Positions 1 to 63,012 of a DNA stretch of 63,012 nucleotides are shown here, piece after piece (positions within the stretch are counted from its first letter, which is position 1; the number at the start of each line of letters is the position of its first letter). The DNA comes from Alphaproteobacteria bacterium. Lineage in GTDB: Bacteria > Pseudomonadota > Alphaproteobacteria > Rs-D84. Where the stretch lies: positions 1 through 63,012 of the forward strand of contig JAFZUT010000006.1 of assembly GCA_017618175.1 (NCBI GenBank), read 5' to 3'. The notes below the pieces were generated by a model. The model ran no database searches. It worked only from the letters and a program-made list of their open reading frames with translations, and was not told the origin of the DNA. The position numbers were made by a program, and so were the translations under genes.

Positions 1-55
1 CGATTTGGCAATGGCGCGGATATGCCGGTTTTTGTATTCAAACTGGTCAAAAAAA

Positions 56-147
56 GGTACCTTTTTGTCCACCACTTTTTTTAGAAAATGTGATTCAGTA
101 AAATCAATGACTTACGAAATCTTGCGGGGTGGTCAAAAAAAGGTACC
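56..147. promoter_or_regulatory. Putative invertible promoter segment, type A (locus 1)
   Basis: GGTACC palindromic cores with A/T tracts at 56-61 and 142-147, 86 bp apart. The internal sequence recurs at 6092-6183, 25230-25321 and 41115-41206. IHF-consensus AATCAATGACTTA at 102-114; TGT-TACACT -10-like box at 152-160. Confidence 0.75.
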
Positions 148-188
148 TTTTTGTTACACTGTAATGCGAGGAATAAAGGGGAAATATT

Positions 189-710
189 ATGAAACAAGCA
201 TTATTCATCGGTGCAATTGCATCCGTTTTATCAATCAATGCATTTGCAGAAACAACAACATCAACCGTAACGTCCAAAAATTATGTCGATGCCCAAGACG
301 CATTGAAACAAAATAAAATACCTGCGGCGGGAACAAACGCATCAACCCCCGGTGAAACCGTTGTTACATATACAACAACCGGTAACGGTGTAATCGGTGA
401 ACGTGGAATTTTTAATTATGATACGGACTATGATTGGGACAATCACTCGGTGGAAACGGGACACGAAGGTGACTTGGTCACCGCCGGCGATGTTATGCCA
501 CAACTGGATTATTTATCCGGTGTTTACCAGGTTGATAAATATTGCACAGAATGGTCCGGAACACCGTATACGGATGAAAACTGTTTATTATGGTATATCG
601 GGGATAATATTATGGGCCCCTACAATCTGTGCCAAACTGACTCAGATTGCGATGGATGTGATGGTTGTATTAACGGCCTTTGTAAAGACGATGGAAGATG
701 TGATACGTAA
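189..710 (+). CDS. Secreted Cys-rich protein, dispersed family member 1 (MKQALF-type signal peptide)
   Basis: Signal peptide, conserved TVTSKNYVDAQDALKQ block, CxEW..CLLW motif and Cys-rich tail; AAGGGG RBS upstream. Confidence 0.85.
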   Translation: MKQALFIGAIASVLSINAFAETTTSTVTSKNYVDAQDALKQNKIPAAGTNASTPGETVVTYTTTGNGVIGERGIFNYDTDYDWDNHSVETGHEGDLVTAGDVMPQLDYLSGVYQVDKYCTEWSGTPYTDENCLLWYIGDNIMGPYNLCQTDSDCDGCDGCINGLCKDDGRCDT

Positions 711-742
711 AAAAACATGGGTGCGAATTCGCGCCCAACTTT

Positions 743-2122
743 TTAATCTTTCTTATCTTCTTCCTTTTTAACCGGTTCTGCCATTTTAGACATTGCGATA
801 ACCATTTCCATACCGCGTTGTAATTGGTAATCGCGCGCGTCTTTTTCCGCATCGGTTAAATCTTTCTCGTCATCTTCATCATCTTTTTTACCGGATTTTT
901 CTTTGGCTTTTGCTTTCTTTTCCGCCGCATCGTTCTTTAATGAATTGCGGAAAGACGCCTCGGAATACGCGCTTTCGCGCTTTTCAATTGGTTCGACTTT
1001 GGATTGCAAAACTTCAACATCCGGGGTAATCCCAGTGTTTTGAATAGATGTACCACTGGGCGTATAATACCGTGCAATTGTTATATGAATTGCCGTTCCG
1101 TCCCCAAGTGGCTTTTGTTGTTGCACACTGCCCTTGCCAAAACTTTGTGAACCCATAATAATTCCGCGCTTATTATCTTGGATTGCGCCGGCAACAATTT
1201 CCGATGCCGATGCAGACCCATGATTGATAAGCACAACCAACGGTTTCCCATTTGTTAAATCACCGGGTTTGGCAAAACTTCTGTCTATATCGGTTTTATT
1301 TTTTCCGCGGGTTGATACAATTTCCCCGCCATCCAAGAAAGCATCGGATACATCAATTGCCGCGGTTAAATATCCCCCCGGATTGTTTCGCACATCCAAC
1401 ACATAGCCTATCACTTTCTTTTTTTCCAAAGATTTAATTGCTTCACGCAAATCTTTTGCGGTTGTTGCCCCAAAGTCAGATATACGAATGTAGCCAATTT
1501 TGGGCGCATCGGTGTCCGCATCCGCCAATTGTTTTTCTTCAAACTTTATCGATTTAACCTTGATAATTGCACGTTTAAGTGTGATTGTTTTCGGTTCATT
1601 ATCACCAGAAATAACGGTCAGTTTTACTTTCGTTCCGGGTTTGCCCTTCATTTTCTTGACTGCCTGATTCAATGTCAAATCAAACACCGGTTCATCATCA
1701 ATATGTGTAATATAATCGCCGGCCTTGATTCCCGCATTATCCGCCGGTGTATCATCAATCGGTGAAATAACGCGCACCGCCCCACGGTCAGATGTAATTT
1801 GAATGCCCAGTCCGCCAAATTCACCGGTGGATTTATCATTAAAATCTTTGAAATCGTCTTTGTTCAAATACGAAGAATGCGGGTCCAGCGCCGACAGCAT
1901 CCCGTTCATTGCGGCCTCAAGCATCTTGCGTTCATCGGCTTCTTCGACAAAGTTTTCACGCGACACTTCGAACACCAGTGCCAATTTTTTCAATTCATCA
2001 TAAATCTGTTCATCGGTCAGGTGCTCAATCGGTTCTTCTTTTTTATTCTTATCGGCCGCCGCCGCAACATTCACCACCACCGGCAAACACATTACACACA
2101 AAACCAGAATTTTTTTCAACAT
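743..2122 (-). CDS. ctpA: Carboxyl-terminal processing protease, S41 family
   Basis: LDPHS motif, PDZ domain (GLGIQI), DVRNNPGG, SASASEI and FGKGSVQ motifs. Confidence 0.92.
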   Translation of the reverse strand: MLKKILVLCVMCLPVVVNVAAAADKNKKEEPIEHLTDEQIYDELKKLALVFEVSRENFVEEADERKMLEAAMNGMLSALDPHSSYLNKDDFKDFNDKSTGEFGGLGIQITSDRGAVRVISPIDDTPADNAGIKAGDYITHIDDEPVFDLTLNQAVKKMKGKPGTKVKLTVISGDNEPKTITLKRAIIKVKSIKFEEKQLADADTDAPKIGYIRISDFGATTAKDLREAIKSLEKKKVIGYVLDVRNNPGGYLTAAIDVSDAFLDGGEIVSTRGKNKTDIDRSFAKPGDLTNGKPLVVLINHGSASASEIVAGAIQDNKRGIIMGSQSFGKGSVQQQKPLGDGTAIHITIARYYTPSGTSIQNTGITPDVEVLQSKVEPIEKRESAYSEASFRNSLKNDAAEKKAKAKEKSGKKDDEDDEKDLTDAEKDARDYQLQRGMEMVIAMSKMAEPVKKEEDKKD

Positions 2123-2207
2123 ACCGCTTTCCTTTTTTTATTATTTATAACGGCAGTCTAGAATAAAAAAGTCGCATTCGCAACCTATAAATCAGGGATT
2201 AACCCAA

Positions 2208-3110
2208 TCAAAAAGCACGTGCGTATTTATGCAGCATATTGATTTGCTGTTTCAATCGATTCAGCATTTTGGCACGCTCATTTTTACCCAAATATTGAAC
2301 GTCCGTGACTTCTTCGTTCATTTGTTCCAATACATTGGCCACATTATGATATTGGGCAATTTGTTTCCAACGCGCATCATCAACAAAGTCCGCCGGTAAA
2401 TAACGCGCATCACGATAATTCAAATATCGCGCACGCACCGCATCCGCCACACCCAAATCATACGAATAAGATCGCAACATATCATAATGCAGGAAAGATG
2501 TCCCGACATCGGTAAAATCAATCACATTAAACTTTTTTGCCTTAAAATCATACAGAACATTATCTTCGAACAAATCGCCATGCACCCAAACAATACGCGT
2601 TTCGTACGAAGTATTTATAATATGCTGATATACTTTATCTATAAATTTTATTTCATCCCGGACAGATTTAATTTCTTTTTTTGAAAAATATTGGTCAACA
2701 TCTTCAAGAAAATCTTCCAAGTATTTAACATCCAACCCACATTCCATTTTATATTCTATTGGGTTTGGAATAACATCTATGGAATGCATATCCGCGTAAA
2801 ATTGCGCCAAAGAATCTATTACTTTTTCACGTGCATGGTCATCCAGGCCTCGAAACAACAACGGCGTCAACGGCACACCGGAAACACGTTCTTCCAACAC
2901 GCAGAAACGTTTGGAATCAATGGATTTAATGTGTGGCACGCCGTATGCATTATTACCAATATCGTGTAATTTTTGAATCGTGTCGGCGGCCCTTTGCTGA
3001 CGCGCCAACCATTCACGTTTTTGTGATATACTGCGCCCCGGCAAAGGTTCTTTGGAAACAAATTTGCCGTCCGCAATTTTTACCAAACTTTCGCGACCGT
3101 GTTTAATCAT
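2208..3110 (-). CDS. Aminoglycoside phosphotransferase/choline kinase-like protein
   Basis: HGDLxxxNV and IDF kinase motifs. Confidence 0.7.
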   Translation of the reverse strand: MIKHGRESLVKIADGKFVSKEPLPGRSISQKREWLARQQRAADTIQKLHDIGNNAYGVPHIKSIDSKRFCVLEERVSGVPLTPLLFRGLDDHAREKVIDSLAQFYADMHSIDVIPNPIEYKMECGLDVKYLEDFLEDVDQYFSKKEIKSVRDEIKFIDKVYQHIINTSYETRIVWVHGDLFEDNVLYDFKAKKFNVIDFTDVGTSFLHYDMLRSYSYDLGVADAVRARYLNYRDARYLPADFVDDARWKQIAQYHNVANVLEQMNEEVTDVQYLGKNERAKMLNRLKQQINMLHKYARAF

Positions 3111-3152
3111 ACTTTATTATATAATACAAAAATCATATTTTGTCAAACAAAA

Positions 3153-4229
3153 TCAGTTTTCTTTGAACAGTCTTGCCGGGTCAATTGCTTTATCGCCACG
3201 CCGCACCTCAAGATACATTTCCGGCTTGTTCGGGTTCATACGCCCAACGGGTTCACCCCCCAAAACTTCTTGGCCCACAACGACATCTATATCACCAAGG
3301 TTGGTCATAACGGTATTATAACCGTTTTTATGCGATATAATTATTACACGACCAAATCCCTTGAAACTGTCGGCAAATTTGACAACGCCATCGGCGGGCG
3401 CGGTCACCAACGCATCGGCATTTGTTCGTATACGCCACCCATCAGATTTCAACCCCAGCGCGGTCTTTTCGCCAAAGCGCACCACAACGCGTCCGCGCAC
3501 AGGTTGGTTTAACTTGCGAATTGAAAAACGCGAATCTGATGACATTTGCGAACTCCCTACGCCGGCGGACAATTCCGATATGCTTTTTGCGCGCGCCGAC
3601 AATTCGCGCAATTTTTGCTGTGTTGCCATTTGTTCGCTGCGCAGTTTTTCATTTTGCGCCGAACGCCGCCGCAACAATTTATCCAACAAATCTTTTTCAT
3701 CGCTGTATTTTTTTGCGGTCCGGTCTAATTTTTCTTTTTCAACCGCGCGCGCATCACGAATTTTATCTAACTCTGCGATTTTTTGACCGGCATCGATAAT
3801 CTGTTCATCAAACCCGTCGGCCATTCCGGCCAAGACCGCATTGGTCAATACAAATTCATGCATATTTTCTGCATCAAAACTTGGGTTCGCCGCAATAAAC
3901 ACCATACCCGCCGCCGCATCCGCCACACGCGCCTGGTTTTTTTCCAATTCCGCAACAAGCACCGCCCGCCGCGCATCCAATTCCGCAATTTTCTTGGCGA
4001 TATTGGCACGCAATTCTTCCAACGAAGAAACCTTGCCCGCCGCAGTCACCAATTGTTTTTTCGTTTTGGCCACATCACGGTCGGATGTTTTAACCTGTTG
4101 TTCCAATTGCTTATTTTTCTGTTCGGTCTGTTTAATCTGCGTTTGAATTTTGTCCAGTTCACTTGGCACGGCAAAAACCGAATTTGCCCCCCCCAACAAA
4201 ATCGCCAAAGTCAAAATAAATCGCAACAT
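3153..4229 (-). CDS. envC: EnvC-like murein hydrolase activator (coiled coil plus degenerate M23 domain)
   Basis: Signal peptide, long coiled coil, C-terminal LytM-like domain lacking Zn ligands (DGWRI, YLEVR); lies near ctpA. Confidence 0.75.
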   Translation of the reverse strand: MLRFILTLAILLGGANSVFAVPSELDKIQTQIKQTEQKNKQLEQQVKTSDRDVAKTKKQLVTAAGKVSSLEELRANIAKKIAELDARRAVLVAELEKNQARVADAAAGMVFIAANPSFDAENMHEFVLTNAVLAGMADGFDEQIIDAGQKIAELDKIRDARAVEKEKLDRTAKKYSDEKDLLDKLLRRRSAQNEKLRSEQMATQQKLRELSARAKSISELSAGVGSSQMSSDSRFSIRKLNQPVRGRVVVRFGEKTALGLKSDGWRIRTNADALVTAPADGVVKFADSFKGFGRVIIISHKNGYNTVMTNLGDIDVVVGQEVLGGEPVGRMNPNKPEMYLEVRRGDKAIDPARLFKEN

Positions 4230-5440
4230 TATTTTACAATTACCCGCAGAAAAGTTTTTTTACCACGTTGAACCATTATCTCTGGACGGGGTGCAATGGT
4301 CGTGTGCCAATCCGTAATTTTTTCACCGTTGATTTGAATACCGCCCTGTTCAACCATACGGCGTGCATCAGATTTAGATGCAAACATCCCAATTGCGACC
4401 AAGAAATCAACAATTCCCATCGGCGCGGCCATTTTAATTTCAACGCTTGGCGCATTATCGGCATTTCCGCCACTAAACAACGCCGCCGCCGCGCGCTCTG
4501 CGTTCTCTGCCGCATCGGCACCATGGGCAATTGTTGTTGCCGCGTTTGCCAAAATCCGCTTTGCCTCGTTCAGTTCTGCACCACGCAATTTCGCCAATTT
4601 GTTGATTTCATTGATTGGAATTTCCGTAAATATTTTCAAGAATTTTTCAACCAATTCATCCGGCGTATTGCGGAAATATTGCCAATATTCATACGGTGAC
4701 AATTTGTCTTCATTTACCCAAACGGCATTTCCGGCCGACTTTCCAATTTTATTTCCCGCCGCATCTGTAATTAGCGAAGTGGACAAAACAAACGCTTCCT
4801 TGCCCAATTTTTTGCGGATAAGTTCAATACCCATAACCGCGTTGCCCCATTGATCTGCACCACACAGTTGCAACACACAACCATATTTTTTATACAGTGT
4901 CAAAAAGTCAACCGCCTGGAACGTCATATAGTTAAATTCCAAAAATGTCATACCATTTTCCAACCGGCGTTTCACACTTTCCATAGACAACATACGCGGC
5001 ACGGTGAAATCAGTTCCAAATTCCGCCAAGAAATCAATATGCCCATAATTTTTCATCCAATCGTAATTATCAACAATAATTGCATCCGATTTGCCACGCC
5101 CAAACTTCAAAAATTTTGAATAAGATTTTTTTAACCCCGCAATATTTTTGGACAAAATTTCTTCGGTCATCATTGGCCGGCCCGTATCGCGTCCCGATGG
5201 GTCACCAATGCGCCCGGTTGCACCACCAACCAACATTAATGGCCGATGCCCAAATTTCTGCAACCAACGCATCATCATCACCGGGACAAGATGTCCCACG
5301 TGCAACGAATCCGCCGTTGGATCCGACCCCAAATACGCAGTAATATTTCCGTTATTTAATGCATCGGTCAAACCGTCCATATTTGAACATTGATTGATAA
5401 AACCACGCGCTTCCAATTCATGCAATAAATCATTTTTCAT
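4229..5440 (-). CDS. tyrS: Tyrosine--tRNA ligase
   Basis: DPTADSLHVGH (HIGH), GADQWGN, KIGKS (KMSKS-like) and C-terminal S4 domain. Confidence 0.97.
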   Translation of the reverse strand: MKNDLLHELEARGFINQCSNMDGLTDALNNGNITAYLGSDPTADSLHVGHLVPVMMMRWLQKFGHRPLMLVGGATGRIGDPSGRDTGRPMMTEEILSKNIAGLKKSYSKFLKFGRGKSDAIIVDNYDWMKNYGHIDFLAEFGTDFTVPRMLSMESVKRRLENGMTFLEFNYMTFQAVDFLTLYKKYGCVLQLCGADQWGNAVMGIELIRKKLGKEAFVLSTSLITDAAGNKIGKSAGNAVWVNEDKLSPYEYWQYFRNTPDELVEKFLKIFTEIPINEINKLAKLRGAELNEAKRILANAATTIAHGADAAENAERAAAALFSGGNADNAPSVEIKMAAPMGIVDFLVAIGMFASKSDARRMVEQGGIQINGEKITDWHTTIAPRPEIMVQRGKKTFLRVIVK

Positions 5441-5537
5441 CAAAATCGCCCTTTTTATATTAGTATAATTTTACCAAAATCCGCACGATATTCAATGAAA
5501 AAGTAGCAAAACAAAAATCCGCCCATCAGGGCGGATC

Positions 5538-6041
5538 TTACATCATACAACCCGGTCCGTTAAAACATACCCCATTATTGCCAGAACAACAATAACCACT
5601 CGGACAATCTCGGGCTGAATTGCATGATTGACCAATAACACGTTTTTCAGCCAATTCCCACAAAATACAACTGCTATCAACATGTATCTCACTGTTCCAT
5701 TCTACACAGGTTTTATATGTAACCGTCGTTTCTGGCAGGTTTGTTGCACTTTGTAACAAATCCCGTGTCACCAAGAAATTATCATTACAATCTCCATCAC
5801 CATCCGCATCAGCATCACAAATTCCACGTTCACCCAATACACCCGCTTCATCGGTGTATGTAACAACCGTTTCTCCAACACCGTTTTCCTCGTAATTGAC
5901 CCATGCTTCTGGTATCGTATTTTGTTTCAATGCGTCTTGGGCATCGACATAGTCCCGTGATGTGACGGTGGATGATGTTGCGTATGCATTTAACGCCAAA
6001 ACCGATGCAATTGCACCGATGCTAAGAATTGAAATCCTCAT
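5538..6041 (-). CDS. Secreted Cys-rich protein, family member 2 (MRISIL-type signal peptide)
   Basis: Same conserved N-terminus; body closely similar to 57583-58092. Confidence 0.85.
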   Translation of the reverse strand: MRISILSIGAIASVLALNAYATSSTVTSRDYVDAQDALKQNTIPEAWVNYEENGVGETVVTYTDEAGVLGERGICDADADGDGDCNDNFLVTRDLLQSATNLPETTVTYKTCVEWNSEIHVDSSCILWELAEKRVIGQSCNSARDCPSGYCCSGNNGVCFNGPGCMM

Positions 6042-6091
6042 ATTCCCTTCCTTTGTTATGCTTGTTTGGTATGTTTATATGGTAACAAAAA

Positions 6092-6183
6092 GGTACCTTT
6101 TTGTCCACCATTTTTTTTAGAAAATGTGATTCAGTAAAATCAATGACTTACGAAATCTTGCAGGGTGGTCAAAAAAAGGTACC
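6092..6183. promoter_or_regulatory. Putative invertible promoter segment, type A, flipped relative to its gene (locus 2; predicted ON)
   Basis: GGTACC at 6092-6097 and 6178-6183. On the minus strand it reads TGGACA (6107-6102), 17 bp, TACCAT (6084-6079). Confidence 0.75.
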
Positions 6184-6251
6184 TTTTTGTGACCAGCTAC
6201 CCCACCGCGTCCCGCGGTCCCCCCCTTCACGAAACGTGAAGGGGATTTATA

Positions 6252-6290
6252 AAAAACCGGCGGATTCCCGCCGGTTTTCACTAACCACTA
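6252..6290 (-). repeat. TAGTGGTTAGTGAAAACCGGCGG-N4-CCGCCGGTTTTT hairpin repeat / terminator
   Basis: Reverse-complement copy of the elements at 36055-36093 and 57390-57428. Confidence 0.75.
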
Positions 6291-6307
6291 TCCACTTACA
6301 CTAACCA

Positions 6308-7171
6308 CTAATACAACCCGAACTTGGTTATATAGTTAAATGAAATGCCGATTATAAAATTGCTGCCGTAATGTTCGGCGTCACGCGCCTTGGCACGGCG
6401 ATATTGAACATACGGTCCCATTGTAAAATCACCCCACAGGTTCGTATCCATACGCGCAACTACGCTTAAATCCCGTTCCAAATCTGTGCCAACATATTGG
6501 GAATAGTCCAGATACTCACGATAGTACCCATTTGTTGATAATTTTACCCCATCGCGAACACCGTATTCCAAACGCCAACCGATTTCGGCGGCCAGTTTGC
6601 TGACCTGGTCATGGCCGTATGTGAAATCATATTCATAAACGCCCGCGATATATAATTCTTTGATAATCGGCGAATCAAACACCGAAAAACCGGCCATACC
6701 GCGCAGCACCTTTAACCGGTTGTCCGAATCGTTTGCCGGCACGAATTCCGTTTCATACGCCGCACGCACCATTGGCCCCAATTTGAAAGAATCAAAATCC
6801 CAACACGCATAGTTCAAATTACTGGTCGCCAAGATTTTATCTGCGCTTTCGTTGACCAATGTTTCACCATCATACGGCTTTATCTTTGTCCGACCGTATT
6901 CCATAAACAAAGAATTATCCCAATTGAAACGGTCATGTTTATATTCCAAGGCCGTATCAAAAACACCTTTGATAAATTCTTGATCATCGGCACTTAATGC
7001 AGAAATCGGCGAACCTTGGTATTCCCCCGAATGGCGAACCGTGGTTTTCGACAAATCCAACCCTATTCGGCGAATATTCAAAATCAATTCTTTGCCCGCC
7101 AAATCGACATCGTCTGCATATGCCACGAATGGCAACAACGCCGCACACATAAATACAGAAAATTTTTTCAT
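6308..7171 (-). CDS. Predicted outer-membrane beta-barrel protein (DUF3078/DUF481-like)
   Basis: Signal peptide, amphipathic beta-strands, aromatic C-terminus. Confidence 0.6.
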   Translation of the reverse strand: MKKFSVFMCAALLPFVAYADDVDLAGKELILNIRRIGLDLSKTTVRHSGEYQGSPISALSADDQEFIKGVFDTALEYKHDRFNWDNSLFMEYGRTKIKPYDGETLVNESADKILATSNLNYACWDFDSFKLGPMVRAAYETEFVPANDSDNRLKVLRGMAGFSVFDSPIIKELYIAGVYEYDFTYGHDQVSKLAAEIGWRLEYGVRDGVKLSTNGYYREYLDYSQYVGTDLERDLSVVARMDTNLWGDFTMGPYVQYRRAKARDAEHYGSNFIIGISFNYITKFGLY

Positions 7172-7189
7172 AATCGCCCCCATATTAAA

Positions 7190-7807
7190 TTATTTGGAAA
7201 TATACAAAACACCGTCACGATCTTGGTAATGCCACCCGGCATCACGCAATGCAATGGTCAACGCCCCACGTCGCGCCGCCGGCACCCGAAAAGTCATTTG
7301 ATTTCCATCTATGGTTTTTGTATTCAAATCAATGCCATTATCCGCCGCGATTCTGCGCACGCGCGACCAATCAGTCAATTTATTATTCAACGACACAACA
7401 ACCCACGATTCGTGTCCGGCATCATCACCATCGCCCAACCAATTTTGAACACCGTTCGACACCAACCAATTCCGCGCCGCGTTGCGGTCAACCGTCATTG
7501 TTATATTTGCAGAATATGTCGTATCAGATTGTTTTTCGCCACTTATTCCTGAACTTTCAATAAGTGTTGTTAAAACGGCGGACTTTTCATTTTTAACCGC
7601 GGCACGCAACGCGGTTGAATCCGCATATGGCGATAATGCGTCAACAATAACCTGACGCCGGGCCTCATCCATTGCCATATTTTTTGCCGTTGCGGCGGTA
7701 TCACTGGTCACATTAACATGCGCGGTCGCGGTCAACGGTGCACCAAATGCGCCACCGGCCACCAACATAACCGCACCAAACACCAAGAATCTTATTATCG
7801 TTCCCAT
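7190..7807 (-). CDS. Secreted hypothetical protein
   Basis: Signal peptide; 205-aa ORF co-oriented with its neighbours. Confidence 0.7.
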   Translation of the reverse strand: MGTIIRFLVFGAVMLVAGGAFGAPLTATAHVNVTSDTAATAKNMAMDEARRQVIVDALSPYADSTALRAAVKNEKSAVLTTLIESSGISGEKQSDTTYSANITMTVDRNAARNWLVSNGVQNWLGDGDDAGHESWVVVSLNNKLTDWSRVRRIAADNGIDLNTKTIDGNQMTFRVPAARRGALTIALRDAGWHYQDRDGVLYISK

Positions 7808-7822
7808 ACGTCAACCACCGAT

Positions 7823-9361
7823 TTAGAATTTTGCCTGGACCCCGATACGGATGCCCATAGATTTATAAACCGATTCGATTTCATTGTCAACTTTGCACAC
7901 CCAACCCGGACATTCGTTTTTAATTTTTACAATGTTCTGGGCGGTTGGATCATTTGCCAACATATCGGATTCAGTATATCCTGCATCAATCCACGCCTGC
8001 AACAGTTCATTATAAATGCCGTTATAATACCCACTGTTCAGATAAGTGTTCGCCTCGCCACCCGACATAGTGTAATAATCGAACGTGAATCCAACGGTCA
8101 ATGCAACGGTATCGGTTAATGCCGTCATATAATTTGCACCCAAGCCAATATGCCACGCATCACCAAATCCGCCCTTGTCTTCCACGCTTTTTGGATGTTG
8201 CCAATCAGACCGATACGGTTGATCACCGGTCGCGGTATAAAGCGGCAATCCAAATTCAAGACGTGCATTCACCAAATTATACCTGTCAATTTCATAATCT
8301 AAATCCAATGCCAAATATGGCCCCATCCATGTTGTTTCGTACGAATGGCTAACCCCCGGTAATTTGAACATATATGTTCCACCGGTGTTCACGCCATCGG
8401 CCCCGGCACCAATCACCCAGAAACCATTGGCATCAACCGCCGGATTCCACAAAACTTGTTGAGTGTCATTGTTATAATGTATCAAAACAATCGGGTCACA
8501 TTGAATTTCATCGCCACCCGCAGATGTCCCAGAACAATACCCGGTATCAACGGTTAAACCATAATCTTGTTTTGTTTCCAATTTTGTCCGCAAATAACGG
8601 AACCCAATCGACGGTGTCAAACGCGCAGACCCCAACTTCATAAAATCACTTAACCCAAATCCAATGTTAAATCCCATCATATCGCCACTAGTACTGTTGC
8701 CAATGGAAAGCGAATGACCAATCTGCTGACCAATATATTCATCAACATTCGGGTCATATTGTTGGTTACCGTTCACATCGTCCCACCATTCGGTCACCAG
8801 ATAACCACCATTTGTAATATCGTCATCAATCATTGGTGAATCGCCAAATTGCATACCATAACGGAATCCGGCATCAATCTGCATTTTTGTATTTCCACCA
8901 AAACGATACCCCGCCGTAATATCCAACACGTTCCAACGCAGGTTGTCATAGTGCAACTTACTGCCCGCGTCTTTCATTTCAAAGTTCCAATTTGCAAATT
9001 CGTGCGATAGTCCGCCACCCAGCCAGAATCCATCACCCTTTTGAATATTTGTGCCGTTTGCACCCGATGTTTTGGTTGTTTGCGTCCGTGTTTGCTGTTC
9101 TGTGCCAACCACACGTGTATATCCGTTATATGGTTGCCCGATATACGCATTATCATTTGGCGTAACGGTCCGCGTACGGGTGTATGTGGTATCTTGACTG
9201 TAATTAGTGGTTTTTGCGCGATTGGCATAACCACTGGTCGAATAATTTCTTTGTGGCGAATTATAATTTCCCGTGTAATAGGTCCCCGCCGCGGCCGCAA
9301 TTCCCGGCATCAATGCAAACAAAGAGCAATTCAAAACAAATGAACAAAGTCTTTTTCCCAT
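7823..9361 (-). CDS. Predicted outer-membrane beta-barrel protein (omptin-like pattern)
   Basis: Signal peptide, Thr-rich N-region, beta-strands, terminal IRIGVQAKF with C-terminal Phe. Confidence 0.6.
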   Translation of the reverse strand: MGKRLCSFVLNCSLFALMPGIAAAAGTYYTGNYNSPQRNYSTSGYANRAKTTNYSQDTTYTRTRTVTPNDNAYIGQPYNGYTRVVGTEQQTRTQTTKTSGANGTNIQKGDGFWLGGGLSHEFANWNFEMKDAGSKLHYDNLRWNVLDITAGYRFGGNTKMQIDAGFRYGMQFGDSPMIDDDITNGGYLVTEWWDDVNGNQQYDPNVDEYIGQQIGHSLSIGNSTSGDMMGFNIGFGLSDFMKLGSARLTPSIGFRYLRTKLETKQDYGLTVDTGYCSGTSAGGDEIQCDPIVLIHYNNDTQQVLWNPAVDANGFWVIGAGADGVNTGGTYMFKLPGVSHSYETTWMGPYLALDLDYEIDRYNLVNARLEFGLPLYTATGDQPYRSDWQHPKSVEDKGGFGDAWHIGLGANYMTALTDTVALTVGFTFDYYTMSGGEANTYLNSGYYNGIYNELLQAWIDAGYTESDMLANDPTAQNIVKIKNECPGWVCKVDNEIESVYKSMGIRIGVQAKF

Positions 9362-9459
9362 CTTTCACTCCATACTATTATCAAACCTATTTTATCATAA
9401 AAATATTGAAAAAAAAACAGGATTATGTAAAATGCCATCGGTTTTTTATCAAACCATGT

Positions 9460-9544
9460 GCGGATATGGCGGAATTGGTAGACGCTCAGCACTAAGGATG
9501 CTGTGGAGAAATCCGTGGGGGTTCAAGTCCCCCTATCCGCACCA
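9460..9544 (+). tRNA. tRNA-Leu, anticodon AAG
   Basis: Acceptor stem GCGGATA/TATCCGC, anticodon stem CAGCA/TGCTG with loop CT-AAG-GA, long variable arm, GGTTCAAGTCC T-arm, encoded CCA. Confidence 0.92.
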
Positions 9545-9616
9545 AGAATTATCACATTTGGCGCATTTTCTGCTTGCCCGAAAAATCAAAATTTTGCTAA
9601 CCTGTATGCGAAAGGG

Positions 9617-12430
9617 ATGAAGAATCTTAGACTGCTTTTTGGTGTATGCCTTGGCGTGCTTGCCCTGCGTGGCGCGCATGGCGCGGATTACGATGAAATT
9701 GCGCGCGCCGCATCACGCACGACCGCAACAAATGTTTCAACATCTGCCCCATCGCGCGGTGCAAACACAATAACCCAATCACAAAAATCATCCGCCACGG
9801 CAACAACGCGTTCGGGTGCAACAAATGCGCGTACGGCAATCGCACCTGTGGCGGCCGAACCGCGCAGTGCAACAAAAAACGTCGCCGCACGCACCACAAC
9901 CACAACAACCGTTGCACCACGCGTAACCACCGCCACACGTTCAACCGACACATCGGTAACGGCGCGCACCACCCGGCCAACCACGACGGCACGCAGTGCG
10001 ACAAAATCACGCAACGCAACACCCGTTGCGCGGTCTGGGGCGCGCACATCATCCGCACGCGCGGCGCGCACGGTGTCACGTGCGGCCACGAACGAATCGC
10101 CGGTATTGAACACGAACTATACCCGTTGCCGTGAAATTTATTACGAATGTATGGATGAATTCTGCGCAAACAAGGACGCAAATCTGCGCCGCTGTGCATG
10201 CTCGTCCCGGGCGAACGAATTTGAAAACACGAAAAAAAATCTTTCCAATTTTGAAGACAAAATGTTGGAATTTAACCAACGATTATTACTGGTGAATTTA
10301 GATGCCGAAGATGTCGATGCCATAAACCAATCGACCGCGGGCGAAGATGCGTTCTATGCAACCAAAGACAAAACCAAATCTAAACAGGCGTTGGACGACA
10401 TCGCCAAGAAATTGAACACAACATTTGGCGACGACGGTTTTGGGACATCACTTGCGCCGATATCGTTGTCGTTGAACATAGATTCTGCATTTGACACGGT
10501 CGATTCGTTTATGGGTTCGGACACGACGGCCAAATCTGGCACGGCATTGTATAATGCGGCAATTCCAATTTGCCGTGAAACCGCACTGGAGGTTTGTACC
10601 GAAGACGAATTATCTTTGGCAATCGGCGGATATTTAATGTTAATGGAACAAGATTGCAACACCGTGCAAAAGGCATACCAGGCCCAGGCCGATGCCGCCC
10701 GCACCAAAGTATTCGAATCGGGCGCACTGCTTGATATGTCGCGCCTTGACGCGTATCAAACCCGCAACGCAGACGATATTTTGACATGCAAACGCAAAAT
10801 GATGGAAATGTTAACCAACACCACGGTTTGCGGCGCAAATATGGAAAAGTGCCTTGATATGACGGGCAAATATATCGACCCAACAACCGGCGCGGCTTTC
10901 TTGACCGCGAACCTTTCGGATTTGGGTTCGCTGATTACCCGGCCCGATGCAAATCAGTCTTGGACATCGGCAAACGGCGCCGGCAAATTTATAACATATT
11001 TGAAAAATAAAAAGCAATTCTTGGCGCCGGCTATGGAAAATTGCCAAGACATCGCAGACACGGTTTGGGACGCGTTTATCGAAGACGCATTGGCGCAAAT
11101 CAAATTGGCCCAAGATGCCAAATTGGAAGAAATACGCCAGGCATGCACCACATTAACGACCGAATGTTTAACATCGGCCAACGATTCGATTGGGGAATTT
11201 GATTCGCGTGCATTATCGGTATTTGGGGTGGCGGCGAATCGCACCGTTAACGCAATGTGCGCCGATGTCCGCAATTCTTGCACGGCGTTGATGGGCGCGA
11301 CCGGCGACACGTCTTGGGAATCCGGTGTATCTGCAATTGCCACCGCCACCACGTATGACAGTATTATAACCAGTTGCACCCAGGTTGGCCGCAATTGCAT
11401 CATACAATCTTGCCGGTCGATTTCCGGGAACTTTGATTTGTGCGATGACCCGATTTTCTCGCCAAATCGGCACGCGATATTGGAACGCACGGCATGCTGG
11501 CCCGAAGTGTTGTCCTGTGTCGCGGCGGCCGGGAATGATGCAGTGTTGGCGATTATGGAATCTTTGGGTAAAGATCCGGATGACACTTTCTATCGTGATT
11601 TATACGGCAATAATGCGACACCAATTCACGATATATGCGCCAACAATTATTGCACAACCGATGCAGAATGCGCCACATGCCGCATTGCCGAACGCATCTG
11701 GGGCAATTGCGAGGCCGCACCCACCGACACCATTGGCGGCACCGGCAATGGCCACAATCGTGTATGGATGCCGCGCACAAAAAACGATACATTATTGTCT
11801 TGGTTTGCGATAAACACCGGCACCGCCGCATCCAATGGCACATCCAGTGATGACCGCAGTTGTGTCAACACCCGTTGCACATCGGACGCGTATTATCCGG
11901 GCTATATTGGCCCAGAGCCAGAAAATCAAATCTGTATCCCGGACGGCGACCAAAGCGGTAATATAACCGACGACGGCCTGTATTGCCCGATTGATCCCGG
12001 CAACCAAATGCGAATAATGAATGGCCTGACCAATTGTTGTTATAATCGGTCGGACAACGGTTGGGGGCACACACCGCTGAGTGAAAACGCATGCTGTGAA
12101 ACCGGCAACGTCATTGATGGCATCTGTATGCCAGAAGATGAAACAAAATACAAAAAAACGGCTCAAAGGGGCAACGACGGACCAATCATCGTATGCATCG
12201 GCAACGAAACTGTTAGTGGTTCAAACAACCCATTAAAGGTTAATTGTTCTGGTACATTTATACAAATCGACCCGGACAACAAATACACCGAACATCAAAA
12301 GACCGGTACCGGCCAAAGCGGCCCCCAATATACCCCTCGTATGGTTTATTATCTGATTGGCGACGACGCCCACAACGAGCCACAAACCACAACCGGAACC
12401 GATGCATGGTTTATACGATATGACGAGTAG
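9617..12430 (+). CDS. Large secreted protein with Thr/Arg/Ala-rich N-region and Cys-rich domains
   Basis: Start moved to ATG 9617 (after AAGGG RBS, clear of the tRNA); signal peptide; many Cys residues. Confidence 0.75.
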   Translation: MKNLRLLFGVCLGVLALRGAHGADYDEIARAASRTTATNVSTSAPSRGANTITQSQKSSATATTRSGATNARTAIAPVAAEPRSATKNVAARTTTTTTVAPRVTTATRSTDTSVTARTTRPTTTARSATKSRNATPVARSGARTSSARAARTVSRAATNESPVLNTNYTRCREIYYECMDEFCANKDANLRRCACSSRANEFENTKKNLSNFEDKMLEFNQRLLLVNLDAEDVDAINQSTAGEDAFYATKDKTKSKQALDDIAKKLNTTFGDDGFGTSLAPISLSLNIDSAFDTVDSFMGSDTTAKSGTALYNAAIPICRETALEVCTEDELSLAIGGYLMLMEQDCNTVQKAYQAQADAARTKVFESGALLDMSRLDAYQTRNADDILTCKRKMMEMLTNTTVCGANMEKCLDMTGKYIDPTTGAAFLTANLSDLGSLITRPDANQSWTSANGAGKFITYLKNKKQFLAPAMENCQDIADTVWDAFIEDALAQIKLAQDAKLEEIRQACTTLTTECLTSANDSIGEFDSRALSVFGVAANRTVNAMCADVRNSCTALMGATGDTSWESGVSAIATATTYDSIITSCTQVGRNCIIQSCRSISGNFDLCDDPIFSPNRHAILERTACWPEVLSCVAAAGNDAVLAIMESLGKDPDDTFYRDLYGNNATPIHDICANNYCTTDAECATCRIAERIWGNCEAAPTDTIGGTGNGHNRVWMPRTKNDTLLSWFAINTGTAASNGTSSDDRSCVNTRCTSDAYYPGYIGPEPENQICIPDGDQSGNITDDGLYCPIDPGNQMRIMNGLTNCCYNRSDNGWGHTPLSENACCETGNVIDGICMPEDETKYKKTAQRGNDGPIIVCIGNETVSGSNNPLKVNCSGTFIQIDPDNKYTEHQKTGTGQSGPQYTPRMVYYLIGDDAHNEPQTTTGTDAWFIRYDE

Positions 12431-12504
12431 TCCCGGCGCAAGACCTTGACAAAACAATATTTTTTACTATAATGTACTTGAACAGAACAAAAGGGGGGCA
12501 ACCC

Positions 12505-12951
12505 ATGAAATTCAAACATAAATACAATATTGGCAAAACATTGTCATTGGCGGGTCTAATGATGCTGGCAACCGCATGCAATAAAGAGCGTGATGTTATA
12601 ATTGATTGGGAATGGGGGTCGGGACTTGACGCGACCACACAAAAGGAAATTATAAGAAAAGAAATTAATAAAAAAAATGTTAATATGATATTTCTGGATT
12701 TTGGTGAACAAAATTTAACAGATTGGTATCCGGCCGCTTTTCACAGGGCTCGTGATACCTTACAAACATGCCTTGATATGGCTCCGGGTCGAATTCACGG
12801 TATGGGAACGATATACGTAAGCTCGCAAGATGGCGCGCACCTGCCAGATGTCACCGCAAGATTTCCATGTGGCATGGGATTGGAAGACAGCCTTTGGTAC
12901 ACCGCAAACGGTTGGAAAGTCCAACGTCTTCATCCAGAATGGATAAAATAA
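12505..12951 (+). CDS. Putative lipoprotein
   Basis: Lipobox LATAC; AAGGGGG RBS; TTGACA-17-TACTAT/TATAAT promoter-like sequence upstream. Confidence 0.65.
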   Translation: MKFKHKYNIGKTLSLAGLMMLATACNKERDVIIDWEWGSGLDATTQKEIIRKEINKKNVNMIFLDFGEQNLTDWYPAAFHRARDTLQTCLDMAPGRIHGMGTIYVSSQDGAHLPDVTARFPCGMGLEDSLWYTANGWKVQRLHPEWIK

Positions 12952-13025
12952 AAAATTTATCATAAAGGGCGTTCTAACGCCTTTTATTATTGAAACAAAA
13001 ATTTTTATATGATAACTTTGAAACT

Positions 13026-14000
13026 ATGAGAATGTTTCTACTTTTTATATTATTGCTTTGTCCTATAGCGACCAATGCTGTGGTAACGCCGGAGTACTGT
13101 GCCGATTTTACATATACTCCTGATACATGCAAAAATACGGCTGGTTGTCGCTATAACGATACTCTAAGAGAATGCACACAATGCCCTGAGGGTACATACT
13201 GTCCCAATAACCATAACAATCAACCACAGAATTGCCCCCAACCATCATTTTCCCAATCCGATAAAGGTTCAACATCTCCGGAAGAATGTTTTCAAAGCCC
13301 GATAACCTGCAAAAAAGCCGATGATTCTAATGACACCCAATGTCGCCACTATAACAACACCACCGACCCGTACAGATGCGGTGATAACCACGATATTTCC
13401 GCACATATGGAAGGTACACAGTGTTATTATAACACACGAAACTGTGACAAATTTGGTACACCAAGTGGGTGCAACGGTGGCACCGTTACCGGCCAGGCCC
13501 TGTGGGCGACAGAAGATGAAGAATGGTACATTAACGGAAATATATATTATTGTCAATGCGAACAAGGAAACGTGGAATATCCAACCGCTTCCTGTACTGC
13601 AACCGTCGTAAAAAGACCAACATCGGGCAACCCGACATCTGCAAACGCATCCATCACATATGGTAACGTATCATCATATTACTGTACACAATGTCCACCG
13701 GGTTATTATGTCCACATTGAAAATGGTTTTTTGCCGACAACAAATTGTACCGGTGGCAATACCGTGTGTGTATGTGATATCGCTAACCCAGGTCATTACA
13801 GCACCGGCTGCGGACCATTTAGTAACAACATAACAAACCATGCCTTTTGTCCATATCAAGACTGTCCATTTGGACAAACAAGCCCAGAGGGCGCAACCGC
13901 GATAACAGATTGTAATTATGCATCACAAACACAATTCTGTGATGCCAAGGGATGTTTTACCTTGGGCACCGATGCCACAAATTGGCGTGCATTATATTAA
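13026..14000 (+). CDS. Secreted Cys-rich repeat protein
   Basis: Signal peptide; repeated CTQCPxGxY and CPxGQTSxxGA-like motifs. Confidence 0.7.
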   Translation: MRMFLLFILLLCPIATNAVVTPEYCADFTYTPDTCKNTAGCRYNDTLRECTQCPEGTYCPNNHNNQPQNCPQPSFSQSDKGSTSPEECFQSPITCKKADDSNDTQCRHYNNTTDPYRCGDNHDISAHMEGTQCYYNTRNCDKFGTPSGCNGGTVTGQALWATEDEEWYINGNIYYCQCEQGNVEYPTASCTATVVKRPTSGNPTSANASITYGNVSSYYCTQCPPGYYVHIENGFLPTTNCTGGNTVCVCDIANPGHYSTGCGPFSNNITNHAFCPYQDCPFGQTSPEGATAITDCNYASQTQFCDAKGCFTLGTDATNWRALY

Positions 14001-14521
14001 CCCACCAATTTTATTTCATCTAATGTTTTTTCTATTGTTGACATTTGGTCATCGGTGAAACGGCCCAAAACCCAATCCGCCGCATCAATCGGCAACCCCA
14101 GATTCCGTGGGTGGTCAATTCCAATCCGTATGCGTGTATATTCCGCGCCAACATTTGCATCGATGGACTTTATTCCGTTGTGACCGGCACTGCCGCCGCC
14201 GACCTTGGTGCGCATATCGCCCAATTTCAAATCCATATCGTCATGAATTACAAATAAATTTTCAATTGGAATCTTGTAAAAATCCATTATTGCGCGCACT
14301 GCGCGGCCACTGTCGTTCATAAATGTTTGTGGCATCGCAAATATCACGCGCCGCCCGTCCACATTTGTGGCAAATGTTTTTGCAAACAATTCCCCGCGCC
14401 AATGCGCATCGACCCCCGCCAAATGTTTTACCGCCATAAATCCAACATTATGACGTGTGCGTTCGTATTCGGTCCCGGGATTCCCCAGGCCAACAATTAA
14501 AATCGGTTTATTTTCTTGCAT
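13997..14521 (-). CDS. pth: Peptidyl-tRNA hydrolase
   Basis: VGLGNPG, TRHNVGF, HDDMD and GHNGIKS motifs. Confidence 0.96.
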   Translation of the reverse strand: MQENKPILIVGLGNPGTEYERTRHNVGFMAVKHLAGVDAHWRGELFAKTFATNVDGRRVIFAMPQTFMNDSGRAVRAIMDFYKIPIENLFVIHDDMDLKLGDMRTKVGGGSAGHNGIKSIDANVGAEYTRIRIGIDHPRNLGLPIDAADWVLGRFTDDQMSTIEKTLDEIKLVG

Positions 14522-14567
14522 ATGTTTTTCTCTTTTTTTATTATATTATCATACAAAGGAGCAAAAG

Positions 14568-15107
14568 ATGAAGTTAAAAACATCAATTATTTTATGTGCC
14601 GCCGCAATGACCACAACTGTGCCCGCATTCGCAAACCCGGTTTGGGATTTATATGTTGGTGCAACAATTGGCGCCGGCGCAGAAACTGTATTTGCCGATG
14701 ATAAAAATGAAACCAATGCCGCGCAGTCTTTTGGCGGAATGTTCGGGGTTGACCTGCCGGCGTTTCGGGTCGAGGCCGAATATAATTACCTTAGCGAGAC
14801 AGATTTGCACGCGCACCTTGGGATGTTAAATGCGTATTTCAAAATGCCGTCCACGGTTATTAAACCGTACCTGGGGCTGGGTGTGGGGTTGATGTTTGGG
14901 GGCGAAAACGAAAAGGCCCATGTCGATTTCGATACAACCGCCGCATACCAAGGTATGTTGGGTGTGACCTTTGACCCGACCGCATTACCGTTCAAATTTG
15001 ATATCGAAGGTCGCGCAATCTATATGCCGGATGTGTACAAGGTCGCCGATATTCAACCGGACATTTTGCATTACGAAGCGCGCATCAAAATCCGCTATAT
15101 ATTCTAA
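14568..15107 (+). CDS. Small outer-membrane beta-barrel protein (OmpA-TM/opacity-like)
   Basis: Signal peptide, RVEAEY, KPYLGLGVG, terminal RYIF. Confidence 0.75.
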   Translation: MKLKTSIILCAAAMTTTVPAFANPVWDLYVGATIGAGAETVFADDKNETNAAQSFGGMFGVDLPAFRVEAEYNYLSETDLHAHLGMLNAYFKMPSTVIKPYLGLGVGLMFGGENEKAHVDFDTTAAYQGMLGVTFDPTALPFKFDIEGRAIYMPDVYKVADIQPDILHYEARIKIRYIF

Positions 15108-15151
15108 ATTAAACGGGGCGGCAACGCCCCAAAATGTTTAATGGGGGCAAT

Positions 15152-17920
15152 ATGCTGACACTGATTGACGGGAATTCAATTTTATTTCGCGCATATTATG
15201 GCGTACACAGCCGCCTAAGCCGAACCGATGGAACGCCGACCGGTGCGGTCTATGCATTTTTGAATATGATGTTGCCGGTGTTCGCCGCCGCCCGCCCCGA
15301 TGACATTTTTGTTTGCGTGTTTGACGCGTCACGGAAAACTTTCCGCCAAGATATTTATCCCGAATACAAAGCGAATCGTGACGAAACGCCCGCCGATTTG
15401 ATTTCTCAATCTGTTATGGTCAGGCGCGGCCTGACCGAAATGGGCGTGCCGGTTCTGTGCATTCCCGGGGTCGAAGCGGATGATGTTATCGCAACATTGG
15501 CCACGCGCGAATGCCGGGTTGCGGACAAGACACGAATTATGACGGGCGACAAAGACCTTATGCAATTGGTGTCTGATTGCATATTCCTGTATGACGGGAT
15601 GAAGCAAAAAACAATCAATCGTGCCGAAGTCATTGAAAAATTTGGCGTACCGCCCGAACGCGTTGTCGATGTGCAATCGTTGATGGGCGATTCATCCGAC
15701 AATGTTCCCGGTGTGCGTGGCATTGGGCCCAAAAAGGCCGCCGAATTGATAAATGAATTCGGGTCACTGGATAACCTGTACGCGCATATTGACGATATTA
15801 AAAACGAACGCACGCGCAATATGTTATTGCTGTCGCGAGAATTGGCGTATATCTCGCGCGATTTAGTGACGTTAAAGCGCGATGTTGATTTGTCGGGATT
15901 AAAACTTTTGCCGTTTCGGTTTAATCGCGCGGCGGCATTGGAATTTGTACGCAATGAATTGGAAAGTAATTCTTTGGTCGAAAAAATATTGCGCACTTTC
16001 CCAGATGCACCCGAAACACCAAAACAACCCGCGTTTAACTTTCCGGGGTCACAATGTCCGGTTGATACGGCGCCACTTGATAATGCGCCCCGCCCCGCCC
16101 CAAAAATGACTTTTGAAAAAATAACAAACGTCAAAGAATTGGAAAAATTTCTGGCAACGATTAAAGACGTTATCGCATTGGACACTGAAACAACGGGTCT
16201 GAATCAAATGACCGACAAAATGGTCGGTATGTCTTTGGCGGTGGACGCGACGCACGGCGTCTATATTCCACTGCGCCATCGCACCGCGGGCGGTGATTTG
16301 TTCGGTGGAACCGAATTGGCACCAAACCAAATTTCTGTGGCGGATTTGTATAAAAAAATCTGGCCGATACTGACCAACAAAAAAATCACCAAGGTCGGTC
16401 ACAATATTAAATTTGACCTGCATATTATGGCAAACGAAGGTTGGGATATTACCAAGATTTCGCCAATCGATGACACAATGCTAATTTCATACGCGTTGCA
16501 TGGAACACTGCATTCACATGGCATGGACGAATTGGCGGTAAAATATTTGAATCATCAAAATATAACCTTTGCTTCATTGTTTCCACCAAAAACACGTGAC
16601 GCAGATATGCACTTTGATGCGTTGCCAATTGATACCGCATATCCGTACGCCGCCGAAGACGCCGCCGTCACAATGGCATTGTACAAACACATGCGGCCAG
16701 AGTTGGATGCAAACGAAAAATTGGCGCGGCTTTATGAAAATTGCGACCGACCTTTGATTATGGTTTTAACCATAATGGAACGTGATGGCGTTTTGGTTGA
16801 CCGCGCAAAGTTGAATAAACTGTCGGGTGTGTTTCACGAACAATTGACCAAAATCAGTAACGAAATATTCGAACTTGCCGGACACGAATTTAATGTGGCC
16901 AGTCCCAAGCAATTGGCAACCGTTCTGTTCGATGAAATGCATATGCCAGAAAACAAACGCCGTTCCACGGACGCAGACGCATTAAACGATTTGATTGACC
17001 ATCACCCAATTATTGAAAAGATTTTGAATTGGCGTTCGATTGCGAAATTGGCGGGCACATATGCGGATGCATTGCCACATCAAATTGGTACCGATGGGCG
17101 CATTCACACAACATATTTGCAAACCAGTACGAATACAGGCCGCCTTTCTTCGCGCGACCCGAACCTGCAAAACATTCCGGTCAAAACCGAATTGGGCGAA
17201 GAAATTCGCAAATGCTTTGTCGCGCCCGCGGGCCGTGTACTGATTGCGGCGGATTATTCGCAAATTCAACTTCGTTTGCTTGCGGATGTGGCGGACATTA
17301 AAACATTCAAAGATACTTTTAATGCGGGCGCGGACATTCACGAACAAACTGCGCGTAAAATTTTCAACATTCCGGCATCAACCATTGTTCCACGTGACCT
17401 GCGCCGCGCCGCAAAAACCGTGAACTTTTCAATTATATACGGAATATCTTCGTTCGGTTTGGCGGCACAATTAAATGTACCGCGCAATCGTGCCCAGGAG
17501 ATAATAAATTCATATATGGCGGGATTACCCGAAATAAAAACCTATATTGATGGCGTCAAAAAATTTGCAATCGAAAATGCGTGCGTTTATACCCCATGGG
17601 GCCGCCGCATAGAATTGCCCGAGGCCAAAAATCCCCGTATGCGCGCATACGCAATGCGTGCCGCAATCAACGCACCGATTCAGGGATTCGAAGCCGACCT
17701 TATGCGGTTTGCAATGATAAAAACATTTAATGAAATCGTCACGCCGAATCGCGACAAAATCAAACTGATTATGCAGGTTCACGATGAAATGGTGTTCGAA
17801 TGTGATGAAAAATTGGCCACAAAATTCGCCGAACAAATAAAATCCATTATGGAAAACGTGACGCGGATATCTGTGCCATTGCGTGCAGACTATGTAATCG
17901 CGCCATTTTGGGGTAAATAA
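15152..17920 (+). CDS. polA: DNA polymerase I
   Basis: 5'-3' exonuclease (LIDGNS), 3'-5' exonuclease (LDTETTG), polymerase motifs (ADYSQ, QVHDE). Confidence 0.97.
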   Translation: MLTLIDGNSILFRAYYGVHSRLSRTDGTPTGAVYAFLNMMLPVFAAARPDDIFVCVFDASRKTFRQDIYPEYKANRDETPADLISQSVMVRRGLTEMGVPVLCIPGVEADDVIATLATRECRVADKTRIMTGDKDLMQLVSDCIFLYDGMKQKTINRAEVIEKFGVPPERVVDVQSLMGDSSDNVPGVRGIGPKKAAELINEFGSLDNLYAHIDDIKNERTRNMLLLSRELAYISRDLVTLKRDVDLSGLKLLPFRFNRAAALEFVRNELESNSLVEKILRTFPDAPETPKQPAFNFPGSQCPVDTAPLDNAPRPAPKMTFEKITNVKELEKFLATIKDVIALDTETTGLNQMTDKMVGMSLAVDATHGVYIPLRHRTAGGDLFGGTELAPNQISVADLYKKIWPILTNKKITKVGHNIKFDLHIMANEGWDITKISPIDDTMLISYALHGTLHSHGMDELAVKYLNHQNITFASLFPPKTRDADMHFDALPIDTAYPYAAEDAAVTMALYKHMRPELDANEKLARLYENCDRPLIMVLTIMERDGVLVDRAKLNKLSGVFHEQLTKISNEIFELAGHEFNVASPKQLATVLFDEMHMPENKRRSTDADALNDLIDHHPIIEKILNWRSIAKLAGTYADALPHQIGTDGRIHTTYLQTSTNTGRLSSRDPNLQNIPVKTELGEEIRKCFVAPAGRVLIAADYSQIQLRLLADVADIKTFKDTFNAGADIHEQTARKIFNIPASTIVPRDLRRAAKTVNFSIIYGISSFGLAAQLNVPRNRAQEIINSYMAGLPEIKTYIDGVKKFAIENACVYTPWGRRIELPEAKNPRMRAYAMRAAINAPIQGFEADLMRFAMIKTFNEIVTPNRDKIKLIMQVHDEMVFECDEKLATKFAEQIKSIMENVTRISVPLRADYVIAPFWGK

Positions 17921-17930
17921 AATTCAATAA

Positions 17931-19196
17931 TTACATTTGGATAAATGAACCCGGCTTGTCGACCATTTGCTCGATGGCTTGGTCCAAGATTTTGCGATAT
18001 TCCAAGAACTTCTTTTTGTTTTCCGCATCCAAATTGTTTATCGCCGGCAATTTAACCGTCATAGGATTCACGTGCTTGCCGTCCTTGATAATTTCATAAT
18101 GCAAATGCGGACCGGTGGAAAGTCCCGTTGAGCCAGAATAACCGATAATCTGGCCCTGCTTTACGGTCGTACCGACCTTTACATTTTTAGCGAATTTAGA
18201 CATATGCGCATACAGTGTTTCGAACGAACCATTATGACGAATTCTTATGAAATTACCATGTCCGCGGTTAAATCCACGCGCAACCACACGCCCCGCACCG
18301 GCGGACGGAATTGGCGTTCCGGTTGGTGCACGGAAATCGACACCTTTGTGTGCGCGGGTAAATCCCAAAACGGGATGTTTACGCCGGGTTGAAAAACTGC
18401 TGGTCACTTTGGCGTTATTGATTGGTGTACGCTTCAAAGATTTAATGGCGCCATTTCCATTCGGGTCGTAATAACCAACTGTCTTGTCCGATTTCCGGAA
18501 ACGATACATTTTAACATTTCCGCGCAACGCATCAAAAGAAACCACGACCACAGAGCCATTATCAACCTTTTCCCCATCGCGATAGTTTTCTTCATAAACC
18601 ACCGAAAATTTTTGACCGGCGCGCACGTCACGTTCAAAGTCCATTTCAAACGCCAACAAATCATAAACCTCGGCCAAGATTCCGGCGGGAATATCCGCGC
18701 GCATCCCGGCCAGATAAAAACTGTCCCCATCCAAAATTTCCCCTTGGCGATAAACCAGGCGCGTATCGCGTTCAATATCAACCGCATTGCATTGCCATTT
18801 GCCACCATCGTCACAGGTTAATTCCACACGGCGCCACGGTCCCGGAATAACGGTAATTTTTGACACGGCGGAATTTTCCCCATCACGCACAAATTCAATT
18901 TTATCACGATCCGCCCGCAGGCCGTTTATTCCCGCATCGGTTTTCAACACATTTGCAATTGCGTTTATATCGTTATGGCCCAGACCTTGCTCGCTTAACA
19001 ACTTTGACAAAGTATCACCCGGTGCGACACTGACAACGACGGGTTTGTTGGCCGCCGCAACCACCGTTTTACCGTTATCCATCCGGCGTCCAAAGACCAA
19101 CAATGTCACCACCGCGGCAACGGCCAAAACACCGGCAATCCACAAAACCGCACGGACAAATTTACCAGAGGTAAGAATATTTTTTGCTTTTTCCAT
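17931..19196 (-). CDS. M23 family murein DD-endopeptidase (MepM-like)
   Basis: N-terminal TM helix; HKGVDF and GPHLHYE Zn motifs. Confidence 0.9.
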   Translation of the reverse strand: MEKAKNILTSGKFVRAVLWIAGVLAVAAVVTLLVFGRRMDNGKTVVAAANKPVVVSVAPGDTLSKLLSEQGLGHNDINAIANVLKTDAGINGLRADRDKIEFVRDGENSAVSKITVIPGPWRRVELTCDDGGKWQCNAVDIERDTRLVYRQGEILDGDSFYLAGMRADIPAGILAEVYDLLAFEMDFERDVRAGQKFSVVYEENYRDGEKVDNGSVVVVSFDALRGNVKMYRFRKSDKTVGYYDPNGNGAIKSLKRTPINNAKVTSSFSTRRKHPVLGFTRAHKGVDFRAPTGTPIPSAGAGRVVARGFNRGHGNFIRIRHNGSFETLYAHMSKFAKNVKVGTTVKQGQIIGYSGSTGLSTGPHLHYEIIKDGKHVNPMTVKLPAINNLDAENKKKFLEYRKILDQAIEQMVDKPGSFIQM

Positions 19197-19217
19197 GGGG
19201 CACATTATAATGGTTTT

Positions 19218-19982
19218 ATGACAATAAATCAAGTTTTTGAAATCTTAAAAGATGCCGGTGGCATTCGCGCCGCCCGAATTATCACAGACAATATTAAAAA
19301 TCCATCACGACTGCGCGTTTGGATTATGGCACGCGCCCTGCGCCGCGGCACACCGGTTGCCAAGATTATTCATCAAAAATGGTTCTATGGATTAAAATTT
19401 TATACAAATAAATATACACTGGACCCGCGGCCGGACACCGAAACATTGGTCGCCGCGGTTATTGCGGACAACCCGGCCGCCCCAAAAATTTTGGACATCG
19501 GGACCGGGACAGGATGCATAATAATATCTTTGGTAAAAAATATTTACGGCGCATACGGTGTCGGCGTTGATATCTCACGCAGTGCAATTCGCGTTGCACG
19601 CCGAAATTTGCAAGATTTGGGCGTGGCCGATAAAATAAAAATATGTCGCGCTTCGTTCAACAATCCAAATATGGTGCATGAAAAATTTGATATAATTGTT
19701 TCCAATCCACCATATATTGCACGTGGCGATACGCGTGTTGACACCGGGGCAAAACACGACCCACGTATTGCGCTTTACGCAGACCGGGGCGGCACCGCGA
19801 CATACGAACAAATCGCAAAGAACGCAAAAAATTGGATTAAACCGAACGGCAAAATATATCTTGAAATCGGTGCGGGGCAAATGGCGGCCGTCAAAAAGAT
19901 ATTTGAATCCGCCGGTTGGAAATTCATCCGCGCCGAACACGACCTTGGCAACATAATTCGTGTTTTGGTATTTAATATTTGA
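19218..19982 (+). CDS. prmC: Release factor glutamine methyltransferase
   Basis: PRPDTE, LDIGTGTG and SNPPY motifs. Confidence 0.9.
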   Translation: MTINQVFEILKDAGGIRAARIITDNIKNPSRLRVWIMARALRRGTPVAKIIHQKWFYGLKFYTNKYTLDPRPDTETLVAAVIADNPAAPKILDIGTGTGCIIISLVKNIYGAYGVGVDISRSAIRVARRNLQDLGVADKIKICRASFNNPNMVHEKFDIIVSNPPYIARGDTRVDTGAKHDPRIALYADRGGTATYEQIAKNAKNWIKPNGKIYLEIGAGQMAAVKKIFESAGWKFIRAEHDLGNIIRVLVFNI

Positions 19983-20610
19983 AGAACGGATGATTTTGTT
20001 TTAGAAAGCCAATCATAGAATCTTCCCCGTGGCCGTGGACAACGTATGTATCATCGGGCAGGTTCAGTTTTTTCAGTTTTGCAATGGATTCTTGTAATCG
20101 CATCGCATCACCCCCCGGCAGGTCTGTACGCCCCACCCCGTCACGGAAAATGGTATCGCCGGTCAGTAAAATTTTATATTCCGGAAAGTAAAACATTACA
20201 CCACCCAACGAATGACCGGGCGACGCAATTATTTCCATTTCTATATCATTCAAAATTTTTGTTTTTCCCGCGTGCAAGTCGTGTGGCGCCACAAAATCAT
20301 CCGGAATGCGTGGTAATTCCCAAAAATCCAAAATTTGATTTCCCCACAGTATCAACGGCACATCGCGTGAATTCAAAAACCATGGCGCATCGTAATGCGC
20401 CGCCAAGCCGGGTGCCGCCGAAATATGGTCGCTGTGCCCATGTGTTGCATAAATCGCACGCAATTTTAATCCACGCGAATCCAATAATTTTATCCAATCA
20501 TCCGCCCTTCCCCACGCATCAAAAATAACACATTCGTCACCATTTGACACCAATATTGAATTGGTGAACTTTGGTTCCATTTGCAAGATTTCAAATTTAT
20601 TTTTTTGCAA
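19972..20610 (-). CDS. MBL-fold metallo-hydrolase (glyoxalase II/YcbL-like)
   Basis: THGHSDH, PGHS, TGD and HGH motifs; start uncertain (TTG 20610 or ATG 20580). Confidence 0.85.
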   Translation of the reverse strand: MQKNKFEILQMEPKFTNSILVSNGDECVIFDAWGRADDWIKLLDSRGLKLRAIYATHGHSDHISAAPGLAAHYDAPWFLNSRDVPLILWGNQILDFWELPRIPDDFVAPHDLHAGKTKILNDIEMEIIASPGHSLGGVMFYFPEYKILLTGDTIFRDGVGRTDLPGGDAMRLQESIAKLKKLNLPDDTYVVHGHGEDSMIGFLKQNHPFFKY

Positions 20611-22462
20611 CCTTGGCCTTTTTGACTTTTGGTTTGGCGGGCGATTTTTTACCGACAATTTCCAAGATTTCTTCACCGGTTAATGTTTCGCGCCGCAACA
20701 ATTCTTCGGCCAATTTTTTGACGGTCGCCTTGTTCTTTGTTAAAATTTTGACCGCGTCACGGTATGCATCCGCCAACCAAGATTTAATTTCGCCGTCAAC
20801 CAATTCTGCGGTTTTTTCGGACGCATTTTCCAACGGCACGCGCGCGCCAAAGGTTTGTGCTTGGTTGATTGCAACCAACCCGATTTTATTGGACAAACCG
20901 GCGGTTGTAATCGAACGCCGCGCCAAACGCGTTGCCATATCGATATCAGATTCCGCCCCGGTCGTAATTTTATTTGCACCAAAGAATATTTCTTCGGCGG
21001 CACGCCCCGCCAACGCAATGGCCAGGTTCGCGCGAATTTCGGCCAAAGACATTGACACTTTGTCATCAATCGGCAAATGTTGCACCATCCCCAATGCCCG
21101 TCCACGCGGAATAATTGTCGCCTTGTGAATTGGGTCGGTGACATCGGCATAGGCGGTACTAACGAACGCATGTCCGGCCTCGTGATACGCGGTCAATTTG
21201 ATATCTTCGGGCCGCATTTTACGAATTTTGCGCGGGCCCATCAGCAATTTATCGCGCGCTTCTTCTATATCATCGGGTGCAACCAATTTGTGACCTGCGC
21301 GCACCGCATGCAACGCCGATTCATTCAACAGGTTTTCCAAATCCGCACCCGAACATCCCGTTGTTCCGCGCGCCAATTCACCCAAATCCACATTGGGTTC
21401 CATTTTGATTTTCTTCGCGTGCAATTCCAAAATCGCCCGCCGCCCCGCCATATCGGGCAAATCGATATGAACCTGCCTATCGAATCGGCCGGGTCGCAAC
21501 AATGCCGGGTCCAACATATCCGGACGATTTGTCGCACCAATTACAATAATGCCGGTTTCATTAGAAAACCCATCCATTTCAATCAGCAATTGATTCAAAG
21601 TCTGTTCACGGTCTTGGTCATTAAAAGAATTCTGGCTGCGCCGTTGACCGATTGCATCGATTTCATCAATAAATAACAAACACGGTGCGTTGCGTTTTGC
21701 CATTTCAAAAATCTCTTTAATCTTTGCAACCCCCAGGCCGACAATTATGCCGGAAAAATCACTGCCCGATGCGGCAAAGAACGGAACATTTGCTTCGCCT
21801 GCAATTGCACGCGCCAAAAGTGTTTTACCCGTTCCCGGTTCGCCCGCCAACAATATTCCGCGCGGCACACGCGCGCCAACGGCGGCGAACTTTGATTTAT
21901 CGCGCAGGAAATCCACAACCTCACTCAATTCTTGTTTTTCCGAATCGATTCCGGCAACATCTTTGAATGTAGTTTTCGGTTTTCCGGTAACGATTTTCGT
22001 TGGGTTTTGCCCAAGCAATGTACGCGAAAGGCCACCCGCCCCACCGCGCAACCCACGGAAAATCCACCATATAAAAAACAATCCCATCAAAATCGGCACC
22101 CATGTCCCAAGGTAATCAACCCAACCCTTGGACGCATCAATTGAAACGACCGTTCCACCATTAGACAATTTTTCCAATAATTCCGGATTATATGTAATAA
22201 CCGCGCTGTATTTTGTACCGTCTTGTAATTGTCCGGTTGCAACATTATCGCGAATCTTCATAGTTTTTATTTCACCCGACCTGCGCAATACATCGGAAAA
22301 AGTCATCTCTATCGGTTCGGCCACAACGACATCGCCCAATTGGTTCACCCCCCCGCGCGACATAAATGCGCCACCAACCAACCCGGCAAATAAAATCGCA
22401 AACAAAATTAAAAACAAAGTGGAATTATTGCGTTTCTTATTTTTTAACATATTTTTTTCCAT
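20597..22462 (-). CDS. ftsH: ATP-dependent zinc metalloprotease FtsH
   Basis: Two TM helices, GEPGTGKT Walker A, SRH motif, HEAGH. Confidence 0.97.
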   Translation of the reverse strand: MEKNMLKNKKRNNSTLFLILFAILFAGLVGGAFMSRGGVNQLGDVVVAEPIEMTFSDVLRRSGEIKTMKIRDNVATGQLQDGTKYSAVITYNPELLEKLSNGGTVVSIDASKGWVDYLGTWVPILMGLFFIWWIFRGLRGGAGGLSRTLLGQNPTKIVTGKPKTTFKDVAGIDSEKQELSEVVDFLRDKSKFAAVGARVPRGILLAGEPGTGKTLLARAIAGEANVPFFAASGSDFSGIIVGLGVAKIKEIFEMAKRNAPCLLFIDEIDAIGQRRSQNSFNDQDREQTLNQLLIEMDGFSNETGIIVIGATNRPDMLDPALLRPGRFDRQVHIDLPDMAGRRAILELHAKKIKMEPNVDLGELARGTTGCSGADLENLLNESALHAVRAGHKLVAPDDIEEARDKLLMGPRKIRKMRPEDIKLTAYHEAGHAFVSTAYADVTDPIHKATIIPRGRALGMVQHLPIDDKVSMSLAEIRANLAIALAGRAAEEIFFGANKITTGAESDIDMATRLARRSITTAGLSNKIGLVAINQAQTFGARVPLENASEKTAELVDGEIKSWLADAYRDAVKILTKNKATVKKLAEELLRRETLTGEEILEIVGKKSPAKPKVKKAKVAKK

Positions 22463-23423
22463 GATATTTTTTCCTGATTCTAAAACTTGTCTTTTGACCC
22501 TCGGGGACAATTAAAATCTTGTCACGCAACCGGCGCACGGTGCAATGTCCAATTGTAAATTTGCAATCGGCACGCAATTTGTCCAATGCACCGATAAGCG
22601 AATTCAGTCGCGGTTGATACCTGTCCCCCCCAACCGTTTGAATAACCGTTCCAAGAAACTTTAGCCTAATATCGGGGCTCTGGTCAAATAGAAAAGATTC
22701 ACCAAACATCGCGCGATCATTCAACATAACGCGTCCAACCAATTTCGATACATAATCTTCCAAACTTTCGCGCACGCGCCCCATATTTTGAATTGCCAAT
22801 AAAACACGTTCATCCGTAATTCCCAACGCGTCCCCAACCAAGTGACGATTTTGCCGAATCTTCACACGGGTATAGTGCGGGTCGTCATTCATTTCGTCTG
22901 CAAAATATTTAATGCCGCGCGTATCACAGTATTCTTGCAATTCACGCCGAAAAACATTTAATAGTGGCCGCACAATTTTGATACCGTTCATTTCGCCAAC
23001 CCCGCGCATGGCGGCCAAACCATAAACCCCACTGCCCCGCCCCAGGTTCATCCAAAAAGTTTCAATCTGGTCATCGGCCTGGTGCGCGGTCAAAATAATT
23101 TTAATATGATTTTTATGGCAAAAATCCGTCATCAATTTATATCGTGCGCGGCGCGCCGCATCTTCCAATCCGGTTTCCGGTTTTTCGCCATCCCAAGAAA
23201 ACACATGGCATTCCACGCCTAATTTTTCACACAAGTCTTGGACATATTGGGCCTCGGTCGCCGCCGCATCACGCAAATTATGGTTCACATGCAGGCATAC
23301 CACATCTGCGCCAATTTCCACCAACCAGTGCAAAAGTGCGACCGAATCGACACCGCCACTGACCCCAACGGCCATTTTTTGGCCGAGATATTTTTGCATA
23401 AAATCCAAAAATTTTTTGTTCAT
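22437..23423 (-). CDS. tilS: tRNA(Ile)-lysidine synthase
   Basis: SGGVDS, HQADDQIET and RPLL motifs; conserved tilS-ftsH order. Confidence 0.94.
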   Translation of the reverse strand: MNKKFLDFMQKYLGQKMAVGVSGGVDSVALLHWLVEIGADVVCLHVNHNLRDAAATEAQYVQDLCEKLGVECHVFSWDGEKPETGLEDAARRARYKLMTDFCHKNHIKIILTAHQADDQIETFWMNLGRGSGVYGLAAMRGVGEMNGIKIVRPLLNVFRRELQEYCDTRGIKYFADEMNDDPHYTRVKIRQNRHLVGDALGITDERVLLAIQNMGRVRESLEDYVSKLVGRVMLNDRAMFGESFLFDQSPDIRLKFLGTVIQTVGGDRYQPRLNSLIGALDKLRADCKFTIGHCTVRRLRDKILIVPEGQKTSFRIRKKYHGKKYVKK

Positions 23424-23469
23424 AACCTTGGTATTCTATGCTATAATTCCGGAAAATAAAGGAAAAAGT

Positions 23470-24024
23470 ATGCAAAAATTAAATTCTTTGGCGGTTTATT
23501 GTGGTCACAGTTTTGGCACAGACCCGCAATTTGAACGCGATGCGGCACGTGTTGGTGAATTATTGGCACGGAATAAAATTCGTATGATTTTTGGCGGGGG
23601 TAATGTCGGCCTTATGGGAACAACGGCAACGGCGGCAATAAATAATGGTGGTGTGGTATTGGGCGTAACGACACATAATGTTGTCGCCAAACAAGAACCC
23701 GCCCACGAAGAAATAGATGTTGAAGTGGTCGATGGTGTAAACGAACGCAAACAACGTATGTACGAAATGTCCGATGGTTTCATCATTTTGCCGGGTGGAA
23801 TCGGCACGCTGAACGAATTTACAGATATTTTAACTATGCAGCAAATTGGCGAATCGGTAAAACCAATATTCTTTATGAACACGGCAAAGTTCTGGGAATC
23901 TTTTTCCCAAATGTTCTTGGTTATGCAGGACAGTGGATTTATTGAAAATGTTCACGACTATAATGTCCATGTTGCGGACACACCGGACGAATTGTTCAAA
24001 CAGATATTAAATTACGACAAATAA
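23470..24024 (+). CDS. LOG family nucleotide phosphoribohydrolase (TIGR00730-like)
   Basis: GGGNVGLMG, ERKQRM and LPGGIGTLNE motifs. Confidence 0.9.
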   Translation: MQKLNSLAVYCGHSFGTDPQFERDAARVGELLARNKIRMIFGGGNVGLMGTTATAAINNGGVVLGVTTHNVVAKQEPAHEEIDVEVVDGVNERKQRMYEMSDGFIILPGGIGTLNEFTDILTMQQIGESVKPIFFMNTAKFWESFSQMFLVMQDSGFIENVHDYNVHVADTPDELFKQILNYDK

Positions 24025-24026
24025 AG

Positions 24027-24248
24027 TTATTCTGGAATTTCGATAATTTTATCGCGCGCGGCACATCCGCGCACGATTTTTATTTGTGATTTTGGCAAAT
24101 CGAAATATTCCGCCAACAATTTTATGACTGCATCATTCGCCGCACCATCAACGGGCGCGGCGGTTATATGCACGCGTATGCGACCGTCTTCGGCGGTGAC
24201 TTTATTTTGTTTTGCACGCGGAATCACACGCAGGTTTATTCGCCGCAT
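24027..24248 (-). CDS. DUF167/YggU family protein
   Basis: VIPRAK, APVDGAAN and IVRGxxxRDK motifs. Confidence 0.85.
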   Translation of the reverse strand: MRRINLRVIPRAKQNKVTAEDGRIRVHITAAPVDGAANDAVIKLLAEYFDLPKSQIKIVRGCAARDKIIEIPE

Positions 24249-24622
24249 AACATACTCCGCATAATTTCTAAACACGCCGGCGTTTTGTCCCCGGCAATAA
24301 GGTGCATATGAAAATGAAACACGCTTTGATTAAACAACGGCGCGGCCAATCCCGCGTTTGCGAAAACATTAAATTCCGCCTTGATGCCTAATTTATCGGC
24401 GGTTTTGACAAAGCAATCCCAAAAACCGGCCTGTTCGGCGGCCGATGCACGCCGTGCAAAGTCCAAAATATTTTCATATTCGCCCTTTGGCACAACCAAC
24501 ACGTGCGTTTTGCACATTGGGTTCACATCATAGAAAGATATGGCATATTCATTTTCTACGACTTTTTTTGACGGAATTTCACCACGAATAATTTTTGCAA
24601 ACACATTATCTTTGTCGTACAT
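24236..24622 (-). CDS. HIT family nucleotide-binding protein
   Basis: NVFAKIIRGEIP and QSVFHFHMH motifs. Confidence 0.9.
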   Translation of the reverse strand: MYDKDNVFAKIIRGEIPSKKVVENEYAISFYDVNPMCKTHVLVVPKGEYENILDFARRASAAEQAGFWDCFVKTADKLGIKAEFNVFANAGLAAPLFNQSVFHFHMHLIAGDKTPACLEIMRSMLCGE

Positions 24623-24682
24623 AAAAATCCCCTTTGTTATCCCGATAAAATATAATACGCCTACAAAAATAAATCAAGCGGG

Positions 24683-25189
24683 TTAGCAGAACTGGTCTGT
24701 GCAAAAACCATTTACACATGCCCCACCACAAGAAAAACCATGACCGGCGCAATCGTTATCCGTATCACAGGACACCACGTCCCTTCCGTTCCACGGATCG
24801 TTACAATCATACGATGGTTCGCCCACGGCCATCAATAAACAGTTATTATTCGAATCATATTCCGAGCAATATACATTTGGCATTGCGTTATATACACATT
24901 CTGTTGCACGTGCTGCAACATCCGCCGTCACCAATTTATTCGCATCTGTATTCTCGTTATACCTGTTTCCGGCATATATTCCGCGTTCACCGATTGTGCC
25001 GGCGGTAGATGTATATGTGACAACGGTATCACCCGGCGTAGCACTGTTCGTGCCGGTGACGGGTATTTTATCTTGTTTCAATGCATCTTGGACATCGACA
25101 TAGTCCCGTGATGTGACGGTTGAACTTGTTGCGTATGCGTTGAACGCTAAAACTGATGCAATTGCACCAATGAATAATGCTTGTTTCAT
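24683..25189 (-). CDS. Secreted Cys-rich protein, family member 3 (MKQALF type)
   Basis: Likely start at 25189 after the shared RBS; body closely similar to 62490-63008. Confidence 0.85.
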   Translation of the reverse strand: MKQALFIGAIASVLAFNAYATSSTVTSRDYVDVQDALKQDKIPVTGTNSATPGDTVVTYTSTAGTIGERGIYAGNRYNENTDANKLVTADVAARATECVYNAMPNVYCSEYDSNNNCLLMAVGEPSYDCNDPWNGRDVVSCDTDNDCAGHGFSCGGACVNGFCTDQFC

Positions 25190-25229
25190 AATATTCCCCT
25201 TTATTCCTCGCTGTACAGTGTAACAAAAA

Positions 25230-25406
25230 GGTACCTTTTTTTGACCACCCCGCGAGATTTCGTAAGTCATTGATTTTACTGAATCGTATTTTCTAAAAAA
25301 AGTGGTGGACAAAAAGGTACCTTTTTGTCCACCATTTTTTTCAAAAAATTTTCTCAGTAATTTCAATGGTCCAATTTTTGACCGAGGTGGTGGTCATAAA
25401 GGTACC
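25230..25406. promoter_or_regulatory. Double switch: segments A and B back to back with three GGTACC sites, between divergent family genes (locus 3)
   Basis: GGTACC at 25230, 25316 and 25401; perfect 32-bp palindrome at 25303-25334. Confidence 0.75.
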
Positions 25407-25456
25407 TTTTTGTTACCATATAAACATACCAAACAAGCATAACAAAGGAAGGGAAT

Positions 25457-25912
25457 ATGAGGATTTCAATTCTTAGTATCGGTGCAATCGCATCCGTTTT
25501 AGCATTAAATGCATTTGCAACAACATCAACCGTCACATCACGGGATTATGTGGACACCCAAGATGCATTGAAACAGGATTTAATTGAGACAGATGATACC
25601 TATTGGGATGGTTATTTTGGTGTGACTGATACATTGGTAAGTAATGATGCGGAAGATGGCGATGGTATACAAGGCTATAAGTATGGGATATTTACAGATT
25701 CGTATGATATCAATAATATGGGGGGAGTTAGGTGGATTCTTTATAATGAAGACGCTTATCTGATTGGTAAAACCATACCAACCACTGCTGCCACCGCGGA
25801 CCTTATAAGAAATGCGACAAAAATGACATGCGTAGAGTATATAGGTGGACAGCAAAATGGTGTTCCGGAAGATTGCCTTCTTTGGCGAATGCCGGATAAC
25901 GCGGTTTGGTAG
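25457..25912 (+). CDS. Secreted protein, family member 4 (MRISIL type)
   Basis: Conserved N-terminus, TCVEY..CLLW motif, no Cys-rich tail. Confidence 0.85.
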   Translation: MRISILSIGAIASVLALNAFATTSTVTSRDYVDTQDALKQDLIETDDTYWDGYFGVTDTLVSNDAEDGDGIQGYKYGIFTDSYDINNMGGVRWILYNEDAYLIGKTIPTTAATADLIRNATKMTCVEYIGGQQNGVPEDCLLWRMPDNAVW

Positions 25913-25953
25913 TTAAAAACAGCCGCGTTTTCAAATGCTTTTGTTGGTTTTCA

Positions 25954-28299
25954 TTACTTCACGACACTAAAATTCACAACCGTTGTGGTGCCGGTGGTGT
26001 CGGTCGCACGCAGTGTGTGGTCGCCCATTGGAACATTGTATTCCAATGTTTCACCACTTTTGGTTGAACCCAATGTTTTGTCGTCCAAGAACCAGAATAT
26101 TTTATCGTCCGGATTTGTCGCCAAACCCATAAATCCAATTGGTTCAAAATCGTGCGCGGATGTTATAACCACCTTGGTATCGGGTGTTGGAAATACAACA
26201 ATCGGGGCGGTGCCATCATCCGGAATTTCGTTTATATCGCATCCCGGCATAAATGCCGGTGGGGTTTTGCGTTTGATTCCCGCGCGACGAAACATATCCA
26301 AATATTCCGCATCCCAAAATTCATAAATTTCCATATGTGTGGTCTTTGGGGCGGGCGAACACGCGCGCAGGCCCGTTTTGTTATCGATGGCAATTTGACG
26401 GTGAATGCGGTTGCGCGCAATTGGCGATTTGCCCGGAATAAAATAAGACAGTGTTTTTTGTGGGCAAAATTCGCCTGCAATATCGCCACCGATTTCGCAC
26501 ATTTCTATTTCGATTATATTCATATCGTCACGCAAAAATTTATTGTTCTGAATCGGTTTACCAACCCCGTTGTAGTATTCATTGGTTGCGTTTACCAATG
26601 CAAAATATATTGGTGCGGCGGCGCGCGCGCCACTGAACGCGTTGTTGGGTGTGCCGTCAAAATTACCCACCCAAACAATTAAAACAAAATCTCCAAATAT
26701 GCCCGCCGTCCACGCATCGCGATATGACGAAGATGTACCGGTTTTCCAATAGTGTTGAATCGTTTGACGCCCGGTTTTTGTAAACGGAACTTTCTTTGTC
26801 GGTACCGATTGATGCGACAACATATCAAGTGTAAGGAAAAATGCCTCGGGCGATAAAATGTGGTTAATAACTTCGTCCGGCGCATCGATTTGTGTGCGCA
26901 TCCGCCGATTGGTGCCAAGGTTCGCCATTGTTGCATAAATATGCGCCAATTCAAACATTGAAACTTCGGCCCCGCCCAGTGCGATTGATATTCCATAATG
27001 TTCGGGTGATTTAAGTCGCGCAACCCCCGCATCATTTAATAATTTATGGAAATTTTTGACACCGATTTCGCGCACCAAATTTATTGCCGGAATATTTCGC
27101 GAATGGGTCAATGCATCACGCGCCAGGACCGGACCGTAAAATTCGCTGTCCGAATTTTCGGGTGCATAAACACCAAAGTTTACACGCGCATCGCGCAACA
27201 AACTCATTTCGTGTATCAAACCCATATCCACCGCAGATGCATAAATCAACGGTTTTAATGTTGAACCCGGGCTGCGCCGTGCGCGCACGCCATCATTTTC
27301 ACCGTATATGTCGCGGTTAAAGTAATCCGCCGAACCGATATATGCCAATGTTTCCATCGTTTTATAATTTATTAAAATTGCCGCCGCGTTCGTGACACCG
27401 ATATTACGGCGTGCGTTTATTTCCGCGCTTAACGCGCGTTCTAATTTCTGTTGCAATTTCAAATCGATGGTCGTTTGAATTATTGATTTGTTGGTTTTCG
27501 TTTTGTTCATAAAATCTGTAAAGTGTGGCGCAAGAAACGGCAGGTCCGATACATTTTTCACCGCCAACGGCATCGCCGCGAAAGTTCGCAATTCTGTGTC
27601 GTTCGGGTATTCGGCAATCCATCGTTCAACCAAATTCGCGCGCATATTTTCGATGTTTTTAATTCCGCGTTCGGTGTTTAATCCGCGCTTGGTCGGGTTT
27701 TGTGGAACGGTCGCCAAAGTGATTGATTCTATTTTGGTTATGTCGCATGCGGGTCGACCAAAGTATATTGTGGATGCGGCCGCCACGCCTTCGATGTTTC
27801 CACCGTACGGGGCCAGGTTCAAATACGCTTCGATGATTTCATCTTTGGAATGAAACATGTCGATATAAATTGCCGCCGCAATCTGCATCATTTTCCCGCC
27901 GAATGTTTTACTGTTCAAATCGTATTTTATGCGTGCCAATTGCATAGTGATTGTTGATGCGCCAACGGGGTGTGGGATACCTGAAATATACTGGCGCGCC
28001 GCGCGCAGCATTGATATTGGGTTGATACCGGGATGACGGTAAAAATGTTTGTCTTCGTAAAGTACGACCGCATTGACTATATGCGGACTGATTTCATTTA
28101 GTGGTGTGTATATGCGATATTTGTCATCTGCAGACAATGTCAATCGCAACAGATTGCCGTTCCGGTCGTAATATGCATGCGAAAAAGACACGTTTGATAA
28201 AAGTGGTGCGGTAAAAAATATCCGTATAACCAACCAAGTGACGAAAATCGCGCCGAAAATAATTCCAATTTTTTTAGAAAATCTTTTAATCTTTGGCAT
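25954..28299 (-). CDS. pbpC: Penicillin-binding protein 1C
   Basis: EDKHFYRHPG, GASTITMQ, STLK, SRN and KTG motifs; directly follows the alpha-2-macroglobulin gene. Confidence 0.93.
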   Translation of the reverse strand: MPKIKRFSKKIGIIFGAIFVTWLVIRIFFTAPLLSNVSFSHAYYDRNGNLLRLTLSADDKYRIYTPLNEISPHIVNAVVLYEDKHFYRHPGINPISMLRAARQYISGIPHPVGASTITMQLARIKYDLNSKTFGGKMMQIAAAIYIDMFHSKDEIIEAYLNLAPYGGNIEGVAAASTIYFGRPACDITKIESITLATVPQNPTKRGLNTERGIKNIENMRANLVERWIAEYPNDTELRTFAAMPLAVKNVSDLPFLAPHFTDFMNKTKTNKSIIQTTIDLKLQQKLERALSAEINARRNIGVTNAAAILINYKTMETLAYIGSADYFNRDIYGENDGVRARRSPGSTLKPLIYASAVDMGLIHEMSLLRDARVNFGVYAPENSDSEFYGPVLARDALTHSRNIPAINLVREIGVKNFHKLLNDAGVARLKSPEHYGISIALGGAEVSMFELAHIYATMANLGTNRRMRTQIDAPDEVINHILSPEAFFLTLDMLSHQSVPTKKVPFTKTGRQTIQHYWKTGTSSSYRDAWTAGIFGDFVLIVWVGNFDGTPNNAFSGARAAAPIYFALVNATNEYYNGVGKPIQNNKFLRDDMNIIEIEMCEIGGDIAGEFCPQKTLSYFIPGKSPIARNRIHRQIAIDNKTGLRACSPAPKTTHMEIYEFWDAEYLDMFRRAGIKRKTPPAFMPGCDINEIPDDGTAPIVVFPTPDTKVVITSAHDFEPIGFMGLATNPDDKIFWFLDDKTLGSTKSGETLEYNVPMGDHTLRATDTTGTTTVVNFSVVK

Positions 28300-31200
28300 T
28301 TGAAACAGTGAACTTTTCGGTGTCCGTTGTTGCGCGAATTTCCGAATTATACATATCCATTGCCGCGACCGGTGGAACCGTGAATTCACCCGCCACAGAT
28401 AATTGAACGCGATATGTAAATGTTGTCGGGGTGCGCGAAAGCGGTGCATATATCAACACGCGATCTTCGCGAATTTCGTTGTGGGTCATATCGCCGGACG
28501 CAGAATCTGATATTGGAATAAATCCACCCGGTAATAAATCAGTTATGACCGCATTTCCAATATGATTTGTGCCACCGCGTGTACGTGCCGTGATTTTCAC
28601 ATCCAAAATGTCGCCGATTTCTGCGGAGTGAACCTTTTCACCGTCTGCATTATAATAATCGCGTGAAATATCAATGCCGTTTGATTCGGAACGTGCGATC
28701 CGTGGAAATCCCATAGTGACGATTGTATAAAATGCGGTGTTCTTGGATTTGCATATTTCACAATTTATACGTAATTTATCGGTGCCACGTGGAATATCAA
28801 CGATTACGGTTCCGGCATTTGATACCCGGTCCAGTTTTTTGTCGCCGGCCAAAACCGATATTTTGTCGCCGTCTAATGCGTCTGGGCCGGGGGCGTTCGC
28901 GGTCCCCATAAATATTGCCGCCGCAGTGAATGAATCATAATCACCACGGTTTATATAGTTTTGAATGTTCCGGGTCGCACGTTCGGGAACCATATCAAAG
29001 TAATTGCGCGCAATAAATGTGTACATTGCATCGGCCGCAACCGCGCCACCAAATTGCCCATCATAAACATCATCACCCGATTTATATTTTGATATTAAAT
29101 TGAATGCTTTGTCCGTTTGTTTTAACATTTTATAAGACGCCGCAATGTATGCACCGATAACAGTGTCCGACCAATTCTTGAAGTTTTCGGACATATATTC
29201 TTCCAATGAATCAATATAACTTGTTGTGACATAGTCATTCAAACTTAACGTATATATTGTGAACGCCTTGGCGTGGGCATCCGCCATCGATGTGGTTCGC
29301 ATTCCCGCATATGAACGCAGAAAATCAATGCCACGTGCGAACATAGATTGTGGAACATTGAACCCGCCGCGCCGTGCGATGGTCAAAAAGTTCATCGTGT
29401 ACGCGGTTAAATATGCCGTTGTTGGGTCGGTTTCATTATTTGGGGATGTGCCGGTGTCCGTCCACATTCCAAAAGAACCGTCGCCGTTTTGACGATTTGC
29501 CAAGGTTTGAATCGCCTTGTTAACTATGGCGGTGGAATCGGCACGGTTTGTTCCCAACAATTTATCTTCGGGTGATATCGCGTATGGCAATGCGCGCGAA
29601 ACCAATTGTTCAGTGCAATCAAATTCATAATGCGCAAGATACATAAACATTGGTCGCGACAAAATCGATAAAGACTTTGATATGTACAGTATGTTTGAAT
29701 ATTCCGCATCATACATATTGTTGTCGGTTATTCTTAGGTTGGTTTTTCCGGAATCCAAAACACCGGTTTTTATGTCTGTGCGGAACAGTGTCGCGGGTCG
29801 AACAGACATTTCGTGCGTTGTGCGGCGTGCCGCAATTGGATGATTTTTATCGTCAAACAATGTTGATGATACATCCAATGTGCCCGTCCCGGGTGTGTCC
29901 GCCGCGGTCACATTAAATGTCCATAATTTTTCCGTGTTTTCCGGCAAATTTAACAAACCCGAAGACTTTTCAATTGGCATCAATTTGCCACCTGCGATTA
30001 CATCATTTCGTGCCGTTGCGGCATTACCGGATTCCCCAGCAAGGTTTGATATTACCGTGTTCACGGTGAATTTATCGTTTGGCGCAACAACCAATGGCGC
30101 AGACACAGATATAATTACCGGCGATTGCACGCGGACATCTGTGTCGGCGGACCCGACACGCCCGGGTGCGGCGGCAACGGCATAAACACTTACACCCCCA
30201 TTGAAATATTCGGGAATATCAAAGGTTATTGTTTTGGGTGTGTTTGCGGTTGTATTGATTATTCCGGAGTAAAATGCAACTGGTGGCAAAGTTTTGCGCC
30301 CAAATGGATTGGTAAGTGGCGTGTCAATTCCACCAAATTCGCCTTCAAAATCGCTGCCCCCGATTTTTGCAACTTCGCGCAGGACGTTATATTCAGGCAA
30401 CAACAGTGACAATATTTGGTATGTTTCAACCTGAAGTGCGGCCTTTTGGAAAAAGTGCCGTAATGGGTTTGGAATAGAATAATTTGCAACCTGTAAAATC
30501 CCGGTGTTGACGGCAAACAGCATTACGCGCGCATCGGTGTCGGTTGTAATTTCTATTGGCAATTTGTTGTCGCGAACGGTTTTTGGCGTTTCTAATTTTA
30601 CGTTGATTTTATGCTTGTCGATACTGGTCGAAAACGGCGCAACCGCGTAAGTGTACGGTGTCGTGAAAATATCGCGACTGTTGATATCACGGACAAATGA
30701 AACATTTACATAACCGGTGCCTTCAAAATCCGTGGGCAAAGTGATTTTCTGGGTCGATGCGGTTGTGTCGGCACTGAACCATTTGTGGGCGTACACCCGG
30801 TCGCGTTCAATGGTGATAAGACCCGTTCCGGCATAGGGCGCAATGACGCCAATATTTATTGTGTCACCCGGTTTATATGCAGACGCGTCCAATTTGATTT
30901 GCAATTCTGCGCGTGAATCTTCGCGCAGTTCTGTATTTTCATTTGACGCAACGAAATATTCTATGTTTGCCAAAATATTTTCATTTGAATCCAATAATTG
31001 AACGTAATAGGTTCCACCGTTCAATGTGTTCAATTTTATTTCTGAACCGCTTTTCGACACAGAAACCTGGGATTGCGCAATAATCACATCATGTGATGTT
31101 GTTTGGTATTTATAATGATTATCATAGTCTTTTAATAAACTGGTCAGGTTTTCACGTTTTATCAATTTCATAGTGATATCATCCGCGTCAACTGCGTCAC

Positions 31201-34009
31201 CGGATGCATCCAATACAATCAGTTTGATTGTTGATGCGGAATTGCGGGGAATGTAATTCAGGTCTGATTCAGATTTATAACCAATCAATTTGTTCAGGTT
31301 TGATACACGTGAATTCAAAATTGTCTGGATGCTTTTGCCATCGCCGGCTTCAAATCCATTTATGGCCAAATTCAATATGTATGTGCCAATTGGAATTTCG
31401 CGGTCAAATTTTACATCAACCGTGGCATTGCCGTTTTCATCCGTACGAACGTCCATTGGGTCAACGGTAAACGTTTGAACCGCACGTGCCGCACCACCGG
31501 ACATTCCCGTTTTGGAATTAAAGTTTGATGTGAATTTATAATCGCGATAATCATCAAATGTGAAATCAACGGGGCGCAATATCGCGTGCGCAGAAATACG
31601 GCGGTCGGTCGCGGGTGTCCCGTACAAATTATTCAGTGACACATTTGCCGTCAAATTGTCCGGTGAAACCCATCCGGATTCAGATGAATTATTAATTGCG
31701 GCGATAATTTTCATTGTGTCGGGAACAAATTCTTGGACATTAAAATTACCGGTACCGATTGTGTCTTGGATATGTCCGCGGCCGTTCAGGGTATAAATTG
31801 CGACTTCGTAACGCCCCAATGGTGCATCGGTTGTCAATTTATGCGTGATATCAATCATACCGTCACCCGTCAAAGATACCTTTTTATCCAAAATCGTGCG
31901 GCCACGTGGATCGGTAATTTCCAATTTGACCGGAATATCGGCCATTGGTGAAAAAGTTTTGTTTTCAATAATTGCGCCGATTGTCAATGTTTCGCCCGGA
32001 CGGTAAATACCACGGTCTGAAAATATGAACGATTTTAATGGTGTGTCCATCATTGCATATGTGCCACCTACATCAAATTTGGAATATTCGGCGGATTCGG
32101 CCATGTCGGCATAGTACGGAATAAAAGAAACATCGGCATCGCGTCGGGCAACAATCGCAACGGGTTCTTTTTCATTTCGGTATTCATCACTTGAAAATCT
32201 TGGGATTTCGGCACGCCCATCGGCATCGGTGACCCCCGCCCATATTGGATAACCGTTGCGCCCCAATACCGTTACATCAATTTCCGCCGCGGGTTTCCCA
32301 TTTGACAGGTTTGATACAAACACAACAGACGACCCATCAAGGTTTATCTTGCGAATAATGCCAAGGTTGGTCAGCAATATTAAACGCGCATCGCCATATT
32401 CGGCGGCATTTTTTGTCGCACCGGTTTTGATAATGAATATGCCGGTTTTATCGGTATATGTTCTGTCCAGGTACTCGCCAAGGTTTAATGCAGCATAATT
32501 TACGCGATTTTTTGCCGTGTCAGAAAACGGAATTTTCTTTTGAAATACGCTGGACATATCATAGGCATCGAAAATCCATGGTGCGCGAAATTCCAAATCA
32601 GAAAACAAGTTGTACGTTTGCGTAATAAGGTGGTTGATTGCGTTTGATTCAATCTTGTATAAATTTATATATGCCGCATCAACACCGCCACGTGCGACAA
32701 TTGCCAATTTTTTATCGCCCGCCAAAGACAACAATGCCCCGCCACCCATAATTTTGACACTGCATTCTGGATATGCCACAGGAATTACGCGGTTGATGCC
32801 ATTTTGGGTCGTAAATCCGTTTGCCGAATGTATATCGGGTTTGATTGTCACATACAAATACCTTGGCACCGTGTCGGAAACATCATAAGAAAACGCGTAT
32901 TGATATGTTCCCGCCGGATTCACAAAATGTGCACGTGTTAATTTTATTTTTTGGGATTTATTTATAACATCCGCCGTAATTTCATCGTTTGCCCAGGCGT
33001 GGGATTCATCGGTATTTTCATCGCTAACGGTATTGCGCGGCAAAAGGTACGCATCAATATATTTATCCCAATTTGTGCTTTCCGCCGCGGCCGCGGTCAT
33101 ATCTATTAAAATCAATTGTTGCGGGGTGCCGTATTTATCATCTGCGGTAATTGTCGATAAATTTGATATTTTGAAAAAATTGTCCGCAGAATCAATTATC
33201 GTATGTGCAGTGATTTTTTTGGTACGTGACAGACCGTCCGCATCATATATCCGGTTCAGTTTGAATCGCAGTGTGCGCGATTTATCGGTTATTTCAATTG
33301 GGTCGGTGCGAATAATTGCGGTGCGCATATATCGGTCTATTTTGACCTCAAAGTTTAATCGTTGCCCGCCAAGTCGCATTGAAACCTTGTCCGCAAAGTC
33401 ACGGGTTTGTATTGGATAATCAAAAGATATTACCGCAACACCAATAACCGCGCGATCACCACCCGGGGCCGGGTATATGTTAAAAAGATCGATTTTTGCG
33501 GTAATGGGCGCCGTTTTGAAAGATATGTGTCGTGTGTTGGGACGCACATCACGCGGGAATAATTTTTCACCAATCTTTACATTGAATTTTGTTTCGGCCG
33601 GCCAATCGGCATCGGGCGTGAACGCAATTTCGTACGGATTCACAAAAGACCATTTCCCGCGAATGGCGGGTGAAATCTTGATGTTTTGTGCCAATTCAGA
33701 TCGTGACATATTCGTGTTGAACGCGGGGGCGCCCGGTCCAGATACATAATCATATGAAATACGCAATGAATCCGCCGGTGCAATGTCGCGATTGTTATTC
33801 GTGTCCGGTGTATCATTTAATAAAACCGTTGACTTATCGTCTGTAAAGTGTGCCGCAATTGGTGCATTGACCGAAACATCCACCCGGGTAATTTGTGCAT
33901 TGTGTGATGAAATCCAATAGAAACCAAGGCCAAAGAAGACCGCGGCGGCGACAATAATCCCCAAAATTCGTATTATGCGGGACGTCCAAATGCCTGTTTT
34001 CTGCAACAT
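28286..34009 (-). CDS. Bacterial alpha-2-macroglobulin (YfhM-like)
   Basis: 1907 aa; SDRGIYRPGE motif, thioester CTEQ, QNGDGSFGMW and EIREDRV motifs. Confidence 0.92.
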   Translation of the reverse strand: MLQKTGIWTSRIIRILGIIVAAAVFFGLGFYWISSHNAQITRVDVSVNAPIAAHFTDDKSTVLLNDTPDTNNNRDIAPADSLRISYDYVSGPGAPAFNTNMSRSELAQNIKISPAIRGKWSFVNPYEIAFTPDADWPAETKFNVKIGEKLFPRDVRPNTRHISFKTAPITAKIDLFNIYPAPGGDRAVIGVAVISFDYPIQTRDFADKVSMRLGGQRLNFEVKIDRYMRTAIIRTDPIEITDKSRTLRFKLNRIYDADGLSRTKKITAHTIIDSADNFFKISNLSTITADDKYGTPQQLILIDMTAAAAESTNWDKYIDAYLLPRNTVSDENTDESHAWANDEITADVINKSQKIKLTRAHFVNPAGTYQYAFSYDVSDTVPRYLYVTIKPDIHSANGFTTQNGINRVIPVAYPECSVKIMGGGALLSLAGDKKLAIVARGGVDAAYINLYKIESNAINHLITQTYNLFSDLEFRAPWIFDAYDMSSVFQKKIPFSDTAKNRVNYAALNLGEYLDRTYTDKTGIFIIKTGATKNAAEYGDARLILLTNLGIIRKINLDGSSVVFVSNLSNGKPAAEIDVTVLGRNGYPIWAGVTDADGRAEIPRFSSDEYRNEKEPVAIVARRDADVSFIPYYADMAESAEYSKFDVGGTYAMMDTPLKSFIFSDRGIYRPGETLTIGAIIENKTFSPMADIPVKLEITDPRGRTILDKKVSLTGDGMIDITHKLTTDAPLGRYEVAIYTLNGRGHIQDTIGTGNFNVQEFVPDTMKIIAAINNSSESGWVSPDNLTANVSLNNLYGTPATDRRISAHAILRPVDFTFDDYRDYKFTSNFNSKTGMSGGAARAVQTFTVDPMDVRTDENGNATVDVKFDREIPIGTYILNLAINGFEAGDGKSIQTILNSRVSNLNKLIGYKSESDLNYIPRNSASTIKLIVLDASGDAVDADDITMKLIKRENLTSLLKDYDNHYKYQTTSHDVIIAQSQVSVSKSGSEIKLNTLNGGTYYVQLLDSNENILANIEYFVASNENTELREDSRAELQIKLDASAYKPGDTINIGVIAPYAGTGLITIERDRVYAHKWFSADTTASTQKITLPTDFEGTGYVNVSFVRDINSRDIFTTPYTYAVAPFSTSIDKHKINVKLETPKTVRDNKLPIEITTDTDARVMLFAVNTGILQVANYSIPNPLRHFFQKAALQVETYQILSLLLPEYNVLREVAKIGGSDFEGEFGGIDTPLTNPFGRKTLPPVAFYSGIINTTANTPKTITFDIPEYFNGGVSVYAVAAAPGRVGSADTDVRVQSPVIISVSAPLVVAPNDKFTVNTVISNLAGESGNAATARNDVIAGGKLMPIEKSSGLLNLPENTEKLWTFNVTAADTPGTGTLDVSSTLFDDKNHPIAARRTTHEMSVRPATLFRTDIKTGVLDSGKTNLRITDNNMYDAEYSNILYISKSLSILSRPMFMYLAHYEFDCTEQLVSRALPYAISPEDKLLGTNRADSTAIVNKAIQTLANRQNGDGSFGMWTDTGTSPNNETDPTTAYLTAYTMNFLTIARRGGFNVPQSMFARGIDFLRSYAGMRTTSMADAHAKAFTIYTLSLNDYVTTSYIDSLEEYMSENFKNWSDTVIGAYIAASYKMLKQTDKAFNLISKYKSGDDVYDGQFGGAVAADAMYTFIARNYFDMVPERATRNIQNYINRGDYDSFTAAAIFMGTANAPGPDALDGDKISVLAGDKKLDRVSNAGTVIVDIPRGTDKLRINCEICKSKNTAFYTIVTMGFPRIARSESNGIDISRDYYNADGEKVHSAEIGDILDVKITARTRGGTNHIGNAVITDLLPGGFIPISDSASGDMTHNEIREDRVLIYAPLSRTPTTFTYRVQLSVAGEFTVPPVAAMDMYNSEIRATTDTEKFTVSNAKD

Positions 34010-34257
34010 AGATAAATTCTCCGTTCCTGATGCTTTTTTTATATTAGAGTATAAATATTAAAACACAAGTTTTTTGTTTGGAAAAATGTCGTAACAAAAT
34101 GTTAAAAATCACTTGCTTTTTTTAATTTTTTGTCATATTATGCGGGCACGTGCCGAATGGTGCGAAGAACACAACCATCGTGGGAATTTCTGTCCGGGCG
34201 ACCGGTTTTATGCATCCCCAGATGGCGAGGATAACAACAGAAATAAAAGGATTTACT

Positions 34258-35115
34258 ATGGCATTGCCAACTTTTACTATGCAACAATTGATGGAGGCCG
34301 GCGTTCATTTTGGACACCACACCCGTCGTTGGAACCCGTTGATGACACCCTATGTTTATGGCGTCAAAGATAAAATTCATATTATCAATTTGAACAAAAC
34401 TGCACCGCTGCTGCATCGTGCATTGGTTGCGTTGGAGGCGATTGCCGCCGCCGGTGGCAAGGTTTTGTTTGTCGCAACCAAGCACCAGGCCAAAGATATC
34501 GTCAAAGATGCGGCCGAACGTTGTGGTCAATTCTATGTGAACAATCGTTGGTTGGGTGGTATGTTGACCAATTGGACAACCGTTTCACAATCTATTCGCC
34601 GTCTGAAAAAGATGGAGGCGGATATTGAAAATGCCAATAAATTGGGTCTGACCAAGAAAGAAGTCGGTGTTATGACCAAAGAAGTTGCGAAATTGCGCGA
34701 TATTTTCGGCGGTATTTTGGATATGCACGGTGTGCCCCAGGTTATGATTGTTATTGATGTTCCGCGTGAAATGAACGCGGTACGCGAAGCGAAAAACCTG
34801 GACATTCCAACAATTGCAATTTGTGATACGAATGCGAATCCGGAAATGGTTGATTATCCGGTTCCGGGTAATGATGACGCGGCGCGTGCAACACAACTGT
34901 ATTGCGATTTGTTCGTAGATGCGATTTTGTCCGGTATTGAAAAACGCCTGGGCGGCGCGGCCGGCAAGAAAGTCGAATCGAATATGATTGATGAACACGA
35001 TGCATTGGAAGAAGAAATGAAAGATAAAGAAGCCAAACAAAAATCCAAGGCTTCGGCGTCACGTGCCGAACGTCGTGAAAAATTGGCGGACAAGACAGAA
35101 AAAGCCGATAAATAA
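34258..35115 (+). CDS. rpsB: 30S ribosomal protein S2
   Basis: EAGVHFGH, RWLGGMLTN and PGNDDA motifs. Confidence 0.97.
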   Translation: MALPTFTMQQLMEAGVHFGHHTRRWNPLMTPYVYGVKDKIHIINLNKTAPLLHRALVALEAIAAAGGKVLFVATKHQAKDIVKDAAERCGQFYVNNRWLGGMLTNWTTVSQSIRRLKKMEADIENANKLGLTKKEVGVMTKEVAKLRDIFGGILDMHGVPQVMIVIDVPREMNAVREAKNLDIPTIAICDTNANPEMVDYPVPGNDDAARATQLYCDLFVDAILSGIEKRLGGAAGKKVESNMIDEHDALEEEMKDKEAKQKSKASASRAERREKLADKTEKADK

Positions 35116-35180
35116 TCTGTAATATAAATATGTGGGCGCGGTGGCGCGTCCACACAACAAATTTAGCAAAGGGGGAAATT

Positions 35181-36050
35181 ATGGCAGAAGTCACAGCGAA
35201 ATTGATTCAAGAACTGCGCGAAAAAACATCCGCAGGTATGATGGATTGCAAAAAGGCATTGATTGAAAATAATGGTGATATCCAGGCGGCGGCCGATTGG
35301 TTGCGCCAAAAAGGTATTGTCAAGGCGGCGTCCAAGGCCGGCCGCGTGGCGGCATCGGGTTTGGTGACCGTCGTAAAATGCGATAATATGGGTTGTGTCG
35401 TTGAATTGAACGCCGAAACAGACTTTGTTGCGAAAAACGACAAATTCCAAAAATTGGTTGCCGATGTTGCGAACAAGGCTTTGGAATTGTCCGGTGATTT
35501 TGACGCAACACTGGCCGCGGTCAAAGACGATATTGCATCCACAATCGCGACAATTGGTGAAAATATGAATCTGCGCCGTATTGCAAAAGTTTCAGGCCAA
35601 CATATTTTCAGTTATATTCACAATGCATTGGTTCCGGGCATGGGGCAAATTGGTGTTGCGGTCGCAATTGATGGTGATTCGGATAAAATTGCCGAAATCG
35701 GTCCAAAAATCGCGATGCACATTGCGGCGAACAAACCGGAATTTATGACCATTGCCGATGTTGATCCGGCGGCGGTTGAACGCGAGAAAAAAGTGTTCAT
35801 CGAATCTGGGGCAACGGCGGGCAAACCGGAAAACATCGTTGAAAAAATGGTGAACGGTCGTTTGCAGAAATACTATGCGGAATCGGTTTTGGAAGAACAA
35901 CCATTCGTTATGGACCCGTCCAAGACCGTTAAACAGGTTTTGAACGAAGCCGGCGGTAAATTGGCAGGATTTGCTTACTTTGTGTTGGGTGAAGGCATTG
36001 AAAAACGCAATGATAACCTGGCGGATGAAGTTGCAAATATGTTAAAGTAA
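35181..36050 (+). CDS. tsf: Elongation factor Ts
   Basis: AGMMDCKKAL and ETDFVA motifs; follows rpsB. Confidence 0.97.
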   Translation: MAEVTAKLIQELREKTSAGMMDCKKALIENNGDIQAAADWLRQKGIVKAASKAGRVAASGLVTVVKCDNMGCVVELNAETDFVAKNDKFQKLVADVANKALELSGDFDATLAAVKDDIASTIATIGENMNLRRIAKVSGQHIFSYIHNALVPGMGQIGVAVAIDGDSDKIAEIGPKIAMHIAANKPEFMTIADVDPAAVEREKKVFIESGATAGKPENIVEKMVNGRLQKYYAESVLEEQPFVMDPSKTVKQVLNEAGGKLAGFAYFVLGEGIEKRNDNLADEVANMLK

Positions 36051-36054
36051 GTGT

Positions 36055-36093
36055 TAGTGGTTAGTGAAAACCGGCGGGAAACCGCCGGTTTTT
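36055..36093 (+). terminator. Repeat-type hairpin terminator after tsf
   Basis: AAAACCGGCGG-GAAA-CCGCCGGTTTTT with the shared TAGTGGTTAGTG 5' extension. Confidence 0.8.
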
Positions 36094-36113
36094 ATTGCTT
36101 TTCATACAGTGCA

Positions 36114-36141
36114 CTTGAAATCACCTTTTTTATGACTATAT
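36114..36141 (+). promoter_or_regulatory. Possible RpoH (sigma-32) promoter of groESL
   Basis: CTTGAA...CTATAT resembles the alphaproteobacterial RpoH consensus; no CIRCE seen. Confidence 0.45.
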
Positions 36142-36182
36142 TTTTGACAACGACATAGTATATGTATATAAAAGGAGTTATT

Positions 36183-36470
36183 ATGTTAAAACCATTAAAT
36201 AACTATGTTTTAATCCAACGAATTGAAGAAGAAAATAAAACCGCCGGCGGAATTATCATTCCCGACACGGCACGCGAAAAACCATCACGCGGTCGCGTTA
36301 TTGCGGTTGGTGATGGCGTATTTGAAAACGGCAATCGTGTCCCAATGACTGTAAAAGTCGGCAATACTGTACTGTTCGCAAAATGGGCATCGTCTGCAAA
36401 CGATGTCAAAATTGATGGTGCGGATTATGTTCTTATCAAAGAATCCGATATATTGGGTATTTTAGAATAA
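36183..36470 (+). CDS. groES: Co-chaperonin GroES
   Basis: KPL..KTAGGIIIPDTAREKP motif. Confidence 0.96.
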   Translation: MLKPLNNYVLIQRIEEENKTAGGIIIPDTAREKPSRGRVIAVGDGVFENGNRVPMTVKVGNTVLFAKWASSANDVKIDGADYVLIKESDILGILE

Positions 36471-36482
36471 AAGGAAAGAATT

Positions 36483-38102
36483 ATGGCAAAAGAGATTATT
36501 TTCGATACAGATAAATTGGCGGCCGGTGTTGATAAACTGGCCAATGCGGTAAAAATCACTATGGGACCCAAGGGTCGTACGGTTGTAATCGATAAATCAT
36601 ATGGCGCGCCGGTCGCAACCAAAGACGGTGTCACGGTGGCCAAGGCCGTGTCTTTAAAGGACCCAACGGAAAACATTGGCGCCCGCATGATTCAAGAAGT
36701 TGCGAAAAAGGCCGGTGATGATGCCGGTGACGGCACAACAACCGCGACCGTTTTGGCGCAAAAGATTTTCCGTGAAGGTCGTCGTGTTATTGCCGCGGGT
36801 ATGAACCCAATGGATGTTAAGCGCGGAATCGACATTGCAACATCTGCGGTTGTGGCCGATATCGAATCGCACGCCCGCCCGGTTAAAAACAGTTCTGAAA
36901 TTGCCCAGGTCGCAACTATTTCGGCAAATGGCGACAGTGACATCGGTAAAAAAATCGCAGACGCAATGGAAAAGGTGGGCAAAGAAGGTGTCATCACCGT
37001 TGAAGAAGCCAAAGGTTTGGAAACAGAAATCGATGTTGTTGAAGGTATGCAATTTGACCAAGGCTTTATGTCACCATATTTTGTCAGCAACAGCGAAAAA
37101 ATGCTGGCGGAATTGGATGGTGCGGCGGTCTTGGTTTCCGAAAAGAAAATCACGGGGCTCCAGGCATTATTGCCAATTTTGGAACCCGTTGCTCAACAAG
37201 GTCGCCCATTGTTAATTATCGCCGAAGACGTTGAATCCGAAGCATTGGCGACATTGGTTTTGAACCGTCTGCGCGGTGGATTAAAGGTATGCGCGGTCAA
37301 AGCCCCGGGTTTTGGCGATCGTCGCAAGGCAATGTTGCAAGACATCGCGATTGTGACCGGCGCAACCGTTATATCGGACGATATGGGTATGACATTTGAT
37401 AATATCACGCCGGCGGTTTTGGGTTCGGCCAAACGCGTTGTGGTTGACAAATCCACTACATTAATTGTTGGCGGCGCCGGCGACAAAGGCGCAATTGCCG
37501 CACGTGCCGATGAAATTCGTAAACAAATCAAAGAAACAACCAGTGACTATGACCGCGAAAAATTGGCGGAACGTTTGGCCAAATTAGTCGGCGGTGTCGC
37601 GGTTATCCATGTCGGCGGTATGACCGAAGTTGAAGTCAAAGAAAAGAAAGATCGCGTAGATGATGCATTGGCGGCAACCCGCGCCGCGGTCGCGGACGGA
37701 ATTGTTGCCGGCGGCGGTGTCGCATTGGTCCGCGCGGTTGCCGCATTGGCCAAGGCCAAGGGCGAAAACACCGACCAAAATGTTGGTATCGATATTGTCC
37801 GTCGCGCAATTGTCGCACCGTGCGCGCAAATTGCCGAAAACGCGGGCACATCTGGCGAAATTGTCGTGGGCAAAGTTTCTGAATCCAAAGATTACAATTT
37901 TGGATACGATGCCCAAACAGACGAATATGTTGATATGATGAAGGCCGGAATTATCGACCCGGCCAAGGTGGTTAAAACCGCAATTATGGCGGCGGCATCA
38001 ACCGCGGGCGTGTTGCTAACCACCGGTGCGGTTATGACGGAAATTCCCGAAGAAAAATCAACCGCCCCACAAATGCCGGGTGGTATGCCGGGAATGATGT
38101 AA
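36483..38102 (+). CDS. groEL: Chaperonin GroEL
   Basis: TKDGVTVA and GDGTTTA motifs, GGM tail. Confidence 0.98.
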
Positions 38103-38115
38103 AATATCTGTTATT

Positions 38116-38143
38116 AAAAAACGCCCCGTCCGGGGCGTTTTTT
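38116..38143. terminator. Bidirectional intrinsic terminator
   Basis: AAAAAACGCCCCG-TC-CGGGGCGTTTTTT between convergent genes. Confidence 0.8.
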
Positions 38144-38864
38144 AATTAAAATCTATATCCAAATTTTCAAAGTCAGTATGACCCGCACCGGGAATTTCAA
38201 CAATTTGGTCGGTTGGCCAAAATTTGCGTGATAATTCCGGCGGCACCACGCGGTCGCGCGCGCCGACATAATGAATCGCCGGCACATCGGGTAATTCTTC
38301 TAAATCCAAAGATTTGGTCAATGGGCTGTCGCCAAAATGTTTTGTCCACGCCGTATGATTCGGTACACCGGCAATCGTCACCCATTTTTTTACCTGAATT
38401 TCCGGATGACGATTTATAATCAGGCCCGAAATCAATCCGCCACCCGAATACCCAATCAATATAACCGGCCGCCGACCGGCAATACCTTTAATCGCCGCCG
38501 CCATTGAATCAACAACGCGCGCAGAAAAACGTCCATCGGTCCAATCGGATTCACTGCACGCCGGTGACATTATAAACTGGCACGGGCGCGCAACATATGC
38601 CACATTTGCCCACAAATCCCGCACCGCCAATTTACGCATCATTTTTCCGCGTGGCGTTGGGTCACGGGTTGGCGTCCCATATGCATTGAACGCATGGCCA
38701 TCACCTTCGATATAAATATGAACCGGCGCATTTTTGTCAGTTATTTTTTGATATGTCGCAATTTCATATTCGCCCGCCGCAACGCCCCGACACTCAAAAT
38801 CATCTGGCGACACCCACGCACCGGTACACCCCACCAACAATAAAAACACCAATAATAAGCGCAT
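38142..38864 (-). CDS. Alpha/beta hydrolase lipoprotein
   Basis: Lipobox LVGC, YIEGDG, GYSGG nucleophile elbow, D and H of a catalytic triad. Confidence 0.85.
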   Translation of the reverse strand: MRLLLVFLLLVGCTGAWVSPDDFECRGVAAGEYEIATYQKITDKNAPVHIYIEGDGHAFNAYGTPTRDPTPRGKMMRKLAVRDLWANVAYVARPCQFIMSPACSESDWTDGRFSARVVDSMAAAIKGIAGRRPVILIGYSGGGLISGLIINRHPEIQVKKWVTIAGVPNHTAWTKHFGDSPLTKSLDLEELPDVPAIHYVGARDRVVPPELSRKFWPTDQIVEIPGAGHTDFENLDIDFN

Positions 38865-38967
38865 ACGTATATCTTACACCAAATTCAAAATTAAAAAAAT
38901 GATAAAAATATTTGACAAATGCTTTTTTTAGGCTATATTTAAGAACAAACAACCAAAAGGGTAGAGT

Positions 38968-39771
38968 ATGTTTGATAAATTAAGAATGAAATTTGCCGCA
39001 AAACGTATGCAACGCGAATCGGATTATGCGTGGATTGCCAAGAATGTTATCGCGCGCGAAAACCCATTTATGACCGTGATTTCATGGCCTTTCCGTATGA
39101 TTGGTCGTGCATTCCGTTGGATTTTTGATTGCATAACGGCAATTTTATCATGGATTTGGGATTTATTGGTATGGGTATTGCGCACCATTTGGGTATGGTT
39201 GTGCGGTATCAATTTGATTGGGTTGATAAACCTGGCTTTGCTGATTGCGATAATTGTTTTGTGTGCAATGTTGGTCATCAGCATGGTGAACTGCAAAAAA
39301 CCGATTGTTGTCAACACCGCATCTGCAAACAAAGTTACGGTCGAGGCAACACAAAAAGTCGAAAGCGCCGATACGACGGACAACAAAAATATTCCGTTGC
39401 CGATTCGCCGTGATGCGCGTGGTGATATGCAAAAGCCAATAAACGTTGTCCCGGCAAAACCATGCGACAATCCTGCGCTGCGTCCCCAAGGTGATGGCCG
39501 CATCTATGGCGACGTTATCATCGAATCGCGCGGCGAAAGAATTATGTTGCGTAACGGTACGCGCATTCGTGGGAATTTATACCTGCAACGTATGCACAAA
39601 TATGTTTTGCCGTGCAATGTTGTTGTCGAAGGGAATGTGTTCTTGCGTGATGTAAATTTGTTACAATTCTGCGGACCATTTACCGTCACCGGAAATATTT
39701 ACGTCAGCCCGCGTTCGTCATTTGGTCCAATTCCATATAACGCGCGTTTGGGTGGCCAGATAATTTTATAA
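38968..39771 (+). CDS. Hypothetical membrane protein with C-terminal G[ND]-x-Y/F beta-helix-like repeats
   Basis: TM helices; IYGDVI/IRGNLY/VEGNVF/VTGNIY repeats. Confidence 0.65.
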   Translation: MFDKLRMKFAAKRMQRESDYAWIAKNVIARENPFMTVISWPFRMIGRAFRWIFDCITAILSWIWDLLVWVLRTIWVWLCGINLIGLINLALLIAIIVLCAMLVISMVNCKKPIVVNTASANKVTVEATQKVESADTTDNKNIPLPIRRDARGDMQKPINVVPAKPCDNPALRPQGDGRIYGDVIIESRGERIMLRNGTRIRGNLYLQRMHKYVLPCNVVVEGNVFLRDVNLLQFCGPFTVTGNIYVSPRSSFGPIPYNARLGGQIIL

Positions 39772-39877
39772 ATCTATAAAATATCCAAAAAAACGAATCG
39801 CCAGACACCTGGCGATTTGTTTTTACATTTATAACTATTTATGATATAATAGACGCATAAAACAAAAGGAATGAAAT

Positions 39878-40093
39878 ATGAAAACACTTGAAAAAATTTT
39901 ATCTGTATTGGCGAAAAATTTGGGTTATACGGTCGTATTGGTTTTGGCAATCATACTGTTTGCGATGTTCTCGGACGGGTTAATCAGTGGTATTATCACC
40001 GCAATATCTGCACTGTTGGGATACGCATGCATTATGGCATTGTATAACGAATTCAAAAAAGAACCCGCCAAGAAAACAACCAAAAAGAAATAA
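39878..40093 (+). CDS. Small membrane protein
   Basis: AAGGA RBS, two TM helices, basic tail. Confidence 0.65.
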   Translation: MKTLEKILSVLAKNLGYTVVLVLAIILFAMFSDGLISGIITAISALLGYACIMALYNEFKKEPAKKTTKKK

Positions 40094-40120
40094 ACAAAAA
40101 TCCGCCAAATGGCGGATTTT

Positions 40121-41062
40121 TTAATTCTTGTTCCACAACCAACAATTTGCATCGGTGTGAGTTGCATCATATGTTGTTGTACCATCCGGCCACCCGGCAC
40201 AGGTCATTTTCGCCTGGGCATATGTGGTGACACCGGCCATTGTTGGTATTTTCGCGGAATCATTTGTCGCATTGTACGCCGCCGCACCGGTATATGTCGC
40301 AACCGAACCACCAACCACACCATTTGAATTATATGTGACAACATTACCCGCCGTCCCGGTCGGCAGTGTCACCTGGTTATTACTAATCGCCGCCATAACC
40401 GCACCCATTGTGGGAATGGAAATTTTTTGAATTGCCTTTTGATTGGCCGTTAAATTTGATGCTTGGTAATTTGGTACATCACTTTCCTCGATTATCTTAC
40501 GTTCACCAACAACATTGTCCATACCCGTTCGAGTAGCGATACCTGTTCCTTTGACACGAATATTCAAATAGTCAAACGTGCTCCCCCCGGATCCTTCCGT
40601 ATAAGCATTTGTAACTCCAGAACCATTAATTTCTCCATAACCAGATTTTGGAATCCTATTTTGCAAATAATTATTCATATTGTCCCAAATTAATCGTGTT
40701 TCGTTTGCCACGGCACGAACCGTCGGTATCATTTTATCTGTGATTGTGGTACTCAATACTTCTACGCTATCGCTAAAACCCCACAACCCATCACCGTCAC
40801 TTACGATACCAGCAATTTCATTGTTCACAATACCGTATTCATCCCCAACCAATCCATTTGTTGTGTCGTATGAAACAACGGTGGGGATTTCAAAATCATC
40901 TCCATAGGCACTAAATTCCATAGTGTCCGCATTGATTAAATCTTGTTTCAATGCATCTTGGGCATCAACGTAACCCCGTGAAGTCACGGTTGATGATGTT
41001 GCGTATGCATTGATTGATAAAACGGATGCAATTGCACCGATGCTAAGAATTGAAATCCTCAT
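40121..41062 (-). CDS. Secreted protein, family member 5 (long form, MRISIL type)
   Basis: Likely start at 41062; conserved N-terminus; ends in TCAGW..CWLW. Confidence 0.85.
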   Translation of the reverse strand: MRISILSIGAIASVLSINAYATSSTVTSRGYVDAQDALKQDLINADTMEFSAYGDDFEIPTVVSYDTTNGLVGDEYGIVNNEIAGIVSDGDGLWGFSDSVEVLSTTITDKMIPTVRAVANETRLIWDNMNNYLQNRIPKSGYGEINGSGVTNAYTEGSGGSTFDYLNIRVKGTGIATRTGMDNVVGERKIIEESDVPNYQASNLTANQKAIQKISIPTMGAVMAAISNNQVTLPTGTAGNVVTYNSNGVVGGSVATYTGAAAYNATNDSAKIPTMAGVTTYAQAKMTCAGWPDGTTTYDATHTDANCWLWNKN

Positions 41063-41114
41063 ATTGTCCCTTCCTTTGTTATGCTTGTTTGGTATGTTTA
41101 TATGGTAACAAAAA

Positions 41115-41206
41115 GGTACCTTTTTTTGACCACCCTGCAAGATTTTGTAAGTCATTGATTTTACTGAATCGCACTTTCTAAAAAAAGTGATGGACAAAAA
41201 GGTACC
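41115..41206. promoter_or_regulatory. Putative invertible promoter segment, type A (locus 4; predicted OFF)
   Basis: GGTACC at 41115 and 41201. The interior is the reverse complement of 6098-6177 while the gene-proximal leader is nearly identical. Confidence 0.75.
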
Positions 41207-41229
41207 TTTTTTTTGACCAGTTTGTACAC

Positions 41230-41257
41230 AAAAACCGGCGGAAATCCGCCGGTTTTT
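41230..41257 (-). terminator. Intrinsic terminator after clpB, upstream of the switch
   Basis: AAAAACCGGCGG-AAAT-CCGCCGGTTTTT. Confidence 0.75.
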
Positions 41258-41272
41258 AATAATCGCCAATCA

Positions 41273-43330
41273 CTATTTCACCGTCAATTCTTTACCATGC
41301 GTATCAACATAGACGGTTCCGCCCTCGCCCACGGTGTCGGCCAAAATCAAATCTGCAATTTTATCTTCAACCGCCGACGTAATAAGGCGTTTCAACGGTC
41401 GTGCGCCGAACACCGGGTCGTATCCGTTTTCACCCAACCATTTAATCGCCGAATCGGTCACGTTCAATTCTATACGCCGCGCCGCAAGGCGATTACGCAG
41501 GTTCCGCAACTGAATTTCCACGATGCCGGCCATAACGTCTTTGCCCAATTGGTTAAAGAACACAATTTCATCAATACGATTTATGAATTCCGGACGGAAT
41601 TGCTTTTTGACGGCATTCATATCCGGCAAATTACTGGTCATAATTATAATCGTGTTCGTAAAGTTCACAATGTGACCTTGGCCATCGGTCAAACGACCAT
41701 CGTCCAATATCTGCAAGAACACATTGAACACATCCGGATGTGCCTTCTCGATTTCATCGAACAATAACACTTGGTACGGACGGCGACGCACAGATTCGGT
41801 TAAAACACCACCCGCATCATATCCAACATACCCCGGGGGCGCACCAATCAAACGCGCAACCGAATGCGGTTCCATATATTCACTCATATCGATACGCGTC
41901 ATCGCGGTATCGTCATTGAACAGGTATTCCGCCAAGGCTTTTGCAACCTCGGTTTTCCCAACGCCGGTCGGGCCCAAGAACATAAAACTGCCCGATGGAC
42001 GCCGCGGATCGGAAAGGCCCGCCCGCGAACGACGAATCGCACGCGCAACCACCGCCAATGCCGCATCTTGACCCACAACACGTTTGCGTAATTCTTCTTC
42101 AATGTTCAACAATTTCGATTGTTCGGTGGCACTCAACTTATCGGCCGGCACACCGGTCCATTTGCTGACCACCGCCGCAATATGTTCTGGCAACACGGTT
42201 TTATATTCGCGCGATTCAGAATTCATCTTTTTAATTTTTTCTTCCAATTCTGGAATCTTGCCATACTGCAACGCAGACGCTTTTTCATAATCGCCGGCGC
42301 GCATTGCACTGGCAACCTCGGCCTTGGCGGCATCCAACGCGGCCATCGCATCGGACAGCCCACGCATCTTTTCTTGTTCTGCGCGCCAATCGGCGGTCAT
42401 TTTTTTAGATTTTGCCTCGGTTTCCGCAATCAATTTTTCCAAATCACCCAGACGTTTTTTTGATTCTTCGTCTTTTTCTTTCTTTAATGCCTGTTGCTCG
42501 ATTTTTAATTGCATCAAATGCCGGTCAACTTCATCCAAATCTTCGGGTTTAGACGCAACCTCGATACGGACACGGGCGGCGGCTTCGTCCACCAAATCAA
42601 TCGCTTTGTCCGGCAAGAATCGGTCGGTTATATAACGGTTGGAAAGCCGCACCGCCGCAACCAACGCACTATCCGCGATGCGCACACCATGGTGACCTTC
42701 ATATTTTTCTTTCAATCCGCGCAGAATTGAAATGGTGTCATCAACGGTCGGCTCGTCAATATAGACCGGTTGGAAACGGCGCGCCAATGCCGGGTCTTTT
42801 TCAATATATTGGCGATATTCATCCAAGGTCGTTGCGCCCAGACAGTGCAATTCACCACGTGCCAACATCGGTTTAATAAGGTTCCCGGCATCCATACTGC
42901 CTTCGCCTTTGCCGGCACCGACCAAAGTATGCAATTCATCAATAAACAAAATAATTTCACCGTTGGAATCTTTGACGGCTTTCAGTACGGCTTTGAATCT
43001 GTCTTCAAATTGACCACGGAACATTGCGCCCGCCATCAATGCCCCCATATCCAACGACAGCAATTTTTTATTCTGCAAATTTTCCGGTATATCACGTGAA
43101 ACGATACGTTCGGCCAAACCTTCGACAATCGCAGTTTTACCCACCCCCGGGTTTCCAATCAAAACCGGGTTATTCTTGGTACGGCGGGACAGAACCTGGA
43201 TAGTGCGGCGAATTTCTTCATCGCGTCCAATGACCGGGTCCAATTTTCCATCGGCCGCCAATTTGGTAAAATCGGTAGTATATTTTTCAATGGCCTTGGC
43301 CGGTGTTTCTTGCATTTCTTCTGGATTCAT
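41273..43330 (-). CDS. clpB: Chaperone ClpB lacking the N-terminal domain
   Basis: LDPVIGR, two Walker A motifs (GVGKT), coiled-coil middle domain, GARPLKR. Confidence 0.92.
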
Positions 43331-43495
43331 ACGCGACTCCTTTTTTTATCAGTAATATATATAGTGCGCTTTTTCGAAATTCAAGGATATGGGAACAAAA
43401 CCCGCCACCGAACAATTATACGAAAAATACAAAACAATACTTGACTTTTCGGGATTTTTATTATAAATTATGCCGCAGTGATTAAAGGATATGAT

Positions 43496-43864
43496 ATGCC
43501 ACGTGTATGTAAAGTAACAGGTAAAAAAACAGAAGTCGGTATGAATGTTTCCCATTCGGAACGCCATACTAAGCGTACGTTCTTGCCGAATCTGCATGTA
43601 TTAAAGTTTCACAGTGATATTTTGGGTCGCGATTTTTCATTGCGCCTTTCGGCCGCGGGTCTGCGCACATTGACCAAGCACGGCGGTCTGGACGCGTATG
43701 TTATGTCAAAACCCGTTTCACGTTTGACACCGGAAATGGCGGCAATCAAGAAAGCCATCGAAAAGAAAAATGGCAAATCTGAAAAGCCGGCCAAAAAACC
43801 AACGCACAAGGCGAACCGCAGTGCGCGTTTGGTAAAAAAAGTTGAAGCAAAGAAGGCAAAATAG
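43496..43864 (+). CDS. rpmB: 50S ribosomal protein L28 with Lys-rich tail
   Basis: PRVCKVTGK..NVSHS..TKRTFLPNL motif. Confidence 0.93.
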   Translation: MPRVCKVTGKKTEVGMNVSHSERHTKRTFLPNLHVLKFHSDILGRDFSLRLSAAGLRTLTKHGGLDAYVMSKPVSRLTPEMAAIKKAIEKKNGKSEKPAKKPTHKANRSARLVKKVEAKKAK

Positions 43865-43878
43865 TTTCTTTGCAAAAT

Positions 43879-43963
43879 GGCCCTGTGGTGGAATTGGTAG
43901 ACGCGCTTGACTCAAAATCAAGTTCCGCAAGGAGTGTCGGTTCAAGTCCGACCAGGGCCACCA
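43879..43963 (+). tRNA. tRNA-Leu, anticodon CAA
   Basis: Acceptor stem GGCCCTG/CAGGGCC, anticodon arm CTTGA-CTCAAAA-TCAAG, encoded CCA. Confidence 0.95.
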
Positions 43964-44161
43964 CGAAATTTTGTTAGCCCGCACCAAAAGTGCGGGCTTA
44001 AAAAATTTCAGTGTCGCGGCGTAGCGCCAGCGAAGACGGACAGTGTCCCGCCGTAGCATTGCCCAAGAATAAGAAACACCGGTTCACGACTAGCGGCGAA
44101 GGCGGACCTATCAACTTTAAACACCCGTTGGGTGTTTTTTATTTTTGTCCCGTCGCTGGAC

Positions 44162-44237
44162 CGTCATCCCGGCGAAAGCCGGGACCTCTTCGGTTTCGTC
44201 GTGAATTAAAAAGATCCCGGCCTACGCCGGGATGACG
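44162..44237. repeat. REP/RPE-like double-hairpin inverted repeat
   Basis: CGTCATCCCGGCGAAAGCCGGGA ... TCCCGGCCTACGCCGGGATGACG. Confidence 0.65.
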
Positions 44238-44305
44238 AAATGTACGGGGGGGGCGCCCAAACTAACCACTTGCCCCGGCACCAACAACCCGTTATACTTT
44301 CCACT

Positions 44306-44962
44306 ATGAAATTGGAATCGGTTGGAATTTTAATTGCCCTGCGCCCGTTCGATGAAAAAAATGCCATTGCCCAGATATTTTCGCGTGAATTTGGCGTTAT
44401 GTCGGGTATGATGCGCGGCGCGGTTGTTGCACGCACAAATCGTCCATTGGTGGGTCAAATTGGTGCCGTCTCTTGGAACGCACGATTGGATTCCGCACTG
44501 GGTGTGTTTCATTGGGATGCGGAAAAAAATCTGGCCGCGCCAATTATGCAGAACGCAAATTTGTTGCCATTTATGAATTCCGCCTTTGATTTAATTGCAA
44601 CAATGTTGCCCGAACGCGAATCGTACGAACATTTATATGATGAAACTGTGGAATTGTTAAGCACCCTGCCCGCATCACACGCGCCGGCGGACGATTATTT
44701 GAAATGGGAAATAAATTTATTGCGCGAATTGGGGTATGCATTGGACCTTGCCCACTGTTCGGGTTGTGGCACAACGGAAAACCTGAATTACCTGTCGCCC
44801 AAGACCGGTCGCGCGGTTTGCGATAAATGCGCCGCACCATATATAAATAAATTGTATAAATTGCCAGTGACATTGAATACCACTCTGCGATTTTTGGAAA
44901 ACATTTGCGCAACGCTTGGCGCGACCGTGCCACAATTTCGCACAATGTTGAAAAAAAATTAA
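44306..44962 (+). CDS. recO: DNA repair protein RecO
   Basis: OB-fold N-terminus, ELGYALDL..CSGCG..YLSPKTGRAVC. Confidence 0.88.
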   Translation: MKLESVGILIALRPFDEKNAIAQIFSREFGVMSGMMRGAVVARTNRPLVGQIGAVSWNARLDSALGVFHWDAEKNLAAPIMQNANLLPFMNSAFDLIATMLPERESYEHLYDETVELLSTLPASHAPADDYLKWEINLLRELGYALDLAHCSGCGTTENLNYLSPKTGRAVCDKCAAPYINKLYKLPVTLNTTLRFLENICATLGATVPQFRTMLKKN

Positions 44963-45040
44963 AAATTTATTTTTATTTATTTGTTGCACATTGCAAAAAA
45001 AGTTTCTAAGATTATGTCGTTCAACAAAAGGAGAAAAAAT

Positions 45041-45865
45041 ATGTTTTGGACAATCATCATCTTGATTGTTGGCATCACGCTGTTCTTGTTTGGCGGCATG
45101 CTCGTTAAACACGATGGCAAGAAACCGACAACCGCTTCCATAATCGTTAAAAAAATAATCAAATTGATTTCTATCTTTTTGATTGCGGGTTGCGTGTGCC
45201 GTTTGTACACACCAATCTACCTGACGCATACCAATCCTATGATATTACAGGAAATGGTCACCGCGATGCAGGAACAACAAAACGCCGAAAAGAACAAGGC
45301 GATTCGTTCATACATTCGTTCCAACATGGGCGAAATGATTGCGGATGCACCTGTTTGGGGCCCGGAAGATGCGAAAAAAACAATTTTCTTGTGGTCTGAT
45401 TATTCATGCCCATATTGCCGCCGTGTTCACAGCGAATTGGCGCGCGTTATGGCAGACCGCGATGATGTCCGCGTTGTGTTGAAAAACTTCTCGATCCACG
45501 GCGATTTGTCTGATGCCCCGGCCAAGGCGGTTATCGCGGCAAAATTGCAAAGCAACGAAAAAGCGGCGGCTTTGGATAGAAAGTTGATGGAAAAAGAATA
45601 TTACACCCAAGACGATATGAAAGATCGTTCAAAGTTGGGCGAAAAGGTCCAGAAAAACGTTATGGCGTTGGCGACCGAAGTTGGTTTGGATGCCGAACAA
45701 TTGGAACGTGATATGCGTGGCCCGGTTGTTGCACGTGAATTGAAGAATGTTCGCGATTTGGCGCAACAGTTTGAAATCAGCGGCACACCGTACCTGATTA
45801 TCGGTGAAAAGGCATTCCCGGGTGCGATTCCCTATGACCAAATCATCGAAGCATTGGATAAATAA
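45041..45865 (+). CDS. DsbA/Com1-like thiol-disulfide oxidoreductase
   Basis: DYSCPYC, ISGTP and FPGAI motifs; N-terminal TM helices. Confidence 0.88.
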   Translation: MFWTIIILIVGITLFLFGGMLVKHDGKKPTTASIIVKKIIKLISIFLIAGCVCRLYTPIYLTHTNPMILQEMVTAMQEQQNAEKNKAIRSYIRSNMGEMIADAPVWGPEDAKKTIFLWSDYSCPYCRRVHSELARVMADRDDVRVVLKNFSIHGDLSDAPAKAVIAAKLQSNEKAAALDRKLMEKEYYTQDDMKDRSKLGEKVQKNVMALATEVGLDAEQLERDMRGPVVARELKNVRDLAQQFEISGTPYLIIGEKAFPGAIPYDQIIEALDK

Positions 45866-46058
45866 TTTTATTGCTTGTTAGGTAATCCCCGCCGAATGGT
45901 GGGGATTTTTCGTGCATCAAAACAGATTGACTTTTTTGCCGTTTTTTGGTATAATACCAAACACAGATGACGACATTGTGTCGCCATTTTATTTTGCCCG
46001 AACATAACCCGTTCGGGCCATTTTTATTTAATATATTAAATCAAAAAAGGATAAAAAT

Positions 46059-46886
46059 ATGGAATATTACAATAACATGATTGGGGACGGAACGACCAAG
46101 ACTTTTTATTTTACGTTCCCGTTCTTTGGTGTAAATGATGTGCAAGTCACAATTGACGGGGTTGCCCAAACAACGGATGAATATATTATGACACCAACAC
46201 TAACACCAAATGATGCCGACACCCAATACACCGGTGGCAGCATAGAATTTTTAACCGCCCCCGCGAACGGCGCAATCGTCACAATATATCGTGAAATAGA
46301 TTTGGTACGGCATATTGATTACCAACCAACCGAAAAACCGTTGTCATATCAATTAAACCAAGAATTTAACCAGTGCATTGGGGCACTGCGCGAAATCAAG
46401 ATAAAAATACAAAACATACTGAATTTGGCAACATTGCCGACATTGGTAAATTTATTGACAACCGTGACAGACATCCAAGAAAGCCTTCCCGATTTCTTGA
46501 CCGCCGATGATTTGACCGATATTAATACCGCCATCGCCACATTACCGAACAAGGCCGACATAGATATGGATAACCTAAGTTCAACCGGTAAATCCACCAT
46601 CACAAATCTTGGTATGCCCGATTATGCCAACGGAACCCAATTGTCGGTCAGTGCGGGTCAATCTGTTCAAATTGAACAGGATTGCTGTCTTTACCTGTAC
46701 GCCAGTAATAATGGTGGCATACAAATCAGACAGACAAACGCCAACGGCATAATATTGGCTCAATTAACCCAAAATTCATCTATTGAAACATCGTGTATGA
46801 TTTACGTCCCGGCCGGAATAACGATTTACATAAAAACAAAAACCGGAAATTCTGGTATCACGAAATATCCACTGCGCGGGCAATAA
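46059..46886 (+). CDS. Phage tail-fibre-like protein (isolated)
   Basis: N-terminal GDGTTKTF.FTFPF...DVQV resembles podophage tail-fibre anchor domains; KADIDMDNLS and MPDY segments. Confidence 0.55.
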   Translation: MEYYNNMIGDGTTKTFYFTFPFFGVNDVQVTIDGVAQTTDEYIMTPTLTPNDADTQYTGGSIEFLTAPANGAIVTIYREIDLVRHIDYQPTEKPLSYQLNQEFNQCIGALREIKIKIQNILNLATLPTLVNLLTTVTDIQESLPDFLTADDLTDINTAIATLPNKADIDMDNLSSTGKSTITNLGMPDYANGTQLSVSAGQSVQIEQDCCLYLYASNNGGIQIRQTNANGIILAQLTQNSSIETSCMIYVPAGITIYIKTKTGNSGITKYPLRGQ

Positions 46887-46900
46887 TAAAACCCGTTCAT

Positions 46901-47935
46901 TTATTGAACGGGTTTATCATATACAAACTTTTTTGGTTGGCCAAACAATATTCGCATTAATTTATTTTTGGGTTTTGCATCTATGGATTCAACCAAAAAT
47001 TGCTTAAAGTTTCTGTTCATATTTGGATATGTTCCAAAACCCAATCTTTTCGCAGAATCGATATCTTGGGCAAACAAATTATCCCACCAATCCAAATACA
47101 ATTTATGGTCCCACCTATACTTTTCTTCTTGGTCGGCGGTCATAACCGGTTCTGACAACATTTTGCAGTATAAATCATCATTTGAATCCAATTGTTTTAT
47201 TTTTTCCAATACCTCATCCAAACTCATTTCGTTTGCATTTATAAAACGTTTTGGATTGAATGAATCCGCAACCGATGGATCACCCCAATAAATTGGAATA
47301 GTATATGCCTGCAAGGCGGTCAATAACTTTTCACTGGTATAACCGCGATAGGTCGCGTTTTCCGATGCGATTGTAAATTTGTAATTTCTTTTTACCCGTT
47401 CATCCACAAATTTTTCGGCCGATTCAACATTCCGCAGATGTGTTCCCAACGCATCAACCGGTTTATATTGCGAAATCGCATAAAACAATCTGTCCCGCAT
47501 TGGATGCGCATTTGGGTTTGTGTAAATAAAATTACAGAATTTTGTTTTACGTTTCAATTCGTCGTGCGCATCTGTACATTTTATCCAAAAATCCGGTGTA
47601 AGGCGCTTATGGAAAAAATCTATCGTTGGCATACGAATAATTCTGTCATCACATTTTAAATTCCGGTCAAAACTAATCGCATAATCAAACCAATTCAAGT
47701 CGGGCGCCATGGCTTCGCCACCATAAAAAATATTTATCGTACGATTATTCGACAATTTCAAAAATTGTTTATATAAATTTACATCTTTATAAATCCATTC
47801 GCTTACTATTAAATAATCTGGGTTGGTATCATCCCAAATTAAATTATACTTTTCGCGTGGAATCAGCAGATGTTCATACAAAAAACTGATATCATTATAT
47901 AAAGGATGCAAAAAATAAATTCTTATATTTTTCAT
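46901..47935 (-). CDS. Alpha-1,3-fucosyltransferase, GT10 family
   Basis: FCNFIYTN, YKFTIASEN..GYTSEK and IPIYWG motifs. Confidence 0.88.
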   Translation of the reverse strand: MKNIRIYFLHPLYNDISFLYEHLLIPREKYNLIWDDTNPDYLIVSEWIYKDVNLYKQFLKLSNNRTINIFYGGEAMAPDLNWFDYAISFDRNLKCDDRIIRMPTIDFFHKRLTPDFWIKCTDAHDELKRKTKFCNFIYTNPNAHPMRDRLFYAISQYKPVDALGTHLRNVESAEKFVDERVKRNYKFTIASENATYRGYTSEKLLTALQAYTIPIYWGDPSVADSFNPKRFINANEMSLDEVLEKIKQLDSNDDLYCKMLSEPVMTADQEEKYRWDHKLYLDWWDNLFAQDIDSAKRLGFGTYPNMNRNFKQFLVESIDAKPKNKLMRILFGQPKKFVYDKPVQ

Positions 47936-47938
47936 TTA

Positions 47939-48904
47939 TTATTCCTTTGGCAATTTCAACAAATCCCCCAACCTTCTGTCCCATTCTTGGGGTTCAAATT
48001 TTTCCATACCATTAAAATGATAAAATGTTATTTCACCAAAATACAACGCGTCGCCCACAATATAGAAATCGACCCGACAATGAACAAATTTTTCCGCCAA
48101 TATGCGTGCGATATTTAACATTTCGTCAAATTGTTTTGGTTTTTTTATAATATTATTCGAATTCTCATAATGTTGCTTAAAGGGCAATTTTTGAAAGTCC
48201 AAGTCATAAAAATTAAATCTTAAATCCTTACCTCTATCAATTGCCACAAACAAGAAATTGGGTTCACCATTATTACAAAATATTTTATAATCCAACAGAT
48301 TCCCATCCATTTGTTCAATATACTTTTCCGCGATAATTTTTGGTTTAATATCCTTATAACACCATTCAAAAGACATAAAATAATGATTGCTTTCTGGGCG
48401 CATCCATTTTGCCAATTGGCGACGCGTTTCACGTATATTTAATTTGGATTTATCTTTTACAATAATATTTTGTCCACTGCCCCAATTGACCTTTAAAACA
48501 AATTTATCGGGCAATTTATCAAAATCTATATCATCGGGATTGTCCCATACACCAATGCACGGAATCAAATATTTTTCACCAATTTTCTGTTTGATATATT
48601 CGCGTACCGCAACCTTGTCCGCACATTTTGTCATTAACGGATTACGATAATAAAATTTTAACCATTGCAATTTTTCATTAAATGTTTTCGGGTTGTCTAA
48701 ATTCAGTGGATACCCAACACTGCGCATAAATTGTTGTTCAAGACAATAACGTATTTCTTCCGGGCTCAAACCATCAAAACGTCTTGCGTATATTTCATCG
48801 TACTTAGACAGTTTCCGTTTTTTGCTATAACTAAAAATCTTTATACCACAAAAATAGATATGCCGGCGTCCATTTGGATAACGTTCTTTTCTAAAAATCT
48901 GCAT
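47939..48904 (-). CDS. TupA-like ATP-grasp protein
   Basis: PKTFNEKLQWLK, ADKVAVREY, DYKIFC and YFGEITF motifs. Confidence 0.88.
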   Translation of the reverse strand: MQIFRKERYPNGRRHIYFCGIKIFSYSKKRKLSKYDEIYARRFDGLSPEEIRYCLEQQFMRSVGYPLNLDNPKTFNEKLQWLKFYYRNPLMTKCADKVAVREYIKQKIGEKYLIPCIGVWDNPDDIDFDKLPDKFVLKVNWGSGQNIIVKDKSKLNIRETRRQLAKWMRPESNHYFMSFEWCYKDIKPKIIAEKYIEQMDGNLLDYKIFCNNGEPNFLFVAIDRGKDLRFNFYDLDFQKLPFKQHYENSNNIIKKPKQFDEMLNIARILAEKFVHCRVDFYIVGDALYFGEITFYHFNGMEKFEPQEWDRRLGDLLKLPKE

Positions 48905-49847
48905 TTTTATTACTCCAATCAATAAACTTTTTTATTCCATCGGTAAAAGTTGTTTTCGGGGTATAGCCCAACAATTTATGCGCCTTGGACCAATCGCACA
49001 CCGTTTTGTCCACATCCCCGGGTTGCATAGATTGTTGATGAATTATAGCCTTTTTACCGATTGTTTTTTCTATTGTTTCTATCATACGACTTAACGTTAT
49101 CGGTTCGCCACCCCCAAGGTTTATTATCTCGTACCCTGTTTTATTATAATCTATTGCGGTGCAAATACCATCGACTATATCATCTATATATGTGTAATCG
49201 CGTTTTGTCGTTCCATCCCCATACATTTGGATGGGTTCACCCGCATTAATTTTATGGGCGAATTTACGAATTGCCAAATCTGGACGCTGGCGCGGACCAT
49301 AAACCGTAAAAAATCGCAACGCAACCACACTTATTCCATACAAATGGTGCCAAGTAAACAACAATTGTTCGCACGCAGATTTCGTGGCGGCATATGGTGA
49401 TATGGGTTCTGTCACTTTCAAATCTTCGCTGAATTCGGTTGCGGAACAATTACCATAAACCGATGAAGACGAAGCAAACACCATTTTCTTCACACCATAT
49501 TGACGCATACATTCAAGTATATTTACCGTACCAAATATATTCGTTTTTACATAATCCATCGACCGTTCCAAACTTGGGCGAACACCGGCACGCGCCGCCA
49601 AGTGAATTACCGCATCAAATTTATGTTCTGCAAAAATTTTTGCGATTTCGTCCTTATTTTCAATATCTGCACGATACAAAACATAATTTGGATTTGATAA
49701 ATTTGGACGAACATTTTTCTCTTTGATATTCACATCATAATAATCGTTAAAATTATCAACGACGACAACGTTATGACCTTTGGCCAATAACCTGTCCGCC
49801 AAATTAGAACCTATGAAACCTGCCCCGCCCGTTATCAAATACTTCAT
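48891..49847 (-). CDS. NAD-dependent epimerase (UDP-glucuronate 4-epimerase-like)
   Basis: TGGAGFIG, HLAARAGVR, YAATK, RFFTVYGPRQRPD and QPGDV motifs. Confidence 0.9.
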   Translation of the reverse strand: MKYLITGGAGFIGSNLADRLLAKGHNVVVVDNFNDYYDVNIKEKNVRPNLSNPNYVLYRADIENKDEIAKIFAEHKFDAVIHLAARAGVRPSLERSMDYVKTNIFGTVNILECMRQYGVKKMVFASSSSVYGNCSATEFSEDLKVTEPISPYAATKSACEQLLFTWHHLYGISVVALRFFTVYGPRQRPDLAIRKFAHKINAGEPIQMYGDGTTKRDYTYIDDIVDGICTAIDYNKTGYEIINLGGGEPITLSRMIETIEKTIGKKAIIHQQSMQPGDVDKTVCDWSKAHKLLGYTPKTTFTDGIKKFIDWSNKNADF

Positions 49848-51581
49848 TTATACCTCGCTTGCAAAAATTTTTTTACCCGGGTTTTTCTTTTTATGTCCAC
49901 AGAATTCGAAATTCACCGTATCAATCCTGTAATTGACATCTGACAAATATGGAATTTTCAATTTATTTTTCCATAAAACATAAAACAACCCCAATTGATC
50001 CCGTTTAGAATATTTCTGTAAAACATCCCACCAATCCGTCATTACCTTTATGCACTTCTTATCATGATGCCTGCGCCAAATAACATTATTTTCACCCAAA
50101 CCATAATGCGCCGGGAATTTTTCTTTGCCCAAGAACGCCTTGTATCGCCGCAAATTTTCATCTGTATCCAATTCGTAATGCGCGACCGCATCTATTTCTT
50201 CGTAAATACAATCCCTTTTATAATGTTTTGGCACAGACAAAACCGCACCGTCCGGAATTTTATCTATATCATCAAATAATTTTGCGGTTTTAACATTGAT
50301 ATTGGCATCGATATAAATGCTGGTTTGATAATCCGGAAACAAAATATGCGGATGAAATTTATGCCAACGATTTATTTCGGCAAGACCACCCTTATTGAAT
50401 GCCAATGGCCTAACCTTCCACACCCCGACATTTTTCTTTTTTATATATTTCGCGTTATCTGTGAACAAAATATAATCATAGTTTTTGTTTATACAACTTG
50501 GTTGTATAAGGTCATCATAATCGCCCGTAATACAGGTATATATAACCCCATCATTTTTGCCGCCTGTTTTTTTCGGGATAATAATATTGGGACATAAATG
50601 TGGTTTTTTATACCAACTTAAAATTTTTATTCCCATAAAATATATATGTTGGCGTCCAAATGTCTTGCCGTCACGCGAAAACAGTGTCCGTCGACGTTCT
50701 TTTTTCAAATAGTCATTATATTGATCTATTATTGATTGAACCTGGCTTATATGTCCTGGGGCACTTAAAACATCGTGCCATTTATTATTAAATTTAATGG
50801 CATTTTGGGCGCACAAATCCCGGGTCTGCATTATCTTGTCCCCATAACTGACTGTTTCAAAATGCAGAATGCGCGATTGAAAAACATTAACAACCCTTAG
50901 CCCCAATTTACGAATTTTGAAGCACAAATCTGTGTCTTCATAATATGCCGGATTAAATATGGGGTCAAAACCACCGACCCGATCCCACAATTTCTTGTCC
51001 AAGACAAGGCAACAACCGCTTTTATAATCAAAATCTACATTTAATTTTTTTAATCGGGAACGATATTTGCAATCGCGCCCTATGCGCACAACCACATTAT
51101 CGCCCGAAATGACACCGCCCAATTCGCTGACCGTGCCATTTGGTGCAATCAATGTCGCGCCTGCCGCACCGACGCTTTTATCTTTTTCCAAAGTTTGAAT
51201 TATTGGCGCCAACCAATTTTTATAAAACAACATATCATTATTCAAAAACGCAATATATTTACCACAGGCATATTTTACGGCATTTGTACAATTCCTGCCA
51301 AATCCAGAATTCGTTTCCGTGCGAATATGCCGGATGCCACCTATCTTTTTTGATATGTCCACCGTTTCATCCGTTGAACAATCGTCCGCAATGATAACCT
51401 CATACGGGACACCCGTTGTATGTTTCAATATAGAATACAGGCATTCCCGGGTCATTTGGAATTTGTTATATACCGGTATAATCAAAGACACAGTCGGTTT
51501 TTTCACGACCGGGAAATCAAAAGTTTCCGGCGCATCATAATTTCCATACGTCTTTAACAATAATTTTCTAAGACTGTCCAT
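49848..51581 (-). CDS. GT2 glycosyltransferase fused to a DUF616-like domain
   Basis: IIPVYN, DDCSTD, YYEDTD; C-terminal YTCITGDYD, YIDAN and RDQL. Confidence 0.82.
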   Translation of the reverse strand: MDSLRKLLLKTYGNYDAPETFDFPVVKKPTVSLIIPVYNKFQMTRECLYSILKHTTGVPYEVIIADDCSTDETVDISKKIGGIRHIRTETNSGFGRNCTNAVKYACGKYIAFLNNDMLFYKNWLAPIIQTLEKDKSVGAAGATLIAPNGTVSELGGVISGDNVVVRIGRDCKYRSRLKKLNVDFDYKSGCCLVLDKKLWDRVGGFDPIFNPAYYEDTDLCFKIRKLGLRVVNVFQSRILHFETVSYGDKIMQTRDLCAQNAIKFNNKWHDVLSAPGHISQVQSIIDQYNDYLKKERRRTLFSRDGKTFGRQHIYFMGIKILSWYKKPHLCPNIIIPKKTGGKNDGVIYTCITGDYDDLIQPSCINKNYDYILFTDNAKYIKKKNVGVWKVRPLAFNKGGLAEINRWHKFHPHILFPDYQTSIYIDANINVKTAKLFDDIDKIPDGAVLSVPKHYKRDCIYEEIDAVAHYELDTDENLRRYKAFLGKEKFPAHYGLGENNVIWRRHHDKKCIKVMTDWWDVLQKYSKRDQLGLFYVLWKNKLKIPYLSDVNYRIDTVNFEFCGHKKKNPGKKIFASEV

Positions 51582-51679
51582 TTTCGTCCTTTCCAAATAT
51601 TATAAATTTGCCGAATAAAATCCTAATGCACTTATAATCATACCATCCGCAGAAAAATAAAGCAAACCAGAAAAATATA

Positions 51680-52942
51680 TTATTCCGCATTGCCCAAAAT
51701 CGTATTAATAATCAAATCTGCGGTTTTATCCCAAGAAAATTGCTTTGCACGCGCCAATCCGCGCGCACGCATATCTTCACGCAATTTCGGGTTATTATAG
51801 TAATTTTCATATGCCGCAATATGTTGATCATCACTGTCCCAATCTATCATTATGCCGGCATCACCTACGACCTCTGGCAAAGACGAATTATTTGATGTAA
51901 TGACCGGACATCCACATTGCATTGCCTCTAACGGTGGCAAACCAAAACCTTCATATTGCGAAGTATAAACAAACCATTCCGCACCACTGTAAAGTGCGGC
52001 CAGGTCCGCATCATCAATATATCCGGCACGAATAATTTTATCTTTGTAATTGCCTAACCCATCTATCTGGGCCTCTAACTTGCCAATAAATTCATCCCAA
52101 TGACCACCACCAAGCACAAATACAATATCATCCACCTAGTTCTTTTTTATAAATTCAATAAACGTTTTCACCGCACGAATTAAATTTTTACGTGGTTCCA
52201 AAGTGCACAATGAAAACACATACTTTTTATCGGTGGGAATATTATATTTTGCACGCGCGGCGGCAATTTGTTTATCGTCTGTCACGTGGTAAAAATTATC
52301 ATTTGCCGCCAATGGAACCATTTTGATATCATTTGAATTTACATTAAATAATTGCACAAAATCATTCTTGGTTGCCGCAGAATTTGCAAAGTATTTACAC
52401 GTATTCTTGGCGTTCCGTACATATTGAACCAACCCATCAAACCAATAATGATTTTTTGAACGCGCGTTACTGTAATAATCGGGAAACAACACAGGAATTG
52501 TATCATGTAAAAATATATATTTTTCCTTGGCCTTGATTTTTTTGGGAAACACATAAATGGGCGAAAAAGCAACATCAAAATTCGGTATTCTAATATGGTA
52601 TCCCGAAAACTTTAAAGGTTTGCGCACGAACACATTTAATAACAATTTTGTGATATTGTGTTTTGATGCGCGCAACCTTTTATCCAATTGAACCATTTTA
52701 GATAAAAACTTTGTATATCTGTTGTCATAATAAACGCGTACACTGCCAAAATTTTGTTTTACAAAATCGTCAAATCTATCATCAAAATAACTGCTGTATA
52801 ATGACACATCAAATTTCTTTTGTGCCATCAAGTTTTTCAGTATATTATATGTCGCAAAATAAATTCCCGAACGCCCACGTCCATTATTAAGATTTTCTGC
52901 GATGACCGATGCATCGAAAATCAATGTTCGCTTGTTTTCCAT
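51680..52942 (-). pseudogene. GT4 glycosyltransferase interrupted by an in-frame TAG
   Basis: The TLEPRKN half and the [12 protein letters not shown] half are in one frame, separated only by TAG at 52138-52136. Confidence 0.8.
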
Positions 52943-52952
52943 TTTGATTGTC

Positions 52953-54023
52953 CTATTTCTCAAATTCGCTTTCACGCGGGAATTTCGTCTCAAAAAATTC
53001 CCGATTATGGTCAAAATTTGCGTTCGAATTGCACCAACTGTCATTTATGCACATTATCTTGGCCCTGCATTTTAATGCCCCTGATTCAAATGCATCAGTA
53101 CAATAGAATGCAGAATCACGCACAGATTTATAATGAACCAAATTATACATAAAATCCAATATGATATTATGCCCAATGTGTCGTGAATGCGCGCGAATTA
53201 TCCGTGAACGCCCCTTGACAACATCATACAAATTGAATACCAAACGGTGGACATCCGTTTCATCACGAAAACGATTATATCGTGTGGCATTTATAATCGG
53301 GTTCAACACCGGATGCGCCAAACAATCAATCATTGAAGATTTGATATATGGGTCCATACCATGCGACGCCTTGTAATTATAAAGCCGAACGCCAAATGCG
53401 CGTTCTATCGCCTCCGCCGCATTTATCAAATGCAATAAATAAACACTGTTCTTATCACGGGCAATATGACCGTTTTTGCGGTAAATTGCGCGGAATTTCG
53501 CCCTGCCCTGGGGGTCAAAGAAATAATCCGGCGATGTAGGCGCATTAAAAAACATATCATCGTTGGCCAATATGAAATGTTCCGCCAATCCCGGAATATT
53601 CGCCAAAGACGCCTCAATCGCGCACGAATTAAAAATCGGTGACGCATCGGCCGGCAATATAGATTCTTGGGGAATAACGGTCACGCGTGGATTGTCCGTA
53701 TTCAACCATTTTGGAACCTGGCCAAAACCGGTCACAATATAAATGTGATTTATCCAAGGCGCGTTTTTTTCCACAGACCGCATTGAATACTTTAATTCAT
53801 CATTGTCACGATAAATTTGTTCTTTGTTATCATCAACATATTTGCTGTCGTCTTTACCGGCCGCGCGCAGGTATTTTGCCTTGGTCTTTCTAAAATCCGG
53901 ACTGCTGCCATCAATCCAAAGATACACCAAATCTATGGGGAACGGAAATTTTCTATCAAACGAATGTTTATCTCTTTTCCTAATCATGTGAAAAATTCTG
54001 GCATAAAACATACCCAAAGTCAA
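52953..54023 (-). CDS. Stealth family hexose-1-phosphate transferase
   Basis: IDLVYLWIDG, ELKYSMRS..APWI, FNSCAIE, NDDMF and CIND motifs (CR1-CR4). Confidence 0.9.
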   Translation of the reverse strand: MTLGMFYARIFHMIRKRDKHSFDRKFPFPIDLVYLWIDGSSPDFRKTKAKYLRAAGKDDSKYVDDNKEQIYRDNDELKYSMRSVEKNAPWINHIYIVTGFGQVPKWLNTDNPRVTVIPQESILPADASPIFNSCAIEASLANIPGLAEHFILANDDMFFNAPTSPDYFFDPQGRAKFRAIYRKNGHIARDKNSVYLLHLINAAEAIERAFGVRLYNYKASHGMDPYIKSSMIDCLAHPVLNPIINATRYNRFRDETDVHRLVFNLYDVVKGRSRIIRAHSRHIGHNIILDFMYNLVHYKSVRDSAFYCTDAFESGALKCRAKIMCINDSWCNSNANFDHNREFFETKFPRESEFEK

Positions 54024-54099
54024 ATATCAATATATTTTTCAAATAAAAACTTACCCCGGCATTAACCGGGGTAAAAAAGCAAGAATATTTTGCGACAAA

Positions 54100-54693
54100 T
54101 TATTCCGCAACTTCCGTTGTGGCCTCTGGTGCCGCGGCCACATCTGCCGTTTTTTCTTCGGCCGGCGCTTCTTCTGTGGCTTCTTCTTCAACCTTTTTGG
54201 TTCCAAATGTCAAAACCTTGCCTGCGACCAACGCTTCGATTTCATCATTGGTACGTGCAACATAGACTTTGATTGGAACAATAACATCCGGATGCAGTGC
54301 GATTTTTGTATCGAACGCACCAACCGATTTAATCGGCGCACCCAACATAACCTGGGCCGAAGAAACATCAACATTTGCAATTTCTTTCAAAGTGCGTGCG
54401 ATATCGCGACTGGACACAGAACCATACAATTGACCTGTATCACCGGCCTGGCGAATCATATACATCTTGGCATTCTTGACCGCATCAACCTTGGATTCGG
54501 CCGCCTTCTTGGCGTTTTCATGACGCGCCTGCAATTCCGCCTTTTGCGCTTCAAACAATGCGACATTTTCACGTGACCAACGCAACGCCTTGTTATTAGG
54601 CAACAAGAAATTGCGTGCATAACCCGTTTTAACTTCGACTGTATCGCCAATATTACCCAAACGTGTAATTTTTTCTGTTAAAATAACTTTCAT
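54100..54693 (-). CDS. rplI: 50S ribosomal protein L9
   Basis: VKTGYARNFLLP and LYGSV motifs. Confidence 0.96.
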   Translation of the reverse strand: MKVILTEKITRLGNIGDTVEVKTGYARNFLLPNNKALRWSRENVALFEAQKAELQARHENAKKAAESKVDAVKNAKMYMIRQAGDTGQLYGSVSSRDIARTLKEIANVDVSSAQVMLGAPIKSVGAFDTKIALHPDVIVPIKVYVARTNDEIEALVAGKVLTFGTKKVEEEATEEAPAEEKTADVAAAPEATTEVAE

Positions 54694-54738
54694 TTTATCT
54701 GTCCTTATTTTGTTAAGTTAGGGAAATTCCCAAATAGT

Positions 54739-54966
54739 TTAACCAATGTTGTTACGTACGAACGGCAAAAGTCCCAAATGACGTGCACGTTTGATTGCAC
54801 GTGTCAATAAACGCTGATCTTTTTGGGAAACGCCACTTATACGGCTTGGCACGATTTTACCACGTTCGGTAATATAGTGTCCCAACATTTTAACATCTTT
54901 GTAATCAATAACCTTGCCCTTTAACGGGTTAGATTTTTTACGATAAATTGCTGCACGAACTGCCAT
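54739..54966 (-). CDS. rpsR: 30S ribosomal protein S18 (no Zn ligands)
   Basis: [17 protein letters not shown] and AIKRAR motifs. Confidence 0.96.
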
Positions 54967-55304
54967 TATTCTGCCTCCTCGGTATTCTTTTTCATCATAA
55001 TCGACGGACCATCTGCCAATTTTTCGACACGCACGTTCAGATAACGAATAACGTCTTCATCGATACGGCAACGGCGTTCCAATTCTGCAACCGCGGTCCC
55101 CGGCAATTCAATGTTCATCATAACATAGTGTGCCTTGCGATTTTTGCGAATTATATAGGCCAAGTTTTTCAATCCCCAAAATTCGGTAGATTTCACATCG
55201 CCATTTAATTCTTTGATAATACCTGCATATTTTTCCGCTTTTTCTTTGACCTGCGGTTCGGTCAAGTCCTGGCGAAAAACCAGAACACTTTCATAGTAAG
55301 CCAT
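54966..55304 (-). CDS. rpsF: 30S ribosomal protein S6
   Basis: [12 protein letters not shown] motif; rpsF-rpsR-rplI gene order. Confidence 0.95.
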
Positions 55305-55487
55305 TTTATTTCCTTTGGTTTAGTTTAGCCGTTATCACCATTAATAACGGCAGGAACGAACGCAATTATTACAATTTTTTACAAAAAATCAAGTGGTTTT
55401 ATAATTTTTCCCATTTATTTAGAATAATCCCTGTTGACACGATGTCCAAAATTTTTCTAAGATAGCAATATAACGAGAGAAAGTACC

Positions 55488-56255
55488 ATGAATAATTTTC
55501 ACAGAAACCTTAATCGTATGGCGTTTTTCACGGCATTCGTACTGTGCGCTATCATATTGTTTTATCGAACATTTTTTGCGATTGCAATTGCAAATATATA
55601 CCTGAACGGAATCATTATTGGGACCACCCTGTTCGGTATAATTCTGTGTTTTATTAAGGTGTTTGCGTTATTGCCTGAATATCGGTGGTTGAACGCGTAC
55701 ACACGCGGTGCGCGCGGTGCAAAAATGCCGCCACGGTTGTTGCATTCGGTCGCGGTAATGCTGCGCACACGGCCCAAAAAATTGACCGAGGGCGGTCTGC
55801 GCGGAATTTTGGACACGATTTTGGTACGATTGGAAGACGACCGCGAACCGTTGCGTTATGTGACAAACACGTTGGTGTTTTTGGGGTTACTGGGCACATT
55901 TTGGGGGTTAATTTTGACAATCGGTGGCTTTGCCGAATTGATTGGGAATTTGAATTTTAATGATGAAACGGTCCTTGAAACTATGCAGGTTGGCCTTTCG
56001 CGGCCACTGGGCGGAATGGCCACCGCATTCACCAGTTCGCTGCTTGGCCTTGGCGGAAGTTTGGTTGTTGGCTTTTTATCACTCCAGGTTCAATTGGCCC
56101 AAGGCGCGGTTTTCCATAAATTGGAAGATTTCTTGGCGGCGCGCACCAATGTATCACACGTGGAAACAGGTGCATGGCCGAAAATAGAATCTACGCTTGA
56201 TAAAATCGGCACCGCCGTTCGCAGTATAGACCGCAAAACCATACCGCAACAATAA
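55488..56255 (+). CDS. MotA/TolQ/ExbB-like membrane protein
   Basis: LGLLGTFWGL and GMATAFTSSLLGL motifs. Confidence 0.8.
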   Translation: MNNFHRNLNRMAFFTAFVLCAIILFYRTFFAIAIANIYLNGIIIGTTLFGIILCFIKVFALLPEYRWLNAYTRGARGAKMPPRLLHSVAVMLRTRPKKLTEGGLRGILDTILVRLEDDREPLRYVTNTLVFLGLLGTFWGLILTIGGFAELIGNLNFNDETVLETMQVGLSRPLGGMATAFTSSLLGLGGSLVVGFLSLQVQLAQGAVFHKLEDFLAARTNVSHVETGAWPKIESTLDKIGTAVRSIDRKTIPQQ

Positions 56256-56278
56256 AGACGAAATAAAGAGAGAGAAAA

Positions 56279-57385
56279 ATGCTGAACAGAACATTTAACA
56301 CCAACAAAACCAACACTTGGCCGGCGTTCGTAGATTTATTTTCGAACCTGGTTATCATATTGATATTTCTGCTGATTGTGTTTGTGTTTTTGTGGACCAC
56401 AACAAGCGTATTTAACAAAAGAACCGGTGTCAAAACAATCGCAGAATTAAAACAAACCAATGCGGAACAAAGTGAAAAAATCCGCCAAATGACCGCCGAT
56501 GAACAAGAGGCTATGCGTTTGTTGGTCCAGGCGCGCGCCAATTTGGAATCGGCACAAAGTGATTTGGACAACAAAGATTTATCCATCATTGACCTTATCA
56601 CCGCATATGAAAACCAGGTTAATAAACTTCAGGCCGAAGATGACGCGACCAAAGCGCAACTGGTTGAACTGCGTGAACAATTGAACGCCGCATTGGTTGC
56701 CAAAGAACAATTGGCGGAATTGGAACAACAACGGCGCGAACTCCAGGCGCAGATGTCTGAACAAATGGCGAATAAGACCGCCGAATACCAAGAAGAGTTG
56801 AAAAAGTTAAACGATGCATTGGCGGCGGCCGAAGAATCTGCGCGCGAACAAGAGGTTAAATATGTCGAAATGTCAACACGGTTGAACCGCGCGTTGGCTG
56901 ACAAGGTTGCAGAATTAAATGAAATGAAGCAATATCAATCTGAATTCTATCGCGCCGTGAAAATGGCATTGGGCGACCGCACCACGGTCCACACAGACGG
57001 CGACCGATTCATTGTATCCAGTGATATTTTATTTCCAACCGGTTCGTATAAATTGTCGGCCGAAGGCAAAAACCAATTGCGTCTTATATCCAACGTTATC
57101 AAAGATTTCGAATCCAAGATTCCATCTGATGTAAATTGGATTATCCGTGTTGACGGCCACACAGATAAAACACCGGTGGTTCCCGGCAACCGTGCATACC
57201 GCGACAATATGCAATTATCATTGTTGCGCGCAACGGCGGTGGCAAACGAATTGGCCGCGGATGGCGTTTCCCCACGCCGTTTGGTCCCAAGTGGCTTTGG
57301 CGACCTGCACCCGGTGGAATTAGGCACAGACAAAGACAGTATGCAGAAAAATCGCCGCATAGAATTACAATTGACGAATAAATAG
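56279..57385 (+). CDS. MotB/OmpA-like peptidoglycan-binding protein with coiled coil
   Basis: WPAFVD, VDGHTD, LSLLRA and NRRIE motifs. Confidence 0.85.
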   Translation: MLNRTFNTNKTNTWPAFVDLFSNLVIILIFLLIVFVFLWTTTSVFNKRTGVKTIAELKQTNAEQSEKIRQMTADEQEAMRLLVQARANLESAQSDLDNKDLSIIDLITAYENQVNKLQAEDDATKAQLVELREQLNAALVAKEQLAELEQQRRELQAQMSEQMANKTAEYQEELKKLNDALAAAEESAREQEVKYVEMSTRLNRALADKVAELNEMKQYQSEFYRAVKMALGDRTTVHTDGDRFIVSSDILFPTGSYKLSAEGKNQLRLISNVIKDFESKIPSDVNWIIRVDGHTDKTPVVPGNRAYRDNMQLSLLRATAVANELAADGVSPRRLVPSGFGDLHPVELGTDKDSMQKNRRIELQLTNK

Positions 57386-57389
57386 AGGA

Positions 57390-57428
57390 TAGTGGTTAGT
57401 GAAAACCGGCGGTTCCCCGCCGGTTTTT
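57390..57428 (+). terminator. Repeat-type hairpin terminator upstream of switch locus 5
   Basis: TAGTGGTTAGTGAAAACCGGCGG-TTCC-CCGCCGGTTTTT. Confidence 0.75.
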
Positions 57429-57450
57429 GTTTTCAAACTGGTCAAAAAAA

Positions 57451-57541
57451 GGTACCTTTTTGTCCACCATTTTTTTCAAAAAAATTTTTCAGTAATTTCA
57501 ATGGTCCAATTTTTGACCGAAGTGGTGGTCATAAAGGTACC
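57451..57541. promoter_or_regulatory. Putative invertible promoter segment, type B (locus 5)
   Basis: GGTACC at 57451 and 57536; interior nearly identical to 25322-25400; flanks match locus 1. Confidence 0.75.
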
Positions 57542-57582
57542 TTTTTGTTACACTGTAATGCGAGGAATAAAGGGGAAATATT

Positions 57583-58092
57583 ATGAAACAAGCATTATTC
57601 ATTGGTGCAATCGCATCTGTTTTATCGATCAACGCATACGCAACTTCATCCACGGTTACATCCAAAGATTACGTAGATGCCCAAGACGCATTGAAACAAG
57701 ACACTATACCCGAGGCGGGTGTCAATGCCGATGAAAACGGTGGCGGAGAATCGGTTGTTACATATACTGATGCAGAGGGCGTACTTGGTGAACGAGGAAT
57801 TTGTGATTCGAATGCAAATGCCGATGGTGGTTGTGATGATAATTTCTTAGTTACGCGGGATTTATTGCGAAATGTGGAAAATCTGCCAACACGCACGGTG
57901 ACATATAAAACGTGTTATGAATGGTCTGGAACCCCGCATACAGATGCAAATTGTATATTATGGAACTTATCGGATAGGAAGGTAAAAGGTTGCATTGAAA
58001 GCGGTATAACCGGTGAAAACGTATGTCAAAACGATGCGCAATGCTGTAGCAGAATGTGCGTCGATGGTTATTGCATGGAACCACAATATTAG
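57583..58092 (+). CDS. Secreted Cys-rich protein, family member 6 (MKQALF type)
   Basis: Conserved N-terminus; body similar to 5538-6041. Confidence 0.85.
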   Translation: MKQALFIGAIASVLSINAYATSSTVTSKDYVDAQDALKQDTIPEAGVNADENGGGESVVTYTDAEGVLGERGICDSNANADGGCDDNFLVTRDLLRNVENLPTRTVTYKTCYEWSGTPHTDANCILWNLSDRKVKGCIESGITGENVCQNDAQCCSRMCVDGYCMEPQY

Positions 58093-58103
58093 AATTTACA
58101 TAT

Positions 58104-58127
58104 AAAAACGGGGCATCGCCCCGTTTT
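58104..58127. terminator. Bidirectional intrinsic terminator
   Basis: AAAACGGGGC-ATC-GCCCCGTTTT. Confidence 0.75.
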
Positions 58128-58138
58128 AATTTGAACGA

Positions 58139-58642
58139 TTAGTTACCCCGTGCGCGGGCATTGCGTATGCGATAAATTTGTTTCAAACTGTTTTTATATT
58201 CGTTATAGTTTATCTTAAACTTATACTCTTTGCTGGCGCCATTTCTAACGCTGTCGCCGTATTCCCATTCGCCATTTTCATTGATAAAACTGCCGGGGCC
58301 GTATTCGTATGACAATGGGGCGTTTTGTATTTTTTGCCAAACCGCACCCGCACTGTGACATTCGCCGGCATAATCCAACACAATATCCGCATCGCGTTCC
58401 AACGCGGCGCGATATCTTATGGAATCGTGTTTGGCCTTCATCAACCAAACTTCGCCCGTGTAATCAAGGCCGGTATCATTGGCGGTTTCGGCCAATGCCT
58501 CGGTATTTGCCTTGTTCAACATCCATTCGGCAAATCCGCGCGTAATTTTTTGATTGCGTTTTTGTTCGGTTTCACATCCGGCCAACATCAACAATGCCAA
58601 CAAAGATCCAGAAACCCCAGTGGCCAACTTTTTGTTTTTCAT
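58139..58642 (-). CDS. Putative lipoprotein
   Basis: MKNKK...LLMLAGC lipobox; AAGGGG RBS. Confidence 0.7.
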   Translation of the reverse strand: MKNKKLATGVSGSLLALLMLAGCETEQKRNQKITRGFAEWMLNKANTEALAETANDTGLDYTGEVWLMKAKHDSIRYRAALERDADIVLDYAGECHSAGAVWQKIQNAPLSYEYGPGSFINENGEWEYGDSVRNGASKEYKFKINYNEYKNSLKQIYRIRNARARGN

Positions 58643-58752
58643 ATGTGCACCCCTTGGTTGCGTTATATTTTTAACACGTATAAATATAATACAAATTTTT
58701 ATAATGTCAATCCAAAAGGCGGCAAACAAGAAATCCGCCAAACGGCGGATTT

Positions 58753-59127
58753 TTATAATTTTTTAATTGCGGAAACGTCTATTTCCATCATCGACATCCC
58801 ATTTTTATCAACCTCGCCCCATACTTCAACCATATCGGTCGGTGACACGGTCAGCCCGCCCCAATCTTCTTCATCAATTTCCAAGTTGATTGTCCCGGTG
58901 GTATCTTGGAAAACATAGGAATTTTCACCATTTTGACGCAACAGGTATCCGCGCACTATGACCGGGGAATCATCCGGCATGGCCCGGACTTGTTCTACGG
59001 TGACGACCTCCATCATATTATTATTCATATTGTTGTTCATATTTTGGTTTGCCATACTGCCCGGGCCCGCGAACGCGGTCGCGGTCGCCATAACACCGAC
59101 AACCGCCAAGATTGATATTTTCTTCAT
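58753..59127 (-). CDS. YgiW/YdeI-like bacterial OB-fold stress protein
   Basis: Signal peptide, Y.FQD.TG.I..EID and GEVDK motifs. Confidence 0.85.
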   Translation of the reverse strand: MKKISILAVVGVMATATAFAGPGSMANQNMNNNMNNNMMEVVTVEQVRAMPDDSPVIVRGYLLRQNGENSYVFQDTTGTINLEIDEEDWGGLTVSPTDMVEVWGEVDKNGMSMMEIDVSAIKKL

Positions 59128-59272
59128 TGTTTTTTCCTTTGGTTAAATAATGATTTTGTGCTTTTGACACGGTTATATTATACCGCGAACACGCCAAAAA
59201 ATATTTAGGTATGGTTTCACTTGAACCGCACAAAAACATTGCTATATTTGTATTGAACCAAAAGGAAAAACG

Positions 59273-59515
59273 ATGGAAGACCACGGTATATCAACCGAAC
59301 CAAAATCACAAACCAAGACACTTTTTTCAATTCCAATACCGGGGTGTTTAATGGTAATTATACTTTCGGCGGTTGCGGGTATCATAATTAACGAATGCAA
59401 ACGTTCACAAATTCGCCTTGAAAACGACCGCCAAAAATATCAGCAAAACGATAATATAAAACCAAAGGTCGCACAAAACACCCTGTTTATTCGCGCATTG
59501 CCACGTTCACGTTAA
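59273..59515 (+). CDS. Small hypothetical membrane protein
   Basis: AAGGA RBS, one TM helix. Confidence 0.5.
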   Translation: MEDHGISTEPKSQTKTLFSIPIPGCLMVIILSAVAGIIINECKRSQIRLENDRQKYQQNDNIKPKVAQNTLFIRALPRSR

Positions 59516-60219
59516 AGAATTTGATGCAATCGCGCACCATTTGTGTTCAACCAACGCTTTGCACGTTCCACACCAAACCCATACAGTTCACGCACGGTCG
59601 CCCAAAATTCCGGCGAATGGTCCATGTGTTTTGTATGTGCCAATTCGTGCATCACAACATATCGCATAACGTCAAACGGCGCCAATCCCAATCGCCACGA
59701 AAAAGATATCGTCCCCGTGGTTGACCGTGAACCCCACCGCGAAGAAGTATCCCGCAAACAAATCCGCCGCGGCCAAAATTCGCGTGGTGTTTTGCGTATC
59801 AAATTTTTGATTTGTTTCAAAAGTTCCGCCTTGACGAACATACGCACGCGACTTTCAATCATTTTTTCATCACCACCAACAAACAGAGTATACGTTCCAT
59901 CATCGTTCAATACAAATTTATTCGCGCGAATATTCGCGTCGTAAACAACGTGCACGCGCAGATTCAAGAATTCAAACCAATCACCCGATTTAATATGGAC
60001 CCGCGTTGGCGCATTTTGAAAAAAACGTTCCAACCATCGCCGCTTTTGTTCTACGAACCGCAAAGCCGCCGTGTTCGATGCAATCCACGGTCGCGATATT
60101 TCGATACGCCGCACATCACCCGCACGTGGCCGCAAAGTTATATTGCGCAACCCACGCCGCACACTTATTATGATTGGGATTTTTTCACCCGCCGAAGTTA
60201 CAAATTCAAAATCTGCCAT
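59512..60219 (-). CDS. YgjP/DUF45-like zinc metallopeptidase
   Basis: RWGS and YVVMHELAH..HMDHSPEFW motifs. Confidence 0.88.
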   Translation of the reverse strand: MADFEFVTSAGEKIPIIISVRRGLRNITLRPRAGDVRRIEISRPWIASNTAALRFVEQKRRWLERFFQNAPTRVHIKSGDWFEFLNLRVHVVYDANIRANKFVLNDDGTYTLFVGGDEKMIESRVRMFVKAELLKQIKNLIRKTPREFWPRRICLRDTSSRWGSRSTTGTISFSWRLGLAPFDVMRYVVMHELAHTKHMDHSPEFWATVRELYGFGVERAKRWLNTNGARLHQIL

Positions 60220-61987
60220 ATTTCATCTTGGTACGTATTGCGTGGACAATTGCGTTCACATCAAATCCACACTCACGATACACCATATCACCCGGACCTG
60301 ACAAGCCAAAATCATCAATTCCGATAACATCATCGGCAAATTCGAACCAAGACGCAGTTGCACCTGCCTCTATTGCAATCACACGTCCGCGCAGGATATT
60401 CTGTTTATATTCATCGTCCATATCACGGAAATGGGAAACAGACGGTATACTGGCCACCTGGGTTCCACCAATGCATCGCGCAACGGCAATCGCCAATGGA
60501 ACTTCGGCCCCGGTGGCAATAATCGTTAAACGAATACGCTGGGCCTTGGGTTTATATATCAAATAACCGCCTGCATCAACATATCCCCAAACCGGCGCAC
60601 CCACACGCAGTATCTTTTGTCGCGACAAAACGATACACGAAGGACGGCTGGTTTCGGTCAATGCCGCACGCCAAGCCCACGCGACTTCGGTCATATTACA
60701 CGGGCGAAACACATTCATATTTGGAATCAAACGCAGGCCCGCCAATTGTTCAATCGGTTGATGTGTCGGTCCATCTGCACCAACGGCAATGCTGTCGTGC
60801 GTCAAAACATACACCACCGGCAAACCGGCCAACGCCGAAATTCGCATCGCCCCGCGCATATAATCACTGAATACCAAGAAAGTCGAACCAACCGTGCGCA
60901 ATCCCGAATACGCCATACCATTCATAATTGCCGCCATAGCGTGTTCGCGCACACCATAATTTATATAGTTTCCTGAAAAATCGTCCGCCGTAATATCGTG
61001 CATACCATCAACCAAGACATTTGTACTGCGCCCAAGGTCGGCACTGCCACAGATTATGCCTTGGGTTCTTTGAATAATTTTCGACAAATACATACCCGAC
61101 ATTTCCCGCGTAGAAATAAAGTGCGGAACATCCGGCAACAACGGGTTCGGTGCCGTCACATATTTGTGGTTACGCCCCCCAGAATGCGACCGCGCAATCA
61201 TACCCCACAATTCGCGACCGTGCACAGAATCCAAATTTTCTATCAACGCGGCAATTTCGGCATCCGGTGCATCAAACCCGTGTGCGCGCGATGTTCCGGC
61301 GGCACCAATCCCAAGGCCCAAAACGGTATTGCATTGAACAAATATGGGGGAATCAGCCGGCGCAGATATCGCATCGTATAATTCATCAAAGTTATGCCCA
61401 TTTGCCGTGCGCACATCCCAACCGGCGGCACGCATACGCATTGCAACATTTACATCCGTTTGGGCCGCACCATCTATGGATACGCCATTGTTATCCCACA
61501 ACAGTATAAGGTTATTCAATTTATACCGCCCGGCAAAGCCGATGGCTTCGTTCGCGACACCTTCCATCAAATCGCCATCACTGCACAGGCAATAAATTTT
61601 CCCTTTTGTTTCAAAGTGTTTTTCCGCAATTGCCATACCGACCGCGTTCGCCACGCCTTGCCCCAATGGCCCCGTGGTTGCGGCAACGCCATCAATGCCA
61701 AATTCTGGATGTCCCGGCAAACCATTCAATCGTCGCAAAGAATCCAAATCGCCAACACGATATCCCGCCAATTTTAATACAGAATACAGCAACGCCGAAC
61801 CATGCCCGGCCGACAAAACGAATCGGTCATATTCTGGATTCAAAAACACCGCATAAATCATCGTGATAATGTCGGCGGCACCAAGTGCGATTCCAATATG
61901 CCCGCTTTTTGCGTGACGCAACGCGCGCAGGGCCGTTGCCCGCACCGCATTGGACATTTCACCTAAATTCTTGGAATCTATTACCAT
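60206..61987 (-). CDS. tkt: Transketolase (compact form)
   Basis: DRFVLSAGH, TTGPLGQG, SDGDLMEG, YGVREH and DGPTHQP motifs. Confidence 0.92.
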   Translation of the reverse strand: MVIDSKNLGEMSNAVRATALRALRHAKSGHIGIALGAADIITMIYAVFLNPEYDRFVLSAGHGSALLYSVLKLAGYRVGDLDSLRRLNGLPGHPEFGIDGVAATTGPLGQGVANAVGMAIAEKHFETKGKIYCLCSDGDLMEGVANEAIGFAGRYKLNNLILLWDNNGVSIDGAAQTDVNVAMRMRAAGWDVRTANGHNFDELYDAISAPADSPIFVQCNTVLGLGIGAAGTSRAHGFDAPDAEIAALIENLDSVHGRELWGMIARSHSGGRNHKYVTAPNPLLPDVPHFISTREMSGMYLSKIIQRTQGIICGSADLGRSTNVLVDGMHDITADDFSGNYINYGVREHAMAAIMNGMAYSGLRTVGSTFLVFSDYMRGAMRISALAGLPVVYVLTHDSIAVGADGPTHQPIEQLAGLRLIPNMNVFRPCNMTEVAWAWRAALTETSRPSCIVLSRQKILRVGAPVWGYVDAGGYLIYKPKAQRIRLTIIATGAEVPLAIAVARCIGGTQVASIPSVSHFRDMDDEYKQNILRGRVIAIEAGATASWFEFADDVIGIDDFGLSGPGDMVYRECGFDVNAIVHAIRTKMKYGRF

Positions 61988-62024
61988 TTTGTGATATTAT
62001 ATCATAAAAAAGGTGGTAAATAAA

Positions 62025-62453
62025 ATGTTAAAAATCTGGACAGACGGCAGTTGCCTGGGCAACCCCGGCCCTGGCGGGTGGGCATTCGTTGCAACCGACG
62101 GAAAAAATATTGCACACCGCAGTGGTGGTGAAGCCAACACCACAAACAATCGTATGGAATTGATGGCGGTTATTCGCGCAATTACCGCGGCACATCGCCA
62201 CAGTGAAATAGAAATTCACACCGACAGCCAATATGTAAAAAACGGTATGCAAACATGGATAAAAAATTGGCGCAAGAATAATTGGCGCACTGCGGATAAA
62301 AAGCCGGTAAAAAACCAAGACCTGTGGCAGAAACTGGATGAATTGGCGGGTGCGATAAAAATTCATTGGGTTTGGGTACGTGGCCACAACGGCGAAGAAT
62401 TTAACGAAATGTGTGACACGCTTGCACGCACCGCCGCCGAGAAATTGAAATAA
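62025..62453 (+). CDS. rnhA: Ribonuclease HI
   Basis: TDGSCLGNPGPGGW, TTNNRMEL, TDSQY and WVRGH motifs. Confidence 0.96.
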   Translation: MLKIWTDGSCLGNPGPGGWAFVATDGKNIAHRSGGEANTTNNRMELMAVIRAITAAHRHSEIEIHTDSQYVKNGMQTWIKNWRKNNWRTADKKPVKNQDLWQKLDELAGAIKIHWVWVRGHNGEEFNEMCDTLARTAAEKLK

Positions 62454-62462
62454 ATTTTATAT

Positions 62463-62491
62463 AAAAATACCCGCATCTGCGGGTATTTTTT
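62463..62491. terminator. Bidirectional intrinsic terminator
   Basis: AAAAATACCCGCA-TC-TGCGGGTATTTTT. Confidence 0.75.
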
Positions 62492-63008
62492 AGCACTCAC
62501 CTATACCGCAAATGCCATTGTTACATACTTCGCTGTGGCATCCGTTATTTGGATCGTACCCTGGACAATCAGCATCCACCGTGCAACGTACCGTACCATA
62601 CCACGGTTCATCACAATTATATGATGGTTCACCAACCCCCATCAATAAACAGTTATTATTGGAATCATATTCCGTACAATATATATTTGGCATCGAATTA
62701 TACACACATTCTGTTGCACGATATGCAACATCCGCCGTCACCAATTTATCCGCATCGGTACTTGAATCATAACCATTTGTTCCATCAAAAATTCCACGTT
62801 CACCGATTGTGCCGGCGGTGGATGTATATGTTACAACGGTGTCGCCGGGTGTTGATGCATTCGTTCCGGTCGCCGGTATTTTATTTTGTTTCAATGCATC
62901 TTGGGCATCAACATAATCTTTGGATGTAACCGTGGATGAAGTTGCCAGAACTGAATTGATTGTAATAACCGATGCAATTGCACCGAATGCAAGAATTGAA
63001 ATTCTCAT
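62490..63008 (-). CDS. Secreted Cys-rich protein, family member 7 (MRISIL type)
   Basis: Conserved N-terminus; body similar to 24683-25189; upstream region lies beyond the window end. Confidence 0.85.
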   Translation of the reverse strand: MRISILAFGAIASVITINSVLATSSTVTSKDYVDAQDALKQNKIPATGTNASTPGDTVVTYTSTAGTIGERGIFDGTNGYDSSTDADKLVTADVAYRATECVYNSMPNIYCTEYDSNNNCLLMGVGEPSYNCDEPWYGTVRCTVDADCPGYDPNNGCHSEVCNNGICGIGEC

Positions 63009-63012
63009 ATTC

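Follow-up and report, generated by a model that had tools for sequence, protein, structure and literature searches.

Several described systems invert short DNA segments, or use related recombinases, in ways that resemble the one reported here. In Bacteroides fragilis, the small serine recombinase Mpi (FinA) acts on many dispersed short invertible regions upstream of surface-related genes, among them capsular-polysaccharide operons; the segments are roughly 170-230 bp long, carry the promoter inside them and are bounded by repeats with a common 10-nt core, ARACGTWCGT. Hin of Salmonella and Gin of phage Mu each invert one segment of roughly 1-4 kb with the help of Fis and an enhancer, and the hix sites of Hin consist of two A-rich arms of about 12 bp around a 2-bp centre. 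The DNA loops of the known serine invertases are far longer than 86 bp. The short invertible promoter element fimS of E. coli is a single locus of 314 bp with a complete promoter inside, inverted by the tyrosine recombinases FimB/FimE. In Mycoplasma penetrans, the mpl genes encode lipoproteins and lie in three clusters; the segments measure 135 bp, have 12-bp repeats and are served by tyrosine-type recombinases. An excerpt of PMC10502178 gives 38 mpl genes (P35 family), each driven by promoter inversion. By its title, the paper of Patrick et al. (2003) likens the B. fragilis Mpi repeats to the hin inverted repeats.

The system that we analyze here looks like an unusually small variant of a type already known from Bacteroides (Mpi) and Mycoplasma penetrans (mpl). 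Our window, the whole stretch of 63,012 nt that was analyzed, is one entire contig from the 0.89-Mb (892-kb) genome of a Candidatus Enterousia-like alphaproteobacterium (G000; completeness 95.9%). As in B. fragilis, a small serine recombinase, probably a member of that same NCBIfam family, is found together with many dispersed short segments upstream of putative surface-related genes. However, the genome belongs to another phylum, the segments are 85-87 bp long, they accompany about 29 single genes of one secreted family rather than capsular-polysaccharide operons, most G000 sites have GGTACC and not CGTWCG, and the promoter is seemingly split across the crossover site instead of being carried inside the segment. 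With mpl the system shares a small genome, a large paralogous family of putative surface proteins and a putative invertible promoter for each gene, but its genes are dispersed, their products have plain signal peptides instead of being lipoproteins, and a serine recombinase is the candidate enzyme. We consider it probable that each family gene has a miniature Mpi-run switch with a split promoter, ON when TGGACA faces the gene.

The initial annotation, made from the window alone, had described seven paralogous genes for variable secreted Cys-rich proteins, scattered between unrelated housekeeping genes and, in the six with visible upstream DNA, preceded by segments that it read as invertible promoters. 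A tblastn search with the product of the gene at 189-710 recovers all seven (C26:189, 5556, 24692, 25472, 40820, 57583 and 62514), and the neighbors are indeed unrelated (S41 protease, TyrRS, PP-loop ATPase, PBP1, alpha-2-macroglobulin, Clp ATPase, OmpA-family protein). Two gene starts had to be moved, from 25366 to the ATG at 25189 and from 41269 to the ATG at 41062 (Table 1). Genome-wide, the family comprises at least 34 genes (34 motif-bearing ORFs), which have their own starts and signal peptides (predicted secreted) and take up at least 2.2% of the DNA. The label “Cys-rich” suits only part of the family (some of these ORFs have 8-11 Cys, others 2-3), and the family is uncharacterised, as had been stated: its members are without a Pfam match and are named solely “hypothetical protein.”

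Table 1. Family genes, putative switch elements and the promoter-like site in the window
Feature	Position	Strand	Description
Switch e1	53-150		sites 53-64 and 139-150, centres 86 bp apart; A-type
Family gene	189-710	+	173 aa, signal peptide, 8 Cys
Family gene	5538-6041	-	167 aa, 10 Cys; the only one in the genome with a flipped switch
Promoter-like site	6079-6107	-	spans the gene-side site of e2: TGGACA, 17-nt spacer, TG-extended TACCAT
Switch e2, flipped	6089-6186		sites 6089-6100 and 6175-6186; GTCCACC/TGGACA end toward gene
Family gene	24683-25189	-	168 aa, 10 Cys; ATG at 25189
Double switch e3	25227-25409		sites 25227-25238, 25313-25324 and 25398-25409; between divergent genes
Family gene	25457-25912	+	151 aa, 2 Cys
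Family gene	40121-41062	-	313 aa, 2 Cys; ATG at 41062
Switch e4	41112-41209		sites 41112-41123 and 41198-41209; A-type, majority orientation
Switch e5	57448-57544		sites 57448-57459 and 57533-57544; B-type (85 bp), majority orientation
Family gene	57583-58092	+	169 aa, 10 Cys
Family gene	62490-63008	-	172 aa, 10 Cys; upstream region past contig end

The site AAAGGTACCTTT occurs exactly 11 times in the window (53, 139, 6089, 6175, 25227, 25313, 25398, 41112, 41198, 57448 and 57533) and once more with one mismatch (31872), against a chance expectation of 0.09; none of 100 shuffles reached 12. The “cores” annotated earlier are the GGTACC hexamers, 3 bases inside the site starts. Paired sites lie 86 bp apart in four cases and 85 bp apart in two (25313/25398 and 57448/57533), and the six segments thus bounded precede six of the seven genes; the upstream DNA of the seventh (62490-63008) is out of view because this minus-strand gene reaches the contig end. 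Each locus runs in the order distal site, segment, proximal site, fixed flank (GTTACAC/GTTACCA), ribosome-binding site, gene. The palindromes at the segment ends are recombination-type, hix-like sites, with two A-rich arms of about 12 bp (..ACAAAAAGG) around a central TA, and the inner arms GTCCACC...GGTGGTC form the imperfect inverted repeat noted at the outset. The two segment ends are unlike, one being an A-tract followed by TGGACA and the other GGTGGTCA. The motif CAGTAAWWTCAATG sits at the segment midpoint to within 0.5 bp, and the interior, including a TTGATT/TTGAAA hexamer, is conserved. In the majority orientation, as at e1, GGTGGTC marks the end that adjoins the gene and GTCCACC the distal one; the double element e3 joins an A-type segment (86 bp) for the minus-strand gene to a B-type segment (85 bp) for the plus-strand gene, both in this orientation.

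Across the genome we count 58 AAA[CG]GTAC[CG]TTT sites, which form 29 segments, and all 29 adjoin a family gene or, at a contig end, its typical 5' leader. In 28 the orientation is the majority one, and a single segment is flipped (e2, 6089-6175). Its direct comparator, e4 (41112-41198), has the same gene-side flank and the opposite segment orientation, and both junctions fall inside the 16-bp palindrome. The e2 segment is 96% identical to that of e1 in the same absolute direction, even though e1 and e2 have their genes on opposite sides. Substitutions of its own mark the e2 segment as a distinct copy. Elsewhere in G000, at C9:793, a degenerate site has CGTACG next to poor arms.

The initial annotation had cited promoters under the control of a distant recombinase, those of Mpi in B. 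fragilis among them, as an analogy, and a gene for such a Mpi-like “master” enzyme exists elsewhere in the genome, a 199-aa serine recombinase ORF at G000:C9:153-752, outside the window. The protein has an N-terminal resolvase catalytic domain (Pfam Resolvase, PF00239, 113.6 bits) with the RVSS/T nucleophile motif and a C-terminal DNA-binding part, HTH Pfam matches being present in its relatives. Its best solved relative is the Gin invertase, with an alignment that takes in IGYIRVSS and SRLGRS. Against NCBIfam NF009949 (“master DNA invertase Mpi family”) it scores 270.4 bits (E = 9.1e-81; model positions 2-196 of 203), 1.6 bits under the cut-off of 272, and NCBI assigns the name Mpi family to a MAG protein (P0098) that is 71% identical to it. 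In G000 a B-like segment separates the recombinase gene from a divergently oriented family gene; the same arrangement is found in the related genome G179 (L033), and no element lies next to the 93%-identical orthologue in G067 (L032). An orthologue of 71-93% identity is present in each of the five site-rich genomes tested.

Sites in the relatives have the form AAACG-WW-CGTTT, and the Mpi core is matched by AAACGTTCGT / AAACGTACGT, as found in G165, in G121 and at some G000 sites. With a Mpi-like recombinase and such sites, the system can be recognised, although the initial annotation knew its site from no described system. The Mpi-like enzyme is the likely recombinase; four tyrosine and two large serine recombinases in G000 are further possible actors on the sites. 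In contrast to Hin and Gin, the segment here is 86 bp, loci are many, and no Fis-type HTH_8 (PF02954) match was found in the 95.9%-complete G000, with the control matched in 7 of 14 genomes; nor was a recombinational enhancer identified. HU-, IHF-alpha- and IHF-beta-like genes were found as candidates for a bending protein; the IHF-like ones and the midpoint motif parallel fimS, a switch that relies on the DNA-bending proteins IHF and Lrp. An IHF-type consensus occurs in 24 of 29 segments in G000, 12 of 15 in G067, 1 of 3 in G165 and 0 of 20 in G121.

In the split-promoter reading that we favor, one small Mpi-family serine recombinase would act in trans at all loci, cutting each site of a pair at its central dinucleotide and inverting the segment, and the midpoint motif may bind a DNA-bending protein that lets sites merely 86 bp apart meet. 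The gene-side flank would act as a fixed extended -10 and one segment end (TGGACA plus A-tract) as a mobile -35. With that end facing the gene, TGGACA would stand 17 bp from the TG-extended -10-like hexamer (TACACT/TACCAT) of the flank, with the recombination site as promoter spacer, and the gene would be ON; the majority orientation would form no promoter of this sort and leave the gene OFF. In the assembled consensus the gene at 5538-6041 would be the one ON and about 27 would be OFF, and the expressed subset of a secreted, fast-evolving family would vary from cell to cell.

A promoter scan finds TGGACA-17-TACCAT (TG-extended) solely at the flipped locus e2, and at e3 it finds nothing toward the genes; by consensus only, the e2 match is one found versus 1.0 expected in that 400-bp region. 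When segments are flipped in silico at the central TA, the gene-side match becomes 9/12 (TGGACA-17-TACACT/TACCAT) in 27 of 29, compared with present-state scores of at most 8/12 everywhere save e2, which is already at 9. The predicted ON/OFF contrast is small in B-type segments because they score 8/12 now (TGGTCA-17-TACCAT) and 9 after a flip, and the -10, being TG-extended, is possibly active without a good -35. Of the annotated invertible promoter, the inversion is supported indirectly, by segments that occur flipped with clean breakpoints between paralogous loci and between species; the promoter itself probably lies at least partly outside the segment.

A switch that inverts with another promoter is rather unlikely. 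Either (a) the majority orientation would be ON, with most family genes expressed together and a flip silencing one, or (b) the promoter would lie wholly inside the segment, e.g., TTGATT-17-CTAAAA reading out via the GTCCACC end, with the same ON orientation as the split promoter. The conserved interior with its TTGATT/TTGAAA hexamer is compatible with such a promoter, as are the perfect TATAAT or TATAAA that lies past the proximal flank at many loci regardless of orientation (“AAAAAA-18-TATAAT” scores 7.5), the possible activity of a TG-extended -10 without a -35 and, at the invertase locus, an internal candidate promoter pointing toward the invertase gene. However, the GGTGGTC end of A-type segments delivers no -35-like hexamer at a usable spacing, and the internal hexamers are missing from the 107-bp class of G121, which retains the asymmetric ends and whose centre, the only place for an internal promoter, is taken up by a terminator-like hairpin. 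In G165 the central motif points the other way with respect to the segment ends, which is odd for a promoter, and for a large variable family a consensus with 28 of 29 loci OFF is no less fitting than one with 28 of 29 ON.

Comparison with related genomes, suggested in the initial annotation as a check, reveals flipped loci with clean breakpoints in relatives too: 3 of 11 A-type elements in G067 (L179-L181) and 1 of 20 elements in G121 (L209), with 0 of 8 in G179. In total there are five flips in 68 elements over four species, every junction exact, and homologous genes on two JGI contigs show opposite junction types. Four species share a spacing of 85-87 bp between site centres, besides which there is a class at 105-107 bp, and site pairs and spacing are kept while segment interiors diverge between species. 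G067, G179 and G121, despite different interiors, again show the end with the A-tract and TGGAC, the opposite end and a -10-like flank with the TG extension; in the 85-bp class of G121 both ends are GTCC-type (GGGACA vs TGGACA).

These recurrent flips bear on a quite unlikely reading in which the system is a fossil or very slow, the flips being rare evolutionary events and the palindromes by now fixed operators or promoter modules copied with the family. It would agree with the lack of same-locus heterogeneity in k=31 contigs, although among those of 4 runs, where no strand-changing joint is listed, contigs stop at repeats. Palindromic 16-mers could also bind a dimeric regulator, and degeneration is seen in some sites (such as C9:793) and in truncated elements of G179. 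Against this stand the number and exactness of the flips, the conserved pairing and spacing around diverged interiors, and the retention of an intact Mpi-family gene, both in a genome of 0.89 Mb and in 19 of the 24 congeners sampled. Contig ends fall at these elements in 19 of 58 cases versus 4.4% of random windows, an excess compatible with orientation heterogeneity and also with plain repeats.

Slightly less likely again is that the sites serve mainly other rearrangements (segment excision, cassette exchange, large chromosomal inversions), with promoter inversion as a by-product. The two sites of a pair are without intrinsic polarity in G000, G067 and G179 because the central TA is symmetric there, so that G000 lacks the asymmetric dinucleotide of Hin and Gin. 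A solo site in G067 (L174) is the two outer halves joined and resembles an excision product; the distal flank of the flipped locus L179 matches that of G000:C3:7346 and is joined to a different gene subtype; and G179 contains genes that lack their 5' part and have a fusion point at a site or close to one. Yet all 29 site pairs of G000 are spaced 85/86 bp beside a gene start, and the genes carry their own starts and signal peptides. Moreover, in G121 all 23 listed pairs read ..G-AA-C.. then ..G-TT-C.., an asymmetric centre in the inverted configuration known from Hin and Gin, as do the 3 pairs of G165, and inversion is therefore favored. That the elements are MITE-like selfish repeats with terminal inverted repeats, or assembly errors at palindromes, is extremely improbable: they are short, bounded by inverted repeats and at many contig ends, but their position relative to gene starts is constant, their outer flanks are conserved, e2 is a distinct copy, flips recur in three independently assembled genomes, and a cognate-type recombinase is present.

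More tentatively, and doubtful when taken as a whole, the observations could be joined into the smallest serine-invertase switch described, a midpoint-folded split promoter with about 29 switches for one Mpi-family enzyme, widespread in Candidatus Enterousia and diversifying there in site sequence. The 85-87-bp segments might be folded by an IHF-like architectural protein and the 105-107-bp class by its central hairpin, allowing crossover sites just eight helical turns apart to synapse. A gut alphaproteobacterium with 0.9 Mb of DNA, which probably depends on a host or partner, would thereby gain a repertoire of secreted proteins in many combinations. If so, an 86-bp serine-invertase substrate, with its midpoint motif and lengths quantised at 85-87 and 105-107 bp, could serve as a compact model of synapsis on sharply bent DNA.

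Candidatus Enterousia and its order are uncultured inhabitants of animal and human guts with genomes of about 0.9 Mb and unknown lifestyle, according to an excerpt of PMC12306168, in which “invert,” “phase vari” and “recombinase” do not occur. The switch family offers a concrete handle on this lifestyle: devoting at least 2.2% of a tiny genome to the family, plus a master invertase and about 29 switches, indicates strong, fluctuating selection on the cell surface, for which host immunity, phages or a partner cell are candidate sources. Inverton finders should search below 100 bp, and it is because of the switch elements that these MAGs break at family loci.

The 12-mer AAAGGTACCTTT, expected 0.09 times in the window, is present there in 11 exact copies and reaches 52 copies across the source genome, G000. 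If either C or G is permitted on each side of GTAC, the G000 total becomes 58 sites, which form 29 segments with a centre-to-centre spacing of 86 bp in 24 cases and 85 bp in 5. Reading towards the gene, a typical locus consists of an unrelated upstream gene, CTGGTCAC, a distal site (AAAAAGGTACCTTTTT), the segment itself (GTCCACC, a T-run, ~68 bp and then GGGTGGTC), a proximal site (AAAAAAAGGTACCTTTTT), GTTACAC or GTTACCA, a Shine-Dalgarno sequence and the ATG. Segment interiors fall into two types, A and B, with the ends and a midpoint motif common to both. All 29 segments adjoin a gene of one paralogous secreted-protein family or, where the contig stops, the leader typical of such a gene. The dispersed sites described in the initial annotation are thus confirmed in the window, where ordinary housekeeping genes separate the seven paralogous genes, and the genome-wide count of sites against family genes bears out the association that it proposed. 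Avoidance of KpnI sites was rejected, as GGTACC is found at almost exactly its expected frequency (160 copies, 159.6 expected), and an upstream insulating hairpin (CCGGCGG..CCGCCGG) was rejected as a defining part, since it lies within 90 bp of only 9/29 segments. At three loci, listed in the table, the distal site is followed by a GC-rich hairpin repeat (..GCTACCCCACCGCGTCCCGCGG..CTTCACGAAACGTGAAGGGG..), parts of which also occur in the related genome G067.

Coordinates of switches and other features in the window, the source genome (G000), related genomes and a phage
Feature	Genome	Contig or record	Positions	Locus
Switch e1	G000	window	53-150	
Switch e2	G000	window	6089-6186	
Switch e3 (double)	G000	window	25227-25409	
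Switch e4	G000	window	41112-41209	
Switch e5	G000	window	57448-57544	
GC-rich hairpin repeat	G000	window	6187-6290	
GC-rich hairpin repeat	G000	C5	297-400	
GC-rich hairpin repeat	G000	C13	206-310	
Alpha-2-macroglobulin and PBP1-type genes, minus strand	G000	window	25954-34009	
199-aa recombinase ORF	G000	C9	153-752	
Segment between invertase gene and family gene	G000	C9	753-948	L005
Element sharing its distal flank with L179	G000	C3	7346	
Flipped element	G067	C15	68758	L179
Solo site	G067	C7	31981	L174
Locus syntenic to e2 (window 5443-6308)	G179	C3	90-1431 of L162	L162
16-mer repeats, Stenotrophomonas phage		KU682439.2	1490-1600 of L225	L225

We consider it very likely that these segments are invertible. 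Between the window loci at 6089-6175 and 41112-41198, the gene-side flank is identical and the segment is reversed, with the change of register falling within the palindromic sites at both ends. The e2 segment also matches that of e1 on the same strand (96%, BLAST), though their genes lie on opposite sides. Across G000, 28 segments have the GGTGGTC end at the gene (the majority orientation), the single exception being e2, which presents its GTCCACC end to the gene (flipped). The related genome G067, an independent assembly, contains the same site in 31 copies, with 3/11 A-type elements flipped; G121 contains 66 sites, with one flipped element (L209) among the 20 fetched; and 8/8 elements of G179 are in the majority orientation. 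Two short JGI contigs, whose genes are ~90% alike, have opposite junction types. The 15-mer form of the site has no exact match in 40 relatives, and a 21-mer scan of JGI metagenomes returned 2 short contigs only.

The site centres bear on the mechanism as well. In G000, G067 and G179 the centre is a symmetric TA; in G121 and G165 it is asymmetric, one member of each listed pair reading AA and the other TT (23/23 and 3/3 pairs, respectively). Serine invertases require crossover sites in an inverted configuration, which is what these paired AA/TT centres provide.

Other loci may record further rearrangements. The solo site in G067 joins the gene-side outer half to the distal outer half with no segment between, as would be expected after excision between paired sites. 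Two elements, one in G000 (C3:7346) and one in G067 (L179, flipped), share the same distal flank and have different family-gene subtypes, which may reflect exchange between loci at the sites. At the G179 locus syntenic to e2, a B-like segment precedes two family ORFs that are truncated at the 5' end and have neither a start nor a signal peptide; the proximal site runs straight into one of the two. Fusion to a truncated gene is also seen at another G179 element (L145), and both loci look like decaying copies. Because the e2-syntenic locus is altered in G179, and because the corresponding flanks lie 13 kb apart in G067, the true e2 orthologue offers no comparison of orientation. Contigs assembled at k=31 from four (X1, X3, X4 and X5) of 19 DNA sequencing runs containing the species end at repeats over window positions 5800-25750, where depth is raised by paralogues; a loose contig end at 6102 is not assignable to one locus, because its flank is common to e4, C5 and C22.

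As for the enzyme, G000 has three genes with a Resolvase domain, two of them large (542-550-aa frames) and the third a 199-aa ORF. The last scores 270.4 bits (E 9e-81), marginally short of the cut-off of 272, against the NCBIfam model "master DNA invertase Mpi family serine-type recombinase", and its closest solved structure is Gin. The Mpi analogy drawn in the initial annotation extends to homology at the enzyme level. A B-like segment separates this gene from a divergently transcribed family gene, an arrangement also found in G179 (L033). Orthologues were identified in 19/24 sampled congeners and, at 71-93% identity, in 5/5 site-rich genomes tested, the G067 copy being 93% identical. The four tyrosine recombinases also encoded in G000 remain alternative candidates beside the 199-aa serine recombinase.

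In the segment next to the invertase gene (L005), both arms are of the GTCC type, and the site on the invertase side is a degenerate one (AAACGTACGTTT, its outer arm being poor). This segment is possibly locked; alternatively, it may couple expression of the invertase to a switch. In many other Enterousia species, the 260 bp upstream of the invertase orthologues (L036-L070) include a region of ~170-190 bp bounded by ..ACAAACCAACGATTGTG.. and ..TTGATTTTATCGTTCTATTAAA.., a motif pair recognised by eye. These regions may represent another type of site, and an invertase that controls itself. Screening the DNA upstream of the orthologues for strict inverted repeats gave no signal (8/52 loci versus 5/52 control regions).

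How inversion might act on the genes is suggested by the unequal segment ends, with an A-tract followed by TGGACA at one and GGTGGTCA at the other. A flipped segment would place TGGACA at the gene as a -35 element, with the -10 element in the fixed flank and the crossover site serving as the spacer; the consensus genome would then have one gene ON and about 27 OFF. We find this ON/OFF mechanism plausible and lean towards it. A promoter scan at e2 found one sigma-70-like site, in which the recombination site itself forms the 17-nt spacer between TGGACA and a TG-extended TACCAT in the fixed flank; this assignment rests on consensus matching, with 1 found versus 1.0 expected in the scanned region. 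At e3, the same type of scan found no sigma-70-like site towards the genes. When each segment was reversed in silico at the central TA, the gene-side match rose from 8 or less to 9/12 (TGGACA-17-TACACT/TACCAT) in 27/29 segments; e2 already scores 9 in its present state, and the remaining exception is the upstream segment of a tandem pair. For B-type segments the predicted contrast is small (8 vs 9), and the extended -10 may work without a -35. The same asymmetric ends are found in G067, G179 and G121, together with a TG-extended -10-like hexamer 17-18 bp from the would-be TGGACA position. The terminator-like hairpin inside the 107-bp segments of G121 argues against a promoter within the segment and for a split one.

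Segment length is quantised. Spacing is 85-87 bp in G000, G067, G179 and G165; segments of G121 measure either 85-86 or 107 bp, and those of G091 105-106 bp. The two classes differ by about two helical turns; one JGI contig, at 133 bp, falls outside the pattern. The longer class (G121 loci L200, L201, L203, L204, L207, L208, L213 and L214, as well as G091) has in G121 the hairpin AAAATGGCGG-AAAT-CCGCCATTTT in place of the midpoint motif. This motif, CAGTAAWWTCAATG, lies within 0.5 bp of the segment centre. In G165 it points the opposite way with respect to the segment ends, which fits an architectural site rather than a promoter. We hypothesize that IHF binds there, on mixed evidence: the IHF consensus matches 24/29 segments in G000 and 12/15 in G067 (0.011 expected per segment), and only 1/3 in G165 and 0/20 in G121. 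HU-, IHF-alpha- and IHF-beta-like genes are present in G000, all below equivalog cut-offs, and an HTH_8 search of this 95.9%-complete genome found no Fis-type gene.

Nine viral contigs with a GC content of 34-53% (IMG/VR, L216-L224) also contain the midpoint 20-mer CAGTAAAATCAATGACTTAC. In L219 and L221, 3-4 near-copies form arrays upstream of a homologous AAA-ATPase gene, and a T4-like Stenotrophomonas phage (GenBank KU682439.2, ~34.6 kb) carries, three times just upstream of a TATAAT, a 16-mer nearly identical to this motif. The 20-mer, for which we found no matching Rfam family or paper, is possibly a site used by a widespread host factor.

The Mpi repeats of B. fragilis reportedly have in common a core centred on CGTWCG, a form also taken by the G165 and G121 sites and by the CGTACG variants of G000 (C9:793 and C17), unlike most G000 sites, which are GGTACC; the core string had no match in the literature, where 8-mer searches returned only noise. 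The system is of the same kind as that of B. fragilis, in which a master serine invertase acts on dispersed promoter invertons (13 regions inverted by Mpi; PMC4747536), and that of M. penetrans, a small genome in which each gene of a large surface family has an invertible promoter of its own (PMC10502178). New relative to known systems are the lineage, the target family, the sub-100-bp size with quantised lengths and the symmetric GGTACC core, and probably also the split promoter. In literature searches, none of the papers listed for Enterousia dealt with inversions; there was no match for the 13-mer midpoint motif, none on invertons in Alphaproteobacteria with a serine recombinase and a reduced genome, and nothing relevant among the papers listed on split or hybrid promoters with DNA inversion.

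The family to which the seven window genes belong has 44 tblastn matches in G000, where 34 ORFs have the N-terminal motif and the family takes up at least 2.2% of the DNA. Every member has a signal peptide without a lipobox, a conserved T-V-T-S-K-x-Y-V-D...KQ..IP head and a variable middle. The description of the proteins as Cys-rich holds for some, whose tail is a knot of 8-11 Cys, and fails for others, whose tail has 2-3. We predict that the products are secreted or surface-exposed variable proteins. A word-based search found 109 relatives, all unnamed or "hypothetical", and a profile search found 567 cluster representatives, among them proteins as long as 2278 aa in which the middle module is repeated many times. 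The family has no match in Pfam, PHROGs or NCBIfam and no usable match in the ESM Atlas; eight long repeat-bearing relatives scanned had no Pfam domain, and no relatives were found in viral contigs or phage (PHROGs). In a profile search of the PDB, the Cys-rich tail matched nothing beyond a plant nodule Cys-rich peptide, weakly and without significance (E 0.089).

One G000 protein has close relatives in MAGs from goat, sheep, yak, horse and human gut that are labelled Candidatus Enterousia or "Alphaproteobacteria bacterium". Enterousia (order Rs-D84) are characterized in PMC12306168 as uncultured fermentative gut bacteria with genomes of <1 Mb. The G000 assembly comprises 891,628 bp in 29 contigs, of which the window is C26, and it breaks at the switch and family-gene system: of its 58 contig ends, 19 have a site or family ORF no more than 600 bp away, versus 4.4% of random 600-bp windows. 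Elsewhere in the window, the gene for a 1907-aa bacterial alpha-2-macroglobulin overlaps a PBP1-type transglycosylase/transpeptidase gene at the latter's start. This known pairing is notable given the smallness of the genome.

Follow-up and report, generated by a model that had tools for sequence, protein, structure and literature searches.

A gene for a small secreted protein and a second gene about 35 kb away carry the same leader on the same strand of one contig, and beyond that leader the two carry the same short segment in opposite orientations. The question that this locus raises is how one segment can come to stand both ways round behind one leader, and whether its orientation decides if the gene is expressed. 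The window, i.e. the whole stretch of DNA that was analysed (63,012 nt), is an entire contig (C26) from an 891,628-bp genome, which was assembled from short-read metagenomic data into 29 contigs and is estimated to be 95.9% complete. The sequencing runs that contain window sequence are animal gut metagenomes (19 runs from 10 studies, all of DNA or unknown type, with no RNA), and the relatives of this bacterium within Candidatus Enterousia are of gut origin, from ruminants, horses, and people. To our knowledge, the lineage has been met only in metagenomes and is thought to depend on partners. The answer that we consider probable is that loci 2 and 4 represent two states of one type of miniature invertible promoter element, which stands before approximately 28 paralogous genes.

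One Segment in Two Orientations

The original prediction held that the genes of loci 2 and 4 both lie on the minus strand behind a near-identical leader. Both reading frames are present as claimed (Table 1), and the leader is in fact the same in 59 of 59 nt (100%; 6044-6102 and 41067-41125), with a 48-mer that recurs without mismatch at 6050-6097, at 41073-41120, and, on the other strand, at 25401-25448. The interior that follows at locus 2 had been described as the reverse complement of that of locus 4 with a few substitutions, and the alignment agrees with this, as 75 of 80 positions match when 6098-6177 is compared with 41121-41200 in reverse complement and only 50 of 80, with gaps, on the same strand. 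The interior of locus 2 is not self-complementary (50 of 80 against its own reverse complement), and a repeat search reports the two regions as 112 nt of 94% complementarity (6084-6195 against 41103-41214).

At both loci, the interior lies between two GGTACC cores that are 86 bp apart, and the cores sit inside the palindrome AAAAAGGTACCTTTTT, which is where the breakpoints had been placed. Past the second core both loci resume, as had also been stated, with a T-tract and then GACCAG (TTTTTGTGACCAG at locus 2 and TTTTTTTTGACCAG, 41207-41219, at locus 4). In loci 2 and 4 alike, GTCCACC is the end that carries the T5 run and GACCACC the end that carries the T7 run, and because these runs keep to their own ends, the exchange points map within the common 16-bp AAAAAGGTACCTTTTT. 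The recurrence of the motif is not due to chance, since AAAAGGTACCTTTT (with at most one mismatch) occurs 11 times in the window, compared with 0.01 times expected from shuffled sequences. The best reading of the locus 2 segment is that it is a real, site-specific inversion, as originally proposed, and this reading is supported by the orientation counts, by a flipped locus in the related genome G161, and by an Mpi-like recombinase gene beside a cassette; mixed states in one sample have not been shown. The starts of contigs C5 and C13, which carry a distal flank of the locus-2 type, were considered as a second version of locus 2 and were ruled out as paralogues (83% and 81% identity).

Table 1. 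Coordinates of the cassette loci of the window and of their parts
Feature	Position	Strand	Description
Locus 1 cassette	56..147	.	Type A, default; before gene 189-710 (+)
Locus 2 family gene	5538..6041	-	167 aa; signal peptide, TVTSRDYVD..ALKQ motif, Cys-rich tail
Locus 2 leader, fixed promoter half	6042..6091	-	RBS, candidate -10 TACCAT 6084-6079 after TG, half-site GTAACAAAAA; leader identical at loci 2, 4, and 3b
Gene-proximal crossover core GGTACC	6092..6097	.	Centre of palindrome AAAAAGGTACCTTTTT, 6087-6102
Type A interior, flipped	6098..6177	-	L end GGTGGACAAAAA (minus strand) toward gene; centre TTCAGTAAAATCAATGACTTAC
Locus 2 candidate -35 TGGACA	6107-6102	-	In L end
Gene-distal crossover core GGTACC	6178..6183	.	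86 bp from proximal core
Distal flank half-site TTTTTGTGACCAG	6184..6196	.	Like the flank type at other loci
Locus 3 double cassette	25230..25406	.	Type A 25230-25321 and type B 25316-25406, middle core in common, both default; between divergent family genes 24683-25189 (-) and 25457-25912 (+)
Locus 4 family gene	40121..41062	-	313 aa
Locus 4 cassette with both cores	41115..41206	.	Default; R end GGTGGTCAAAAAAA toward gene; cores 41115-41120 and 41201-41206
Locus 5 cassette	57451..57541	.	Type B, 85 bp, default; before gene 57583-58092 (+)
Further family gene	62490..63011	-	Truncated by contig end; upstream switch region outside the window

The window thus holds five cassette loci and a sixth family gene that is cut off at the contig end. 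A repeated hairpin (AAAACCGGCGG...CCGCCGGTTTT) is found at 6241-6296, 36055-36096, 41219-41260, and 57384-57431, with further copies in the genome, and often adjoins CACTAACCAC-like words past the distal flanks. Rfam recognizes two tRNAs in the window and nothing else.

Cassettes across the Genome

When counted genome-wide with the pattern AAA[GC]GTAC[CG]TTT, the cores number 58 and the cassettes 29, spread over 17 of the 29 contigs, with a spacing of 86 bp in 24 cassettes, of 85 bp in 5, and no other. The anatomy of the sites, as observed, is that of a palindrome, perfect over 16-20 bp, in which an A-tract, GGTACC, and a T-tract follow each other and the centre is TA. The two ends of a cassette are unlike, the L end being GGTGGAC followed by five A and the R end GGTGGTC followed by seven A, and the centre distinguishes two types, namely type A (TTCAGTAAAATCAATGACTTAC) and type B (TTCAGTAATTTCAATGG). 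A family gene or its leader follows directly in 28 of the 29 cassettes, and the one exception (C17:13852-13937) is the upstream member of a tandem pair of cassettes.

The fixed gene-side flank GGTACC-T5-GTTAC allows the cassettes to be oriented and defines 28 gene-proximal sites, behind 24 of which an ORF can be read, the other 4 running off contig ends. At 27 of these sites, it is the R end (GGTGGTCA) that is directed toward the gene, and the L end is found there only at locus 2. It has to be noted that the cassette copies behind this 27:1 count are not independent of each other. An exact-pattern count of type A in the genome gave 21 default copies and 1 flipped copy.

Three double cassettes with a common middle core are present (locus 3 of the window, C2:51542-51718, and C17:13852-14028), two of them between divergent family genes and one as a tandem pair; with three successive cores, alternatives of the shufflon kind would become possible.

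The centre of the cassette is highly conserved both within and among three genomes, i.e. this genome and the related G150 and G161, and it contains AATCAATGACTTA, which we take to fit the consensus for IHF. Three genes of the HU/IHF family are present in the genome, all of them scoring below the NCBIfam cut-offs. Searches further afield gave no matches in the metagenome contig collection, either to the whole type A cassette or to the locus-2 distal flank joined to either cassette end; the exact default and flipped patterns were found in none of 200 other genomes of the genus, and the 21-mer site in none of 30 relatives.

The cassette loci are repeats, and assemblies of such genomes consequently break there; in this genome, 14 of the 58 contig ends lie at most 700 bp from a core. 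Contig C21 (11,410 bp) carries at its two ends (38-129 and 11282-11373) inverted, near-identical copies of cassette and leader. The cassette loci break the assembly and may also bound larger invertible segments. The read-level data consist only of Logan contigs from four runs (for window positions 5800-25700), in which the pieces end at repeats, and no listed piece bridges any cassette in that interval, which leaves a mixed orientation within a sample undecided by such contigs. One loose end from these data (run X3) stops at 6102 with TTGACCACC, a default-type junction, which is uninformative on locus 2 because the leader is common to the paralogues.

The Flipped Locus of a Related Genome

In G150, the genome of which is in four contigs and the recombinase of which is 79% identical, 19 cassettes of the 85/86-bp design can be read and none of them is flipped, which implies that switching, if there is any, is rare or strongly biased. 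The closer relative G161 (recombinase 93% identical) has 13 loci, of which 11 are default, one is flipped, and one is without a cassette. The flipped locus is the positional counterpart of C3:7349-7440, which is default in this genome, and synteny is observed on both sides. Its interior matches that of C3:7349-7440 in 79 of 80 positions as the reverse complement and in 52 of 80 on the same strand, and the distal flanks of the two loci share approximately 97% identity for more than 200 nt. The gene behind the flipped G161 cassette encodes a protein with 55% amino acid identity to the locus-2 protein and is nearer to copies with a default cassette in this genome; since it and the locus-2 gene are not orthologues, the two flips look independent, and not like one inherited event. 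Both orientations of the target regions have in this way been found twice, at locus 2 compared with 27 other sites and in G161 compared with this genome.

At the G161 locus without a cassette (L146, G161:C7:31681-32292), the leader and core of a family gene run straight into a flank of the distal type, TTTTTTATGACCACC. Such a joint would result from a deletion between two cores, an event that the symmetric TA centre should permit. The blocks of the window are reordered on contig C9 of G161, where 709-5511 is followed by the reverse complement of 36049..25953, by 6315-24636, and then by 36089 onward; in the window, the breakpoints coincide with loci 2 and 3 and with a terminator-like repeat near 36.05 kb, and the joints in G161:C9 are without cassettes. 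This reordering could stem from recombination between cassette loci or from an assembly join at repeats.

The Recombinase

The genome encodes four tyrosine recombinases and three proteins with a resolvase domain, two of which are large (open frames of 542 and 550 aa). The third is the sole small serine recombinase, a protein of 199 aa encoded on the minus strand at C9:153-752. It matches the PF00239 (Resolvase) model with 113.4 bits and HTH_23/HTH_7 weakly, and it aligns with 195 of the 203 positions of NCBIfam NF009949, the "master DNA invertase Mpi family", with 270.4 bits (E 9.1e-81), which is 1.6 bits short of the curated cut-off of 272. A relative with 71% identity bears the NCBI name Mpi family, the catalytic-serine motif GYIRVSS (GYxRVS) aligns with that of Gin, and Gin is also the best match among solved structures (4m6f, E 7e-8). 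Of the genomes sampled, 110 of 151 in the order and 92 of 107 in the genus have a homologue. With one recombinase, 58 common cores, and 29 dispersed cassettes, the genome meets the one-enzyme-many-targets criterion of Mpi systems. While the match to this family, just short of the cut-off, is observed, it is an inference that the Mpi-like invertase is the enzyme that flips the cassettes, for which there are no activity data, and its action on them in trans is likewise inferred and has not been shown.

The start of the recombinase gene is directly preceded by a type B cassette, which is degenerate, and by a family gene, and the same is the case in G150. The distal core site of this cassette reads AAACGTACGT. 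This cassette (C9:796-881) has GGAC-type ends on both sides (GTCCACC ... GGGGGGACAAAAA) and CGTACG as its distal core; since xGGACA would be found at the -35 position in either orientation, the family gene there may be constantly on.

In other Enterousia species, segments of 116-134 bp flanked by repeats lie beside the recombinase genes, with cores that read ACG[AT][AT]CG or GGAACG/CGTTCC, as found by a search script that is noisy. Four of these recombinase loci (L064, L086, L101, and L128) have inverted repeats with other cores, e.g. TAAACGAACGTTTG / CAAACGTTCGTTTA, 116-134 nt apart. The 86-bp GGTACC design seems to be confined to the small clade of this genome (G000), G150, and G161. A recombinase with 67% identity (L116) is encoded on a bin contig labelled Bacteroides fragilis, with AAACGAACG...AAACGTTCGTTT repeats upstream, which either reflects the mis-binning of an Enterousia contig or hints at an exchange across the two lineages.

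The Gene Family behind the Cassettes

All 24 readable ORFs begin with a signal-peptide-like start, which is followed by T[VI]TS[RK]DYVD..ALKQ. From the N terminus onward, the family members consist of a signal peptide of the AxA signal peptidase I type, this conserved motif, a middle part that varies, a C..W...NCLLWN loop that is conserved, and, in many cases, a tail rich in cysteine. A 188-nt inverted repeat with 91% identity is formed by genes 2 and 3b. Scans of six of the proteins gave no credible Pfam, no PHROG, and no Atlas match, with only sub-cut-off Pfam rows for two of the six, and the 107 relatives of the family are all unnamed or "hypothetical protein" entries from alphaproteobacterial MAGs. 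By sequence comparison, the proteins are an orphan family. An AlphaFold2 model calculated from 50 sequences is of low confidence (mean pLDDT 62.5, pTM 0.25).

A Proposed Promoter Split by the Recombination Site

On the gene strand of locus 2, a promoter scan calls TGGACA, a spacer of 17 nt, and TACCAT with TG before this -10 (Table 1), and the recombination core falls within the spacer of the promoter-like site; the scan of locus 4 found nothing across the proximal core. When all cassettes are flipped in silico such that the L end is proximal, TGGACA (5/6) comes to stand 17-18 nt before TG-n-TAC[AC][CA]T at 28 of 28 loci. The same result is obtained for all 15 loci scored in G150 and all 10 scored in G161, a filter having left out 4 of 19 and 3 of 13 loci, respectively. 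With the R end proximal, most type A copies present GTCAAA (3/6) and five present GTCACA at 18 nt (4/6). The default ends of type B present TGGTCA (4/6) at 17-18 nt and, because they keep a 4/6 hexamer, these cassettes may not be simple on/off switches.

The flip places TGGACA 17 nt upstream of the TG-extended TACCAT/TACACT, and on that ground locus 2 is read as ON; probably, then, locus 2 is ON and the default type A copies are OFF, an assignment that is inferred from sequence without transcript data. The promoter call as such is weak evidence, as the region of locus 2 has one promoter-like site and 0.6 are expected in shuffles, and flipping raises the -35 match merely from 3/6 to 5/6. Since the recombinase half-site includes TGGACA, the conservation of this hexamer need not mean that it is used as a promoter. 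If default means OFF, the G150 consensus would have no type A gene on. A promoter internal to the cassette, TTGACC-16-TAAGTC, was also considered and rejected; it lacks the final T, is not called by the scan, and would read in the same direction as the hybrid promoter. It resembles what we take to be the alphaproteobacterial promoter consensus.

In the model that we propose for the approximately 28 small secreted-protein paralogues, each of which is preceded by an 85/86-bp cassette between two palindromic recombination sites, the single Mpi-family small serine invertase (C9:153-752) would cut the core centres and flip the cassette. The -10 (TG-n-TACCAT or TACACT) would stay in the fixed leader, with the recombination site in the promoter spacer. 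With the L end beside the gene, TGGACA would lie 17 nt upstream of the -10 and the gene would be ON, as is presumed for locus 2; with the R end beside the gene, GTCAAA would occupy the same position and the gene would be OFF, as is presumed for locus 4 and the other type A copies. For two sites on one molecule to synapse, 86 bp is a very short distance, which counts against the inversion model. By conjecture, sites 86 bp apart could meet with the help of a DNA-bending protein, so far only inferred, that may bind at the conserved cassette centre. On this model, a family of surface or secreted proteins would undergo phase or antigenic variation, and for the most part a single member would be on.

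A more far-reaching version of this model is possible, and we put it forward as tentative, being more inclined to doubt than to accept all of its parts together. It describes an ultra-compact split-promoter inverton, in which the flip would swap only the -35 hexamer and change the A-run by 2 nt, and in which a bend at the centre would permit synapsis over 86 bp. The approximately 28 switches would be served by one Mpi-type invertase, probably shared horizontally with gut Bacteroidales, and would result in the expression of the orphan surface proteins mostly one at a time. The symmetric TA centre would in addition allow deletions and large inversions between loci, which would explain the G161 site without a cassette and the breaks in synteny. 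If this version holds true, antigenic or phase variation would be a core trait of genome-reduced, uncultured gut alphaproteobacteria of the order Rs-D84.

Alternative Explanations

The two orientations could also be a fossil arrangement, left by an old inversion system in which the flips of locus 2 and of G161 were rare events that became fixed and no switching takes place at present. Each assembly indeed has one orientation per locus, 0 of the 19 G150 cassettes are flipped, and the Logan contigs give no sign of heterogeneity within a sample, although they stop at repeats and are inconclusive in this respect. Against it stand an intact recombinase frame that is conserved in 92 of the 107 genus genomes sampled, the retention of cores, half-sites, and the exact 85/86-bp spacing in 29 of 29 cassettes, and flips at different genes in two genomes. 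We consider this explanation unlikely, with the reservation that ongoing switching is itself inferred. Less likely still is an exchange between loci, in which recombination at cores or leaders, accompanied by large chromosomal inversions, would have joined the locus-2 gene to a foreign cassette end. Such exchanges would suit the altered block order of the window with respect to G161, in which loci 2 and 3 mark breakpoints, as well as the 188-nt inverted repeat of genes 2 and 3b and the inverted cassette copies at both ends of contig C21. Locus 2 has, however, an ordinary leader and an ordinary distal flank; it is inferred that recombination between leaders preserves the default orientation, and that one local event suffices where the between-locus exchanges that were worked through need two or leave orphan cassettes.

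The flipped state might also be an artefact of assembly, caused by the palindromes or by the repetition of leader and cassette. The genome is a short-read metagenome assembly, 14 of 58 contig ends lie at most 700 bp from a core, and leader plus cassette form a repeat of approximately 160-200 bp. The palindrome of 16-20 bp is nonetheless presumably shorter than the word length of the assembler (which is not known), from which we infer that the junction words must occur in the reads; locus-specific differences are found at most approximately 90 nt from the junction, and a flipped junction of the same kind exists in the independent record of G161, so that we regard an artefact as very improbable. 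Least credible of all is the insertion, either way round, of an 86-bp mobile element of the MITE kind with terminal inverted repeats. Such an element would be short, with inverted ends and many copies, as the cassettes are, and yet the cassettes keep a constant distance to the start of the family gene, their orientation is 27:1 and not approximately even (with the caveat that the copies are not independent), the positional orthologue in G161 differs solely by the flip with unchanged junction positions, and an Mpi-like invertase is linked to the cassettes. Scattered insertion with an orientation independent of the gene, which would define elements of this type, is not met, as 28 of 29 cassettes lie directly before a family gene or leader. 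Site-specific inversion of a miniature promoter element remains the preferred reading.

Comparison with Known Systems

The DNA invertases Hin, Gin, Cin, and Pin act at a single locus on a segment of 1-4 kb, with the help of Fis and an enhancer, at sites in which A-tract half-sites surround a 2-bp crossover centre that is asymmetric. The recombinase described here has the catalytic family in common with them, Gin being its best structure match, but its NCBIfam assignment is Mpi and not Hin, and the segment is 86 bp long, is present at many loci, and has a symmetric TA centre. A system of the Hin/Gin type, which would require a segment of kilobase size with an internal enhancer and an asymmetric crossover dinucleotide, was therefore rejected. 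In the fimS switch of E. coli (FimB/FimE), as in the present case, a segment is flipped before a surface-structure gene. That segment has 314 bp, is found at a single locus, contains the complete promoter, and is inverted by tyrosine recombinases with a requirement for bending by IHF, a role like the one conjectured above for the cassette centre; here, a candidate serine recombinase, 86 bp, many loci, and an apparently split promoter are found instead.

For Mycoplasma penetrans, Horino in 2003 reportedly described an invertible segment of 135 bp with 12-bp repeats. The mpl (P35) family of this species comprises 38 dispersed surface-protein genes, each turned on or off on its own by an invertible promoter next to it (PMC2268961). 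The likeness lies in a genome-reduced, host-associated bacterium with one invertible promoter for each paralogue, and the candidate recombinases there are tyrosine (Xer-like) enzymes (PMC2268961), unlike the candidate serine recombinase here. The mpl proteins are lipoproteins, and the family described here has an AxA signal of the signal peptidase I type.

The Mpi regions of Bacteroides are approximately 170-230 bp long. The site AAACGTACGT beside the recombinase gene presumably fits the Mpi repeat consensus, which we have assumed and not confirmed, and the main sites, AAAGGTACCT, would differ from that assumed consensus at two positions. In Bacteroides fragilis, Mpi inverts 13 regions, of which 7 are polysaccharide promoters (PMC4747536), so that one serine recombinase serves many dispersed promoter regions that are flanked by inverted repeats and control surface molecules (PMC4747536); the present system, as inferred, would resemble it in this. 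The present system differs in its alphaproteobacterial host with a 0.89-Mb genome, in cassettes of 85/86 bp with GGTACC as the main core, in targets that are single genes for small secreted proteins where those of B. fragilis Mpi are polysaccharide operons, in a promoter that is seemingly split by the recombination site, and in the presence of approximately 28 switches in 0.89 Mb. No description was found in the literature on Enterousia, on inversion in Rs-D84, or on alphaproteobacterial invertible promoters with serine recombinases (supplementary files were not covered), and the text of the Enterousia genome paper has no mention of inversion, recombinase, or phase variation.

If the cassettes are active, they would be among the smallest invertible promoter elements known and their set among the densest (approximately 31 switches per Mb), global promoter inversion of the Mpi type would not be confined to Bacteroidales, and strong selection on the cell surface, by immunity, phages, or partner cells, would be implied. 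The cassette would also represent a minimal natural substrate for the synapsis, by a serine invertase, of sites 86 bp apart. Our verdict is that the system is most likely a compact variant of the Mpi-type invertible promoters, in which the kind of system is known and the apparently split design with 86 bp and GGTACC is new.

Follow-up and report, generated by a model that had tools for sequence, protein, structure and literature searches.

Locus 2 of the window (the window being the whole stretch of 63,012 nucleotides analysed here) appears to carry a promoter whose two halves meet across a DNA inversion site. We propose that this locus is one copy of a genome-wide phase-variation system with a split junction promoter, in which a short invertible segment would bring a -35 box to a fixed, TG-extended -10-like box at the start of a gene leader. 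From the comparisons below we give this reading a probability of roughly 55%. We hold it highly likely that the elements themselves are invertase-driven switches; inversion is supported by good comparative data on the orientation of assembled segments. The transcriptional consequence of a flip is predicted from the promoter motifs.

Paired palindromes upstream of one secreted-protein family

The core of the palindrome, AAAGGTACCTTT, occurs in 11 exact copies in the window compared to 0.09 expected. Together with one copy that has 1 mismatch this makes 12 matches, a number reached by none of 100 shuffles. The cores are arranged in pairs 86 or 85 bp apart, plus one triplet, and define five loci, all of which lie directly upstream of genes from one paralogous family (Table 1). 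The DNA enclosed between two site centres is of two kinds, segment A (86 bp) and segment B (85 bp), with diverged sequence and nearly equal length. The extent of the putative sites (26 bp) and the central position of the crossover are modelled on hix sites (PMC3798978).

Locus 2 differs from its relatives in the direction of its segment. Comparing locus 2 with locus 1, the similarity of segment A changes partner exactly at both site centres, and the copy at locus 2 is inverted relative to the 18 other type-A copies in the genome. At locus 3, two divergent family genes each face a TGGTCA end, and both TGGACA ends meet at the middle site.

Table 1. Coordinates of switch elements and family genes in the window
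Feature	Position	Strand	Description
Locus 1	46..157	.	putative outer site centre 58/59, segment A 59-144, leader site centre 144/145; TGGTCA-19 bp-TACACT (OFF-like)
Family gene behind locus 1	189..710	+	173 aa
Putatively controlled gene, locus 2	5538..6041	-	167 aa, predicted secreted; signal peptide, TVTSRDYVD..ALKQ motif, C...NC(I/L)LW pair, cysteine-rich tail
Junction promoter candidate, locus 2	6079..6107	-	-35-like TGGACA 6107-6102, spacer 17 bp 6101-6085, TG-extended -10-like TACCAT 6084-6079
Putative gene-proximal recombination site, locus 2	6082..6107	.	26-bp dyad, centre 6094/6095 (GGT/ACC); left half = gene leader, right half = 'a' end of segment A
Segment A, locus 2	6095..6180	.	86 bp centre to centre; TGGACA end toward gene (ON-like)
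Putative outer recombination site, locus 2	6168..6193	.	centre between 6180 and 6181
Family gene left of locus 3	24683..25189	-	168 aa
Locus 3	25220..25419	.	three putative sites, centres 25232/25233, 25318/25319, 25403/25404; segment A 25233-25318, segment B 25319-25403
Family gene right of locus 3	25457..25912	+	151 aa
Family gene behind locus 4	40121..41062	-	313 aa
Locus 4	41105..41216	.	putative leader site centre 41117/41118, segment A 41118-41203, outer site centre 41203/41204; TGGTCA-19 bp (OFF-like)
Locus 5	57441..57554	.	putative outer site centre 57453/57454, segment B 57454-57538 (85 bp), leader site centre 57538/57539; TGGTCA-17 bp-TACACT
Family gene behind locus 5	57583..58092	+	169 aa
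Further family gene	62490..63012	-	5' end runs off the window; switch would fall past the window end

The 16 family members that we aligned share a signal peptide, a TVTS(R/K)DYVD..ALKQ stretch, a variable middle and a cysteine pair around NC(L/I)LWN, and some of the 16 also have a cysteine-rich tail. Pfam and NCBIfam gave no family match for these proteins. Their 107 relatives are all unnamed or 'hypothetical', and the named sources among them are Alphaproteobacteria MAGs. For one family protein, a search of the ESM Atlas gave no usable match and the structure model (mean pLDDT 50.3) was too poor for a structure search.

A genome-wide set of junctions

The window is contig C26 of a genome assembly of 891,628 bp in 29 contigs, rated 95.9% complete. 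The 13 runs listed as containing it are all DNA runs, from animal gut metagenomes, with no RNA run among them, and related records are Alphaproteobacteria of ruminant and deer guts. Across the genome we found 52 site cores on 17 contigs, and a segment end adjoins a gene leader at 27 junctions. The central sequence of all 52 cores is GGTACC, with a central TA.

Most of the 27 junctions have the same make-up. The 'b' end of segment A faces the gene at 18 of them, giving TGGTCA followed by 19 bp (at one junction as the variant TGATCA). A variant, A', presents TGGTCA+20 at four junctions, and the end of segment B presents TGGTCA+17 at three. The two remaining junctions are one variant copy with GGGACA+17, whose outer site core is changed (CGTACG), and window locus 2, where the 'a' end gives TGGACA+17. 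Among the invertible copies of the assembled genome, only locus 2 has the TGGACA end toward its gene, and it would thereby be the sole ON-like copy.

These junctions largely bear out the original prediction. It had read TGGTCA-19 bp at loci 1, 3-left and 4 and TGGTCA-17 bp at the segment B loci, and the matched strings agree: 19 bp at 130-157 (+), 25220-25247 (-) and 41105-41132 (-), and 17 bp at 25391-25416 (+) and 57526-57551 (+). It had also described a fixed TG-extended -10-like box at the start of each leader, which is found genome-wide as TGT-TACCAT in 8 of the 27 leaders and as TGT-TACACT in the other 19.

A further suggestion, that the A-tract in the spacer (5 or 7 bases) could be tuned by slippage, found no support. 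The tract beside the core has 5 bases in 27/27 leader half-sites and in 26/26 'a' ends, 7 in 20/20 type A 'b' ends, 6 in 4/4 A' ends and 3 in 3/3 B ends. Only the outer half-sites, which lie outside any promoter spacer, vary in tract length (5, 6, 7 or 8 bases). The difference between 5 and 7 A is real and is set by which of the two segment ends is present, and slippage tuning is not supported because tract length is constant within each half-site class.

Many contigs of the assembly end within switch elements, with a contig-end overlap of 141 nt, and several contigs converge on one leader. The switches therefore break the assembly. Segment orientations within a contig, as given here, are based on 141-nt words, which cover a site in full. 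The assembly holds no alternative arrangement of locus 2; contigs C5 and C13 carry its outer repeat module and continue into different DNA.

An Mpi-family serine recombinase

The genome encodes four recombinases of the tyrosine type and three of the serine type. Of its three Resolvase matches only one is a small serine recombinase, a protein of 199 aa encoded at C9:153-752, whose gene divergently adjoins the variant copy of the switch. The protein has a Resolvase domain (PF00239, 113.4 bits, E 1.3e-32, residues 3-144), followed at its C-terminus (165-196) by weak matches below cut-off to HTH_23 (18.5 bits, cut-off 24.6) and HTH_7 (16.9, cut-off 23.8). The family model NF009949, 'master DNA invertase Mpi family', aligns with residues 3-197 (model positions 2-196 of 203) at 270.4 bits and E 9.1e-81, which is 1.6 bits short of its cut-off of 272. 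The best solved relatives are Gin-type DNA invertases (4m6f at E 7e-8), and the catalytic motif RVSS is matched by RVST in Gin. NCBI applies the Mpi family name to relatives in Alphaproteobacteria MAGs that are 71% identical. Of 60 congeners sampled, 50 have a homologue of the recombinase, with identities up to 79%.

This Mpi-family serine invertase very probably uses the palindromes as its recombination sites. That the enzyme acts as an invertase here is suggested by its family membership, by the architecture of the sites and by the comparative orientation of the segments.

Two properties of the sites bear on how such an enzyme would work. The first concerns accessory factors. A search of the 95.9% complete genome for PF02954 (HTH_8/Fis-type) gave no match; the HU/IHF family is represented by three genes. 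Inversion by Hin covers about 1 kb and depends on a 65-bp enhancer, bound by Fis, about 100 bp from a site (PMC3798978). An enhancer of 65 bp cannot fit in the present elements because the segment is only 86 bp from centre to centre. We know of no precedent for a serine invertase that works on an 86-bp segment.

The second property is the symmetry of the core. Site polarity in serine invertases rests on the central core pair. An asymmetric central dinucleotide is absent here, as 52/52 cores have TA; the sites of genus relatives have AA. TA is self-complementary, and therefore the crossover itself cannot tell inversion from deletion. Such a symmetric centre should permit deletion as well as inversion, plus exchange between any of the 52 sites.

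Opposite orientations in related genomes

We searched for the same core in one genome per species and found it in two other species. The goat genome RGIG3338 has the same core and the same 86-bp segment A. The red-deer MAG (Red_deer_4_mag_124) has the same core with segments of 133 bp, whose interior sequence is unrelated.

One locus can be compared directly. At C3:7347-7433 of this genome and L042:4759-4845 of RGIG3338, which are syntenic, the segment lies in opposite orientations, and the similarity switches at the site centres. The flanks are 88-93% identical over long blocks on both sides and near-identical beside the outer site; the gene and leader between these conserved flanks belong to a different paralogue. 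In assembled sequences, both orientations are thus seen between paralogous loci and at one syntenic locus of two species. An operator for an ordinary transcription factor was considered as another role for the palindrome and rejected, since it leaves segments flipped exactly at site centres unexplained.

The proportion of junctions of the GGACA type differs between genomes: 2/27 in this genome, 2/6 in RGIG3338 and 5/28 in the red-deer MAG. Two loci, L051 of the red-deer MAG and L030 on a metagenome contig of a third organism, have one segment between two divergent leaders, so that after a flip the TGGACA or TTGCAA end would face the gene on the opposite side. At another locus (L029) the leader is fused directly to the outer half-site, without a segment, which is the arrangement that deletion between two sites would leave.

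For locus 2 itself, we compared contigs of 4 runs with window positions 1-7500. These contigs stop at the repeats, with pieces that end at 5947 and restart near 6255-6282; a loose contig end at 6102 could derive from any of several loci with an identical 59-nt leader. No simple ortholog of locus 2 exists in RGIG3338, where 13 kb separates tyrS from the outer-membrane gene.

The link from enzyme to site across species is imperfect. The RGIG3338 ortholog of the recombinase is 93% identical and is not beside a site. The closest small serine recombinase of the red-deer MAG is only 45% identical, and a closer gene may be missing from that assembly. In six of the 11 relatives' loci that we viewed (L013-L018), the recombinase gene is divergent and beside a small secreted-protein gene, and the intergene has a dyad site of another sequence, with central AA, plus a second degenerate site. 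None of 60 sampled congeners has the exact junction pattern. A related site pattern, searched for in 5 genus relatives, matched 1-4 times per genome; for 3 of these genomes the reversed-pattern control matched at least as often. With the multi-site pattern missing from these relatives, the expansion to 27 loci is therefore particular to this lineage.

A candidate promoter across the crossover site

In the mechanism that we propose, the Mpi-family invertase (C9:153-752) would recognise 26-bp dyads of the form ..ACAAAAAGGT/ACCTTTTTGT.., cut at the central TA and flip the 85-86-bp segment between two sites. The fixed TG-extended -10-like box would stand on the gene side of the proximal site, and the segment would bear the upstream promoter half, an A-tract followed by TGGACA, at one end only. 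With the TGGACA end toward the gene, the recombination site would become a 17-bp spacer and complete a sigma-70-type promoter. With the other end toward the gene, the leader would be offered a weaker TGGTCA at 19 bp (A) or 17 bp (B), without the A-tract.

The boxes TGGACA-17 bp-TACCAT that had been predicted for locus 2 are present there and are the sole sigma-70-like match of a promoter scan of 5900-6350, scoring 9/12 with the TG two bases ahead of TACCAT as read on the minus strand. The two hexamers stand 17 bp apart, within the 16-18 bp taken as sigma-70 spacing. Shuffled versions of the same 450 bases gave a mean of 0.8 matches, so the match at locus 2 taken alone is not above chance.

The spacer of 17 bp is almost wholly one dyad site, ACAAAAAGGT/ACCTTTTTGT. 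Of the original idea that the palindrome is itself the promoter spacer, one part stands: the crossover lies within the would-be spacer and the segment, judged by comparison, flips. The promoter role is argued from motifs.

Several observations beyond locus 2 support these motifs. Among the tRNA genes of this genome, 24 of 41 have a strict sigma-70-like match 9-31 nt upstream compared to 53 of 2000 random windows; among the -35 boxes of these matches are two TGGACA and six TTGCAA. When 25 distinct switch loci were scanned (the 27 less 2 that duplicated others over a 120-nt key), a junction-spanning promoter match was found at locus 2 only. The TGGACA end that faces outward has no -10-like box at 17 bp (GACCAG or CCACCA).

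The upstream half is also the part of the segment that is kept between lineages. A TGGACA end with an A-tract of 6-8 bases, 3-4 nt upstream, is common to segments A and B and to the unrelated segments of the red-deer MAG; the opposite segment ends differ widely (TGGTCA.., GTAACA, CGAACA, ATAACA). We take this A-tract to correspond to the proximal UP-element subsite of Estrem et al. 1999. The third organism has TTGCAA as its -35-like box and TAACAT as its -10-like box, and an A7 tract stands 3 nt upstream of TTGCAA. There TTGCAA lies 8 nt from the centre and not 7, and TAACAT 9 and not 10, so the spacing is again 17 bp. A-tract, -35-like box and 17-bp spacing across the crossover are kept in three lineages.

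Other observations call for caution. The -10-like boxes at the junctions are weak (4/6). The -35-like boxes fall in the outer part of the recombinase half-site, and their conservation could therefore reflect recombinase binding. At L013-L018 the corresponding box, TTGATT, would be spaced 14-16 bp from the best -10-like boxes; these loci give no 16-18-bp pairing, so the 17-bp rule is not general. Weighing these points, we lean towards the split promoter, in which the TGGACA end would deliver a -35 box at 17 bp from the TG-extended -10 box.

A promoter in the usual position was also considered. In Bacteroides Mpi switches and in fimS the promoter is complete within the flipping segment. If the same were true here, a complete promoter would read out of the segment via the TGGACA end and the pairing of TGGACA with TACCAT would be coincidental; the ON/OFF assignment would be unchanged, but transcription would start inside the segment and the transcript would carry the palindrome. 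Hin works in this way (PMC3798978), and for Bacteroides the accessible text of PMC4747536 has only the term 'promoter inversions'. A central motif, TTGATT/TTGAAA, is common to segments A and B; it lies 17-18 bp upstream of TAAAAA/TGAAAA and is directed toward the TGGACA end, and in the variant copy it faces the recombinase gene, whose promoter must lie in a 200-bp gap. The motif pair scores only 8/12, however, without a T at the last -10 position, and promoter scans reported it on neither strand; indeed the pattern scan of the 25 loci found no sigma-70-like match, on either strand, that would be a complete promoter inside A, A' or B. Moreover, neither the red-deer MAG nor the third organism has the central motif in its 133-bp segments, which share only the terminal A-tract and -35-like box, and 27/27 leaders keep a TG-extended -10-like box outside the crossover that a self-contained promoter does not need. 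We judge a promoter wholly inside the segment to be improbable.

The split promoter itself need not act as an all-or-none switch. An extended TG can reduce a promoter's need for its -35. In many leaders a better box (TATAAT, TGTAAT or TATAAA) lies 5 nt downstream, without a -35 in either orientation, and the 'off' ends GTAACA and ATAACA of the red-deer MAG still score 9/12 with TG. Because an extended TG can lower the dependence on a -35, the 'OFF' state may be leaky; with the downstream TATAAT of several leaders and the 9/12 of the red-deer ends, the case for a strict OFF state is weakened.

Carried further, these same features (an extended -10 in all 27 leaders, better boxes at +5 in many of them, red-deer 'off' ends that still score well) suit a view in which the TG-extended -10 or the TATAAT-like box at +5 fires in both orientations and the flip alters strength only. 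Strength would then be set through the upstream A-tract or curvature, or through occupancy of the site by the invertase or another protein, and the phased A-tracts upstream of TGGACA in the red-deer MAG fit with this. Against it, the GGACA end faces the gene in a minority of junctions in each of the three genomes, and the 19 versus 17 bp of segment A is what a strong on/off contrast would use, although neither point argues directly against leakiness. Pure modulation seems to us unlikely.

Finally, it is very unlikely that the elements are non-regulatory relics of recombination or mobile elements, or protein operators, whose opposite orientations are historical accidents: 25/27 junctions in this genome are OFF-like, the contigs of the 4 runs have no mixed orientation (uninformative, as they break in repeats) and all 60 sampled congeners lack the exact pattern, but the syntenic RGIG3338 locus is inverted with exact boundaries, 5/28 junctions of the red-deer MAG show the alternative state, divergent gene pairs are separated by toggle arrangements, a genome of 0.89 Mb retains an intact Mpi-family invertase and segment length is kept (86 versus 85 bp) between the diverged A and B.

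Discussion

The closest known system is Mpi of Bacteroides fragilis, together with the scattered invertible promoters on which it acts. Of the 13 regions inverted by Mpi, 7 are polysaccharide promoters (PMC4747536), and the likeness to the proposed system lies in a small serine recombinase acting in trans on many dispersed promoter regions bounded by inverted repeats. Here too one inverted-repeat consensus is shared by many targets (52 cores, 27 junctions). Unlike in Mpi, the host is a tiny-genome alphaproteobacterium and not a member of the Bacteroidales, and the 27 switches stand before one small secreted-protein family and not before glycan operons. Bacteroides Mpi segments are roughly 170-230 bp long with the whole promoter inside, whereas the present segments have 85-86 bp and only the upstream promoter half appears to ride on them.

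Other systems share single features with this one. The mpl system of Mycoplasma penetrans (P35 family) has a small genome and many paralogous surface-protein genes, each with its own short invertible promoter and switched singly; it uses tyrosine recombinases on elements of about 135 bp that hold the promoter wholly inside. The present system resembles it in its small genome and in a short invertible promoter element for each paralogous gene, and differs in its serine recombinase and in a promoter that would not lie wholly inside the element. In the circles of IS911, IS30 and IS2, recombination joins a -35 on one DNA end with a -10 on the other, and in slippage phase variation the choice between 17 bp and a non-optimal spacing decides promoter activity. 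Unlike the circles, which are transposition intermediates, and unlike slippage, which depends on polymerase errors, the switches described here would work by reversible, conservative site-specific inversion, and their tracts are invariant.

With Hin/hix and Gin/gix the system shares the enzyme superfamily and, by PMC3798978 and our own reconstruction of the sites, dyads of about 26 bp, half-sites with A/T tracts and a central 2-bp crossover. Unlike in Hin, the interior between the bound half-sites would be only about 60 bp; unlike in Hin and Gin, the central dinucleotide is the self-complementary TA.

Our literature search found no paper on such switches in Alphaproteobacteria or Enterousia, although the tables of inverton surveys (e.g. 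PMC11602134) might list them, and it turned up no description of such a promoter design among phase-variation systems, nor the term 'split promoter' used for it. What seems new is the very short segment, the crossover site as spacer, the placement of only the upstream half on the segment, and the target family. More tentatively, these could be the smallest natural serine-invertase switches seen so far (85-86 bp), with the site as spacer and a segment that carries only a UP-like A-tract and a -35. One enhancer-independent, Mpi-like enzyme might then serve about 27 switches, and a 0.89-Mb gut symbiont might show one or a few family members at a time; the symmetry of TA could also permit deletion of segments or exchange of genes between loci.

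The size of the elements matters in its own right. More than 75% of known invertons are merely under 300 bases (PMC11602134). Switches of 85-86 bp would be far shorter than most of these, and they break short-read assemblies. An invertible segment of 86 bp without room for an enhancer would challenge the picture of serine invertase synapsis. If the split promoter is correct, a promoter can be switched by an inversion that carries as little as an A-tract and a -35 box, about 20 bp in all, past the crossover, whose site then also serves as the spacer.

For the organism, a switchable and fast-changing family of secreted proteins suggests exposure to host or phage. If our reading is true, a gut symbiont with a strongly reduced genome gives about 3% of its genes to one switchable, fast-evolving secreted family, and such a share would point to strong pressure from host immunity or phage on an organism that is not yet cultivable.

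Gene turnover at the switches

We compared a syntenic locus between this genome (G000) and the sister species RGIG3338 from goat (Table). Its flanks are well conserved, and the family gene and leader are different paralogues in the two species, indicating that switch-controlled genes either undergo replacement or evolve apart far more quickly than the DNA around them. We also found a break in gene order at locus 2, which is flanked in the window by tyrS and a DUF3078 outer-membrane gene; in the sister-species genome G061, the distance between these two genes is 13 kb.

A GC-rich module of about 85 nt lies immediately beyond the outer site, the one farther from the gene, at three separate loci. 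Within it, a stem resembling a terminator (CCGGCGG..CCGCCGG) comes after a pair of hairpins (CCCACCGCG..CGCGG and CCCCTTCACGAAACGTGAAGGGG). Past the module, the DNA of the three loci is unrelated.

Locations of features at and around the switches
Feature	Location	Source
Syntenic locus	C3:7200-8100	G000
Syntenic locus	L042:4101-5000	RGIG3338
Gene-order break	5512-6314	window
Gene-order break	G061:C9:14499-27752	sister species
GC-rich module	6194-6285	window
GC-rich module	C5:~300-395	G000
GC-rich module	C13:~210-300	G000
Variant-core site	L005:790-830	G000 C9
Variant-core site	L044:3480-3500	
Variant-core site	C2:~51620	G000
Variant-core site	C9:~41530	G000
Junction lacking a segment	L029:~975-1000	
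Segment between divergent genes	L051:22-155	red-deer MAG
Segment between divergent genes	L030	metagenome contig

Probable segment loss and variant cores

At one extracted locus (L029) the segment is absent, and the leader half-site of a family gene is fused straight to an outer-type half-site. A deletion between two sites appears to have produced this junction. The family gene shares 93% identity with the gene of another locus (L023), which retains its segment.

At some sites, the core GGTACC is replaced by CGTACG or CGTACC. Two of these variant-core sites, the L005 and L044 copies, are each paired with a GGGACA-type junction. These copies may be locked in one state.

tRNA promoters

Genome-wide, tRNA genes of G000 are preceded by very regular promoters. 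Their -35 hexamer reads TTGCAA, TTGAAA or TTGATT and the spacer measures 16-17 bp; the -10 hexamer, TATAAT or TAAAAT, ends in most cases 9-17 nt before the mature tRNA 5' end. Promoter predictors for the lineage could usefully be trained on them.

Possible larger inversions and two-way toggles

The first 141 nt of the 11.4-kb G000 contig C21 are the reverse complement of its last 141 nt, and both ends consist of switch-plus-leader sequence directed outward. The entire contig may therefore sit between inverted copies and might itself be invertible.

The 133-bp segments of the red-deer MAG (L045, L047 and L051) contain a perfect internal hairpin (CCACGGAATCCGTGG) and, just upstream of the -35-like TGGACA, three or four A-tracts. 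Their phasing of about 10-11 bp suggests strongly curved DNA.

Finally, we found a single flippable segment between two divergent family genes in the red-deer MAG and in a metagenome contig from a third organism. At either locus, the segment would act as a two-way toggle, since one flip would take the end with the -35 box away from one gene and present it to its neighbour.

Follow-up and report, generated by a model that had tools for sequence, protein, structure and literature searches.

A 268-bp spacer between two divergent genes of one protein family (positions 25189-25457) appears to consist of two miniature invertible promoters (invertons) placed head to head, which would be flipped by an Mpi-like invertase and would switch a gene on whenever the segment end designated End1 lies next to it. 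We put the probability of this reading at about 75%. The sequence analyzed, here called the window, has 63,012 nucleotides and is an entire contig of an 891,628-bp, 29-contig genome (G000, the source genome) that is estimated to be 95.9% complete. Throughout, End1 denotes an A-tract followed by TGGACA, and End2 denotes TGGTCA at other spacing and with no A-tract.

The spacer is bounded precisely by the start codons of its two neighbors (an ATG in the right gene), and the first ~107 nt of the two genes are 83% complementary copies of each other (pair I1). Its elements, together with the two genes, are the following:

24683-25189, - strand: left family gene, from its open reading frame and alignment A1; 168 residues, with a signal peptide, a conserved N-terminal part and a cysteine-rich variable tail
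25217-25222, - strand: fixed -10-like hexamer TACACT in the left-gene leader, preceded by TG-T and placed like TACCAT of the flipped unit described below
25220-25249, no strand: site 1, the gene-proximal site of the left unit; fixed half GTAACAAAAAGGT plus End2 of segment A (TGGTCA plus A7); predicted class OFF
25236-25315, no strand: segment A, movable, A-type, with End1 toward the center; same type as four of the six units in the window
25295-25311, + strand: End1 of segment A; A-tract 25295-25301 and TGGACA 25306-25311, directed away from the left gene
25303-25334, no strand: shared central site, in which End1 of A and End1 of B form a perfect palindrome; core GGTACC at 25316-25321
25322-25400, no strand: segment B, movable, B-type, with End1 toward the center; type as in the unit at 57448-57544
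25326-25341, - strand: End1 of segment B; TGGACA 25326-25331 and A-tract 25335-25341, directed away from the right gene
25390-25416, no strand: site 3, the gene-proximal site of the right unit; End2 of B (TGGTCA-TAAA) plus fixed half ACCTTTTTGTTAC; predicted class OFF
25414-25419, + strand: fixed -10-like hexamer TACCAT in the right-gene leader, with TG-T upstream; leader identical to that of the flipped unit
25457-25912, + strand: right family gene, from its open reading frame and the alignment; 151 residues

The GGTACC cores of the three sites start at 25230, 25316 and 25401, with spacings of 86 and 85 bp. The central site reads directly as a perfect 32-bp palindrome, TGGTGGACAAAAAGGTACCTTTTTGTCCACCA, because End1 of A and End1 of B meet there; hairpin scoring gives it a 14-bp stem and a 4-nt loop, and an imperfect symmetry around it reaches 25288-25349 (31-nt arms, 90% complementary). 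TGGACA (25306-25311, + strand) and its mirror TGTCCA (25326-25331) both lie in this site and are directed away from the genes. The palindrome and the inward-pointing TGGACA ends, which the initial annotation had singled out, are thus present in the sequence, and their repeat is far above chance: allowing at most one mismatch, AAAGGTACCTTT occurs 12 times in the 63,012-nt window (11 of them exact) against 0.09 expected, and none of 100 shuffles reached 12. The locus is two standard units, head to head, with a common distal site.

These units belong to a family that is spread over the source genome. Exact cores number 52 in its 0.89 Mb, and a census found 27 gene-proximal sites on 17 contigs, all 27 of them followed by a family gene and preceded, at 85-86 bp, by a partner site; one extra unit has variant cores. 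Elsewhere in the window, core pairs 85-86 bp apart start at 53/139, 6089/6175, 41112/41198 and 57448/57533, each directly upstream of a paralogous gene:

49-154, + strand: A-type unit, predicted OFF, upstream of gene 189-710 (unit census)
6085-6190, - strand: reference unit, flipped, with End1 adjoining gene 5538-6041; predicted ON (sequence and promoter scan)
41108-41213, - strand: A-type unit, predicted OFF, upstream of gene 40121-41062 (unit census)
57444-57548, + strand: B-type unit, predicted OFF, upstream of gene 57583-58092 (unit census)

The standard order within a unit is a distal fixed half-site (…TGGTCA-A-rich-GGT), a core, the 80-bp segment, a second core, a proximal fixed half-site (ACC-TTTTTGTTAC), a leader of ~40 nt and the gene, with each recombination site comprising ~26-30 bp as two half-sites around the symmetric GGTACC core. 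Read toward the gene, 24 of the 27 source-genome units have the distal site, GTCCACC and a T-run (End1 pointing away from the gene), …TTCAGTAA(AA/TT)TCAAT…, End2 and the proximal site. End2 itself is GGTGGTCA followed by A7 in the A type, TAAA in the B type or CA6 in a third variant, and one further unit of this genome carries a GGTGATCA variant of End2. Segment length is constant, measuring 90 or 91 nt from GTAC to GTACC in all 45 segments of three genomes (36 of them distinct); End1 is conserved in all 45, and the central motif and the End1 half are kept across types and species, whereas the End2 half diverges strongly. Cores of mixed type also occur (GGT|ACC, CGT|ACC, CGT|ACG and GGT|ACG), which fits strand exchange at the core center. 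Two traits of Mpi-type global promoter inversion are therefore present, namely many dispersed loci that have a repeat sequence in common and a promoter-bearing segment with inverted repeats directly upstream of a gene, with the -10 part lying outside the segment.

The genes downstream encode proteins of 150-310 residues, with a signal peptide, a conserved N-terminal part of ~70 residues and a variable cysteine-rich tail (alignment A1). A Pfam search of these proteins matched no family, and all 232 homologs are either unnamed or annotated as 'hypothetical protein [Alphaproteobacteria bacterium]', none with a Pfam domain.

Both segment orientations are found, between paralogous loci as well as between genomes (four genomes in all). 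Between its cores, the unit at 6089-6186 is the exact inverse of its paralogs, and both its flanks are those of paralog C5:207; the seven T of End2 lie at the distal site and the five A of End1 at the proximal site. As only the inter-core stretch is reversed, the exchange points fall within the 16-bp sequence that all sites share (AAAAAGGTACCTTTTT). A goat metagenome-assembled genome (MAG) contains a flipped A-type unit (L125 = L066). In the sister genome G094, one B-type unit is flipped (C3:~371905-372020), and the 14 further switchable units examined there are not. Of 26 junctions in a red-deer MAG, classified by eye, 5 have End1 joined to a gene leader and 21 have it joined to the distal flank. 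This family of paired cores, present in both orientations, upholds the earlier description of the locus as having three recombination-type sites and of A and B as copies of a movable promoter segment. The 'up to eight arrangements' proposed with it are arithmetic only: one arrangement was seen, and the 256 other genomes of the genus have no orthologous composite locus. Twenty runs contain part of the window; Logan contigs from four of them, compared with 5800-25750, end at units (for example, at 25195-25199) and bridge none; loose contig ends such as that at 6102 can derive from paralogous loci with an identical leader. A metagenome scan, from which records near the source genome were possibly left out, yielded 21 loci, none orthologous to 25189-25457 and most from another organism with a related GTTAC...GTAAC palindrome.

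What a flip would do to transcription is suggested by a promoter scan, in which the flipped unit of the window was the only unit to score, with TGGACA, a 17-nt spacer, TACCAT and a TG upstream; the scan of 25189-25457 gave nothing above shuffles. In the flipped unit, the -35 element lies on the movable End1 and the -10 element in the fixed leader, and the A-tract of End1, just upstream of the -35, would occupy the position of an UP element. Unflipped units present TGGTCA with no A-tract, at 19 nt from the -10 in the A type and at 17 nt in the B type. G094 has a differing fixed half-site (…TTTAATGCCATAAT) that still gives CATAAT 18 nt from TGGACA when End1 is proximal; that a -10-like hexamer is kept despite the differing half-site argues that the split promoter has been selected. 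At the locus, the right gene and the flipped unit have identical leaders. Inversion of B would thus regenerate the promoter that scored, and inversion of A would bring TGGACA to 17 nt from TACACT. With the End1 ends facing the center, both genes are read as off, a polarity that we infer from the promoter sequences. The earlier proposal that flipping A would activate the left gene and flipping B the right one gains from this a movable -35 (TGGACA) and two 17-nt junctions, and its on/off direction is plausible on the same grounds; the swap of A and B that was proposed with it would leave expression unchanged, as both segments have equivalent ends. Instead of being fully off, the weaker state may amount to low expression, with the TG-extended -10 perhaps working in both orientations, because the on and off forms of B-type and G094 units differ by little beyond TGGACA versus TGGTCA plus the A-tract.

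In the mechanism that we propose, a putative Mpi-family serine invertase, encoded beside another unit, would exchange strands within the core and flip the 80-bp segment. With End1 adjoining the gene, TGGACA would stand 17 bp upstream of the fixed TG-extended -10, and the promoter would be complete and the gene on; with End2 adjoining the gene, the promoter would be weak or off. At the locus, flipping A or B separately would turn on the left or the right gene, respectively, and such switching is presumably ongoing.

The source genome encodes three serine recombinases (one of 199 residues and two of ~545) and four tyrosine recombinases. The 199-residue protein (C9:153-752, equivalent to L001:153-752) matches the NCBIfam model NF009949, 'master DNA invertase Mpi family', with an E value of 9.1e-81 over residues 3-197 of 199; it clearly resembles this family, although its score of 270.4 bits is 1.6 under the curated cut-off of 272. 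It also matches Pfam Resolvase (113.6 bits), and among solved structures it comes closest to DNA invertases and resolvases (best PDB entries 4m6f and 3uj3, E about 1e-7). Its start codon lies ~30 bp from a unit whose proximal end is GGGGGACA, and the 79%-identical ortholog in G094 also adjoins a unit; in these units beside the invertase, a GGACA or TGGATA end is next to the gene. Orthologs are present in two other site-carrying genomes (93% identical in the goat MAG and 79% in G094) and homologs in 80 of 101 genomes of the genus, several of which have a divergent secreted gene with species-specific palindromes upstream. This enzyme is the candidate catalyst of the flips, although several observations count against the link: the 93%-identical ortholog in the goat MAG has no adjacent unit, the red-deer MAG has the same End1 site yet its best invertase homolog is only 45% identical, and G055 encodes a 79%-identical invertase but contains no AAAGGTACCTTT core. 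Furthermore, a loop of 86 bp would be very short for a serine invertase. A mid-segment bend site of the IHF type is no more than an idea: the A-type center fits the consensus, but the B types fit it poorly. HU- and IHF-like genes are present in the source genome, with scores below the curated cut-offs.

The initial annotation had called the locus shufflon-like. This description holds inasmuch as at least three sites (25220-25249, 25303-25334 and 25390-25416) bound at least two adjacent segments; it does not hold for the alternative coding ends of one gene that typify a shufflon, because the segments here are non-coding, measure 79-80 bp and lie upstream of two complete genes. It is better described as two ordinary two-site units fused together, an arrangement confined to the source genome among the 257 of the genus, than as a dedicated shufflon. 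That it nevertheless operates as an active three-site shufflon seems unlikely to us; single flips would then be joined by excision and by an outer-site inversion exchanging A for B, with as many as eight arrangements. The symmetric GGTACC core would favor such activity, as it leaves the sites with no built-in polarity at the crossover, and composite loci recur in the source genome, at C2:51539-51721 and, as a tandem two-segment array before one gene, at C17:~13830-14060. The fusion is, moreover, precise and of one site, lacking outer half-sites, as would be left by core-to-core exchange of distal sites. Against it, no other arrangement of 25189-25457 was seen in the genomes of the genus or in the metagenome scan, the swap of A and B would alter no expression state, and no reciprocal outer|outer site exists at 36053-36113. 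A solo site in the goat MAG (L121) bears on both sides of the question. It lacks a segment: a terminator is followed by a distal-type half-site, a single core and a proximal half-site, and a family gene comes immediately after. Part of its distal flank is orthologous (95% identical) to the distal flank of the complete source-genome unit at C14:327-424. Such a site fits excision between cores, which the initial annotation had called conceivable, and equally fits slippage between 16-bp direct repeats; there are no solo sites among the 27 units of the source genome.

Three other explanations concern the units as such. The opposite polarity, in which End2-proximal units would be expressed and End1-proximal ones off or differently regulated, is improbable. 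It would suit the prevalence of End2-proximal units in the source genome (24 of 27, plus the one with the variant End2), and a fixed TG-extended -10 could function without a good -35, the B-type TGGTCA likewise being 17 nt from it; yet the conserved end is End1, which has the A-tract and the better -35, the promoter was scored only in the flipped unit, the invertase-adjacent units have a GGACA or TGGATA end beside the gene, and a switch that left ~25 paralogs on would vary little. It is quite improbable that the elements are static, with palindromes serving as operators, terminators or insulators and flipped copies being rare accidents no longer catalyzed. The exact flips in four genomes, the strict 85-86-bp length and an intact Mpi-like invertase in 80 of 101 genomes of the genus, often beside such a unit, all speak against this, despite nearly all copies having one orientation; the central palindrome does look like a terminator, but a stable hairpin with a U-run is confined to it and is not found at ordinary sites. 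Finally, short elements with inverted ends in many copies recall a MITE-like mobile repeat with terminal inverted repeats, inserted either way round. This can scarcely be reconciled with the constant distance to the family gene and the conserved outer half-sites that flank the segment at either end in 27 of 27 units, or with a flipped unit that has the flanks of paralog C5:207 and in which only the inter-core stretch is reversed; no target-site duplications were seen. Small invertible promoters with End1 as the activating end are therefore the reading that we retain.

How two such units came to be fused can be approached through synteny. Among 257 genomes of the genus, head-to-head triple sites occur at two loci, both in G000 (25189-25457 and C2:51539-51721); none was found in the 256 others, where the single match (in G163) was unrelated and GC-rich. 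In G094, both units lie beside the same genes, uL by the HIT-protein gene and uR by the PBP gene, 11 kb apart and in the same direction. Compared with that genome, blocks 25313-36053 and 36113-40093 of the window are each reversed at their own position, and one breakpoint coincides with the two distal sites; the corresponding junctions of the goat MAG have no units at all. Genomes also differ by the precise presence or absence of entire gene-plus-unit cassettes, and an apparent 27-kb inversion in C17 relative to the goat MAG turned out to be the presence or absence of one such cassette. The central site joins End1 of A to End1 of B with no outer half-site, as expected from core exchange or deletion between two distal sites. 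The reciprocal outer|outer site is absent from the matching synteny breakpoint at 36053-36113, so fusion by this route is a presumed origin, and the block inversions relative to G094 are not ascribed to the invertase. More speculatively, the symmetric core may let the invertase join any two of ~55 sites either way, producing flips, excisions and unit exchanges. The palindrome at 25303-25334 would then be the scar of an exchange or deletion between distal sites, in a genome-wide recombination network of possibly the smallest natural invertons (86 bp, of fixed length, with a promoter split across the site); we hold this larger picture to be doubtful.

Several known systems resemble the one described here in part. 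The Hin, Gin, Cin and Pin enzymes are likewise small serine invertases, and Hin-type hix and gix sites consist of two half-sites containing an A-tract around a 2-bp center, a layout similar to that found here. Those systems, however, invert a single segment of 1-4 kb, usually together with the invertase gene and an enhancer, whereas here the segments are 80 bp long, lie at many loci and have the enzyme gene outside; in addition, the site center is symmetric here, and no Fis-type enhancer was identified. R64-type shufflons also have at least three sites bounding at least two adjacent invertible segments at one locus, but use a tyrosine recombinase and exchange the coding ends of one gene, where the present locus has promoters of two genes, a candidate serine invertase and fused units. 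On/off control of a surface structure by inversion of a promoter segment is known from E. coli fimS, a single 314-bp element that carries a complete promoter and is inverted by tyrosine recombinases with IHF and Lrp.

The closest likeness is to Mpi, which PMC4747536 describes as a serine recombinase that inverts 13 regions in Bacteroides fragilis, seven of them polysaccharide promoters. In both cases, a small serine invertase occurs alongside many dispersed promoter segments that have a common inverted repeat, and surface molecules are controlled in B. fragilis. Unlike there, the host here is a 0.89-Mb alphaproteobacterium rather than a member of the Bacteroidota, with ~27 units of fixed length (85-86 bp from core to core), and the targets are single small protein genes instead of polysaccharide operons; the promoter also appears to be split, with the A-tract and -35 movable and the -10 fixed, and units can fuse head to head. 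In Mycoplasma penetrans, PMC2268961 and PMC10502178 report 38 mpl (P35) genes, each thought to be switched independently by its own adjacent invertible promoter, and the former names Xer-like tyrosine enzymes as candidate recombinases. The parallels are a small-genome bacterium, a large protein family and promoter inversion gene by gene; the differences are that the candidate here is a serine invertase and that the genes are dispersed, compared with three clusters in M. penetrans. The system would work like Mpi-type inversion and the mpl switches, and differs from them in host lineage, copy density, fixed length, split promoter and fused loci. A paper on Enterousia (PMC12306168) makes no mention of inversion, a recombinase or phase variation, and a literature search combining inverton, Alphaproteobacteria, serine recombinase and rumen found no paper.

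If active, this system would mean that a 0.89-Mb bacterium devotes ~27 independent switches and a master invertase to one secreted cysteine-rich family, which would point to strong pressure from the host, phages or neighbors on the bacterial surface. Global promoter inversion of the Mpi type would then reach past the Bacteroidota to uncultured gut Alphaproteobacteria with reduced genomes. An 86-bp inverton of fixed length, whose promoter is put together across the recombination site, would probe how small a serine-invertase loop can be, and could make a highly compact part for genetic memory. The fused double unit suggests that such sites can rearrange the chromosome too, if fusion indeed took place by core exchange.

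The central palindrome also differs from ordinary sites in its predicted RNA structure. Its folding energy is -28 to -29.5 kcal/mol (z -7.5 to -8.1), whereas ordinary sites fold no better than shuffles (z 0.3, -0.7 and -1.8). Because only the End1|End1 fusion folds strongly, the hairpin is best understood as a by-product of fusion and not as part of the site's function, and it possibly acts as an insulator at the center of the locus.

The proteins encoded by the two divergent genes at 24683-25189 (-) and 25457-25912 (+), which flank the head-to-head locus (25189-25457), share with their paralogues the N-terminal motif …TVTS-x-DYVD…KQD…, which is invariant, and, at the C-terminal end, the cysteine pattern TC-EW…NCLLW. 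No Pfam or named relatives were found for this secreted, cysteine-rich family.

Two further composite loci lie elsewhere in the same genome (G000). Another head-to-head double unit, at C2:51539-51721 (L133), has a B-type segment on the left and an A-type segment on the right, with the End1 sides of both (A-tract plus TGGACA) meeting centrally; the core between them is of mixed type (CGT|ACC), the hybrid that an exchange of halves at the centre would be expected to give. A second kind of composite locus is found at C17:~13830-14060 (L136:~1030-1260), where three sites and two segments are arranged in tandem before one family gene, and the cores are the variants CGTACG, CGTACC and GGTACG.

Whole cassettes of a family gene with its unit, ~0.8-1.15 kb long, occupy 40121-41269 of the window and C17:~40370-41150. 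The goat MAG precisely lacks both: at its orthologous loci, just 19-27 bp separate the flanks. Gain or loss of whole cassettes thus makes the family expand and contract. Compared with the sister genome (G094:C3:372519-393071), window 20012-40093 contains two neighbouring blocks, each inverted in place, and the block order of this region in the goat MAG is different again:

25953-36053, block inverted in place relative to G094, together with its unit
36113-40093, block inverted in place relative to G094

The unit beside the invertase gene (C9; L001:783-905) and its counterpart in G094 (L037) have one variant core in both species, with GGACA or TGGATA at the gene-side end, and may represent a locked-on copy. 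Two decayed units are present in G094, at L035 (C3:~409255) and L028 (C3:~260): in one, the proximal site runs straight into the signal-peptide coding region, leaving neither leader nor start, and in the other the distal core is gone. A relative, the red-deer MAG (L064-L105), has the same End1 and core but a longer segment of ~140 bp with an internal hairpin. A related perfect palindrome, made of two GTAAC-type halves, precedes other genes in many metagenome contigs (L042-L062).

The space between the stop codons of upstream genes and their CCGGCGG...CCGCCGG terminators holds short GTGGTTAGTG-kind repeats at several places. Some leaders and flanks also carry an inserted small element, MITE-like in appearance, with inverted GTCATCCCGG / CCGGGATGAC ends:

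Window 6255-6330, 36050-36070 and 57385-57405, and many distal flanks, GTGGTTAGTG-kind repeats
G000 C9:41330-41440 and C22:6590-6690, and G094:C3:387480-387760, element with GTCATCCCGG / CCGGGATGAC ends
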